A stretch of 64,000 nt of DNA from Ginglymostoma cirratum. Taxonomy: Eukaryota. Location of the stretch: contig JAHRHZ010000289.1 of the NCBI GenBank assembly GCA_024137785.1, forward strand, positions 4,410,324 through 4,474,323. Reading direction: 5' to 3'. The notes below the pieces were generated by a model. That model saw only the letters and a program-made list of their open reading frames with translations, did not search any database and was not told where the DNA came from. The position numbers were made by a program, and so were the translations under genes. Positions 1 to 64,000 of the stretch are shown here, piece after piece. Positions within the stretch are counted from its first letter, which is position 1; each line of letters begins with the position of its first letter.

Positions 1-2395
1 ATTTGGTCACATTAACAAAGGAATGTTACAATTATGCAACTGTTTACAACAGCATTAAAACTGCATTTTCATCTGAAAAAACCCCAGTATACATAGTGAA
101 GCAGTCTACTATGAAGCTGTACAGTATGTATTTATTCAGAACCAGAATCAACAAAGTGTTTTAAAGCAAATAATTTACAAAAAGCAGCAAAACATAATTT
201 GTTTGCAGTGTTTTCAGAAAATTAACCTATAAAGAACAGCGATGAGGGTAATAACTTGTTTCTGATCCTCCTACTGAAACATTACAATTTCAATTAATTC
301 TTTAAGTATTTAAATTTCAAAAGGAACTTAATTTTTAATTAATCCAGATATGTTTTTATGTTGACGCTTGTTTGATTTTGATTTAGATCTTTGTGGATAG
401 AAGTAACAAGTCACAGTTATTTGGATTCAGTTTGGGAAAATTAGAGTTAAAGACTTGTTACATCCTTTAAAGGGAATAAACATCTACTATCCTCCTTCAC
501 AGTTAACAATTGCATTCTTACATGCTTTACCAGAAACAAAGTGTCTCCCTTAGTTCCTATATAAACAATATGCTTAGATATTGGACACTATTTTAACCTT
601 TACTTGGTGCAATGACAATGCAAAGATGTGGATCAATCCAGTTAACTTGTGATCAATTGAGATTTTAAGGTGCTCACAAACTGTGTGTAAATTATTGCTC
701 TGCATGGTCCAATCTACTACACACAAACAAACACTAGCCACAGGTACTGCTAGACAGAGTAAAAAACTGTCTCCATACAATCATTCATCTAACTTCTTTT
801 CACTGGATACCCATCCAATTTTTTTACAGTGTTTTTCTTTAAATATATTTTAAGAACTAGTAACTAGTATTTATTAATGCTAACTGCACATTAGGAAATT
901 AATAGAACTTTTCTATAGATGATAATGCCAAATGTCACTGCATGAGGCAAAATCTTCATTGCACCACCAGAAGGAGGTTAAAATTGGGACCATTATCTTT
1001 TAAGCCTACATAAAATAGATGCTAAAACTGCTTACAAATCAAACTAATGCCAGTGATTGATTTATTTTACTAGTTTACAAAGTTTCCAAAAACAGACACA
1101 ACTCAAGAAAGAGTAACATATACAGTGGAAATGCAGTGCCACTGCTTAAAACCTTGAGGGTTAAGATCTTAAATGCAGTTTAGGCTTAAAAATAGTCCAA
1201 TGAACCCCACAATCAATTCCTTTGCACTTAGCTTAAAATGTTGCACTGTGTATATAGTGCACCTTGTTAACAGATGACAGCAGAAATACAACAGTGAAAA
1301 ACTGTCATCTTTAGTTGTCAGCCTGTGCGAGGTTTCACTGCAGCACTTTTACAGAATTTACATGGAACATTACACTTTTATTCCATGGAACACATTAATC
1401 TGAGGAAAGATGAACAAGCATGATCTTATAGCATATTTACCTTGAAGTAAAACTAATCATCTAATCCTTAATGTACCAGTGAGGTGTATTTTTGAACTAC
1501 CGCACAACTTGTTAACGTGTCTAAGGTGGCAAGGTTAATAATTCCTCTTTGGTTGTTTACAACATCGGCTGTAACATGTTGAATGTAATACTTGTGTAAT
1601 AACACGACAAAGATAACGCTTACTATAACAATACATCAATTAGGGGTGATCTGTTTGCTGCCCCATCCCCCACCAAAACAAAGGCACTAGCTCATTACCT
1701 ATGGTTTCTGACTGTATCACTCAATGCCTTAAATCTAATTCATCAGTTACCCAAAGGAAGAGTTTCAAGTAAAATCTTACAAACCAGCTTTGCCTCAATT
1801 TTGTTTTAAACCATGTTTACGAAAAAGCAAGGAATTAAAATGTGTATCTTTTCTAAGTATTAATTGATTGAGGGGTAAAAAAAGCTTCTAGTAATAGTAA
1901 GCGTTATAGACGAGGAAGATTCCAGGTGGATCCCTGATATGTACTGACAGGGCAGCAATAGCAATGCTAGAATTAATCTCAATATTCAAAGTAAGGAGCT
2001 AAACTGGAGACCTGGTGCCCAAACCTAATTGCTCTCTGGAATACACAAAAGTATAGATTTGGGGAGAAATCAGAATTGGGATTGTTGTAATACGTTAATG
2101 ATTGAAGAGCCTGGAACTCATTAGGCTCATAGTCTATGACAGACTTTTGAGTGATGTACTGGTGGACGGTGTTAATAATGGAACAGTAAACTAGCACAAG
2201 TCAATAGTTTCACTAATAAAAGAAATTGCAGTCAAGGACAAGGGTGGCCACAGGCTTTTACAGGTGAAATCTACAGGAAAGCAGATGTTAAATGCAAGAG
2301 GCTTAAATAATAGGCTAAAATTTTACTACTTCCTGCAGAAAAATGGCATTTGGGAGATTCTTGTAAATTTGGACATCATTCTTAGCGCCTACTCA

Positions 2396-2683
2396 TATAA
2401 AATCCCCACAGTGTGGGAGTAGGCCATTCAGCCCATCAAGTCCACATCATCCCACTGAAAAGTATCCCACCCAGACCCACCCTACCGCAGTGAACCCTGC
2501 ATTTCCCATGGCCAATTCACCAAACCTGCACATCTTTGGACTGTGGAAGGAAACCAGAGCATACAAAGGAAACCCACAGAGACAACGTGCAAACTCAACA
2601 GACAGTCACCCAAGGGTAGATTCGAACCCAGGTCCCTGGTGCTGTGAGGTAGCAGTGTTAACCACTGAGTAACCATGCTGCCC
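2396..2683 (-). mobile_element. HE1-like V-SINE (tRNA-derived)
   Basis: Minus strand has A-box/B-box-like motifs (CAGTGGTTAA...GGTTCGAATC), the V-domain (GTTTGCACGTT...GGGTTTCC...CCAAAGATGTGCAGG) and a CR1-like 3' tail. Confidence 0.85.
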
Positions 2684-2689
2684 TACAGG

Positions 2690-3775
2690 TACGGATAGAG
2701 GATTGGCTGACTAGCAGAAGGCAGAGAATGGGGATAAAGGGGTCTTTTTCACAATAGCAGTTGGTGACTAGTCGAGTTCCTCAGAGGTCAGTGTGGGGAT
2801 CACAATTATTTATATTATGCATTAACAATCTGGATAAAGGAACTGAGGGGTAATGTTGCTAAATTTGCAGATGGCACAGAAATAGGTGGAGGGACATGTA
2901 TACCTGAAGAGGTAGGGAGGCTGCAGAAGGACTTGGACAAGCTAGGAGAGTGGGTAAGAAGTGACAGATGGAATACAATGTGGGAGGTTATGGACTCTGG
3001 TACCAAGAACAGAGGTGTAGACTATTTGCTAAATGAGGAACAGCTTTCAGAAATCTGAAGCATAAAGGACTAAGGAGTCCTGGTTCAGGATTCTCTGAAG
3101 ATTAACATGCAGTTCCAGCTGACAGTTAAGAAGGCAAATGCGATGTTGGCATTCATTTCAAGAGAGCAAGAAGACAAAGCAGAGATGTACTGCTGAGGTT
3201 GTATAAGGCTGTGGTCAGACTGGATTTGGAATATTATAAGCAGTCTTGGGCCCCGTGTCTAAGGAAGGATGTGCTGGTCTTGGAGGGGGTCCAAAGGAGG
3301 TTTACAAAAATGATCTAGGGGCTGAAAGGCTTCACATATGAGGAGCAGTTGAAGACTCTAGGTCTGTACTCGACGGAGTTTAGAAGAAAGGCGGGGTTGG
3401 GGGGGTGATCTCATTGCAACTTATGAAATACTGACAGAACTTGATAGAGTGGACATGGAGAAGATGTTTCCACTTGCGGGAGAGACTAGGACCTGACGGC
3501 ACAGCCTCAGAGTGAAGGAGTGACCCTTTAGAACTGAGATGAGGAGGAATTCCTTCAGCCAGAGAGTGGTGAATCTGTAGAATTCATTGCCACAGAAGAC
3601 TGGAAGCCAAGTAATTGAATGTATTTAAGACTGGATTCTTGATTAGTAAGGGGATCGAAGGTTACAGGGAGAAAGCAGGTGAGTGGGTTGAGAAACGTAA
3701 CAACCATGATTCAGTGGCAGAGCAGACTCAATAGGCTGAAAGGCCTAATTCTGCTTCTATATCTTATGATCTTAT
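2690..3775 (+). mobile_element. 5'-truncated CR1 LINE (RT C-terminal part and 3' UTR)
   Basis: Degenerate RT motifs (VPQRSV, KFADGT, WAPCLRKD, VQRRFTKMI) followed by a typical CR1 3' end; contains stops and frameshifts. Confidence 0.88.
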
Positions 3776-4319
3776 CGTCACACCTACTACAATTTTGCCA
3801 AGGAGGAGTGAAGCAATAAATTTGCCCTTCGGTCACAAAGTGTTTTCCTCCCACTGACAATGGGATTTTACCTGCACCAGGAGAGGCCAATGCCTCACAC
3901 CAGGCTTCCAAGTAAAACCTGACAAGATTTGTTGCCGGGCTGGTGGTTGGCTTGAGGGAGTCGGTGCCTTTGATGGACATCCAATGACAAATGGAGGGCA
4001 CTCCTTAAGGTGCGGCCATTCCTTTCCAATGACACATGTCTCCTCAAGCCCCTCATTGGGGTCTGATCCTACTTCTGATGCTAAAGGCCTTCGTCTCATT
4101 CTTCTGTTTTCAGAGCTGTGTTCCACCATTAATGGGACATGAAATCTGCCATCCCTCCAGTTAGCTGGCAGCTCTCTGAGACAGGACCTGGTTTTGGGGA
4201 ATAATGAAGGATCCTGCCTTGGACTTTCAATTGCAATGGGATGAGCCCAGCAAGTGCAGGCAGTCTCACCATTTTATGTGAACCACCACCAGAATTATAT
4301 TCGGTCCATAATATAGACC

Positions 4320-4640
4320 AGTCCTTCAGTACAGTAATGTTGGAGTGCTTCTTTTCAGATGATTTATTAAACCAATGTCCAGTCTTTCCTTTCAGATGAA
4401 TGAAAAACACCCCAGGGCACTATTGGAAGAAGAGCAAGGGATTTCTTCTGGTGCCCTGGCCAATATTTAGCCAATCCTTAGCCAATACCATCAAAGACAT
4501 CGTATCTGGTTTTATCCCATTGTCTGCACAACCTTTCACTACACAAATTAACATATTTCCTACATTACAACTATTACTACATTTCAAAAGACTTCATAGG
4601 ATGCCCCAACTGATTCACAGTTTGAGGTTATGACAGGGCT
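4320..4640 (+). mobile_element. Deu-domain SINE remnant (SacSINE1/AmnSINE1-like)
   Basis: Degenerate Deu-domain string (ttggagtgcttcttttcagatga...ttaaacc...gcactattggaagaagagcaaggg...ctggccaatattt); similar to the copy at 18040-18290. Confidence 0.65.
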
Positions 4641-4929
4641 ATTCAAAAACATTTTCTGTCCTTAATTCTTTAAAATCTGGTAAAAACAATGAACACGTTC
4701 TTCATATTGGTGTTGAGTCACTGCAATATTCCCTGTTCCTTTGCTTTCTGTACACTAAACCCAAAATACTGGGGTTTTATCTCATTTCTCAGAGTGCCAA
4801 CACCTCAATGTGATACATCTCATTATCTACCTCTCTGGTGCATGCTTTTAGGCAGATGCTTTCTACACACTGTTTAAAGACTTCCCCATGCATTGAAGTA
4901 AAGTTTGATTTATTTTTGATATATTGATA

Positions 4930-5220
4930 TTATATTTGATCTAACTCACCAAGCCCTCTTTGACAACATCTTCCAAACCCATAACTTCTACGACGTAGAA
5001 GGACTTGGTTAACACAATCAGCTGCAAGTTTCTCTCTAAATCACATTCCTTTCTGATTTGGAACTATATCGCTGTTCCTTCACTGTCATTCAATCACAAA
5101 CCTGGAACTTCCTTCCTAACGGTTTGTGTACAAACACTCAATGGACTGTAGTGGTTCAAGAAGGCAGCTCACCATGACCTCTCCATGGCAATTACTGGGG
5201 CGGCTCACAACCTATGAACG
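4930..5220 (+). mobile_element. 3' fragment of a second CR1-like LINE family
   Basis: ggactgtagtggttcaagaaggcagctcacc...ggcaatta matches the reverse complement of the LINE ends at about 12520, 27620 and 34250. Confidence 0.7.
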
Positions 5221-5419
5221 TCCTATATTAAAGGAAGGTCTCCTTTGCTTATTTCCAAGCAGTAACAAGCTAAAACTATGAGAATATGGGACAGGACTTT
5301 GTGCCCTCTGCTATGCCAGGTTTGGTAGCAATGGATAATTTCAATCTATCCTCTCAGCTTCACTCTAGTTACATCCAAATATGGGCCATTCTGCCCCATT
5401 GTCACCTAACTGCACCATG

Positions 5420-5782
5420 GAGAGGCAATGGCCTAGTGGTATTATCGCTGGACTGTTAATCCAGAGACAAAGCTAATATTCTGGGGACCTGGGTTCAAAT
5501 CCTGCCATGGCAGATATGGAACTTGAATTCAATGAATATCTGGGATTCCAAATCTAAAGATGACCATGAACACATTGTCGATTGTCGGGAAAAAGCCATT
5601 TGGTTCACTAATGCCCTTTAGGGAAGGAAACTGCCATCCTTACCTGGTCTGGCCTACTTGTGGCTCCAAACCCACAGCAATGTGGTTGACTCTTAGCTAC
5701 CCTGTGGGCAATTAGGGATGGGCAATAAATGCTGCCTAGCTAGCGACACTTCATGACCCGTGAATGAATAAAGAAAAAAAAA
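5420..5782 (+). mobile_element. tRNA-derived SINE with CR1-like tail
   Basis: A-box (tggcctagtgg), B-box (gggttcaaatcc) and an A-rich end. A second copy at 26073-26396 shares ggaaactgccatccttacctggtctggcctac. Confidence 0.8.
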
Positions 5783-6563
5783 ATTGCTGATATTAACCAA
5801 GCAGCTAGTGGTGGTGTTGTGAGGGAGTGGGAGATGGGATTGCTGTGCTGGGAGTATGACAAATAAGCCCAGGCACGTTTGTCTGACTGCAGACTCACCA
5901 TTATTCACTTCATTCAAAGGTGCACAATGGCTGATTGGGATATGTGACATCAGTAAGTAGGGAGTCTCTTCCCTGCATTTGATGCTGACTACCCCAATCC
6001 CAAACCATCACTTGCCATCACTCACATCTACCCAGAGGTCCAGCGACAATCCTTGGATGGTTGGACTAGACAGCAGAGTTCAATAGGATTGCTGGAATCT
6101 GATTGGCCAGCAGTTCTTGGCAAGCAGGCCATCCACCCCTGAGGTCTTTGATCTCAGGGAAAAGCCCGGCTCTGCTCTGTTAAGTGCCAGACTGGATGGT
6201 TTTCCTGAAAAGAGAAGACAGAGAAATCCTAGCTGTTCTCCAGTCTGCAGACGAAAACCTTGTCGCTTCCACAGGATTTTGTCCATAGAAACCTTTAACA
6301 GGTCAAGGGCAGGATCAGGTGCTCTACAAATTCAATAGTCTATGGACACATATAAATAAGCCGAGACTATAATGGAAAGATATATTGAACTTGAACGGTC
6401 AAAAAGATAATTACAAAGTTGAGAGTAATATTGGATGGATAAAGGATGTTGGGATGGAACAGAAGAATTAAAAATTGAGTAGAAAACAAAAGCAAATGAA
6501 GAGTAAAAGACAATTAATTTATATAGTGAAATATTAATTTGAGTTTGATAAATTATTCAAAGA

Positions 6564-8566
6564 TTTATTGGACACTTGTTCATATCTCCTTGAAAGAATG
6601 TGTTACCAAATCTTGTTATGAACTATTTAAAGAGGCGTTCTGCCCGTTCTGATTGTCAATCCTGTTAGGCCTTGTGAAAGGTACACTCAAACCTTTAATT
6701 TCAAATTTGGGTCTCATTTCCTCTTTTGGAACTCATCTATTAATCTTTTCAGTCACAGTGCAAGCACACGCACACAGACACTCAAATCCTGGACAACAAA
6801 AAACATATAAGTGCAAAAAAAATTATAATGTTTACACTATATATTGCGAGCAAAGTTTGTACAAAGTGTCTGTTGACATTTGTAGTATGAGCCATCATCT
6901 TCAATATTGAAACAATACTCTAACGAAACTATATACTATTTTTGTACAAAGTCAGCAAATTAGGCAAGATATTAAATATATTTGTGTTAGATACCATTTT
7001 CACTCCATTATCAAAAGGAAAATATTTTTTGTGGTTGTCACGTGAGTCCTATAAAACTACTTTGCCATTAGTCAGTGAATCTATAATAGTGGCAGTCAAA
7101 GTTCACGGGGAATCAGAAAGTGCATCACCCTTCCTATGTAAGGCACCTGTAGCATTGAATCACCACAGAAAAAAATCCAGCATAAAACTTCTACTTGTTA
7201 AAGCCATTTTAAAGTTGCAATATCTCTTTGCTGGCATGTTAGCCAAGACTCTGAAACATATGAATCAATTTAAAATTTGATTAATGGAGCCAAGCTTCTC
7301 TTGGGACTTCCTCTCCTCACCCTCACTCTTTTCTGTTTTTTTCAATGTCATGGAATGGACTACTATGTCCTGACTCATGGATTACAGGGAAGCAGATCTC
7401 AATCAAGAATGACAAGTTGAAATTCTTAAGCTGTTTTTACAGAGGGGTATGACTGAAACGGCTGGTAATGAACCAAAAACTTGTGAGATGACCGGATCAG
7501 CAGATGAACAAAAAAGGACCAATTTTTAAACAAGTAATAAAACAAGATTTTTTTTGAATAAAAGGGCCTGTTTACAGTCACTGTTATGCGTTTACATTTT
7601 ATTGTTATTGAATTTGTGCCGAAAAGGGATACTACAACTTCCAGTCATTATATTGAACCCATCAAGCTCCCCAATTCCTTCAGCAAAGTCACTGCTTGAT
7701 GTTTTAGAAAACTTAAACAAAATAGCTCTCAATTTGGGGGTCCTTCACCAGCTATCAATTTTGGCATGCACGTCGCATCCACAACACAACAGCAATTAGA
7801 CACGAACTAATCTGTTAGAAATATGTACATTATCTCCAGATTAAATTTAAAATGTACTTTAAAGGCAACTATGATGTCTTAATTGAATGTGGCAATTGAG
7901 ATCTCTCTAAATAACTTCACAGGCTGTTGTGCATGAAGCAGATGCAATAATATCAGTCTTTGTGGAGAATATGTGGAGAGAATTCCATTACTGACCCCTG
8001 CAGACCAACAGATAACTGCCTGTGGAAAATAACCTACTAATTGTAAGTCATTAGAAATATTGTCATAGATGTGACCTTGAGATAGCCTGACAGAATATCT
8101 TTCTTTCTCAAATTATTTGGTCTTTGTCGATGACTAGTATTTTTCTTGGAGCAATGACAGAACGGCAAAAGAAATCAGAAGAATATTGCTCTTCAACTGA
8201 ACAGCTTAATTTTAGCTAGATTAATTAACCTGTATTCAGCCTGGCTACGAGACGGTCTCCAAATTTCTCTGCTTGAGAAATACTTGTTAATTATCAAGTG
8301 GCTCTGTTTCTACAGGTGGAACTGTGTGCAGCCATCCCAGTTTCCTGCCAGCAAGTATCTGCAGACAGCAGGAACAGAGACAGAAAGGGGGAAGACAAAT
8401 AAAGAGATAGAGAAACTAAGTTAAATGACAAAGAATACAGCCACACTTAGTGTATATAACTGAAATTAAAGTGAGCAATAGAAGCTTTCCATATCCATAA
8501 AAACTCTACTTTTTTTTAAAAACTATAGTGTGGATTGAGAAACAGTCCTCATAGGAGCCAAATATC
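6564..8566 (-). other. neurl1b: probable neurl1b 3' UTR (end uncertain)
   Basis: AT-rich sequence without recognisable repeats after the stop codon. Candidate poly(A) signals on the minus strand are AATAAA at 7598-7603, ATTAAA at 6694-6699 and AATAAA at 6564-6569. Confidence 0.55.
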
Positions 8567-8811
8567 TCATGGACGGTATATCTTAATGACATCCTTTATA
8601 ACTCGCCTACAGATGGGACAGCAGGCATTGATCTGCTTCTTCAACTTAAGACCACAGTCGTAACAGAGACACATATGTCCACAGGTGTAAATAACAGTAT
8701 CAACTTCACTGTCGAAGCAGACGGTGCATTCTCCATTTTTGCTACTTGGTGGTTCAGGCGGAGAGAAACTTGGGGAGAACTGAGGGCTCAGGGGAGAGCT
8801 GGGTGCAGTCA
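8567..8811 (-). CDS. neurl1b: neurl1b last coding exon, C3HC4 RING finger and stop
   Basis: TTTCCACAG| acceptor. Encodes [10 protein letters not shown]...[28 protein letters not shown]...[18 protein letters not shown], with TGA at 8567-8569. Confidence 0.97.
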
Positions 8812-10289
8812 CTGTGGAAAACAGGAAAAGCATCAATTAACATCCCAAAACAGACAACAAAATAACACTGAATAGCATGTATCCTTAGTATATGGTGTAC
8901 ATTGCCGACCAAAAAGGCAGTTTGCAAAAGTTTAACAGACAAAAGAAATTACACTCTCATTGATATTACAAATAAAAGAAAGATTCAACTTGAAAGTCTT
9001 CTATTTTATAAATTGTAACATCTATTACATTTCTAAATAGCAAAAATATTGTGAATTAAAATACTGCAAACAAATGGTCATACTGGTCACGCTGTTTCAG
9101 ACCTGTGTAATTTCTTAACATAAAAATTCATGTATATGTGACCATTAAGTGAGTTAAATTGTTTTATTCTGTTGTATTTAAACATTGCAAAATTCTGAAA
9201 CGTGCAACTGACTTAAGATATTTCGTGACTGTCACCTCATCTTATGATTATGGTTATGACTCTTGTTCCGTTTTTTGTTTCTGGGCTGTGCATGGTTCCA
9301 CTTTAAGAATGCTCATACACAGTTTTTTGACAACACAGTGTACTGCTGCCAAATATCATTCCTTATCTAAGAATGATGCAAATATTTATGAAAAATAATG
9401 TACACTGTTGGTTACTAAGAATTAAAGGAAGAAATCAACAAAAGCTAGTTAATCCAAGAACCTACCTTGTATGTTTAAGTCAACATACAGCACCCATTCA
9501 TAATGCAATTTCTTACATTACAGTAATAGGTTGAAGTAAGCGTTTTACAGTGTGCATTTTTTTAATTGCCTACAACTAATTATTGTGAGCTAACTTCTAG
9601 TACTGTAGAATCCAGTTAGTGGGGTTAACGGGACTAAAGCACAAAGAGGATTGAAAAAAAAATGATAAGACCGAATAATTTGTAACTTATCACAGAGTGG
9701 CTACAGCACAGAAGGCAGCCATTCATTGCATAATTACTGTGCTGTGTTTCTGAAGGAGCAACTTACCCTGGTTTACTTCTCTGCATGTTCTTACTATTCA
9801 CTTCAGATAATACTCCAATTTCGTCTTAGGTGCCTTGGTTTAATTTACCTCCTATAAACTCTCAAGCATTGGCATTCCAGATCCCAATCACATTCTGCAT
9901 GACACGGCATGTTTTCTCATGTCACCATTGCCTTTTTTTTGCCAATTACCTTAAATCTGTTCCCTCTTATTTTTGATTTTTTCACCAATAGGAATAGGTT
10001 TTTTTAATACTCTCTTCAGACCTCTCATAGCTTTGTAAATCTCCATCAACTCTCCTTTAAACTTTCCCCTGCCAAGAAAAGCAATCCCACCTTACCATAT
10101 AGAACTGATGCTTAATGTAAAGCTACCTGGAACATGCAGATCATCTATTTATTTTAATTTGTATATGATTACTAAAAGTTGTCCTAAAACCTCCTGTAGC
10201 TACTACATAAGGTAAACTAAACATCTTCTTTGAGAATGTGAATTGTAGAAGGCTAGTAAGAAATTGTTGGGATTGTTTAGCAACAAAAA

Positions 10290-11015
10290 AAGGAGATTTC
10301 TGCATGGCAGCAGTGAACATGGCCGAGGTATCAAATGAATACTTTACCTAGGAGGAAGAACGCTGCCAAAGTTATTGTGGTGGAAGTGTTATTTCAGATC
10401 CTGGATGGTCTACAAATTGATAAAGAAGACATACTAGAAAGGCTAATTATATTTAAAGTTAATGACTCAATGCTACTGAATGGGATTCATCCATGAAATC
10501 TAAGGAAAGTTACAGGCATGCTCTTCCAATACTGTGCCAGAGAACAGGAGAATTGCAAATCAGGGACAAAAATTGACAGTAACTTGGAAAACTGTAGATT
10601 TGTTAAGGGAAATCAGCACAAATTTGTGAAAGAGAAACCACGTGCCCCTAATTTGATGGCATTTTCTGATGCTATATCAATGAGGGTTGATGAAGGTAAT
10701 GTAGCTGATGTGAATATGGGCTACCAAAAGATGTTCAATAAAATGCCGTACAATAGGCTTTCAACATTGAAAGTAATGGAATAAAAAGGGATAGTTGCTG
10801 CATGGATACAAAATTGGAATGATTATTTCTTGGTTGTAGGAAGATATACACCACACTGCTATTCCTGAGGTGGTGTCTGTACTGGGACTATTACAATTTC
10901 TTGATATATATTAATTGCCTGGATGTGCAGGGCACAATTCAGAATTTGCAGATGACAATATTTGGAAGTATAGTGAGCAGTAAGTGAATACTGCTAGTCT
11001 TCAAAAGGACAATGC
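10290..11015 (+). mobile_element. old CR1 LINE fragment (ORF2)
   Basis: Degenerate CR1 RT peptides (NQHKFVK, RVDEGNVADV...YQKMFNKMPYNRL, FADD). Confidence 0.75.
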
Positions 11016-12512
11016 AAACCACAGTAGGGATTACCTTCTTGTAATAATTAAACAATATGCATCTACGTTAATTCAGTAAAATAGAGAACTCTTAAAATAA
11101 GTAGGAATAAAGGCTGAGATGACAACAAACAAAACTCATTGCAGACTGTCCTTTAGATGGCACTCATGCATCTCCCCTTCATCATTGAATGAACTCCTTT
11201 TAACCTGCTATCGTTCAGGAAATTCACTTTGGCGTTATTATAATCTGTTATAAAATTCCCATGACATCGAGCATGTCCTTTGGCCTTGGTGTCTATTTCT
11301 GTCTAAATAACAAGCCATCAATGAGCATTTTAAATGACACACTAACATACAGCAGGATTCTCTAGTAGTACAAATATAGGTTTCCTTTCTTTGCTTAATC
11401 AAGACAGAAGAATCATGCTTCTGCACAATTTTAATTTTGTTGGCAATGTCAATTGCTGATAATAATTGTTGTTAAAATCAACAGCTGCTTTTTTAAGTAT
11501 TTTCAGTTACAAATGGGAGATTTCCTGTGACTTGTGGTTCTTCTTCTGCTAACCTGCACTTTTGTGCACTTTTGTTAAAGCAGGTTTACAGTAGAAGCAG
11601 ACAGACATGTGCAAGATGTATTTGCAATTTATGTAATGGTTTCACCACATAAAACATACAGAACTTTGGCCAGAAACATAAGATTTCGTTGGCTGAGTGT
11701 TTTGCAATGTGCATGAGAATTTTGAAAGGCAATCAATTAGACATATAAAAAGAGGTGTAATTGAATGTAACATGTACTGTTGTACTAACAATTTATTATT
11801 TAGATTCTGGAACTGAGTGAATTAAGTCAATGTTACGTACAGAACTTGTTTCCTTATTGTCCGTTATCAAAGTATTTTATATACGGGTCTATGCTTTCTT
11901 CCCCTCAGAGTGATTTATCCCAATTTAAATAAATTGAGCAACATATTTCTGTGAGTTTAAAAGTAACAAAGGTTATTTAGTATCCAACAATTTCCCTGGA
12001 TGTTTAGAGATGCAAATTAACTGTCAAACACACAACCACTCACACAAAGTTTACATACACACGAAAAGGAAAAAAAATACAATTACAACTTGGGTTTATT
12101 TGTGTCTCTTTCATAGCAAGCCTGTAGTTTTTAGATGAGCTAATACTTCGGTTGGAGGACAGGACTTGAAAAGCTGTGAGTTCTCAGTAAGAAAGTTGTT
12201 TTCCTCAGGTGAATTTGAGGTTAAACAGTTTAGGGAGAATCTTATTCCTGAGTTCATGGTTATTGCTGTTTATTTACTGCGCTTGATTTGTTGACTGCAG
12301 CTGATTCAATGGCTTTCTGATTGTATCTCTGCTTCCACAACAACTTCTTTCCATCCTCAAAGCAGGCAATGGATGTGGCCGTCACATCCATATGATCATG
12401 TTACAAGGTCAGCAACTCTTTTCAGATAATGCGGTATATTAGGATGATAAACATCCTGTCTTATGGCATTTCACACCTTGAGAGTTTCAAGCGGCCAAGG
12501 ACTTTGTTAGAT

Positions 12513-13470
12513 TTCTTTATTCATTCATTAGCTGGACCACATCTATTTCCCATCCTTAGCTGCTCTTGGGAGTGTGCTGGTGAACTGCCTTCTTGAACCA
12601 CTGCAATGCATTTGGTCTAGGTAGATGCACAATGCCGTTAGGTATGGTTCTCCAGGATTTTGATTAAGTGGCACTGAAGGAGGAACGCTATGTTTCCAAG
12701 TCAGGATGGTGAGTGGCTTGGATGGGAAATACAGTTGGTGGTATTCCATGTATCTGCTGCCTGTGTCCTTCGAGATGGTAGTGGTCGTGGGATTGGAAAG
12801 TACCTTCTAAGGAACCTTGGTGAATTTAATGTACCTTGTAGATGGTACACATGCTGCAACTGAGTGTTGGTGATGAGAAGTTTGAAAGTGTGGATGTGGT
12901 GCTAATCAAGTGGGCCACTCAGATGATGTCAAGCAATTTCCAATTACTCCAGTTTTCCTAGTGCTCTTTGATACCGCACTCTGTCAAATGTGGCCTTGAT
13001 GTCAAAAACAGTCATTCTCACCTCAATGCTGGATCTCAGATCTCTTGTCCATGTTTGAACTAAGGCAGTCATAAGGTCACAAATGGAGTGGCTCTGGTGA
13101 TTTCCAAAATGAGCATCAACGAGCAGATTACTGTCAAGCATGAGCTGCCTGATAGCATTGTTGACAACACCTTCCATTATTTTTCTGATGATCCAGAGTG
13201 GACTAATGGGGCAGTAATTAGTTGTATCGTGTTTGCATAACTGCGCAATTTTCCACATTGTTGGGTAGAAACCAGTGTAGCTATACTGGAACAACTTAGC
13301 TAGGCGTGGAGCAATTTCTGAAACTTAAGTCTTCAGGACTGTTACAGAAATGTTGTCAGACCCATACTCTTTGCAAGATCCAATGTCTCCAACTGTTTCT
13401 TGATATTATGTGCAGTGAATCGAATTGACTAAAGACTAGCATCTGTGATGCTGAGGTTTTCCAGAGGAGG
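12513..13470 (-). mobile_element. CR1-like LINE fragment (RT region and 3' end)
   Basis: ORF 12944-13294 encodes NYCPISPL...MEGVVN...FDIKATFDRV, a LINE RT motif. Confidence 0.85.
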
Positions 13471-14329
13471 GTCACAATGCAGGCCATCACAATATCATGA
13501 AAGGTGAAAGGGATCCATTACACAGCTAGCTGATACCAACTGAATTTCAACATATCTTTGTCAATTAAGAAACAGAAAGTCAAGGCGCTCAGAATGTTAT
13601 ACTTCCTTTTTGTTGCTGATCCATCCTTAAACAGTAGGAAATGTGCAGTTCACAGATGACTGATAAGTTCTTTCACTCAGGTCCATATTTAGCAGGTACA
13701 GGCAACAGAATCTACTGTCTACTGCGTAAATGCAAAAAGTGAAAGTGTAGCCATCTTGAGAGCTTTTGTGTTCACATTTAAAAATAAAGTGTAAAAATTT
13801 GCAACATCTTCATATCCATACTGGGGTGATGTCAGTTACATGATAACAAAGTGCATTAGAATCAAACCCATTTGGCCAAAAAATGGAAAATCTGAAAACA
13901 TTTTTATACTGCTTTGGCCAAATGAAATTTTTTGCAAGCAATATAAAGGATTGAACCTCAGTCTGGGTCAGACATGCCACTCCACTTGTTAACTGCAGCC
14001 AGTTGAAATGAAACTGAACCTTATGTGCTGATTCAAAGTGGTATAGCACATACATCAATCATGTGTATGACATGTGCAATGACATTTTGAGTTTAATGCT
14101 TGGTGTGAGCAAAATATCAGGTGTGTAAATGCCCCATGTTGAAGCTCATTCTAATTAGCATGAGAACAAAAACATTTGTCAACAAAACCCCCACAGTGAG
14201 GTAAGGATATTACAGTACAATTGGAGGTCAGCTTTGGATCTTGAGAGGACCTGTTGCCTCCAATTTTCAAGTGTTGGCTATCCTGCTCAATATCAATACG
14301 TAACAGTTAATACACATTACTTCGGTTCT

Positions 14330-15110
14330 GTAGAACTTGCATCTCTTGAAAACATGGCATGTAATTCTACCTCCCTTTGGAAAAATACAATGTTGTTCCT
14401 TGCATTTGTTCCCTCATTACTTCTGTTCTTCAGTTAATACTTAATAGTATTTCATGAGCATGTACAGGTTGTGAGGTATTTATTGAATGATATTTCATCA
14501 AAACTGGAAAATTTGAGAGGCAATAGATTTTGAGCAAGTGAAAGAAAAAGTCAGAAAAGGAGAAAAAAGGTCAGTGGTAAGGTAGAGGTCAGGAGGGATT
14601 ATAAGAAAAATGTTTTGTGGTGCAAGTCAAAGGTAGTAGTAAAGAGACAAGAATGGTGCATCCATAGATTGCAGCCGGCATAGCTAAACAGAATGCAAGA
14701 TTCCTAACCCATTTTTTGAGGGGTGTTTACATCCTGGGGACATTTTCTGCAATGCCAGGTAATCAAGGGTGCAGTGACCCTATTTCTATTTTACCACTGT
14801 CTTTTCTGCAGGAATACTGGTGTGGGTTGTTAGAAAGCTCCTATCATAAAAGCCAAATCCAGGATGTTGAATGCAGGCCCAGTTCTGAATGCAGATCTAC
14901 AGCACATGCCCATGGTACCTCATTAACAAGTTTCTTGTGGAAGGATGAAGGATTCACATTGTGCATGGATGTAGCGACCTCCTGCCAGCAGTGAAAATCA
15001 TGTGAGTCTGTACATCTCAGGTAGAACTTGCATCTCTTGAAAACAAGGCATGTAGTTCTACCTCCCTTTGGAAAAATACAATGTTTTTCCTTGCATTTGT
15101 TCCCTCATTA
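14330..15110. repeat. 90-bp direct repeat pair (14330-14419 and 15021-15110)
   Basis: Read directly from the sequence; three mismatches over 90 bp. Confidence 0.9.
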
Positions 15111-15244
15111 TTAATTCACCAATCAGTGGAAACAACCTCTTAGTTATCTTATCATCCTGGAAACCTCTGTCAGATCACTGCTTTGAAGTGTTAATGATAA
15201 AAACACTAACTTGTCATAATGTGGAGATTCTGGGGTTGGAAGTC

Positions 15245-15335
15245 ACTTCACCTGACGAAGGAACAGGGCTATGAAAGCTTGTGATTTTGAATAAACCTAT
15301 TGAACTATAACCTGGAGTCGTGACACTTCTGATAC
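15245..15335 (+). mobile_element. Penelope-like element 3' end remnant with decayed hammerhead-like core
   Basis: CTGACGA-A-GGAACAGGGCTAT-GAAAGCTT followed by aataaacc...ctataacctgg; stem II is degraded. Confidence 0.5.
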
Positions 15336-16020
15336 TGACTTCTTGATGTAATTTAGAAGATAAACTCCCACTCCTGACGCAGGTACTTTATTCACAGTCA
15401 CTTCTGCGAGGTGGCCATCAGCTTTACTCCAGCACTAGTTATTGATGGTGTGGATAAGATTAGAAGGCTGCTTGAAATTGTAGGTAAACAGTCACAGTCT
15501 CCAAAGCGTAGTGGTTTGGAAGTGTGCCAAGTCACAAATTAATTAGCTAAATTATTGTGTTCATCATAATGATAGGGTTTCCGTACTGGGATATGGGGCA
15601 TATCTTCACAGTTCATTTTACCAACCACCAACCAACCTGAAATTCCCTCCACTCAATTCCAATAATGTGTTTAACCTTAACCCTGAAAGAGTTCCTTCTA
15701 GTTCATCAGTGTGAATTTTTCCTTTTCCTCCAGCAATGATTTTTCTGTTATTTGAGTGTTGCAGCTCAAGCGTATAGAATGACATATGGTGCTATGGAAC
15801 TGTGCTCGTTAGGACACGAATTGAGACCAACCAAAATTATTTTGAATAGGACCTTACAACTGGTGCATAATAAGGTTTCTTCCATCTGTCAGGGCTGAAA
15901 TTGAAACCTGTCCAAGTATGAAATAACACACACATGTTCAATCTGTTCCCAATACCACCTAATTAATTCAAACACCTACACTGAAATCTCATGTTTCTCA
16001 ATAACAGAAAACTTGGCTTA

Positions 16021-16128
16021 AGTAAAGCAAAAGATGAAGAGTCAACAGACATGAAACATTAACCCTGCTTTCGTCTCACAGATGCTGCCAGACCTGCTGA
16101 ATTTCTCCAGCAATTTTTGTTTTTGCTT
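16021..16128 (+). mobile_element. short Penelope-derived insertion with 16-bp TSD
   Basis: Flanked by cagaaaacttggctta at 16005-16020 and 16129-16144. The body cagatgctgccagacctgctga is shared with the other copies. Confidence 0.8.
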
Positions 16129-16180
16129 CAGAAAACTTGGCTTAGTGTTTTCATGCAAACAGTCTAATGTATTTCCTTAC

Positions 16181-16306
16181 CAAGTGATGATTCAGATGCA
16201 GAGGAGGATCTATTAACGCTGAATGCCATGTCAGAGTCACTGTCATAATGGGAACCACCCGGAGAACCTGAAGGAGATACATCTACAGGACTGGACTGAG
16301 ACGTAC
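16181..16306 (-). CDS. neurl1b: neurl1b coding exon 4, Ser-rich linker
   Basis: CCCTCTGCAG| acceptor and G|GTAAGG donor; 126 nt. Encodes GTSQSSP...DSDSDMAFSVNRSSSASESSL, matching the NEURL1B DSDSDMxFSVNxSSSASESSL motif. Confidence 0.95.
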
Positions 16307-16644
16307 CTGCAGAGGGAATATTAAAGCCTGTTAACTCCACAGAGCACACTCCATTTCAGAGCACATTATTGTTGTTGCTTTCAACATGCAGAAGACCATT
16401 GCCATGATATAAACTCCAATGCCAATGCACATAATAAGTGTTTATTTTCCTGCATTGTGACATAATTGTAACATAATTTCATATAGCAGAGGTAAACAGA
16501 AATTTATATTGATCCTAAAGCAATTCAAACTATATTTAGTGCTCATTGCTAACATAAGCTGAGAGTATGAAAATATATCCATTCTGTTTATTCTTAATTA
16601 TTGATCATTTATTAAATGTATTGGAAATAAAGGTTTATTTTGAA

Positions 16645-17530
16645 AATAGGTGGGAAGGCAAGTCGTGAGGATGACACAGAGTCTGCAGTGGAATACAAAC
16701 AATTTGAGTGGGCAAAAACTTGGCAGGTGGAATATAATGTGAGAAAATGTGAGGTTATGAACTTTGGCAGGAAGAATAGATGAGCTGATTATTATTTAAA
16801 TGAAGAAAGACTTCAAAAAGCTATGAAACAGAGATTTGGGAGTCCTCATCCATGACACACAAAAAGCTACCATCCAAGTTAAGCAAATAATAGGAAAGGC
16901 AAATGCAATGTTGGTCTTCATTTCAAAGGAATGGAGTATAATTTTAGGGAGGTCTTGCTAAAACTATACAAGGTACTAGTCAGATCACAGCTGGAATACT
17001 ATGAAGAGTTTTGGTTCTCTTACCTAAGGAAAGATATACTGGCATTGGAGGCTGTCCAGAGAAGATTCACCACACTGACACTGGGTTTGGAGGGATTGTC
17101 TTATGAGGAGAGATCGAGTAGATTGGGCCTGTACTCGTTGGAGTTTAGAAAAATGAGAAGTAACATTAACAAAATGTAAGATTCTTAGGGAACTTGACAG
17201 AGTGAATGTGAAGAGGTTGTTTTCCCTTGTGGGAGAGTCTAGGACCAGGAGGGCATAATTGAATAATAAAGGGTCGCACATTTAAAACAGAGGTGAGTAG
17301 GAATTTCTTCTTTCAGGTGGTTGCGAGTCTGTGGAATTCCATTCTGCAGAGGGCTGTTGAGGCTGGGTGATTAAGCATATTCAAGGATGAGATAGACAGA
17401 CTTTTGAACTGTAAGGGAATCAATGTTTGCGGGAAGTGACAGTAGAGTTGAAGATTTTCAGATCAACTACCATCTCATTCACGGCTGAGTCGACTTATTG
17501 GGCTGAATGGCTTTTGCTGCTGAGTCTTAG
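16645..17530 (+). mobile_element. 5'-truncated CR1 LINE
   Basis: ORF 16931-17179 (LLKLYKVLVRSQLEY...LEAVQRRFT...LSYEER...LGLYSLE) is the CR1 ORF2 C-terminus. Confidence 0.9.
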
Positions 17531-18039
17531 GTCACCAATCCAAGACCAAATACAGAATGGCCAGATGAAGACTGAGATGCTCTTTACTATGTTCTAATGA
17601 ATATGCCTTCACATTAATCTCAGGGAAAAACCCAATGTATCAGTTAACATCAATCCTAAATCCCCTCAAATCATATTTTATGTCCATCATTAAACAGAAG
17701 TGAAATCTGTGACAGCACTAAAAGGCAAACTCTATAACATTATATTCCTTTTGTTTGTCACACATATATTTGGTTTTAGCATCCACTATTTGATTAACTT
17801 GATCAACAGGTCTTTCATTGTACAAACTGACTTAATTTTTTTCAATTAAATAATTCTTCAGTTCCGCAAGTCTGGCAATGTTGGAGGTCCCCTTATTATG
17901 ATTACATTAAAACCGATGTCCTGTCTCTCTGTTTCCTTTTGGAAGGATGTACAGCCTATTTATTAAACTATTTACAAGAAACGTTTGTGGCTTCACAAGT
18001 GTCGAATCTCTTTAATCTGTCATTAGTATCAGCCATGTT

Positions 18040-18290
18040 TTTGTGGCAGTTTGAATCATAAAGTTATGAGTTTAAGTTACAGTTCAGTGACTTCAGTACA
18101 GAATTTAGGCTGTACCTCCACTGTAATACTGAGGGAGTACTGCACTGTTGAGGGAGACATATTTTGGATGAAACATTAAACTGAGGTCCCTCCTGCCCTC
18201 TTAGGTGGACTGGAACGATTCCATTCGACGATTTTGAACAGTAGGAAAGATCTCCCCAGTACAGTAGTCAATATTTCAATGAACACTGAA
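18040..18290 (+). mobile_element. Deu-domain SINE (SacSINE1/AmnSINE1-like)
   Basis: tactgagggagtactgcactgttgagggag...ttggatgaaacattaaactgaggtccc...tgccctcttaggtggac resembles the Deu-domain core as I recall it. Confidence 0.75.
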
Positions 18291-21200
18291 AACGTGCATA
18301 GAAAATTGAAGCTTAGATCTTCAATTAATTTTAAATTACATTTTCAAATTGCTGGATTGGAAAACCACGATATTTTGAACAATTTTTTCCAAGTCTCGTT
18401 CATAGAAGACTGATATCTTAAATGACACTAATTAATACTGAAGTGCACTGTATGCTTTTGTGTATAACTCAGATAACTTATTGGAAATTCACTACCAAAA
18501 TGTCTTTAGTAATTTATGCTGTTGCTGAGAATTTCTTCAATATCAATTGACTTTGCAGTAATGGACATAGACAGAGAATGTTCTTCAAAATAATTTACAG
18601 TACAATTCTAAGTTTCAAAGGACTGGCTTCAAGTCATCTAAAGCCTGATGAGTTGTCTAACCACTAACTTCCAACTTTCCTCTGTTTGTTGAAAGAGCAG
18701 ATAGGTAATTAAAATGGTCTGCGCACAAAGCAGCAGAAGACAGATAAAGAGAAAACTTCAAGGTGACCTAACAGATGTTTCCAAGATCAGAAAAGGAAAA
18801 TGGTTATACTCAGAGTGGTAAGTAGCTCATAGTTTGAAAAACTGATAATCAAAATAGAGAAATGGCATTTTGTGTAAAGCACAATATTCATGAAATAATT
18901 TAGCAAGGCTGTTGAAGGAAACAGTATAAAATACATCAAGGAGCAATTGTGTACTTTTCTACTGAGAGAAAAAAACAGAATTTGCATACAATGAGATCAA
19001 CCTGAATTTAATTAGTTACTCCTATTCTTGAAACCTTTTGGGGGTAGAAAATGATGGTAACATAGAGAAAATGAGCTAAAATCATGAAGAATAAAAAAAA
19101 TTCTACAGAAATAATATAAGTAAGAAGATATACAAGGCAGGAGTAGACCCAATAAGAGTTTGTAGTAAAGCGTGAAGCTTGTAGTTGAATGCGAGATAAT
19201 GACAGACATTGAATAAGTAGTCTGCCTCAGTGAAGATTATTATTTAAAAAGATAGTCATAAGACGTTATCACAGCTCACAGTAGGTAAATTACCAGGATC
19301 TGCTGGTTTACGTTGAAGGATTTTGAGGGAAACTCTGGGTGAAATAGTGAAGGCTAATAAAGATTTTTCAAAATTCTTATGAAAAATAGTGTCAGAGGAA
19401 TGGAGGATAACCGAAGCCAGCTAACTTTACTTCAGTTCTTGGTAAATTACTGAAGTTTATCACATATCAAAATTACTAAATTTCTCAAGGGCAGGTAATG
19501 CTTGATCAACCATAGAGAATTCCTGGAATAGATAACAGAGGGCACTTAGGAGTAATGGATGCGATCAATGAAGAATATAAAAAAAAAATCGATTCAGTAC
19601 AATAAAAAATTTATGGAAAAATAATGGCACATTAAATGATTGAGGAATGTGGCTGATGAGATAGAAAGATGATTGAATGGCAGAAAATAAGCCTGCTCTA
19701 ACATTCATTAAGATCACAGTTGCTTTTCCATCTCAACTCCAGCTTCCCTATCTATTCTCATATCCCCCGAATCTGTTAACAATCCAAAACCTCAATCTTG
19801 AATATACCCAATGAATGAGCATCCATGGATCCCCAAGGTTGAGAACTTCAATTGTATAAAACCCTTTAGGTGAAGAAATTTCTCCTTATCTCAGTCCTAA
19901 ATGGTGAGGCCATCAGCTGAAATGTCAATATCAAATACTGAGCAAACCTGCATGACAAGGGACCAAATGAGAGGCATGTGGAACTGAAATTTCATGCTTG
20001 CCCTCTGATTCCTGACAAGTGCCTTGGGATTGGAAACATGGTAGGTAGTGACCAACATGCTCTTAAAGTGCTGCTGGATTTGCTATTTAAATTCCTTCTC
20101 CAAATACAACTTTCCCTTGGATTGCTATTTTTGTCAAGGTGGGCAGGTTTCTGAAGGTTGTGGTAAACCTGTCCGCAACCTGGGAAGCATACCGTGGTAT
20201 CAGGATTCCTTTGACAAGGAAGATTAACAACTCTTGACAACTTCAACTGTTGTAATTAAATGTTGTTATTAAGGTATGTTGTTATTGTAGGGATTGATCA
20301 TTGGGCTCAATCATAACAAGATACTATTAAATTGACGTAAAAGGTTCAGATACCCTAATTTCTACAATGAATAAAGTCATCTTCTGCATGTTACAGTATG
20401 GAGAGCCAGTTAAGACTGTATGTTGGAGGCCCATTGGTTTGATTTTTACATTGAGTCTATGACTTGATATTTGTTGAGCCTTTGAAGCACTTTTACAGTA
20501 TCCACTACGAATAGAATCAATGCACCATGTAATCAGAGTGCCAAGTCTTTTAAATCCTCATGGAATAAGAAAAAAATCATTCCAAATTTTTCTTTGAAAA
20601 AATTTGCCAAACACGACCAATGGGAAAAATAAACAAACTTCAATTGACACAACTTTGCTCAAATAAACTAATGTGAATTTTAAAAGAGATTTCAAGGAAA
20701 GATAATACGTTTTTAAGCTTAAAACTGTCAATGAAACAAAACCAGCAGTCCCCTTTGCAGTTGCACAAACAGCAACCTGCAGAGCTGAATCCGTTAGTGT
20801 ATCTTGGAGCTCAGCTAAGCATTGGCAATGTTGTGCTGTGGACAACAGAGGAGTGGTTCCCTGACCCACACAAAGTACCCCTGGACCACACCACTCCCAA
20901 GTTACTTCTCCCTTGCAGCACCTGTAATGACTCAAGCTTTCTTCTCCAGCAATAGCTAAATGCAACTGGGCCATTCTCTTGGGCCCCCAGCTTCCTCTGG
21001 CTTTAAACTTGATTATCAATCACACTTGCATCTTTTGACATCTCTCCCACATACTGATGAGGCACCAACCATCAATTATTTCAATTAAAATGGAACAGAT
21101 GAGCTGCTTGAAGAAACAAGCCTACTGAAGGATATGGGGGATGGGACAAAATTAGGCAACTCATGTGCAGAATAGAACCAACACAAATCTAAAAAGCCAA

Positions 21201-21923
21201 ATTTCCTGTTCCTATGCAAGAATATTTGATAACTAATCTAAGTGATTCAGCGATTCTGATATTAAACCTGCGTGTTTATTCCACTGTTGTGCAGAGTCAA
21301 ACTTTCTACATTTTGTTGATTAATTTCCCAAATAATTTGGTGATGGAAGTCACAGCCATTACAATATCTGAAAAAAATTAAGTATACTAACAAACACAAA
21401 ATATATGCTGTACTGAAACAAAACATGTTGGTTGGCTTATTGAAATTTCTACATGGAATCCAATAAGAGCTGATTAAAGAGCCTTTAAGAATACTAATTC
21501 CAAACAGTGGGTTACTATTCTATGCAACTCATTTCAATTCGGCCAGACAGTATGTTGTGAAATACAGTTTGAAAAGGACAGTATTTAGGAATGTTTCTCT
21601 GCTTTTGTCTTGATGGTATTGATTCTTACAGTAACTGCTCAGGAGGAAGGTGTGTGTATGTGTACTATCTGTTAATCATTGAACTGATCGGCGTTATTTC
21701 CTTGTCTAACAATCACACAACGGTATTTCCCAAAAAGGATCACTGAACAACAACTGGTAGTTGCCCAGGCAAAGTTTCCTATCCTTATCTGTTGGGTTTT
21801 TTCTCACGTTTATAGTTTAGAATACTTTAACAAATTCAAACATATGTTTTATTCACCCTTTTGTAACTATAATTCTAATAAGCATGACACGTGGGATAAA
21901 TAAGCAAGTACCAGTTTACTTAC

Positions 21924-22631
21924 CCAGAATCCTGAGCTGATTGACCACTCCATGTAAGCTGAAGAATACCCACAGTGACTGAGTGGTGTCCACAAAGACC
22001 AGCATCCCTATGTTTATTCCGTTAACACGATGATGGAGCTCACCATTTGGCAGAATAGTGAAACTGAAAATATCACCGCTGTTGGGCACTGAGAAACCTC
22101 TGTACACCACCCAATACTCCTTACGATCAAGCAGATAGTCTGGATCCGCTGGGAGCTCATTTGTTCGCAGAGTACTGGGGTCGCATGATGTCACACCGAA
22201 GAGCAGAGCACCATAATACGGCAACCCTAAATGCCCCACCTCCACATACAAGGTCTCCCCAGTATGTAAAGGTCGATCAGAGAACACCAGGGTCCTAGTA
22301 CTCTCCTTCCAGTTTGTGCATGCGCCCATCCTATCCTGAGAAAGAGTGACGTCAGGCCCTCGTATATGGTGGAAGTGAAGGTCAGTGTCGAGGAAGGACG
22401 GTAGGCCCCGTGAGCGAAGCCGTCTGTTGGTACAACACGGTAAATTATGATTGTCTGCTGCAAGGCTTTGAACTTCACCTACATTTAGGTTTGTAATTTT
22501 TGCCACCACAACACTGTTCTCCAGTTCATTATTATTGAAGTTGGCATTGTCATGACTCGTCTGAGGAAGGCAACTATTCAGTCGTGCTGTGTTGAGCCGT
22601 GCTGAAGTTATGGTATCTGCAAACATACTCT
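21924..22631 (-). CDS. neurl1b: neurl1b coding exon 3, linker plus second NHR domain (NHR2)
   Basis: ATTACAG| acceptor and G|GTAAGT donor; 708 nt. Encodes ESMFADT...NFNNNELEN...LVFSDRPL...FGVTSCDP...NELPADPDYLLDRKEYWVV...LWVFF...QLRILG. The linker matches the 1B paralogue. Confidence 0.97.
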
Positions 22632-23489
22632 CTGTAATAGACACAGAGGGAAAATATTACTGCTGTTATATGTTTGATCCGGAAACATTTCTTACCACAG
22701 ATATTATGATACCAGACATGTATGACATTCATAAATATAAAGAAATGGTGAATTTAACCGAATTCACTAACTCTAATCAGAATTACTAATACATACATAT
22801 TGTAACTGTGGATCTGTTTTTCTACATTTCATTCTGTCTGATTACTTTCCTGTTTCCCCTCACTTTGAAACAAATAAAGAAATAGGTTCGTCAATACCTA
22901 GGGCTTTAGTTTCATTAGCTCAGAATCTATTCGCTCCGTGGAAAATGTTGTTAACTTTTTTTTTCCTGTTTTGATGGTATTTTTCCAAATTGAAATTTCT
23001 CTTCCCTGTTTTAAAATCAATACGTAGAACTTGAAACAGCTGGAAGCCTATAGAAATCTGTAAAACAACAACCGGGCACTGTGTTGCTGCCTTTTGTGCA
23101 CCTGCTTGCCCTCACACAGCTATATTGTTTGTTAATCAAGGTGAACAATGAAATGGGAAATCAAGGAGTTAGAGCTGTGCATTTTTATGAAACAAAACAT
23201 AATACACAGCTCCTTCAATTGATCCTCCCAACTCACAATATTGAAAGCAAGCCCCCAACTTTCATGCAAAGGAAACTTCCAATTATTACATGAGATTGCT
23301 GCCAAGCTTTTTACAGCAATTGTGTAGAAGCTGAGAGCACTTTGCATTGTATGCCTTGCCCGCTGAGAACTGGATACAAGTCATTCATTGCATGACCTTC
23401 AAAAACTGACACAAAAGAGTCTATCAAGTAAACTAGTCTATAATCAAATTCAGAGGTTAAAATTTGACATTCATGTCGTGTTAGAACTA

Positions 23490-23972
23490 CAGACAGTCAA
23501 AGAGCACAGAAACAGACCCTTCGGTCCAACTCATCCATGCTGACCAAGTTTCCCAAACTAAACTAGACCCTTTCGCGTGTGTTTGGCCCATATCCCTCTA
23601 AACCTTTCCTATTCACGTACCTGTATTTTAAATGTTGTAACTGTACCACTTCCTCTGGCAGTTCATTCCACATATGAACCACCTACTGCGTGAAAAGGTT
23701 GCCCCTCAGGTCCCTTTTAATTCTTTCTCCTTAAAATTATGCCCTCTAGTTATGAACTCCCCAACTCTGTGGAAGCAATCTTTGCTATTCACCTTATCTA
23801 TGCCCCTCATGATTTTATAAACCTCTATAACGTTACCCTTCAACCTCCTACCCTCCAGTGAAAAAGTTCCAGCTCATCCAGCCTCTCTTTATAACTCAAA
23901 ACTTCCAGTCCCGGCAACATCCTGGTAAATCTTTTCTGCACCCTCTCCAATTTAATAATATCCTTCCTACAA
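23490..23972 (-). mobile_element. CR1 LINE 3' fragment
   Basis: Reverse complement of the CR1 3' end and ORF2 C-terminus seen at 16.9-17.5 kb. Confidence 0.8.
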
Positions 23973-26072
23973 AAGGTGAGTAGTCCTGTTTGGTAGCTTC
24001 AGCAGGTTGATACATTTTTAGATATACCTGGTGTTGCTCTTCGAGATTAAGGTGAAAGGGACAAATATGAAGGAGTACAGGCTGGGTTCAAAACTCCAAC
24101 AGGACATGAGACATGAATGATACTTGGCATTGTTGAGATTGGAGGAGCCGGGAGAAAACTGCATGATTTATGTGCCATCGATTTTGTTGTTAGTCCTCAG
24201 ATCATACTGAAAATCAACCAGTGAAAAAGTCTGTTTTTATATGTGGGAGCTTTACTAGCAAGTGACACTAAAACTAATCATTAACTTTAACAGAAACTTG
24301 GCCCTACAATTATTCCAATGGTTCCGTGAGGATCATTGAGCAAAAACATATTCCTACATCCTCGATTATTAAGGTTTTTCTTTGATTAGCGCTGCAGCCC
24401 ACATTACTGAGTTACCATCATTAACAGTCAATTGTAGGGTGGTGTTCTCGAAAGGCTACTTAAGAACAGTAATTGAACTAAGAGTTTTTATGAGGAAACA
24501 CTCATTAGTTTCACCATTACCATAATTTTAGTTGTCCATGAAACCTGATTTGACAGGTGTGGGTGGACTACAAAATCATGGTGTTTTTGAAGCACTGTAC
24601 TGACTAAAATGTTTAAGTTTTGTTGCAGCAACCATACAGAATATACTACAACACGTTTGTTGTTAGAATTGGAATTTATGGCCCCAGTTGAGCTTCCTGT
24701 ATCAAGTCATCCATCCAAACTGACTTGAATTGATGAAGCTGCCTAAGGAGCAGACAACTTCATAGGTAGGCTTTTAGTCATTTAGTATACAAGGGCCATC
24801 ACTGTTGTTCATCTACTGAGTGCTATATATGGCATTCCAGCAGGCACTAAATCCATGCGGATTAAGCTCAATCCGTCATCTATTTTCATTAACTAGAAAC
24901 ATTGTGTGCTAAATTTGACAGCTTCTGAACACAGATGGGGAGATCATGGATAGGTTTGTTCAAAATGATGCAGGCAACATGCCAACTTCATACTGCCTGC
25001 TGTGAGCAGCCAGCACTAGCAAGACTGTGCAGGTTTGCCTGCCTCAACAGGCCCCAAATTTCTGAAAGGTTAATGTGAGGTAAGGCTAGCCAGCATCAGG
25101 TAAAGCCTGAATCTCTTAAAGAGGGGACGCATTATGACTGGACCAGGTGCTGGAAGTTGTTGCAGAGCTGCTTCTGACCTCTTACATTACAGGACAAGAA
25201 TAGGTGCATGGTTTTCAGAGTGGTGAAGGGAAAAAGAGATCCTGTATCCACGTGGGAATGAAGAACTATGCAGACACACAATCAGAAGGTAGAAGGAGCA
25301 AATAGCCATGCAGGCAAATGCTAGGAGTCCAACCCCGAGGATCTCGAAGCAGAAATGCAAGAAGTTCAAAACGAGCTCAGACATGTTGTTAAGGTCAGAG
25401 TATAGGGACTGGATCTTTGCTCCAGAGTTAGGAGCAGAAAGTTGGGAACAGTTCTAGTTGCTAACCTGACTTGGCAGAGGAGTGGCAGGAGGTGCACAAG
25501 ATGGTTTTAGGCCTGTCACACCCCCAGAAAGAATGCAGAGATAGTCATAGGGGCTATGTAAAAGGCCCACCCCATCCATAATAGAAAAATAAAAAAAAAG
25601 CTCACTAAGCCCTTACTCTTATCACCCCCTCACACAGTTGCTGTGTCCCATTCATGACTTCTCATGCTCCTCTATCCACCCCACGTGACTATGTACAACA
25701 CCTATACCAACAGTCCCAATGCATGTCAAACCATCACACCCACCCACTTTTGCCCTTATACTCACTGTGCCAAATCCTCTAGTAACCACCATGGGTAGAC
25801 TTCAGGTGCCATGCTGAGGTGAAATAAATTTCTAAGTATCTATTGATGACATCACTGTTTATAAAGAAACTTTTCCTTGATAAACCCTAATGAATGACAT
25901 TTAAATACCTTCACTACTTAATTCCACTATGAAAAGAAGGATTTGTTTCATAGCCCCACATCAAGGGCTCAATAATCACTTGATGCTGTCAATCAAATTG
26001 TGAACTTACAGCTCTTCACTACAGTAATGATGATAAGTTGTGGAATTAGTCATGTAGCACCAACTAGATGAT

Positions 26073-26396
26073 AGGGAAGTGGTGGCCTAGCAGTCTTATC
26101 ACTGTACTGTTAATTCAGAGACCCAGGTAATGTTCTGAGGACCTTGGTTCAATAAAAATCTGGAATTAAGAGTTTAATGATGACCACAAATCCATTGTTG
26201 ATTGTCAAGAGAAACCCATCCAGGTCACAAATATCCTTCAGGTAAGGAAACTGCCATCCTTACCTGGTCTGGCCTACATGGAGTCCAGACTCACAGTAAT
26301 GTAGTTGACTTTTAACTTCCCTCTGGGCAATTGGGAATGGGCACTCAGTGCTGGCATAGCCAGTGACGACCTCAACAAGAAGAATTAAAAAAAAAC
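26073..26396 (+). mobile_element. tRNA-derived SINE, same family as 5420-5782
   Basis: Colinear similarity with the 5420 copy; A-rich tail. Confidence 0.8.
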
Positions 26397-27609
26397 TCTA
26401 TAATGATAACCTCATATTATGTCAATAACCACAACTGAAAGTGTTAGCAGCAGGCTGTTGCCTTTTTTCAATTTAAAAGAATTTGGGAATTTAAATGTCT
26501 AGGCAGCTTGACAGCTCCAGTGAGTTTAACCCATTTTTACACATATTCATGCCTATTTTTAACAATCTCAAGGGCCACCTCAGCTTTGCTAAAGGGCAAA
26601 TGACCTCAAGGGGACCGAAAGACCTGCTCCCTCATCTCTCAAAAAGGAAGTCCTACCTCTCCAAAGGCTTCTGGCAACTTTAGACATTTTTCTCAAATGC
26701 CTAAAGCTCCCGAGTCATGGTTTCACATCCCACTACTGAAGAATTCAACTGTTTGACAATGTGCAGCTCTACATCAGCGAAAATTGCGGGTGCTGGGTTT
26801 GTGATATACAACAGAGAGTTTAGAATTATAGTATGAAAACAGGGAAGTGGAGCTTAGACCATAACCAGATCAGCCATGGTCTTACTGAATGATGCAGCAG
26901 GCTTCAACAGCCAAATAGCCTACTCCTAGGGGTACTACTTTCCTATGACTCAGGGTTCCAGTATCATGTTGGCTAAGTCAGGGACCCCTTCAATTTCCAT
27001 GAAAATCCAATCATATACCTTTAAATGTTTTACAATACCAACAACACTAGACTCAGCCACTGTGCAGTTAACCAGCCTCCATCACTTAACTTCAAATAAT
27101 CTCTATCAATCAGATTCAAAGCTGACATTCATATGCCCCATCATATCCTCACATAATTAGCATTGCTGCCAGTCTCATACCCACTGTTTGTACACATTGC
27201 TAGTTATTTGACAACGACATCTCTTGCATACTTCTTTCTTTCCCACAGGGCAGGGTTGCACTTGGCTGGAGGCTGGGGAAGCAAACTGGAGGGCCAGACA
27301 TGCCTTTAAATGCTGATGCATAGAGAAATAGAGGCTGGCCATTCCTGAGGCATCCAGTAGGGAGGCCATGATGAGCAGAGATGCTACAAATGACCAAATC
27401 CTCACATCCAATTTTTCATTCCACATTATCCCTCCATTTATTCCACAAACACTTATAATTTTCATGCCGCAGATGGTGTAGTCATGATCTTCTCAGTCTA
27501 TACAACTTCCCAGGTCACAAGCTTACTCTTGTGCTTATCTCCTTTCAATGCCTAAGAAGGGCAATCAGACACAGCAGTGCAGGAACACAGTGATGAAGTA
27601 TTTTTTAGT

Positions 27610-28510
27610 AAACTCATGGATGGGTATCCGTTGCCTGTCCCTAGTTGCCCTTCAACAGATGGTGGTGAGCTCCCATCTTGAACTGTTACAGTCCATGAGC
27701 TGTAAATAGACCCAACATGTCATTGGAGAAAGAAATTCAAGGATCTTGACGCAGCAATAAAGAAGGAACAGTGATATATTTCCAATTCACGAAGTTGAGC
27801 AGGTTGGAGGAGAATTCGCAGGTGGTAATGTTCCCAGGTATCTGCTGCCCTTGTCCTTCTAGATGGAAGTGCTTGTGGTTTGAAAGGTGCTGTCTAAGGA
27901 ACTCTGGTGAATTTCTGCACCAATCAAGAAGGCTGGTTTGTCCTGGATGGTGTCAAGCTTCTTGAGTGCTGCTGAAGCTGCACCCATTCAGGCAAGTGGG
28001 CAATATTCCATCATACTCCTGACTTATGACTTGGAGATGGTGAACAAGCTTTAGGAAATCAAAGTGAGTTATTCACTGCAGAACTTCTAGCCTTTGACTT
28101 GCTCGTGGAATCCCTGTATTAATATGGCTGGTCCAGTTCAGTTTCTGGTCAATGGTAAAATCTCAAATCTTAGTGGTGGAGGATTCAGTGATTATAATAC
28201 CACTGAATATCAAAGGGTGATTGTTAGATTATATCTTATATGGTCGTTCCCTGGCATTTGTGCAGTGCAAACGTTACATTCCAACTATTCAACCAAAACT
28301 TGGATACTGTCCAGGTCTTGCTGTATTTGGACATGGACTGCTCAGGAGCTGGGGAGTCACAAATTGCTCTGAACATTGTGCAATCATTGATGAATATCTC
28401 CACTTCTGACCTTATAACGAAGCGAAGGTCATTGATATCCCGCAGAGATGTCCTGGAGCTGAGATGACTGATTTCCAAGAACTGCAACCATCTTCCATTA
28501 TGCTAGAGCT
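27610..28510 (-). mobile_element. CR1-like LINE fragment
   Basis: ORF 28236-28487 (INDL...IRSEVEIFINDCTMF...WNVTFALHKCQ) is a degenerate RT catalytic region; colinear with 12513-13470 at the 3' end. Confidence 0.8.
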
Positions 28511-29153
28511 GACTTGTCTTGCAAGCTGTGACCTGCAGTTTCCTGTGTTGACCAAAGGGAGGTGTCATTGTGGTTTTCTAGACACACTGGCACCATAATT
28601 ACCTTATATGGAGCATGGTATATGACTGCAACTTTGTATAAACATTTACAATGAAAGTTGCTACTCTTCAGTGCCATCCCGTCTCCACTGATGCCCTCAC
28701 TATTATCAGTCCTTGCTGGACTTCGCCAATGCAGATGCCACTGATGCCACTATGTACTGCACTGGCCCAAACTTGACTTTGCTGCCATGAGTCGGTTTTG
28801 GGCCCATCTCACCAATGCAGCTGCTACAGTGTCTCACATTGGGCCCAAACTCAATTCTGCCACTGTTTCCATGAATCTGCGCTGGATGCAGACGCCGCTA
28901 GGAACCCAAACGTGCCTCCACCACAGCAGCCATGAGTCAGTGCTAGGACCACCTCATCGAAGCAGAAGCCGCTGGGAATATAAAGACACTTCCGCTGCCA
29001 CCACAAATCTGAACTAGGCCCAGTCGAGTCTGCACTGGGCTCAGTCAGCACCGCTGATGCCAAAACCATAACCAAGCTCTTCAACTTCCCTCATTCTATT
29101 AGAGACCAAAACTCCACCTCCCTCAGCCTTTAACAGCTGAGTATTTGTAGCAC

Positions 29154-29455
29154 AAACAGGAGGCTGGAAGAACACAGCAGTCCAGGCAGCATCTGGAGGA
29201 AAGGAGAAGTTAACGTTTCGGGCATTACCCTTCTTCAGGACTGGATGTGGGGGTAGGAGAAGCTGCAGGTAAAGATGGGGGTGGTGGGGATGGAGGGTAG
29301 CAGAATGGTGGTGATAGGTGGACAATGGTAGTAGGTACAACGTGGTTGGTCAATGGGAGGGATGAATCCTGTTGGTAACTGGAAGGGTCAGTAGGTGGAA
29401 TGGAAGCGACTGTGCACCTTGGATTCCAGCATCTGAAGTTTTCTTGTCTCTAACC
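29154..29455 (-). mobile_element. Penelope-derived insertion with intact hammerhead-like core (29212-29238) and TSD
   Basis: TSD gagtatttgt(a/t)gcac at 29139-29153 and 29456-29470. The minus strand reads CTGAAGA-A-GGGT-AAT-GCCC-GAAAC-GTT. Confidence 0.75.
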
Positions 29456-30111
29456 GAGTATTTGTTGCACTCTGGGGTAGAGACATACAAAGACACAATT
29501 GTCTGAAGAAATTTCTCCTCTCCTCAGACCTAAATGACTGTTCTTTTATGGCGAAACTAGTTATTAATATAGCCAAGCCCATTTGTGCTTATGACATCAC
29601 ATGAGTCAGGGCCTGCTAATCTGAAAACGAGTCTCATATTCTTACTGTTTTCTGTCCCTTAATCATGCCTCTGTCCATTGTGACACATAAACCCCAACAC
29701 GAAGAGCCCTTATGCTGCACACCAAACTTATCAAGTGTCTACTACAAATTTAAATATGCTACCTCCACCAGTTCCCATACCTGCTTCTTCCAACCTCAAA
29801 TATAATTTCCCTTCATATTAATTCATGTTGAATCTGCCTAATTATATGATTGTTTTGGACTGCTATTAACACTTCCTTACTAATGGATTCTAGCAGTTCC
29901 ATGCTGACATCTGGGTGCAGGAAGTGCTTCCTGAATATGCCTCCTAATGAGAGCCCTGCTCAGCAGAAAGCACCAAACACTATCAGAATCATAGAAACAA
30001 TCAACAGACCAACCGGCAACTAATAAGAAACTGGATAGGTAATCTTTTTAAATAGTATTAACACTGAATTCCTCTGCTACTGAATGTGTGCTCAGCCAAA
30101 TATTATTAAAA

Positions 30112-30331
30112 TAAAAAATGAAAGAACTGCGAATGCTGGAAATCACAAGCAAAAACAGAAATTGCTGGAAAAGCTCAAAAGGTCTGGGAGCATGTGTGGA
30201 GAGAAATCAGAGTTAACATTTCGGGTCCAGTGACCCTTCCTCAGAACCCTCAGATTCAAACCATTAACTGTGATTTCTCTCCACACATGCTCCCAGACCT
30301 GCTGAGCTTTACCAGCAATTTCTGTTTTTGT
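30112..30331. mobile_element. Penelope-derived fold-back (inverted-repeat) mini-element
   Basis: Inverted arms of about 70 bp. Minus-strand core CTGAGGA-A-GGGTC-ACTG-GACCC-GAAAT-GTT lies within 30212-30247. Confidence 0.8.
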
Positions 30332-33300
30332 TATTAAGAGACACCATCAGCTTAAGTGTTGAGCTTCAAAGTGACAACATTGCTTCAAATGAGTATACAA
30401 TAATGTGATCTGCCTACTCTGCATATTTGCAGCAGATTTTTACTATGTGCCTGTGACTCACATAGAAATGGTTGTGTGGGCCTCTGACACCACTCCTGAA
30501 ATCAAAAGGCACAAAAATACACTTCTACATGAGTCCTCTGCCAAAGGCAGGTCCTGCCAACAGTGCTAGGACCTCCAACATGAGACCAAAGGAGCTTAAA
30601 CCTAATTTCACTCCAGCTGAAATAAAGATTGACTCTGTACTTTTAGTAGCAATTCGATCCGAACTGGAAGTCCAGCCAAAGCAGCCAATTAGGCCTCCAA
30701 GGAGTGTGAGTTACTGTGGCAAGATACTTCGACATGCATGTTGCAGCCTGGATCGCAATGGTAGAAGCTCTGATTTCCTTCTATCACATGGCTGACCAGG
30801 AATCTCTTCCACTCTTTCTGCCTATCATTGGTGCGCATTAGAACGATTTACAATTGATATTCATTTGGTCACATTATGAACACATCATTCTTATCACCAA
30901 GTTTTGGAACAGTGCTTGAACCTGCAGCTCTGGATCTGAGGCAGGGACACTACTGACGACAGCACAGGTACCCCTCCTTACTACACTACTGACCTGATGG
31001 TGTCTGAAAGTTACTACTGCATTCATCAAAGCATCAGCACTGCGCTTGGAATTGTATTTACTCTTAATTTCTTACTGATTTTCTGATTTCATTTTATAAA
31101 ATATGAATAGTCACAGATGTATTCAGCTGCTGGTGGAAAACCCCTTCCATTAAAACACAGAATCAAAGAGTCACAAATGCCACAGCTAATTATCATCTTA
31201 ATTTGTCCCCAAGGAGTTACATGCTGTTGTCCGGACGTGCAAATACATTGGGAATGATGTGCTATTTTGATTCCAGATGTTTCCTCCGCATCATGAGGTG
31301 GGAAAAGGGAGGACTTTTTCCTGTATTCCTTAACTGCAGTGCTTTTCCTCTTGTTTTGAACAGTACAAAATATGTACCAGTCATATGCATTTGTAAAGGG
31401 ATATTTTTGCATTAAATAAAGCACCCCACCCCCACCCCTGCCCAGTCTTTCAACCTATACTGTGGGTCATAATTTTTAATTTAAGAATTATAGCACATCA
31501 TGTAACAGATATAGTCTTTACGATACGTGTGTTGTTAGGCTGGCTATAGTTATAAAAAGGGCAATCTATAATACTACCAGACACCATCAAACGCTGCATT
31601 TTTAAATGATCTGATAAAAGACTGATAGGTCTTCGGACATTTCGGCAGAGACAGGCAGTTCTTGATTATTTCAACTTTAGGTCCTGTTTTTCACATGGAA
31701 ATGGATAGTGAATGGAATGGAATGTGAGAAGTAGTGAGTAGTTTTTGTTGGATGCAGCACTCTGCAGCTTCTGTAAATAATCACTGATCAGGCCTGAATG
31801 GATTCTGCTGGGAAATTTGTCAGGTCGATTAACTGTGATTAAGGCATAAAGATTACAGGCTGTTTGGACACACTTTGAGTCCAAATGCCCTAATGGTAAC
31901 GCGGAGCGGTGGCAGAGAAGGAAAGAAAAAGAAATAGACACCACACTCCGGATCTCTGGGACGTCATTCCTCATTGCCCAGAGATCCTCAGGTTGAGAAT
32001 CAGCATGTTGAGTCACAAAGACCCACAGCAGAAATCTGCAATCCTGAGTAGGCAACATCCCCAAATGGAAGAATGCCCTCAAACAGTGACGATCTGTGGT
32101 AGCCAATTAAACATGGATCTTTCCTGATGCATTTTACCTTTACTTTTTTTCCGTTGAGTTAATGTTGATGATAACCACTCATATCATTCAATCAAACTAG
32201 GGATCCCATCCCCAAAATCAGCAATTTACAACACTGCAATGTTCTACTTCTGTATTTGCCAGTGTCTTGCTTGCATATAAAACCATTATCTTTATTCACT
32301 TTGTTATGCTTTAAAGGTGAAGTGGCACTTAATTTATGTAGGAGAGTGTGTGCCTACTGTGTTACCTACTGTGTCTAATATTCACACAGCAAATACAGGT
32401 AATTGTCAAGCGGAATTTGATCCATATTTAAATTGTATGCTTGAAAATAAGAGTAATTTTTATAAAACAAGCTCTTCATTAAATATTCTTAGAAGAATGG
32501 TGCTTCATAAGGTCATCACCTCCAGGATATTCCAATATGTTAAATGACCCCTAGTTTTCAGGCATATTATTCATATGATTGCAACTATTGCAAACTTCTC
32601 CTGGAATTTAAATACTGAAATCATTCAATTTATAGGTTGCAACTTGTACGTAAGTTTAAGAGGACATCTAAGCTGAGCTGTAAAATGTCTGGTGTGGGGT
32701 GAGTAGTGAGATAAACATCAATTTTGATGCCTATGTCTGTTAGTGCTCCAACTGCATGTGAGAAGGTGAAATCGAAAAAGATTTTTGGGTAAAAGGGAAC
32801 AAGTCACAACAGTTAAACTGTTGTAATACACTATCTTCTACATCTTCCATAAACTGCTGCAAAATAATTACTGTTAGCTAACAAAGTACATTTTCAGACA
32901 GCAATTATAAAAAGTGATATCCTTTGTTATGATTATATTTGAAATATGTTCTACTTCCAGCAATCAACACTTTGGTAAATTACTTGAATTTGGATCAATA
33001 TTTTGGGGAAAAGCTTCATTCTCTTATGTAATCTTTCCTTATAAATTAAATTCAAATTCAGTTTAGCACAAAGCGTGGTTTCAATGTTTAGCAGCCATCA
33101 GCAATAGTCCCAACTGTTGTTTTTATTTGGCAGGCTCAAAATCATCCATGACAGTACCACACACATTATCCATTAAGCAATTTTTCTGGGTAAGGACTGA
33201 TAAATTTGGATACAGATTTCAGCAGAGGCAGTGTAGCATGATGAAATATACTGTTTAAAATCCTACATGTGGCAGTAAATCACAACTTATTCCAGATAAA

Positions 33301-34511
33301 TGTCATTAAAGCATAGTCCCTTTTTGTAAGATAGCTAAAGTAGCCTCCAATCACCAACATATACAAGGTCAATTAAGTACAAGGGCACAGTAATTGGGAT
33401 GTAAAGTCAGTTGACTCTTTACACTTTGAAACTATTATTATGGAGTAAATTCGAAGAGGCAAGGAGATATGGAGACATGCCAATCGTAAGGTTCTTGGGG
33501 TACAGTGTAGTGTTCCTACATCTAGGCCAGAAAATCTGTCTTCAAGTTCCAACTGCTCCAGCAATGTGTCAGAACATCTGAACTGGTTGATGAGAAAGTA
33601 TCAACATGCCAATCATTAAGAGAACACCTATTTACTAATCTGTTGATAGTTCATAGGAAATGTCAGCTGTCTTCACTGTCATTAAAAATACTAGTATCTA
33701 CTAGATACTTCTTGTTGACTGGGACTGAAGTAAGGGTACCTCAACATGTGTCACTCCACTGATAACAATAAAGAATAACCTGGAGTGCATCCATAGCAAA
33801 ACAATGGCAACTGTAACATTGAAGGGTTGCTATGAAGCTGTCCAGTCCTGGTAAAGCAGAGAAAGGATTCAATTTCCAGAGTTCACCAGTTCCCAAGTAC
33901 CCATCAGAGAAGATGAAACTTGAAACTTCTCAGTTTGCCAGTTCAAAAGGGAGTAAGACCCTACTCAAATTTCTGTGCCAGTGAGAATAATTTAGTTTTA
34001 ATTGAATGTTAAATGTATTAAGGGATGAATCGTTCAACTTCAACATGGACTGTAACACAAACAGAAGCAAATTAGCTGATTTACATTAAGTTGAATAATT
34101 TCTTTCAACTACTTCAAAGGGAATGGAAACATAGTGGGATGTATCATGGGTGACAAATCCACATCTGACCAGCTTACACCTCTGCAGAAATTGAATATTC
34201 TAGGTTATTTTAAAAAAATCATTCAGTGGATTTGATCTTCACTGGTTGAGCCAGCATTTATTGCTTATCGCCAGTTGCCCTTGAGAATGTGATGGTAAGT
34301 TGCCTTCTTGATCTGCTGTAGTCCATTTAGTGTAGGGAGAACCACAATGCCGTCAGGGAGGGAGTTTTAGGATTTTGACCCAGTAATACTGAAGGAGTAA
34401 CAAAATATATCCAAGTCATGTTGGTAAGTGGCTTTAAGAGTAATTTGCAGGTATTGATGTTCCCATATGTTTACTATCCTTGACGTTTCGGGCCTAAACC
34501 CTTCATCAGAA

Positions 34512-34954
34512 ATGGGGGAGGGGAAGAGGGTTCTGAAATAAATAGGGAGAGAGGGGGAGGCGGATAGAGGATGGATAGAGGAGAGGATAGGTGGAGAGGA
34601 GGCAGACAAGTCGAAGAGGCGGGGATGGAGCCAGTAAAGGTGAGTGTAGGTAGGGGGGTAGGGAGGAGATAGGTCAGTCCAGGGAGGACGGACAGGTCAA
34701 GGGGGCGGGATGATGTTAGTAGATAGGAGATGGGGGAGGGGAAGAGGGTTCTGAAATAAATAGGGAGAGAGGGGGAGGCGGATAGAGGATGGATAGAGGA
34801 GAGGATAGGTGGAGAGGAGGCAGACAAGTCAAAGAGGCGGGGATGGAGCCAGTAAAGGTGAGTGTAGGTGGGGGGGTAGGGAGGAGATAGGTCAGTCCAG
34901 GGAGGACGGACAGGTCAAGGGGGCGGGATGATGTTAGTAGATAGGAGATGGGGG
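34512..34954. repeat. 218-bp tandem duplication, purine/G-rich
   Basis: Units start at 34512 and 34730, are bounded by atggggg, and differ at two positions. Confidence 0.9.
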
Positions 34955-35198
34955 TGTGGCTTGAGGTGGGAGGAGGGGATAGGTGAGAGGAAAAACAGGT
35001 TAGGGAGGTGGAGATGAGCTGGGCTGGTTTTGGGATGCGGTTGGGGGAGGGGAGATTTTGAAGCTTGTGAAATCCACATTGATACCATTGGGCTGCAGGG
35101 TTCCCAGGCTGAATATGATTTGCTGTTCCTGCAGCCTTCGGGTGGCATCATTGTGGCATTGCAGGAGGCCCAGGATGGACATGTCATCTGAGGAATGG

Positions 35199-35598
35199 NN
35201 NNNNNNNNNNNNNNNNNNNNNNNNNNNNNNNNNNNNNNNNNNNNNNNNNNNNNNNNNNNNNNNNNNNNNNNNNNNNNNNNNNNNNNNNNNNNNNNNNNNN
35301 NNNNNNNNNNNNNNNNNNNNNNNNNNNNNNNNNNNNNNNNNNNNNNNNNNNNNNNNNNNNNNNNNNNNNNNNNNNNNNNNNNNNNNNNNNNNNNNNNNNN
35401 NNNNNNNNNNNNNNNNNNNNNNNNNNNNNNNNNNNNNNNNNNNNNNNNNNNNNNNNNNNNNNNNNNNNNNNNNNNNNNNNNNNNNNNNNNNNNNNNNNNN
35501 NNNNNNNNNNNNNNNNNNNNNNNNNNNNNNNNNNNNNNNNNNNNNNNNNNNNNNNNNNNNNNNNNNNNNNNNNNNNNNNNNNNNNNNNNNNNNNNNNN
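35199..35598. other. assembly gap (400 N)
   Basis: Run of N. Confidence 1.
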
Positions 35599-35612
35599 CC
35601 CCTCCCCCATTT

Positions 35613-35640
35613 CTGATGAAGGGTTTAGGCCCGAAACGTC
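35613..35640 (+). ncRNA. minimal type I hammerhead-ribozyme-like motif (mirror copy at 34482-34509, minus strand)
   Basis: CUGAUGA-A-GGGU-UUAG-GCCC-GAAAC-GUC: conserved core, 4-bp stem II, palindromic ACGU in place of stem III, and a GUC cleavage triplet. Activity is not shown. Confidence 0.6.
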
Positions 35641-36565
35641 AAGTTTTCCTGCTCCTATGATGCTGCTTGACCTGCTGTGTTCATCCAGCTCCATGCTTGT
35701 TATCTCGGATTCTCCAGCATCTGCAGTACCTTTTATCTCTGTTTACTATCCTTGTTCTTCTAGATAGTAATGGTTGCGGGTTTGGAAGGAGCCTTGGTGA
35801 ATTTATGCAGTGCATCTTGTGGATGGTACACACGCATCAGTGACGGAGGAGTGCATGTTTGTGGATACAATGCCAATCAAATGGGCTGTTTTCTCCCGGA
35901 TGACGTGGAGCTGTACTCATGCAGGAAACTGGGGAGTATTCCATCACACTCCTGGTTTGTGTGTTTTAGATGGTGGACAAGCTTTGGGGAGTCAGATGAT
36001 TGATAACATGATAATTTTCTACAAATCTGACAAAATGTTTTTTCTCTAGACTTTCCTTCATTTCAAATGCATTATTAGGACAGAATCCAAGTAATGCTAC
36101 AGTGTATGTCCTTGTGTCTATTTGATATAGAGTGACTGACAACTGCTGACAAAAGTGGGTCATTTCTGCTGCTGATCAGTTACATTTTGATTTAGCAAAA
36201 GTCCTTCAATTTAAAATATATTATTTTATGTCACTTACATTAATGCCTTGCAAATTGTATGCAAATAAGTTGGCAGACAACAGCTTTATGCTTCCAACAT
36301 AGTTTAAAACAAAATTAACATCTATGTTCTGTGCTCAGTGCAAACATCTCTGATTCTTTACTCAAACTTTCATAAAAAGACAACAAGAAAACACATAATG
36401 TACAAAATTTTAGTCACTACTCCCCACAATTGATGTCCTTAATATTATCAACACAACATTTCTTTAAAAAAAAGTGATTTGAAGAGATGCGAAATTTGGT
36501 AAATGATAGAGATACAAAGCAGGGAATAATGATTGTTTTTCTTCCTAAGTATTTGTATATTGTTC

Positions 36566-36772
36566 AACAAACAAAGAACTGCAGATGCTGGAAATCCCAA
36601 TTCCATCACAACCAAAACAGAAATTACTGGAGCAAGTAAGCAGGTCTGGCAGCATCTATGGGGAGAAACTGCAGTCAATGTTTTGGATCCAGTTCTAAAG
36701 AAGGGTCACTGGACCCACAACATTGACTCTGCTTTCTCTCCACAGAGGCTGTCAGATGTGCTGAGTTTTTCC
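36566..36772. mobile_element. Penelope-derived fold-back mini-element
   Basis: Inverted arms around a decayed core (ctaaagaagggtcactggacccacaac). Imperfect TSD ttgtatat(t/a)gtt at 36553-36564 and 36773-36784. Confidence 0.75.
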
Positions 36773-38000
36773 TTGTATATAGTTAATGATTTTTACTTGT
36801 TAGAAAATGTACAGCATTTTGGGAAAAAAGATTATGCCTGTATCCTACTGTTTGAAACAAAATGTGTTTTTGGAGTGTAATTTTGCGGCTGCTTTATCAA
36901 CAACTGGAAGATTACTTCATTTACTGATGACATTGCCGTAGAAGAGATTCATAACAGCTTAAGAAATTAATTTGACCTCACATTAACCTTTGTTTTTTCC
37001 TTATGTGCTGGTAGGATTTGAATTTAATCTTACAGGGTGTAACAGCGAAAAATATGAGCAGGCGCAGAAAGGAGGATTTTTATCCCACTAATTAAAGGGT
37101 TACAAATTATGAGGGAATAGAAAAACTACCAGTTAAATTTAAAGCTGCTGTAGAGGATACCTAGCAAAACTATACTTAAATACCTGGCTGTATTGAAGAG
37201 CAACATTTTCTTTATTTTGTAAATAACCATTTCATATTACAATTATCTTTGAAGCTATTGTAAAACAGAACTGTTGAGATCTATACTTGCATGATTTGAA
37301 GGACGATGCCAAAATTGGAGGAATATTTCTCAGCAATATACCTCAAAGAAGTGATATTGACTTTTGGGCCATTTTTGGGCAGGCTTAGTTTAAGATATTC
37401 CTATTCCAAACACGTCATCTTACCATTGCTACATTGATTCCAGGAAAAATTCACGTTGCAGTAAAATGTGATAATTGATGCAGTTGTGATATTTTCATAA
37501 TAAATTATTTTGAAATATATACAATATTTGATAGGCCACACAACTTCATTGTTCTGATATCACTGCACACCTCAGTTTACACCAATTTTATGGGAATGAC
37601 TTTGATTATTTAAACTGGCATTGCTAATGGCTGAATTGATAACAGTGGCTGGATTTTCCAATGGTTGGATAGTCATTGCTGCAACATTGATGGGAGTTGC
37701 TAAATGGAACCCTGAAGAGACCCCGACAGAGCAGACTCAGAGGAAACTGTCTGGGAAATTGAAATTGGTACCCTCCAAAAGCATCGATTTAAATCAGAGT
37801 TAACAGTTGCCCAGGGAAAGTAAGAAGATTAAAAACCTAACCTGGCTTGTGGGTGGCTATTAAACAGGCACCCCAACAACACCTTCCCGCAGACTCTTTT
37901 CCATTCCTCAGTCCCTGATCCAACTGTTATTTTCCCTGTTCACTGCTGGATCTGCCACCTTTACATCAGTTGCAAAATTTCCAGCTGTGTGCAATCCTTT

Positions 38001-39362
38001 TACACATGCATCCTCCAATCAGGATGGCCTCAGGGCTCTCCACTTCTTCCTGGAAAGAAAGTCTGAACCGTCCCCATCCGCCAACACCCTCCTCTGCCGG
38101 GCCGATGGGTCCTCAGTTTGAACAATTTCTCCTTTAACTCCTCTCACTTTCTTCAAGTCAAAGGGCTGGCTGTGGGTATCCAAATGGGCCCGAGTTATGC
38201 CTGTTTCTTTTTATGGTGTATATGAAACATTCCTTGTTCCTGTCTTAATCTGCCCCCCTCCCCCGATCCACAACATTGATGATATCATTAGTGCTGTCTC
38301 CCTCCTTCATCCAGAATTGGAAAAAATGATCAATTTCGCTTCCAATTTCCAATGTGCCCCTCTTTCCCTTCCTCAACATCCCTGTTTCCATTTCTGGGAT
38401 AGGCTGGCCACCAATATCCACCACAAACTTCATGACTCCCACAGTTACCTTGACTATATATCCTCACACCCTGCTTCCTGTTAAGACTATTTCATTCTCC
38501 CAGATTCTCCATCTCTATCACATCAGTTCTGACGATGCCACCTTCCTCGGAGGGGGGGGGGCCTCTGAAAAGTCCACCTTTTCCTCAACAGGGCCCTTAG
38601 CCATGTCTGACACATCTCTCACACTTCTGCCCTCACCACTTCCCTTCCCTCCCACAATAAATAGGGTTCCCCTGGTCCTCCTTTACCACCCCACCAGTCT
38701 CCACTTCAGACGGATTGGACGCATCATTTCAGTCCCCACAAACTGGATGCCACGACCAAACACATATTCCCCTCCCTTCCTTTAGCAGCATTCCGCAGAG
38801 TCCATTCCCTATTGGACACTCAGGTACACTCCTCAAAGCTTTAAGAACAACATCTAAATTTCCTCCTGGGGACCCTACAGCCTCTAGGGATCAGTATCGA
38901 GTTCAATAACTTCAGAGCCTGATTCCATCCTTCCATGTTTTTTACTCACCCCACATTCGGCCGTGTTATGACACAGGTCGCTTTTAGCACAGTCACCCAT
39001 TCCCACGTACTCTTAGGCCCATTATCATATTATACCGGGTAGTTTTCAGTCCAACTAACCCATTTTCCCACACTTAGCTCTTATTATATCTTATTCAGCT
39101 TTTCTTCCATGCTGGCCAGCTATCCATGATCTCCATGTTTACTTAAAATTTTCATATATTTTTCTCCCTGGACTCCATCTCCACCTATCCACTCATCTCT
39201 CCCCCTTCCCCCTCCCCTACTTCGGCTTCAGCATAAATGCCACATTTTCCTAGCTACTATCAGTTCTGAAGAAGGGTCACTGGACTCAAAACGTTAACTC
39301 TGTTTATTTCCCACAGACGCTGCCAGACCTGCTGAGTTTCTCCAGCAGTTTCTGCTTTTGTC
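38001..39362 (+). mobile_element. decayed Penelope-like retroelement (RT remnant through 3' hammerhead-bearing end)
   Basis: QVKGLAVGIQMGPSYACFF at about 38155-38210 and NIDD at about 38272-38283 are PLE RT motifs. The 3' end reads AGTT-CTGAAGA-A-GGGTC-ACTG-GACTC-AAAAC-GTT-AACT at 39262-39299. Confidence 0.85.
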
Positions 39363-40679
39363 CTCATCTCCTGGACTTAACTTATGTACTTACCCTTTGA
39401 CAGGACCTGGCAAAGTATCTGTCTGTGCTGCTGGACAAGTAGATCATAGAATATGGCAACTACAGCCATGAAAAAGGAGCTGCAATTTGATTACAAGCCA
39501 CCAAACCCCTGATTTTCCGGCACATAAACAGCCCTGTTAAACTTAAGGTATGCTCCAAAAATCTGAAGGAGCCATAATCAGAATTTCTGGCTAGAAAAGA
39601 AGAGCCTTAAAGGGAAAAAGCGGGAGTGGAGTGGCAATGCGACTGTCAATCTGCTACTCCTTGGAAAATCCAGACCGATTGTGATTTGTAAAAGTCCGTC
39701 AACTAAATACATAATCTTAAATCACTTACAGTAATGTCTTGCAGAGTATATTGCATGCAAGTCAGTTGGGCAGACAATGACTTGATGCTTCCAATACCAG
39801 TTTCACCTTAGATTAACATTTAGGAATTGTGGTGAAAACAATTATGCTCCCAACACAGTTTCATTTTAATATAACAATTATGTGCTATGCTCAAAGCAAA
39901 ACATGCTGCTTATTTACGCAAACTTTTATATGATTTTAATAAGAAAGTACGTAATATATAGAAATTTTAGACAACTTCCCCACTCATTGGGAACAAGGCA
40001 AGGTTACTAAACTGAAACTTATAAAAATCTAAAAATAATTGTTTCAATTGGTATGTGCTCATTGGCAGAACTAAAGCATGACAGAGGTTGCAAAAACAGG
40101 GATATGGCTTGAAATTCAGAGTTAAAGGCAAAGGAAAAGAAAACCTCAAAGTGCTGTTCTAATTCTCAACATGTTTTACTGAATAAAATATCTGGTGTGA
40201 TTCCTATGAGCTGAGACACCATATGATCTCAGATCCTTACAGAGACTCCAGACAAAAGCTCAAATAACGAAGTCCTCAACTTTGATCAGCTATTGCTGAC
40301 TTTCCCAAAATCATATTGAATTGGATGGCTGAGAATGTTACACCATTGTTGCCAATGGCCTTTGCTAGAGAAAAGCAGATAGCTAAAAGAATAAAGGATG
40401 GTAATTTTACTCGATGGAAACACAGAATGTTACTCGACAGAATTCTGACACTGATGTGGTACACTTGCAAGCAAGCTGCACCAATATTTCTTTTTTGTCT
40501 AGATTGTGGGTCATAAGTTAAAAGTCTTGGTCTCAGCTGTGACAAAGTGGGTGGACTTAAGTAATCGGCTTGTAATACAGGCATGTTGGGTACAGGACTT
40601 ACCTGCAGTTGCTAGACAACTCAAACCACCTCATCTTTCCAATTATTGGAGATGTTAATTTTATTGCTGGAATACTTAC

Positions 40680-41240
40680 CAAGCATTTGGACCTCTTGTG
40701 TAATTCCATAAATGTCAATCAATGCCCAGAGTGGTCCTGAAACGTTAATACCACACTGGAAAAGAACAGGGTCTTCATCGTTCACATTGTAAAATACTCG
40801 TCCGTGCCTGTCCACCCAAAAAGCAAGGACGTTGTCTTTCAGAGCAAACCTTTCAGGTAATGCTTTGGCCCAGTAACCAGGCCTGGTTACCAAATCAGGG
40901 CAGGCATACTTTGGGATATCTGCAGAGCTCATCTGAGAGGGATCATGACTTGTAAAACCAAACCGTAAAGCACCACTCCATCCGTGAAGTACCACTGATA
41001 ACCGTAATCGCACTTTTTCATAAAGGTGAACTGGGCGGTTGCTGAACGTTACACCATTACAGAAACTGTTCTTCCGAGTGGCTTTTCTGAAATGTGAGTC
41101 CAGACGAACATTTTTCCCTTTGGCCTGCGAATGAAATCTAGGAGGTTCAGCAATGTTTGGATGTGCTCTCCGTTCATGACCATTAGTTGGAACGGTGTAG
41201 TACTGACGAGCAGATCCAGAGCGAGTCTGGTGAGCTGCAT
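40680..41240 (-). CDS. neurl1b: neurl1b coding exon 2, first neuralized homology repeat (NHR1)
   Basis: TTTACAG| acceptor and G|GTAAGT donor; 561 nt, open. Encodes PRFHSQAKGKNVRLD...NSFCNGVTFSNRPV...GWSGALRFGFTSHDP...PKYACPDLVTRPGYWAKALPE...LWALIDIYGIT, the NHR signature. Confidence 0.97.
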
Positions 41241-43883
41241 CTGTAAAGTTAAAATTGAATAGTGTTAAAAAGGCTGTCAGATTTTACTTCAATGTAATGG
41301 ATGTATTCTATCATGACAGTAAATTGTTTATCAATAGTAGTTTCTATGAAACTGAACATTGTATCGAGTTTGACAATGTTAATCCATTTCAAATTTGTTT
41401 TATCACTGTTGATTCTTAAATATTTGCTACCTGGTCTTTGATACCTTCATAATTCCTCTCCCAGCACAAGTGTAGGATGATGAATGTCTCCATGTCTTCA
41501 TTGAATATTGATGCTGTTCTACAACTATTCTGTGTGTACTACTATTCAAACTTGAAGTAGTTAGTAACACCATTTTCCATAAAAATTATATAAGCTGGTT
41601 TGCTGTCATGCTTAAAAATTGCTTGGCCAATACAGGCAGGGAGTTCCTCTGAATATTTAACAGCTCTGGCACTCAAGCCCTTGATTAATAGCCGAACACC
41701 AGATCTTCAAGCTCACCTTACTGAATGGCTCATTTTAGAAAGAACTATTTTGTTTGTCAAATGTCTCATGTAAATTGCTCTTGGCTCAGAATGAAGAGAT
41801 TTCTATCTACTGCGACGACTGCAATGGATAAGTTAACAACATAAACAGATCAGACCTGTGCTTAGAATTGTCAAGGTATTGACCACCTGAATAAAACTAG
41901 GCACTGAATGCTAAATGTTGAAACATGTCTGCATCGTATTTTTAAGGAAAAAGTGACAATCATTTTGTTTTACTTAGTTAACAGCTGCAATGACAATCAT
42001 AACAAATTGTTTAATACTTGTGTTTTCTGCCTTATCCATCAGATACTTACGAAGTCAAACAACAGTAGAAAGATTTAAAAGTATGACATATTTAAGGAAT
42101 TTAATAACAAGATTAGGAATTCTCACAAAGCACATGCCCAAACCTGGGTCAATTTGAAAAATGCCAAATGGGAGACAAGCTTCATTTTCTTACACATTCA
42201 CAAACATCAATGACTTGTGCATTAAACAGACTGTTTACTGGAGAATCTCCAGAATTGTTAAAATACAAATTATACTGTACAAATTATAATTCTAAAATAG
42301 GCTACTATCACAGCATCCTCAGTGCCGATTTACTGCAATGCTTCAGATAATATTGGAAGTTCTACTCTCCTTGTTTTTGGCCCTTTATGGGTTACTACAG
42401 ACATCCAAAGTAGAGAGTCACCCTGAAAAACAACGCTTGAGACAGTCAGAAGGGATGGATTTCACTGTAAACGAATCATTATTTGGGTGATTTGAATATG
42501 CCAAATAGACAATGGATAAAGATACTTCAGATGTAAAATTAAATTTGAAATCAGTATAAGACTGAGGGAGTCCGATTTGGGATGAGGAACAGAATGGCTA
42601 ATCCTAATCTGAACAGACTTTATCATCCTCTAATATACCATGTACAAAAATAAATACACCTCATTTGCATAAGTGAGCTCTGCACGGTAAAAAAAGTAAG
42701 AATTCATCAGCCAGACACCTATCGTAAAATAATTAAGGTATCAATCTTTACAGAAATTTCTTAACATTTTCAATATGCCTTCTTCTAAATTCCACATGCA
42801 GCGAATCTTTAGAATTCTCTACCCTAATGGGCTGTGGAAGCTCAGACTAAGATTGATACATATTTGCGAAGTAGAAATATGGAATTTGGAGATTGTGCGG
42901 GAAATGGTGTCGAAGTGGAAGATCCACCATGATCCCCTTGAATAGCAGAGTGCACTCAAAAGTCTGAATAGCCTACTGCTGCTCCCCTTTATGTTCTTGC
43001 ACATATTTTAGAAGTCAATAAAGTGGTGAGCAACATTAAAAATAATTCTTTATGCAATTTTCAGAAATCAAACTTTAGTCAACTGTTAAATGAAAAATCT
43101 AACTAGTACAGATTTAGAAATTTGAGAGCAACAATAAAGAATACAAAAAAAACATAGCATGTCAGCTTTCACTGAGCATTGAAGATCTAATATCTTTACT
43201 CGAGATTGGTCAGAAGCCTCAGCAAGTGACCAATTTGATGACTAATATTTCATGGGATTCCTTTCAGGCACTGACTTACTCATAAATAACATTATTTAAA
43301 ACAGCACTCAGATAGAGGTGCTCAGATCTTTGGAATGTATGCACCAAATTGATTTGCTTGTGAGAAGCGAACCACCAAACAGGAATTTCCAAATTTAAGC
43401 ACCTCATATCCTATGAAGGACAAGGCATGCAGCCTGGGGAAACTTCTGTAACATATTGAGATCAATATCATATTGCTTGCACTTCCAACCTTCCTTCCTG
43501 CAGATTCCCGATTAAGGGAAAGATGATGAAGAGGAAGATAAAGGCAGGAAAGCTGAAACCACAGAGGCAGCAGTGCAAACAGATGAGAGCGGTTATGAGT
43601 CCTTGTGGATTAGGTGATAAAGTTCCTTCATTGCTTCTTTGAAGAAGCAAATGCACCTTTGCACAAAGCTCCTCTGTAATATTCTCAATTGATCTGTTTG
43701 GCTGTAGAGTCAAAGGTTGGAGGTTGAGTATCTGGTGGACTGCTTCCTCTTTAAATGCTGCCTGACTATCCTTTGCCCCATTCTCTACTTCTCCTGCTCC
43801 ATGTTATTGCTCACAAGTGTATTCCCACCATACATCCTCAGGAGAAGCACTTACCCGACGTAGGAGGGTGGGTAAAACTGCCA

Positions 43884-44120
43884 CAAACGAAAACAGAAGT
43901 TGCTGGAAAAGCTCAGCAGATCTGGCAGCTTTTGTGAAGATAAATCAGAGTTAACATTTTGGGTTTGGTGACCCTCAGAACAGTTCTGCGATGGGGTCAC
44001 CAGACCCAAAGCATCAACTCTGATTTCTCTTCGCAGATGCTGCCTGACCTGCTGTGTTTGGCCAGTAATTTCTGTTTTTGTTTACGATTTACAGCATCTG
44101 CAGTTTTTTGGTTTTTATTA
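43884..44120. mobile_element. Penelope-derived fold-back mini-element with 13-bp TSD
   Basis: TSD ggtaaaactgcca at 43871-43883 and 44121-44133. Inverted arms of about 95 bp are centred on cagaacagttctg. Confidence 0.85.
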
Positions 44121-47100
44121 GGTAAAACTGCCAGTTTGTTTTCATCCTTTCCGAAGCAGTAAGAAGGTCCAGGTGTGCATGGATAGATAGTTTTTGCTCC
44201 AGCTTTTAAAAAAAATACCATTTTCAGGAATCACTTATTAAACTCTTCAGGCTTAGATGTTCCTCATTTCTATCTGCATCAGGAGATTCTGGTAAGACCT
44301 GTGTCGTATAAATCTGAATTTAAGTTACAACAAATGCAGTAAAAACATAATGCAGCCAAGATGGAGATGCAGCACGATTGACCATTTATTTCAATCTATT
44401 TGCTGTGCTTTATGATTATGAGCCAAAGGAGCCTAAGTAAACCATACATCCCCTTGAAGCATTCAATAAGATCTTGACTGATCTCATCTTGGCCACAACT
44501 CCGCCTCCTGTCCAAATCCCATATCCCTCAACACCCCTGTAGATAAAAAAAACTGTCCAACTGTGATGCAGCCCAGAGCACGCTGAATGAGTTTGCTTGC
44601 TGCACTGCATAATTCCTCTAAGACTGCCACATGTCTGTGCATGCGTGCATTTTAAGAGGAATTTTCCTTTGTATAGGTTATTTGCAGCTGATGCAACCTT
44701 TTCCCAATTGCCTCACATCCACACAGATTAGAAGGAATAATCTCAGATCTTGACTGGTAATAAGGCAAGGCTCAAAAAATGCAAGTGATTTAAAGGTGGA
44801 TAACTGGCAGAAACCATTTCTTGATTTCACTGCCACCAATAACAATGGGGACCAAAAGGTGGAAGAATTCACCTTTGATATATTTATTTTTAGGAGAAAG
44901 GTTATTTTGCAATTCAACCCCAGGCGGCACTGCACCCAAGTATGACATAATTACAAGTAAATACAGCAAAAAAAAAAGACCCATTTATGGTGTCAGTTGT
45001 ATTATGTTACAAACGCTTTGAAGAGAGTTTACATCTCCCCAAAACCTGTATCATTTTTCACATTCTGGGAAAGTTTATGAAGCTATTATAACTTATATAT
45101 AACATTATAACCTGCAGGATTTACAGACTGTAGAGCTGTCACATTGGTTAAAGAAGTTATAAGTCACTGTCCTAGCCAGAGATTCTATAAAGTAAATTGC
45201 CCATTTATTGCATGTGGTACATTAGCTTATTGTATAGTGATAAACTGCCACTGTTATAATGTAATTTGGACCAAGGTGATTGCTGATAACAAATATCTGT
45301 TTGGAGTGTGCAGATGCTTATGACACCTTCTTTGACATTCATGAAGCAGCTCATTTGGTTTTTAAAACTCCATATCACAAAAGCTTATACCAAAAATTTT
45401 AAAAAATAACATTGTTCATCTATTTTGCTAAAAGTATGTTCTTTGTAAGTTAACACGGACAAAACACACACATTCCAAAGTAATGGAAAATAAGGTGAGG
45501 AAGAATATGATTGAATGCAATTTTTAAAAAAGGTTCTGGCACAAGTCCAGGGAACATTTTGATTTGGAAATCAATCATTAATTGTGGACCAGATGCATAA
45601 AATATGAAAAGGATGTTAGCATTATAGTCAAGGTTATCATCATCCTATAATTTTAACTGCAGTACACCAGTGCATAATTTTCTACAACTTGTCTTTTTTT
45701 AAGCAAGTGTTAGGATCTCCTCAAAGTTACTGACATCCATTAGTTTAACAATGAAGCAGCTGACAAATGTATAGAATTATTTCTGGAATTGCAGGGAATT
45801 TGCGCACCTATTCATAAATAAATGGCCCTGTGAAATAGACACTTGACCATTTATTTTGTGCTAAAAACTATATTACATTACTTTGCTAGTTTTCTATTAG
45901 AAATAGATTAAAACTTTTTTTAAACTTAAAAAAAGGATTACCATAAAAGAAAACATTGTTACGTATACTCAGCTTGTTCTTATAAATGACTGCAAATGTC
46001 AATAAAGAATTTGTTCCGTTTTTTCCATCTAAAAAAAAGCTTTGACAATCATTTGCTTCCTTTATAAACTGCTGATATATTTACCAAGGTCATTGCAAAC
46101 AAGTTATTCAATTCAATGAAATAATCCATTTCCAATAAGTTTTGAAGGCTTTTTGAGTATGGTATCTCTGCAATCCCATGGCTATATTAACCCAAACAGT
46201 GAACCATGTTGCTATGAACAGTTAGCAGCACGATAACACACAATGTGCATTCACAGACTCCAACTGCGAATCGACAACATTTGACCAGAATTATCTTAGA
46301 CTGATTAAAAGAATAGTTCAGTTCAAGTGGTAAACCACTGTATAGAGCAGAAATACTTTGTAATTGGGTTGGGATGCGAACAGTATCACGATCAGACTCT
46401 TTACTCAAAGCAACTGTTCTTTATTTTGACTATTGGAAGTTCTGTGTAATGTAAACAGATGGTGGCTCAAGTGCTCTTCCTAAGAAGATTACAATTTAAA
46501 GGACATAACATGATTGTTAGTTTTCATTTGTTCATGTTCCACTGTACATTAAAATACACACAATATTCTTATGGGATGAACAGAGTGGATGGGGAGATAA
46601 TTACTCTTTATGCACTCATAATCCATGGAGATTACAGGGGCTTTATTGACAATTGTCCTCCTGGGATTTTCTGAAACAGAAAACATTTCTCAAATTCTTT
46701 TTAAAAATAACCTTCCATTTTTCATCTACAGTGATTACAAAAGTGACTCAATACTCCAGGCTCACCACAACTGAAACCTTTTGATATTACACAACTCTAT
46801 TGCTTTGTCTTTTATAACTCAACAAATAAAATCACTTTGTATTGTAGGGTTTATCTTCAGATAACCTTTCTATATTGAGCAGGTAAACTTTAACAACTAC
46901 AGTAAAAGAACAATTCCTTTCAAAGCACCAGATAGCTGCAGCTATTTGAGTGCAGTTAATTTTTAATGGTAATGTATAAAACCAATATTGATATAATATA
47001 GCTTCTCCTGGAAAAAGAACACAAAATATGAGTTAGTTAGGCCTGGACATCTTGAAACTGCATCGCTGCAGAAAGCATCAGAGCTGCACTTCCCTACTCA

Positions 47101-48481
47101 CAGTTTCACTTGTTTCCTTGACAGCACACGGTATGATGACATAAGTGCTACATTAAAACATCTGTCACTACTTTTCATCTGGTACAATCTCTTCCTCAAA
47201 ATTGACATAAATGTTAAAAAACGAAATAATTGTTTGCTTAAAGATAATGCAAATCTTTTGCAAATTAACACCAAAATTTTCTGCTCAGCACTCCTGACAT
47301 GTTGGGGAATATTGGAAAATTTCACATCCCCAGCATATGATTTTCCAATTATGGGAATAGATGGTTGGAAAAGCATGGGCTGTGGATACACATATTTTCA
47401 ATATACAAAGTCTGACAGGAGCATGGAGGTGAAAATCAAAGCCACTAATATATAATTTAAGAATACTGTTCTGCAAAGATAGACTGGAGCACTGTTGTTC
47501 CTGCCTGGGGCCTGCCATCCTGAAGCTGTACTCTTAGAGAACTAATTTGTAGATTAAATAAAAACGTTCGTGATTTTCACTTGATCAGAAGAGAAGTCAT
47601 TAGATTCTCTTTGTTTTATTGGAAAATCTGATTGAATTAGATAAAAGATCTGTTGTTCACCACAGAAACATCTAAATTCTAAACTGTACACAGCAATCTT
47701 TGGATTATATAATTATGTATGGTATGGAACATTTAGAAAAATTTTCTTTTGCATCATAAATATTAGTAGAAAGATTAATATTTATGAAAAAGTATAATGG
47801 TAAAAATGAACAAAACTGAACAAATCACAGCACATGCATCATTTGAATGCAAAGATCCTGTAGATTGGTGAGTTGTCGTATGTGAAATACATTGGAAGGA
47901 TTTTTTTTTGCTGGGGCTTTACCTTATTCTAGGTCTCCTTTCTAATTTTATGTATCACTCTCCTTTCAGTAGGTTTCAAAATGGGAAACAGTAGTCAGTC
48001 AGTCTGCCAGTAATAAGCCAATAGCTAGTATTTAGAAATCAATTTTAAAAGTTACTTTGCTGGTTGGAATGGCATGAGTAAAATATTAACATATGTAGCT
48101 TGATAGCCACTAGAAACATTTAGTTGTTGAGTTACTTGTGATCAGATGTAAAGCACAAATATATGGAAAATATGTAAAAGGTACTAGGAACATTTCTTTG
48201 ACTAATAAGGTTCAAACAATATTCACTCTTGGATTGTTACTCTGCTTCAAACAATAACTTGATTCATGTGGTATTTCTTGGATAAAATTGCAGTTTAGCT
48301 TATAGATTTAATTTTGGTTTCTCAAGGAGCACATGGGTGATATGTCGCTGTAAAAGATCAGAGAAAAGTAAACAGGAATACATCCATTTCACTAACTAGT
48401 ACAAGAGTTACAAGTATACTTTGTTGAAAGTAATTCCTTGTGAACTTGGTCTAATTCTCTCCAAGTATTGGATTAAATCAT

Positions 48482-49051
48482 GAGATAACAAGGTGTGGAG
48501 CTGGATGAACACAGCAGGCCAAGCAGCATCAGAGGAGCAGGAGGATCAGAGGAGCGATGCTGCTTGGCCTGCTGTGTTCATCCAGCCCCACACCTTGTTN
48601 NNNNNNNNNNNNNNNNNNNNNNNNNNNNNNNNNNNNNNNNNNNNNNNNNNNNNNNNNNNNNNNNNNNNNNNNNNNNNNNNNNNNNNNNNNNNNNNNNNNN
48701 NNNNNNNNNNNNNNNNNNNNNNNNNNNNNNNNNNNNNNNNNNNNNNNNNNNNNNNNNNNNNNNNNNNNNNNNNNNNNNNNNNNNNNNNNNNNNNNNNNNN
48801 NNNNNNNNNNNNNNNNNNNNNNNNNNNNNNNNNNNNNNNNNNNNNNNNNNNNNNNNNNNNNNNNNNNNNNNNNNNNNNNNNNNNNNNNNNNNNNNNNNNN
48901 NNNNNNNNNNNNNNNNNNNNNNNNNNNNNNNNNNNNNNNNNNNNNNNNNNNNNNNNNNNNNNNNNNNNNNNNNNNNNNNNNNNNNNNNNNNNNNNNNNNA
49001 CCTTGTTATCTTAGATTCTCCAGCATCTGCAGTTCCTACTATCTCTATAAC
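48482..49051. mobile_element. Penelope-derived fold-back element spanning a 400-N gap (48600-48999)
   Basis: Near-perfect inverted arms at 48488-48599. TSD ttggattaaatcat at 48468-48481 and 49056-49069. Same tail as 35655-35739. Confidence 0.8.
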
Positions 49052-49659
49052 AGTCTTGGATTAAATCATATCTTGTTCACAGTGAGACAATATGAACTAT
49101 TTCATCTGCAAATTAACTTTGAGCAAATGGTTTCAGCTTGCACACAGTGGTCTACAGTGTGGTTACGATGTCTTTTGAGGCAATAAGAGAAGGTTGTAAC
49201 ATCCGAGCAAGACACCGAATACAATTTGAGTTAATTGTTAGAAGTGGGCTTTGCCCATGGCAGATGTTACAGTTTTCCGATACGTAATCAGAAATGTTAT
49301 TATTTAGGGTGACTGTAATCTAGACATGAACAGACAGTAGGGAAAAGCTCAAAATGAAACAAGGTATAATCATGGTTTTGGTTAGAATGCAAATTCATCG
49401 GGCTCCTTACCAAATTTTACTCAAATAACAAGTTGTTCGATGATCATTTTTGCGTCACATTAATCTCCTCAAACTGTACCATAATCAACCTCTCATTCGG
49501 TCACTTTTCAATAATTAAGGAGGATGCTAGATTGTCAGGTCCCAGGATTTTTCAGGGAATTCTCTGTTATTTATAGAAAGTGCACATGGGTGCTCCAAAT
49601 GAGTTCTCCTTCCAATGAAAGAAAACTGCTTAAAACTGGCTAAAAAGGTTAAAACTGTA

Positions 49660-50200
49660 AATAACAACAACTTGTATTTATATAAGCAGCTCTAATGTAG
49701 TAAAACATTCCAAGCTTCTTCACAGAAGCATTATAATATAAAGTATGACACCAAAACATAAAAGGAGATTTTCAGGCAAAAGATAGGCTTTAAAAGAGCT
49801 CTTAGAGGAGAGAAGTGAAATTGAAAGGCTTTGGGAGGGAATTCCAGACGTTCAGGTCAGGCAGCTGAAGCAAGCTATGATACAGAGATTAAAATCCAGT
49901 AATCTCAAGAGACTGGAATTATAGAAGTGCAGAGATCACAGAGGACTTTAAGGCTGGGTGAGATCACAAAGACCGGGAGGGGCAAGCTTGTGGGAGAGGG
50001 CGGTTGGGGTTTAAAACAAGATTCAGAGTTTTAAAACCGACAAGCAATTTATCTAGTGTGGATAAGCAAGCATATGGGTGGTGGGTGAGCAGCATTTACT
50101 GTAAACCAGGACACGGGCAGCGGAGTTTTGGCTGACCTCTAGTTTGTAATGAATTTGAGAGGTCAGCCAGAAGTGTGTTAAAATTGCAAGGTCTACATGT
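49660..50200 (-). mobile_element. L2-like LINE 3' remnant
   Basis: aacaacaacttgtatttatata...cttcacag reversed tail, and ORF 50053-50247 (KLEVSQNSAARVL) typical of the L2 ORF2 C-terminus. Confidence 0.7.
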
Positions 50201-50484
50201 AACAAAAAAAACATACTCGCGTCTTCATTTATAACTAGATTTCCCATAGGTCAACAAGCAGGATGCTTCAAAAGTTTACACTGGTACTGCGGCTTGTGGG
50301 CTCAAGTCCAGTGGTGCCTGGCATGTAAAGCTAATTGCCATGTGATCATTCAGTCTGGTAGCTCTTTTGAGAGTTGTAGAGGCTTCTACACTGTTTGCTT
50401 TGTATGATGGAAGGATGAAAGCGTGAAAGAGCATTAAGCAATTACAGAAAATGGACAGAAGAAACAGAACAAAATAAAAGTCCT

Positions 50485-50580
50485 GAGATAACACGGTGTA
50501 GAGCTGGATGAACACAGCAGGCCAAGCGGCATCAGAGGAGCAGGAAAGCTGACTTTTTGGGTCGAGACCTTCTTCAGAAA
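50485..50580 (-). mobile_element. single-arm Penelope-derived fragment with decayed core
   Basis: Same arm as 48482-48540; the minus strand reads CTGAAGAAGGTCTCGACCCAAAAAGTC. Confidence 0.75.
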
Positions 50581-52911
50581 TAAAACCCTGTCAGGGCAAG
50601 TGTCAGCACTGGAAGCTCAACAGTGGTGGGCTCAGCCTATGTTCACAAATATAAATTTCTATAGGTAAGGATGCCAAATATCATGGGAATTCCGGTTTCA
50701 ATTCTCACATGAAGTTCTGTTAATATAATTTGTTTTCACTAATCTTTTGTCGACATTAACAGCAATTACACTTTTTTAGATGTTGTGTTCAGGCTACTCA
50801 AAATACATGTAATGTACACCTATCTTAATACACCTTTTATTTTTAGTTCTCACTATTTCTTTCCTAAGTAGAAGCCTAAGTTATAACCTTCCTACAAGGT
50901 AATAGCCAGCATTTCTCAAAATAAAACCACAAATGGCAATATTCCACGAGCACCTTTAAATTCCATAGCAGTTTCAAAATAAGTACCATAATCCATCTTC
51001 AAAAGAGAAGGAATGGAGTCACCTCTGGGTTATCAGAGATGCCCTGGTCACAGGAAATAATTAAGCTTCATACATTAAAAAGAAGGTAGGAAACAAATAT
51101 ACTGTTCTGAACCATCTTTGTGAAAACACTTTTATACAGCTGTGCATTTACCTCAGGTCTGCCATTCAAAATCATGCATATTGGTTTGAATATGCTGTGA
51201 ACATTTTTAAATAAAGTTTAGAAAAGTCAGAGAAAGCAAAGTGCACAAGCCTTTCAGTTCTATCTGTATGAGCTTTTGGCTAACAAAATGCTTGAGGAAA
51301 GATGTTTTTATTCCAAAGAAAGCAAAACTTCATTAAGCCTATAATTACCAATTATAAAACAAAAGATTTTATTTTTAAAGGAGTAACTTATTTTCTTCTG
51401 AGCGTGAAACCCATGAAGAATTGTATTAATATTGGATTAGTGGTGTGTTAAAAATGATAATGTCATAAATCATGTTACAAGCCTGCGTTCATTAACTTTA
51501 GAATGGAAGTGATTCTTTGAATTGCTCATTTTGTCATTCTTGATTTCTAAAATAGCTTTTAAAGAATGAGGAAATTCATCCTATTATTGTATTCAATGTA
51601 CTGTCTGACCTACTTATACTGGTTCCCCACATATTTTGATGGTATAATTTTACACAAACAACCAGTTACATTCCAAAACAATACCTATTTTATTGCTCAT
51701 TTTTAAAAAGAAAATTATACTGTGAGCATTTAATCTAAAATTCAGCAGAATATTACCATTTTAAATTCTGCCCATACACAATGGATTAAATCAATTTCAC
51801 CTACTGAAATGGCAGTCTAGAAATCTGACCAAGCCAGTTTACAGCCTCCAAATAGGTGTTGGCCATGATCCTTGAACGTGATGATAGAAGCCCAGGAATT
51901 GCTGGAAATTATTATTTGGGTTGAGACTAAATAGTTGTGACAAGCAGCAGGCTTCTGTTGTACTTCACCAAGAAACTTGACAGATTGACAAATTGGATTT
52001 TGAAGATTCAGATTGTCCCATGAATGCAGTTGCCAACAGGTCTCAGGATTTGGGGTAATAGAAGTTCTATGGAAGCAGGAGGAGACCCCCCTTCCTTTTG
52101 GCTCCACCTTAAACTCTTAAAAATAATGGATGTGATTGGTATCCAAGGGCCAGGCAGCACATTTGAAAACCCTGTGCAGAGCATGTCTGATACTTTTTCA
52201 GCTCAACGCAATCATGTTTTTGAGGACACATGCAAGTGGCTTAAAGTATGTTTCAGGGAACCATTCCGACTGTATGAAAATTGGTCTAACACCCATCTGA
52301 GATCAAAACTATTTTAGGCACCAGTAGTTTAAAACACCAAAACTGAATATACTTAGAATAACTAAAAAGGGAAATTTCAAAATGTAACAGTCATTTTTTT
52401 TTCAGCAGAAAGCTGTACTTCAGCAAGTTGCAACACTACGTGCCACTGATCATTTAGATAACATGTTGGCTCATATACTGTGTTTGGTTTCCGTGTTTCA
52501 GACTACTCTTACATTGTTTGAGAGTTCTGGCCCCTCTGTTCCAAAGTTGTCCTGATACTTTTGTTAATTTCCATGTTCGAAAAACAGAGAACCCACTTCA
52601 CGATTTCTTTTACTGATCTTATCCTATTTATTCATGTAAAATTTGCTGTCTTCAGAAAACAGTAGAGTAACCTACAGAAAATTAGTGGAAATGGTTTGTA
52701 GTAAAATTAATAGTACCCTACCATCTTAACTAATGATAATGACATAAGATAAATAAAGAAACAGTCTTTAAAAAAAATCAGTAAATTGACTGAAACGCAA
52801 GGGGTTCTTTTTTTTAAATACAATTGAAGGAAAATAAACTACTAAAATTGCAATTATCTTTGCAGAAAACAGCAATATTGCATCAATTATATTGGCTTTT
52901 CTTCATCACAT

Positions 52912-53205
52912 ACATAGAAAATCATAGAATCCCTACAGTGTGGAAAAAGGCCCTTCGCCCCAACAAGTCCACACTGAACCTCAGAGCATCCTACCCAGAC
53001 CCACCCCCCTAATCTACACCTCCCTGAACACTACGGGCAATTTAGCATGGCCAATCCACCTAACCTGCACATCTTTGGACTGTGGGAGGAAACCCACACA
53101 GACATGGGGAGAACGTGCAAACACCATACAGATGGTCGCCTGAGGCTGGAATTGAACCTGGATCCCTGCTGCTGTGAGGCAGAAGTGCTAACCACTGTGC
53201 TGCCC
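52912..53205 (-). mobile_element. HE1-like V-SINE
   Basis: Colinear with 2396-2683; translates in the track as AQWLALLPHSSRDPGSIP, a SINE-head artefact. Confidence 0.85.
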
Positions 53206-53630
53206 CAATCATTGTATTAATTTGATAAATTTGTGCTGAATTACCAACAATCAAAAGCAGTGAATTACTATGGATAATTGTTTCAAATAGGGTTTTTAAT
53301 ATAAATGTTAAGTTTGTTCTAGATATTTGTTTGATGTATTGGCAGTGGTCACTCTTAGTAGCAAATACTACCTTTGCTTACATGCAATTTTTCACTTGTA
53401 CAGTCTGGTAGTTAGACAGTCTGGGTAACTATAGGGCCTACTTATTATCATGAATGTTACCATTTCCATTGCAAGTGGCACAGCATGCAGGTCTCCAATT
53501 AAAGACAGATTGATTAACACTTTAATGAGGCTAGACCAGATTCTTATCTTACTTAAGATGCTTTAGTTTAAAGGTAACAAGTAAGCCTACAGATAGAGTT
53601 GTATTAGGTCTCACTTACTGCAACATACTA

Positions 53631-53730
53631 TCTGAATTGAAGGGTAATACCTAAAACATTGACTGCTCCTCTCCTCCAGATGCTGCCTGGCCTGCTGTGT
53701 TCTTCCAGCCTTCTGTTTTTCTACCTTGGA
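53631..53730 (+). mobile_element. single-arm Penelope-derived fragment
   Basis: gaagggtaatacctaaaacattgact...cagatgctgcctggcctgctgtgttcttccagcc is the reverse complement of the 29154-29240 type. Confidence 0.7.
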
Positions 53731-54297
53731 AAAGATCTACCCTCATAAATAGGCTAAGTAGTCTTGCTTTTAGTCAGTGTCAGTACTGATTGAGACTCAG
53801 GCATTTATTGCACTTGGTCAGCTCAACTGTTTGAGCATCACTTGACTCTGTCTCTCAAGCTGGTCCTGAACATATGGCTCTGCTCTTTTGTTCCTTCTGT
53901 TCACTAATTGAAATGAGATTCCATCAGCTGTTATGTTGGTGATTTGAACCTGTGACCCTCAGAACTGTAATCCAGGTCTCTAGTTCAGTGACATTATGAC
54001 AGTACCACTGCTTCCCCACTCCCTATTCCTCATGTTCATAGAAAACACAGGGAGAAATTCCACATCTTTAATTATCTAGAGTCTGTTAGTGACCAAGGCT
54101 GTTCAGTTTATTTGTCACAACCCCCTTAAAAGGGGATTCTTATGAGGCACCCAAGCTGTGAATGCAAGAATAACACTTGTGAACAGCATATCAGAATTCT
54201 GAAGGAAATTACATATTATCAGAAATTGTTATGGATAGTAGCTTCAACAGCTATTTCATTAACATTAAAAATTTCTTCATTGTCTCAATAGGTCTAC

Positions 54298-54520
54298 TAT
54301 TGGTTAGCTCAGTTGGCAGGATAGCTTGTTTGCAATGCAGAATGATGCCAACATTATGGGTCTAATTTCCACACAGGCTGAGGTTACCATCAGGGATTCT
54401 CCTTCTCCACCTCTCTTCTCACCTGAGGTGTGGTGACCCTCCTATTAAACACTTTCAGTCATTTCTCTCACTAATGAGAAAGCAGTCTTTTGTGAGAATG
54501 GTGATTTTACCTTTGCCTTT
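54298..54520 (+). mobile_element. tRNA-headed SINE remnant (further family)
   Basis: ggttagctcagttgg A-box-like start and a degenerate B-box; single copy in the window. Confidence 0.5.
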
Positions 54521-55789
54521 AGACTCATTATCACCTTTTGTTAAAAACAAGAGTTGACTGTATCTTTCACTCTAGATCTTGATTTAATAACAGAAATATT
54601 TTATAACTTAAAGCAAAAGTCCCTCCAGGGCAAGAGAGCCGGAATAACTAATTCTGACAGAATTATTGGAAACATTCTACTTAATAATTTTCAAAAAAAG
54701 GTTTGATTTTGTAAAAAGGAACTAAACTCACAAACATGAAGGTTAAAGCTGACTGATAAGCTGTTCTTTGATATAAACGCTCTAATCAAACTCAGTAAAA
54801 GTTTTGTAAAATTACTTTGTGTTGTTCAACAATTCGCAAATTTGTTGGCAAATGATATTGTTCTTTAAAGTAATTTACACTCTTCTGCAAGCAAAGGCAT
54901 GTTTCTGCTTGTGAATACAAGGTATTGTTCAGCTGTCCAGGCAGAAACAGCAAGCAAAGAATCTCAGCAAGGAATTATTACGTGATTTTGTGGTCAAAAG
55001 AGTTAATGCCAGAGGAGCAAGACAAAACAAAAGGGTACAACAGCATTGCACAGGCAGGAGAATATAAAACATAACTTTATTCCACTATTAAAAAAGTGTT
55101 AATAAATAAGCCATCCATTATATAATAGTGTCGACATAAACAATACACTCACTGTTACAATTTGACGTAAATCAAAAGCCTGACATTAACAATCTATAGT
55201 TGTAATTTTGCAATTTCCAGAAACAGCAAATGCTCCAGCTTACTACTTCCATAAAATGATGGAAACTATTATTTACAGCTTATTTCAATCTAAACCATCC
55301 CTAATATTTAACTTCAAACAGAAACAAAGTGTGTGATGTTCATGTAACAACTGTACTAGTTACTGTGAAGTGACTTCTGGACATTTTTATTATGCTTGTT
55401 TGAATTTTTTTAATTTCAATGTGACACAGTAAATTTGGCAAATTATATTTAAAAATGCAAAAATATATCAGTTTGTAATATGGACTTGTTATTTCCTCAC
55501 ACCGATTTTAAAACTTGGATGTTTCACAAATCTTTTTGTTTTTCAAGCTTGAATATAATGCTTCTGAGAGAATTCATAGAAGATTGTTTGCCATTTTAAT
55601 CAGTGGCTGAGCCATTCTCACCATGTTGTTTGATTCAGTACTCAAGTGTTGGCTGATTTCAGTTATAGAAGCTACAAGAAGGTTACGAATTAGCTCATCA
55701 CTCTTAACCATGATGTATTTGATCCAAAAATAAGCTTTCAACTACACATCTGCATCAGCACTAAGACAACCAAGTTACACCTCTGTACA

Positions 55790-56170
55790 TCATCCATCAC
55801 CTCAGCTTGTCTGTAGCCAAAAGCCACACTAAGCTTCTGTAACATCTAGACTTCACACTCCATAAATTTAGACTTGTCTAAAACTCTGCTGCGTAACTTG
55901 CGCAAAATCCCAGTCAACTCAGTACTCACCGACAGATATTGGTTCTCAATTAAGAAATACTAACATTTTAAAATACCCATTTTTTTTTCTAAAGTATTCA
56001 TGGCCTTGCCCCTCTCCATCTTTGAACTTTCCACTACTCCACAATGTTCCCTTAATTCTCACCTCTTCATCATCACCATTTTGAATTATCTAATGACAGC
56101 CATGCCTTCCACTGACAAACATCTAAAGTCTGAAATTCCAACTTAAACCTCAGTGCTTCTCTGACTTTCT
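55790..56170 (+). mobile_element. L2-like LINE 3' remnant
   Basis: Degenerate reverse-complement similarity to 49660-50200 (aaaactctgctg..., ttttaaaat..., catggccttgcccctc). Confidence 0.55.
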
Positions 56171-56689
56171 TCCCTCCTTTATGATGTTCTCTCCATGGAT
56201 ACTGTCTGACACACTGCGATCTCCAGCACTGGTTGTTTTCAGTACAGATTCCAGTATCGGCAGTAATTTGTTCCTACTTCTTTAACCTAGTTTGTAGTTC
56301 ATTTGCTCTAACACCTTATGTAGCTTGCTGTCAAATTTTTTTTGTTTGCTATTTGAATGATGTACTGCAGAATAGTCAGTGCCTGTAGAATTATATGAAG
56401 AGGTAACACCTTCAAAAGAGGAGTGTGAGGCAGAGTAAAACACATCAGCAAAATTCACAGAAAACAGTGAGACAAATAGTCTGCCCGCAGGATATGTTCC
56501 CTAACCCATGTAACTTTGAAAGGCTTACGGCTGCCCAAAACCAGTTCCCTCATGGCTTTAGCTCTATCAGTCACTTGCATTCTAGGTGCAGAGAATTTAC
56601 AGCAAAGGAACTATTTACCATTTAACAAGCTATTTGCCCTGGCCCCAAATGATCTATTTAGTTTTTATGCCATTTTGTTGTTATGCTAA

Positions 56690-57320
56690 CCTATTCCCAG
56701 TCTGCTTCATCTAGTGCTACTTGCATGCCCTTCTCTTCCTTTCTGTCTCATGTATTTTGCCTCCCCTAAAGATATTCACCCGAAGAGATCTATGCGGTAG
56801 CAATTTTCTACATTGTAACCATTCTACAGGTAAAGACGTTTCTGTTGTTCCCTATTGGATTTATTTGTAACTATCTTATATTTGAGATCTCTAGTTTTGG
56901 ATTCCCTTCAACTTAGAATCACGGAATTGTTATGGTGTAGAAGGAGGTCATCCAGCCCACAATGCCTGCACTGATTCTATTACCTAATGCAAATCTCCTG
57001 CCTTTTCTCCATATCCCTAAACACAATTTCTATCCAAAAAATCATCCAATGCTCGCTTGAACGCTTCAATTCAACCTGCTTCCACTCCATTTCCAGGTAA
57101 TACATCCTATACCCTAACTACTCATAATGTGAAAATGTTTTTTTCTCATGTCACCCTTTCTTTGTTTGCACAATGTTTTAAATCAATGTCTTCCCACCTT
57201 TATCTGTCTTTTATGAACAGGAATGACTTCTTCCTATCTACTCCACCCAGCATATTCATCATTTTGAAAACTCATGTCATAAATTTAAAGATCTCTACTC
57301 AGTCTTCCTTTCTCCATGTA
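56690..57320 (-). mobile_element. old CR1 3' fragments
   Basis: Degenerate similarity to 23490-23972 and 9690-10100. Confidence 0.55.
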
Positions 57321-60300
57321 ACAATGCATGTTAAGTGCACCTGTATTGATACAATCAACCAATGGTGTTCTTTTCTGTTCTCTGTTTTAAAAATATTCTC
57401 TAAGATTTGAGCTTGATGTTCTAATCAGCTTTAAATAACGCACTTAAGCTACTGTATTTACCTTGATTTGCTTGCAATTAAATTCATTCATGTAATTAAT
57501 GAGAATATATTCAGAGTCACACTTGACAATCAAAATCTACCTGAAATATGCCAGCAAAATTAGACATACACACAATAATAACTGCTGAAAATGATACAGG
57601 GGATATAAAATGTAGCTTGCTAGATTTGTAATACTGTTGTTAGAGTATTGTACCCAACTTCAGCCTTACTTTAGAAAGGATGCCAAAACCATGGGAAGGG
57701 TACAAAAGAGAATCACTAAATTGGGCTGAGTGGCTTCAAATAAAAGTAACTGGAAACATTGGGATCCTTGCCTTTAGAAGTAAAGAAGTTCCTTAGGCAT
57801 CTTACAGGTATGTTCAACATGATGATGTATAAATAAGATTATTTGAAGAAAACTATTATCATTGGTTCACAGGCAATATCTACAGGACAAAAACTAAAAA
57901 CCAAATGAACAAGGAAGTAATATTGACCTTCTTACCAGTCATTTATACAACTGGAATAAGGCAGAAGAAATAAAATCAATTGAATAGGTCCTGTGTTATT
58001 CCCACATGTGGCCTACTGATGCTATTTTCTAGTTCAAACAGACAGGAGCCTTGTTAGCCTCTGCAAATTGAGGTTCTATAGTAGCTGGCAACAGGATCCG
58101 ATACTGGAAACAACAACAACCTATAAAGAAAATCTGATAACCAATTCATATGCAACATTTGAGGCAGAACCTGCTTCTCACAGATAAGACTCTTCAGCCA
58201 CCAGCTAAACTACAATGTATAAAACTGGCCCATTCTCAAGGATTTTGACTTGTTGTCCAACACTGTATGCAAATGGATCATGCTGATGTAGGTTGGACAC
58301 CGACACATTTTAGATGTAGGTCTTGTCCAACGCCAATTGAAAAGCAGTCACAACATTATCCTTTAAAGGGATCACTGCAGTGAAAGATAAAGCGATTGTT
58401 TAGAGGGAGCTTCTGTTAGCTTGATAAGCATAAATTCCTGCACACTACTCTACCAAATTGGACTGGCTCTTCTCTTTGAATATTTAAATAGCTTTTGGAA
58501 GTTTGATTCAGCTCTGTGGTTGGGCCACTGGATTTCTGCACCAACAGTAGATTATTTCACTTCAAATAATACCAACTATGACAAGTTTCTAGGCCTCTAA
58601 CCCACCACCAAAGGTTTGTGCACCTCAAAATCCTCCCAACCGCACTGTCCCTCCACCTTCTGTTCAATCATTATCAAAATTTGAAGAGTCTTGGAAGAAT
58701 GGACTTTTTAAAAAAAATATAATACACTGTGTGCATGGAATATCTTAACAGACATGCGGCAAAAAGAAAATCTAAAATAGCATTTTTTAGAAAAGGACAA
58801 ATATTTGACAGAAAAATATAACAGGGTGGTGGGGGGAATAATTAATCAATTGATGTGTCCATGAAAATCTACTAAGAATTAGATTTGGGAGTTCGAGACT
58901 AGTCAAAATAACTCTAATTTCTAATTAAAAAGAATGATTCTCTTCCCGTAGAAAGCTCTAGAGGCCGGGTGATTGACTTTATATAAGGCAGAATTAGATT
59001 TTTGATGGATAAATGACTCAAAGGTTTTGTTTGTCAGATAAGAAAGTGGAGCTGAAACCACAAGCAGTCATTAACTTATCGAATGGTGAAGCAGGTTTGA
59101 AGGGCTGAATGGCCTACACCTGCCCTTAAAATGTGAAAAGAAGTCAAATCTTGTGTACCAACTCTTAAAAATCACAATTTCCGAAAACTTATTTAATGTA
59201 AAATATTTCATATGGATTTTATAACACTACAGTTACAGTATTATATTCACTTGCAGTACATTACTTTAGGGAGGATGTCAAAGCCATGGAAAGCATGCAG
59301 AAGGGTTTCACAATGATAGCTGAGAGTGAATAGAAAAACTAGAGCTATTTCTGAAGTGGCTAGATCTTTCTCAGTGCTGGCATAGGCATAATAGATTGAA
59401 TGGCCTCCATCTGTACTGAAATATTCTGCGATGGTAGTTTAGATAATTCAGGCATGTACAACGAGGTTCACAAATGCATACTATTGTGATGTTCACTTAA
59501 ATTACAGAAGTTATACTATGAATATACAGAAGAAAAGGAAGTAGAAGTGATCACTTCTTAACATAGATTATGTTGAAAATTTAACCTCCCCCACATGCTT
59601 TGGTTCCCTCTATTTTATATACAATTGTTTAAACCTCTTTTTTGTGATTCAAATCATTTTCTTGGTCTGCACAAAGACAAACACTGGTATTACAAACTGA
59701 ACGCACTTATTTTTCCGGATGTGCCATAATTTTAGATAGAACACACGTTGACTCCATCATCCCCTTAAATAGAAACAATATTAAATATCCTCCACTGCAT
59801 TCCCTCATCCTTTCAGAAGCAAATCCCAAAAGCCTTAATAAAAACACACAGGACATGTTCGCTGTTTGTTTATTTAACAACAAAATGCGGTGCTAATTTT
59901 TCCAAATATTATGAAAACATGTTGTGGTTTGTGTGCAACATCAAGACTGCACTGCACTCAATGAAATGTTGGGCAATATTGCTTCCTGGAGAGATAGCCA
60001 GCACTATAGTTTTGCATTAATTAGTTCGGCTGTAAACCGTACTTGCTGACAAAGAGACCCACTCCATTGACTGCTGTTCTAACCAGAGTGGTCCCTTTTC
60101 AGGAGCAACTGTCACGTTGTCTCACCACCTGTTCGGAACTTTTGGAAGCACAAGGCAATGAAGTGCCCTCCAATTGAAACACACACCTCCCCTCGACAGC
60201 TGAAGACTGGAACCCCCACTCCAGCCTCCCCGATGCAGCAGTTAGTTGTAACTAAAGATAGCAGGATTTTTAAACAGTCACACGGACCTCAGTCCACATC

Positions 60301-60799
60301 CAGCGCAAAAGCTTTTTTTTCTCTCTCTCTCGAAGGCACTTGACAGCTATGGGGAATTGGTTTCCTGGTATCCTATTTCTTACAGCGGCCTCCGCTTTTT
60401 ACACAAAAAATACCTACCCTAATAAGCTCCCATACCTCTATATTTATAACTGCTAGTCACGAAAGGCCTTGCAGATCTATTTATAATGTCTTGAAGTGAC
60501 TTGAGATCAGAGGTGATTGCCATAAAAAGAACTGAGTTGTTAATCTAACCTTAATTGATGTATTCCAGTTGACGAGGATAAATATTTTTTAAAAATATAT
60601 CATTTGGCTCATATTCTGGGGCGGACTGGGGCCACACGTACTCGTTCACAGCAACTAATATTTTTTCCCCTGATCTAGTACCCCTGAACAGGCTTCTCTC
60701 TTTGCATATTGATGACAATTGACTGGTCTTTTTTAAAATTTAACCTATTTTTCCTTCATGAACCTGTTCAGAGATGTTAATGACACACCTCGGGAGCAA

Positions 60800-62070
60800 G
60801 GTGGGATTGAATCGGGTCTCTCGGTCCGGGGCGGGGGAGGAACATTACCACTGCACTGAAAACGGCTAGAAAGGGGACGGTTTGTCCCGAGCCTCCGCAG
60901 ACACTCGGGCATGTGATGGTTGGAGCAACGGAGGTGAAGAGCTCGCAGTGTGTGAGACTTGGGGGCGCTGTCAGCAGCGGCTGCAGAGGCGGAGGGTTCG
61001 GCGCACAGATGCCGGGGTTGAGGGGGGAGGGGTGGGGCGGCGGCACTCAAATCATCCCGGAAAACCGCTTTGGCAAAAATCACCGCACCCACCAGCCTAG
61101 AGAGGGAAAAAAAACAACAATAAAAGGATCAGCGGAGGGCCTCAGTTTGTATAACATGTGCCTCCCTCAAGCACACACAACGAAAGATTTGCTTGTAAAT
61201 TAGAATAATAGAAGATGGATCACACAACCAAAATCAAAGGTCGGACGCTCTATCCACGAGGAAAACCTATTCAGAGCGAGAGCACTTTAGCCTTTCAAGG
61301 CTGTGGGAAGCTGTAAAATAAAGGTTCGTGGCTCCCGAAGCAGGAGATCGCGACGGAGATAGGAAGGTGCCTACCTGCATGTGTTTTCTGAGCACTGTTT
61401 CCCATCCCTTCCTTTCATTTAAAGCAAGGCAGAGCTGCTGGCGGTTTGTTTCATGTGGATCTCAGCAGTGCTGTAATTTCTGCCCTGGCTTCAGAACGTC
61501 CATCTACTCGTGGGAGCAGGTTGCTTCAATGAAACACACCGACAAGGAGATCTTGAGGTTCCAAAGTGATCTCAGTCTTGCCTTCGACACAAAGGATCCT
61601 GCTCCGCAGGATCGGTTGATTCGAGCCCTCTCCTTATCTGGGGAATCACACAGGGAGTGTAATTGGCCAGCTACCACACACACACACAGAATCGGCACTG
61701 GGAACGACCCCACTGGTCCCCCGGACTTAGGAAAAGTCAACTACTTCCGACTGCGATCTCTAATGATCCTGGAACGGTGCTGCCTATCTCCCGTCACTGC
61801 ATCCCACCACTCAGTCCCCCGGGCGAACCGAGAGCCCCACTCATTGAACCGCACAGCCTTCGACAGTCCTGCCACTGGATCACGCCGCTGGTTATCTGCG
61901 CCGACAGCACCAACATTTCTGTTATTTTTTTTCTCTCCGACAGCCTGATTCCCCCCGCCCCGCAACCCCCACCTCCCCACACACACACACAGTCCTCCAG
62001 CAATCAGAAAACTGATTCTTTATGTGTGACAGGCACAGTGTGAAAACGACATCACGCCTTAGGAATGCTT
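60800..62070. promoter_or_regulatory. CpG-rich promoter, 5' UTR and start of intron 1 of neurl1b
   Basis: Marked local rise in GC and CpG content against a CpG-depleted background. It contains GC-box-like motifs (gggcgggg near 60830, ccccgccc near 61952) and surrounds coding exon 1. Confidence 0.75.
61375..61405 (-). CDS. neurl1b: neurl1b coding exon 1 (MGNSAQKTHA + first base of Asp)
   Basis: Minus strand reads ATG GGA AAC AGT GCT CAG AAA ACA CAT GCA G|GTAGG. The ATG has a strong Kozak context (GGGATGG), lies in the CpG-rich region, and its phase-1 donor joins exon 2 in frame. The peptide resembles the MGN- N-terminus of vertebrate NEURL1B. It is absent from the ORF track because it is only 31 nt. 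Confidence 0.88.
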
Positions 62071-64000
62071 TATAGAAGCTAATGTACAGAATAACCCTGG
62101 TAGAATCAGGTTGGATTTTAGAACCCCTGTGTTGGTATATCATTTCATATGGAAGTTTGTAAAAATGTACCAATCAAATGAATTGAATTTCTGCAGGGTT
62201 TCTCCCTTTCACCGCGAAAGCAGAATTTGCTCACATCTCCATCCTTTTTTTCTGATGTAAATGTCGTAAGATGGGAAATTCCAGCTTCCTTGAAAGACAA
62301 CCAAACCAACTACCTTATGATAACTGATTTTATATCCAAATTCTACTTTATGATAAAAGTGAGTTGAGGTTCTAACGGAATAAGACCACTCCTAAGCCAC
62401 ATAACTTGGCCAATCATATATTGAGCATCAGAAGCACAAGAAGGTCCAATGCCTCTGATACAGTGCCAAAGCCCTGTTTTGTTCATATCTTATGATTCAT
62501 GCTAAACATAACAAGCATTGCACGATCTAGATAATAAAACAACAATATCAAACTAGGAGTTGATGCCACATATTTTAGATGGCTTTTAGTACAAATTCAT
62601 GAGTTTTAAAATCACACAACAATAAAAGGTATCTTCCACAGAAGGCATTAACAATCTTCACAATTGTCCTCAACTTCATCAAACTCCTCGTGTTTCCTAC
62701 AGTAGGTAAATCCATGTAAAATCGATAGCCCTGCATATGACCCACAGATAAGCTACATCAGTCTATCATATACCTCTAATAAATGTCACTATGCAAATAT
62801 TCTCTTTCAAAGTCAAAATCGAAAAGTGGAAAGCAAAGAAAATCGAAGTAAACCCCAGCACATTATAAAGACAACTTGGGAATTCTTCCTGGCTAAAAAT
62901 GTATTTAGCTTACAAAATGTGTCACCATAGCTTATTCAGATTGGTTGAGGGAAAATAAGTATGAACATTGCACTTGGGTGGCCTTGGTGTTAATTGATTT
63001 TTTTTAATCCAGCAGGGTTAGTACTTTTCCTTAGAGACATAGAATCCATGGTAGATTCATTCCAGGGTCGGTTTTAACTCTGAGTACTAGTGAAAAACTA
63101 GGAGATATCCAGTTGGCTAAAAATTGAGATGTGTATAACAAACTGCTGACTTGCTGTCTCCTATTTTGCATTATTACCCAAAGTTAAGGCTACCCCCCTC
63201 CAACAAGACTTTAGAACTTAATTAAAGTTAACTCAATGATGCAGTCACTTGAAGTTTTGCTTTCTAAGATATGATGTGCTTTGGATTAGATGTTAATCTA
63301 AAACCTCATTCCCATACTTAGATGGTTGATAAAATTTGACGATGAACCAAAAGCATCCTGCAGTCAATATCATGAGAAAATTATTTTGCTGCTCTTTCAC
63401 CTTCTTGCTATTGATATGATTTGGTTGTGTTCAAAATGGCTGCTGAATTTGCCTACAGTTTGGTTTGATGTATGTGAAAAATTCAGAGATATAAGGGGTT
63501 GTTCACATGTAACTCTTTACAAATAGATAACAAAAAAACTTAATTTTTATCCAGCAGCCTAAAAAATCATATATCTGGACCAAGTGATTTTGCGTTTTCA
63601 ATGCCTGCATTTTAACACTATAACAAGCAGTAGCGATATCATAATGGTTATTCAAACATCAGGGTTTGCTGGATCACCAATATTAACTATAAATCATTCA
63701 AATACTGACATAAAATACATCTTGATGAAAAATTACATTTTTAAAGCTTCACTCTGCTACCTTACTCACCTATTTCATCATTCTCTCCTCTTCTATTCTT
63801 GATCTCCTAAACTCTGTTTTCATTTTTACCTTATTTATCCAAATTTATCAATTGACATTTGTCTAAATTTAAAGCCTCTTCCTAACTATACATTTTGAAA
63901 GTGGACACAAGTGGATGCTTGATTGTCATAATCTGAAAGCTAGTTTTAGGATTTGAATTTTCAGCCAATCAAAAATTGCAAGAGGAGAATAATCAAATTG

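Follow-up and report, generated by a model that had tools for sequence, protein, structure and literature searches.

What produces the short, often hairpin-shaped repeats scattered through a 64-kb stretch of the Ginglymostoma cirratum genome (here called the window), and do they form a mobile family of their own? A sequence-only reading had listed at least nine related insertions here and suggested that they may be a ribozyme-delimited, separately mobilised class of Penelope-derived fold-back elements. A profile search of the window detected all nine that were listed, along with a remnant at 39262, as 15 arms in 10 insertions, and these belong to three lineages (A, B, and C) rather than to one family. 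Positions within arms take C3 of the hammerhead core as 0, and breakpoints taken from profiles are accurate to about 3 nt.

Only five window insertions are two-armed fold-backs (30112, 34483, 36566, 43884, and 48482); the second arm of 29154 is a tail alone, and 16021, 39262, 50485, and 53631 are single arms. A symmetric lineage-A fold-back at 43884..44118 has arms that each begin at −3/−4, a 7-nt centre, and an exact 13-nt target site duplication (TSD; 43871-43883 and 44121-44133); it is predicted to fold as one long hairpin (z = −15.6) with the core buried inside. Lineage A also contributes a fold-back at 30114..30330, with a minus-strand arm from −3 to +130 that includes the tail (C3 at 30244, CpG change in helix III) and a plus-strand arm from about +17, and one at 36565..36772 with broken cores, a minus-strand arm from +13 to +131 (tail), a plus-strand arm from −5 to +77, and a 12-nt TSD with one mismatch (36553-36564 and 36773-36784). 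A lineage-B fold-back without a hammerhead lies at 48482..49051 (arms from +34 and +46, assembly gap at 48600-48999, exact 14-nt TSD at 48468-48481 and 49056-49069). In a young lineage-B insertion at 34483..35739 (exact 15-nt TSD, 34468-34482 and 35740-35754), the minus-strand arm carries the endonuclease C terminus followed by the 3' UTR, which has a 218-bp tandem duplication (34509-34944), and terminates at +26 to +30; an assembly gap occupies 35199-35598, and the plus-strand arm, with tail, spans −14 to +127. The minus-strand lineage-C insertion at 29154..29455 (15-nt TSD with one mismatch, 29139-29153 and 29456-29470) joins a long minus-strand arm (29154-29409; −171 to about +84) with an intact core (C3 at 29238) to a plus-strand tail (29413-29455).

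Three solo stubs have broken cores: a plus-strand lineage-A stub at 16021..16128 (12-nt filler, arm from about +2 to about +98, exact 16-nt TSD at 16005-16020 and 16129-16144), a minus-strand older lineage-B stub at 50485..50581 (−4 to +93, with only an 8-nt TSD candidate), and a plus-strand lineage-C stub at 53631..53725 that starts at −1. The six copies for which TSDs had been reported (16021, 29154, 34483, 36566, 43884, and 48482) do have them, at 12-16 nt and with one mismatch in two cases, and the picture of window copies as independently inserted, abundant, and MITE-like in appearance stands. The TSD search at 30112, 39262, 50485, and 53631 gave at best 8-11 nt with mismatches.

A genome sample of 548,125 readable bases, which may be unrepresentative because 8 of 20 sampled blocks were wholly N and one mostly N, contained 136 insertions, or 1 per 4.0 kb, a density if anything above the one per 6 kb estimated from the window. 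Most insertions are only 95-250 bp long, 97 of the 123 gap-free insertions do not exceed 300 bp, and the gap-free set occupies 28,374 bases, about 5% of the sample. Head-to-head fold-backs accounted for 49/136 insertions and direct pairs for 2/136; retrozyme-type head-to-tail arrays were absent from the 136. TSDs were called at 48/136 insertions versus 21/286 random positions, and at 33/46 same-family fold-backs against the same control; their length was variable, mostly 11-17 nt. The tail was present on exactly one arm in 39/46 same-family fold-backs, and the 3' ends of arms clustered at about +92 and +130. Fold-backs that appeared to mix lineages looked like nested insertions where inspected (B19:20726 and L158). 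Classification as DNA-transposon MITEs was rejected, since the arms are retroelement ends and the TSDs are 11-17 nt and variable.

The parents of these repeats can be recognized elsewhere. In all three lineages, other copies have endonuclease motifs upstream of the shared end, and the pseudo-LTR end also precedes the start of the ORF, with the earliest in-frame Met in the long frame at about +166. In the window, a decayed plus-strand lineage-A element (37989..39365) runs from a frameshifted reverse transcriptase (RT) and thumb (37989-38835; 32-47% identity to a young RT) through the endonuclease C terminus and a C-rich 3' UTR to a pseudo-LTR end with C3 at 39266, with the linker and endonuclease mostly gone. 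Pfam matched GIY-YIG (E = 4e-6) and RVT_1 (E = 2e-6) at loci L147 and L142, with an RT fragment scoring 28.2, slightly below the 29.6 cut-off, and at L299 the RT thumb, linker, and endonuclease lie within one frame. Among the matches listed, all 150 of 150 RT-core matches scored had 100% identity. The linker C-X4-C-X2-C in L142 and L299 fits the CX2-5CxxC motif between RT and endonuclease that is common to Neptune and Nematis (PMC8557442); by this motif, which Nematis shares, the three lineages are classed as Neptune-type Penelope. RT followed by a C-terminal GIY-YIG domain, pseudo-LTRs, inverted copies, a one-sided tail, and TSDs were all found, as in EN+ Penelope-like elements (PLEs). The proposed derivation from pseudo-LTRs of Penelope that bear a minimal type I hammerhead was borne out; elsewhere the same ends adjoin a GIY-YIG endonuclease. 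For annotation, such ends belong under Penelope, not under MITEs or miRNA hairpins.

By sequence descriptor, a complete minimal type I hammerhead motif is located at 35609..35644 (plus strand), composed of a helix I 5' strand (35609-35612), core (35613-35619), extra A (35620), stem II (35621-35632), helix III palindrome, and helix I 3' strand (35641-35644), with the cut predicted after 35640. Most copies had been said to retain the core, but the stricter descriptor matched 4/15 window arms, one of them with a helix III CpG change; 39262 lacks G12 and 48482 lacks any core. The exact pattern given earlier matched three times in these elements (29215, 34485, and 35613), and a fourth match, at 37712, is unrelated to them. 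The 548-kb sample contained 26 strict cores, and none appeared in any of 5 shuffles; position 7 was A, T, or G and position 17 was C or T, all permitted. The extra A, present in 182/185 strict cores, had been taken as a departure from the canonical core, yet it is listed among the conserved traits of PLE minimal hammerheads (PMC4209133). Across 78 haplotypes, paired changes occurred at helix I.1 (U-A 60, C-G 11) and I.3 (G-C 39, U-G 24), each a single lineage event, and at stem II.5 (C-G 44, A-U 12), also one lineage event and in a stem that the search pattern partly fixed; older B subfamilies have mismatches within helix I. A suggested comparison with Rfam matched no hammerhead model at E ≤ 10 and returned six chance hits. 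Rfam gave weak miRNA matches to these repeats. Monomer folds were not significantly stable (z 0.1 to −1.3) and left helix I unformed, as expected of a dimer-type motif, which makes the result uninformative. PLE hammerheads are reported by Lunse et al. to cleave as dimers. Reads did not pile up at the cleavage site in fragmented RNA-seq, a data type blind to such ends. Judged by motif, the source lineages carry minimal type I hammerheads and most copies do not. As a ribozyme discovery this is ordinary. Earlier papers already describe the extra A, motif pairs on opposite strands, inverted ends, and a tail at one end only.

Of greater interest is where the copies begin. Of 161 usable arms, 54 start between −8 and −1, three between −16 and −9, and none between −40 and −17, and 22/51 exact 5' ends of young lineage B fell at −6 to 0. 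RNA-seq depth rises stepwise at this shared edge in both lineages checked. An untemplated G precedes the −4 A in 21/33 junctions; once 9 that an inverted arm could explain and 3 sharing an insertion were set aside, it occurred in 14 of 20 informative junctions (expected 0.26, P = 5e-5), compared with 4/21 control breakpoints elsewhere. Lineage B supplied 11 of the 14 total and lineage A 3/6, one of which (L236) may be microhomology, and the loose-end consensus of lineage A lacks the G. These junctions came from random plus search-selected loci; the random blocks, window, and L193-250 alone gave 10/14 before the inverted-arm filter. Many short arms have a templated C at −5 (B, 24/48; A, 19/28), and the T run was lengthened in 13/48 short B arms versus 0/43 long ones.

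Sequence around the edge resembles a promoter. The AT-richest 7-mers of the three lineages are at −29, −29, and −31, the lineage-C box being weak, and an initiator-like match was found in 86-100% of arms, although this pattern may be conserved for the ribozyme alone because it is short and overlaps helix I. In the decayed element the predicted core promoter spans 39233..39266 (plus strand), with the AT-rich box at 39233-39238 and an initiator-like A at 39262, which is where helix I begins and also where the common 5' breakpoint of short copies falls. Neither RNA-read set had a reported pile-up of molecule ends at the start (X22 gave 13 reads; X21 had no start pile-up). RNA reads were equal in both orientations and 78-98% continued into unrelated sequence, indicating genomic copies inside host transcripts. 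Such a promoter layout is not universal, as D. virilis Penelope starts upstream of an intron from a TATA-less promoter (PMC2377424; PMC4209133).

We interpret the repeats as pseudo-LTR ends of autonomous EN+ PLEs that probably arose as run-off copies of the 5'-most 95-135 bases of a capped RNA. Transcription would start at the −4 A from the TATA-like box and initiator. The element's protein would nick both target strands and prime reverse transcription inside the RNA at two sites, a step modelled on the in vitro behavior of the anole Poseidon element PAc, which initiates at two internal sites and extends both strands (PMC11167929). Primed on the 5' pseudo-LTR copy, the enzyme would arrive at the cap once 95-135 nt had been copied, often adding a base opposite it and stuttering on the U run. 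One leader cDNA would yield a solo stub; two, one per nick, would be joined head to head into a fold-back whose tail lies on one side. Long copies could arise by priming on the downstream pseudo-LTR of a read-through RNA or by a template jump. The hammerhead would be under selection in source elements and a decaying passenger in stubs, which are likely made anew by those elements rather than by a separate mobilised family. If this is correct, transcription start maps to the first base of the ribozyme, fold-backs are explained as two run-off cDNAs, and the result bears on the origin of PLE pseudo-LTRs, inverted ends, and tails and on the role of the hammerhead.

A possible but doubtful extension is that Penelope uses a retrovirus-like strong stop with strand transfer, in which RNA would begin at helix I, a downstream hammerhead would cut its 3' end, the core would serve as a terminal redundancy of about 31 nt, and copying from +92 or +130 to the cap would be followed by a jump to the 3' end; roughly one million stubs would then be failed strong-stop products. 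The arm of window insertion 34483 that ends at the cut site fits this scheme, as do junctions at loci where another core follows the ORF start, 6/15 of which join the ORF directly to the pseudo-LTR at −4 to −7 (three of the six with G at −5). The scheme is not required, because priming on the downstream pseudo-LTR also explains long copies.

It is unlikely that the copies are by-products of autonomous elements whose edge reflects stalling or template switching on a longer read-through RNA, at the boundary of either helix I or the C-rich UTR, with the G an ordinary non-templated addition. Sequence does become C rich directly upstream of −4 in all lineages, the G excess in lineage A is weak, and RNA reads reveal no transcript start. 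However, G is not in excess at other breakpoints, starts form a cliff that tails only downstream, the AT-rich box sits at promoter spacing in three lineages, and a structural block would be expected at the 3' side of the hairpin (+20 to +30) rather than at its 5' edge.

We regard as improbable the claim that the stub or hairpin is itself a non-autonomous element, transcribed and remobilised by Penelope protein in the manner of a SINE or retrozyme. Small size dominates the gap-free set, stubs occur in polyA RNA, and PLE-derived non-autonomous elements are known (bioRxiv 10.64898/2026.07.22.740005; PMC8557442). Yet breakpoint pairs, whose tabulation had been proposed, were almost never repeated among 35 gap-free fold-backs. 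A near-identical 7-nt centre recurred in 9/20 loci selected by that centre, but relative to the longer arm it had both polarities (4 against 5) and came from several subfamilies, and the other 11 centres differ. Arms were nearer to their own partner (distance 0.084 versus 0.142, P = 2e-4; not significantly so in lineage A alone, P = 0.10), sharing private and subfamily variants with it in several subfamilies, and 20 symmetric fold-backs had no arm-specific column; concordance between arms at the +78 variant, a possible guide to whether one template or two had been copied, is uninterpretable, as recurrent mutation is inseparable there from lineage variation. Stubs lack the upstream AT-rich box and anything beyond +132, and direct pairs and arrays are rare or absent. 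Within this sample, which is not genome-wide, no fixed structure with a shared diagnostic junction or mutations was found, and because junctions vary and each arm tracks its own subfamily, a mobilised mini-family is unsupported.

Ends set by hammerhead self-cleavage, as the term ribozyme-delimited implied, are highly improbable: the 34483 inverted arm and 3/51 exact young-B ends (+28/+29) do lie at or near the cut, but three ends in two positions is close to background (about one in any such pair), the 5'-end peak at the helix I start is about 31 nt upstream, only 1/113 arms ends at the cut site (at loci mostly picked by downstream sequence), and PAc can do without its ribozyme in vitro, with no reads ending at the site (PMC11167929). 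Least probable of all is a splice acceptor at the edge, as in D. virilis Penelope, whose intron ends at helix I (PMC4209133). CAG does occupy −5 to −3 after a pyrimidine run in lineages A and C, but lineage B, with the sharpest edge, lacks AG there, and no common upstream exon precedes the edge.

These repeats compare with known systems as follows. With Neptune-type EN+ PLEs (PMC8557442; PMC3846280) they share the order RT, Cys-rich linker, and GIY-YIG, strong 5' truncation, an inverted 5' pseudo-LTR, solo pseudo-LTRs, TSDs, and a 30-40-nt tail confined to one end. They differ in being mostly 95-250 bp, at about 1 per 4 kb, with an extra G and a sharp common 5' edge, and in TSDs of 11-17 nt versus 8-10 in Adineta; text portions of those papers mention no fixed 5' edge. 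Like PLE minimal hammerheads (PMC4209133), theirs lack a helix III loop and have palindromic 15.2-16.2, G10.1-C11.1, an unpaired base between 9 and 10.1, and a 4-bp helix I, mostly as single dispersed motifs, with dual motifs on opposite strands at spacings of 100-700 bp; here stem II is shorter, at 4-5 bp, and copy number would far exceed the 4,000-9,000 of coelacanth and Xenopus. Sharks are unnamed in the main text portion of that survey of metazoan PLE hammerheads by Cervera and De la Pena (2014). Literature searches covering openly available main texts listed no paper about stubs of shark Penelope or about capped RNA beginning at helix I, matters on which supplementary material to PMC4209133 and PMC11167929 (Fig. 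S2) may be informative.

Non-LTR retrozymes, which occur in one chondrichthyan genome, are likewise non-coding, hammerhead bearing, and related to pseudo-LTRs, but they form head-to-tail arrays with complete cores, whereas the copies here are solo or head-to-head and mostly broken (bioRxiv 10.64898/2026.07.22.740005). PAc of Anolis carolinensis shares two internal RT starts that bracket the tail, cutting and extension of both strands, and a hammerhead directly upstream; it belongs to a different clade, its ORF starts at stem II, against a first in-frame Met near +166 here, and its published main text portion neither maps a transcription start nor treats short run-off copies (PMC11167929). Full-length L1 and SVA insertions likewise begin at a fixed 5' edge with an additional G, taken as cap copying, and because L1 primes at the RNA 3' end, the G marks its rare full-length copies (PMC4859970). 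Unlike in L1, internal priming here would make the G-marked products the shortest.

All nine insertions listed by the sequence-only reading, together with the 39262 remnant, were recovered by repeat finding and a profile search, giving 10 insertions (named by their start in the window) and 15 arms, each arm being one copy of the repeat end. The TSDs of 12 to 16 nt reported for six insertions were borne out, with the remaining four lacking a TSD. The insertions had been described as one related family and instead split into three Penelope lineages: A (16021, 30112, 36566, 39262, and 43884), B (34483, 48482, and 50485), and C (29154 and 53631). Five are fold-backs with two arms head to head, four are single arms, and one is a long arm with a tail-only arm. 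The UTR of the 34483 arm contains a 218-bp tandem duplication at 99% identity (window:34509-34944). Young fold-backs contain 400-N assembly gaps (window:35199-35598 and 48600-48999, and many fetched loci of the same genome), which means that the assembly under-represents young hairpin insertions and gives unreliable lengths for them.

Twenty blocks of the genome were sampled, with 1,000,000 bases fetched and 548,125 readable. The sample held 136 insertions (84 single, 49 head-to-head, 2 direct pairs, and 1 triple), or one per 4.0 kb, which upholds the high density originally claimed (about one per 6 kb). A representative sample would put the genome-wide total at about a million, although the missing blocks make it uncertain how representative it is. 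Length was 300 bp or less in 97 of 123 gap-free insertions, and TSDs were called for 48/136 insertions versus 21/286 random positions.

The window also has other features. A direct repeat (window:14330-14419 and 15021-15110; 97% identical, 691 bp apart) is a local duplication, since it had no match in the genome sample. An abundant short repeat (window:2393-2685 and 52912-53208), with about 40 matches in the sample, resembles what we take to be shark HE1/V-SINE. Fragments of another abundant repeat (window:12531-13470, 27624-28514, 34205-34480, and 35740-35996) presumably derive from a CR1-type LINE; one of these fragments is the insertion site of the 34483 element. Open frames of 208 to 246 codons outside repeats, at window:21919-22656 (-), 40624-41283 (-), and 61322-61945 (+), are possible host exons.

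A search of the species' own 4.36-Gb genome found relatives at 85 to 90% identity for lineage A, 84 to 87% for C, and 99 to 100% for B. In related loci the same end is preceded, in all three lineages, by a C-rich UTR and, further upstream, endonuclease motifs, and it leads downstream into a long reading frame. Linked copies matched GIY-YIG and RVT_1 in Pfam, with a C-X4-C-X2-C linker between the RT and endonuclease domains, and 150/150 scored RT-core matches, among the matches listed, were 100% identical. The RT remnant in the window is a decayed relative. Together, the domains, linker, and identical RT cores indicate that the repeats terminate Penelope-like elements (PLEs) of Neptune type that are autonomous and were recently active, the clade being assigned by the linker motif. 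In lineage B the long frame is also preceded by a short one, about 35 codons in length (loci L135 and L272-L295; +43 to about +150, with C3 of the hammerhead core numbered 0 here and below). In these loci the region could also form an outer stem, by pairing around +45 and +110, that lies between the two priming sites proposed below.

The 3' ends clustered near +92 and +130, and the tail was on one arm only in 39/46 same-family fold-backs. Among 161 usable arms (22/183 were dropped as gap or edge adjacent), 54 started at -8 to -1, 3 at -16 to -9, and none at -40 to -17; of the others, 75 began downstream of -1, and the start lay at or upstream of -41 in 29. The 5' ends are non-random. Exact walks of young B copies, 51 of which were kept after 22/73 were dropped as gap adjacent, placed 22 5' ends at -6 to 0. 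In polyA RNA-seq data with the same species label, depth stepped at this edge and the main upstream loose end lay there in B and A, but the reads are genomic copies within host transcripts and showed no transcript start.

The sequence around this edge resembles a promoter. An initiator-like motif surrounds an A at -4 in 86 to 100% of arms, and the AT-richest 7-mer lies 29 to 31 nt upstream of that A in all three lineages. When the base before the -4 A was other than the templated C, it was G in 21/33 cases; after junctions explainable by an inverted arm and repeats from the same insertion were removed, it was G in 14/20 (p=5e-5), compared with 4/21 control breakpoints. Lineage B showed this signal strongly, lineage A weakly. 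The adjacent T run was lengthened in 13/48 short B arms versus 0/43 long B arms. For L1 and SVA, an extra G at the 5' edge has been taken as cap copying, according to the available portion of PMC4859970.

We consider it probable that the stubs, or short copies, are by-products of autonomous elements whose RNA starts at a capped helix I; by-product status is well supported, and we infer the capped start from the edge sequences. Helix I would be the start of transcription, and the Penelope protein would cut both target strands and prime at +92 and +130. Priming on the leader would run off at the cap and leave a solo stub, while two cDNAs would leave a fold-back. Stalling on a read-through RNA would also set a fixed edge and is the strongest competing explanation, though an unlikely one.

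In 24 loci chosen for the ORF start, a second core lay downstream in 15. Because ORF sequence is joined directly to the pseudo-LTR (the element end) at -4 to -7 in 6 of these 15 (L272, L276, L286, L287, L288, and L289), with no two joined at the same ORF position, we suggest that the enzyme can jump template after reaching the fixed edge. Locus L281, considered as a seventh join, was rejected and has a long UTR instead.

A mobilised, non-autonomous mini-family, as first proposed, would be a recurrent structure. Breakpoint pairs nearly all differed among 35 gap-free fold-backs, with both arms at -9 to 0 in 7. A genome search with the 43884 centre did return many symmetric fold-backs, and 9 of the 20 examined (counting the window copy) shared one 7-nt centre, 4 of them in one polarity and 5 in the other; the centre differed in the other 11, and shorter arms varied in where their outer end lay. 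No column separated long-arm from short-arm sets in these 20. Partner arms in symmetric fold-backs had 34 minor variants in common versus 20 expected, with a nonsignificant distance test (p=0.10). In 23 TSD-bounded B fold-backs, arm distance was 0.084 to the own partner versus 0.142 to others (p=2e-4), and partner arms had private changes in common. The varied breakpoints and centres and partner-specific variants indicate that the fold-back arose repeatedly, in several subfamilies, making a mobilised mini-family improbable. Retrozymes are defined by tandem arrays in the accessible text of bioRxiv 2026.07.22.740005, and arrays of that type were absent here. In one tandem insertion (L292:1372-1800), the two pseudo-LTR units differ in their subfamily variants, which suggests switching from one RNA to another.

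The hammerhead core proved less intact than first described. Rather than being retained by most copies, a minimal hammerhead descriptor matched only 4/15 window arms, and an Rfam scan of the window found no hammerhead. A strict descriptor found 26 cores in the genome sample and none in five shuffles; with 183 arms in the sample, most copies have broken cores, with CpG sites a frequent point of damage. Variation among 78 haplotypes fell at positions where hammerheads tolerate it (7, 17, and loop II). Three helix positions had changed in both paired strands, once apiece in the history of the lineages. This pattern supports selection in the source elements, though the events are too few to test for covariation. 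The extra A, read earlier as a departure from the canonical core, corresponds to an unpaired base between 9 and 10.1 already listed as conserved in the available part of PMC4209133, where Cervera and De la Peña also describe dual motifs 100 to 700 bp apart on opposite strands. A fold-back transcript probably could not form a direct hammerhead dimer, because its cores lie on opposite strands and it folds as one long hairpin. Two blocks of the sample, B12 (L086, offset 33687) and B19 (L121, offset 28792), held minimal hammerheads of a fourth lineage, in which the 15.2-16.2 palindrome is GC rather than CG and stem II differs.

Hammerhead cleavage as the definition of element ends is very improbable. 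At +28/+29, the cut site, lay 3/51 young B 5' ends. The inverted arm of 34483 (window:34468-34490) ends at +26 to +30, the predicted cut site, with microhomology to the TSD; it was the only arm to do so of 113 checked, from a set of loci biased against such ends. Least probable is a splice acceptor at the fixed edge.

Within the limits of our library, no account of the fixed edge or cap sign was found, and the accessible portions of PMC8969392, PMC12602865, and PMC6155905 contain nothing on either. The repeats offer a testable mechanistic footprint. The insertion layout and ribozyme type are already known. The one-sided tail is as described for PLEs in the available text of PMC8557442 and PMC3846280, and two internal priming sites explain such a tail in an anole element (PMC11167929, in part). 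The promoter layout of D. virilis Penelope, as given in the accessible part of PMC2377424, differs from the one proposed here.
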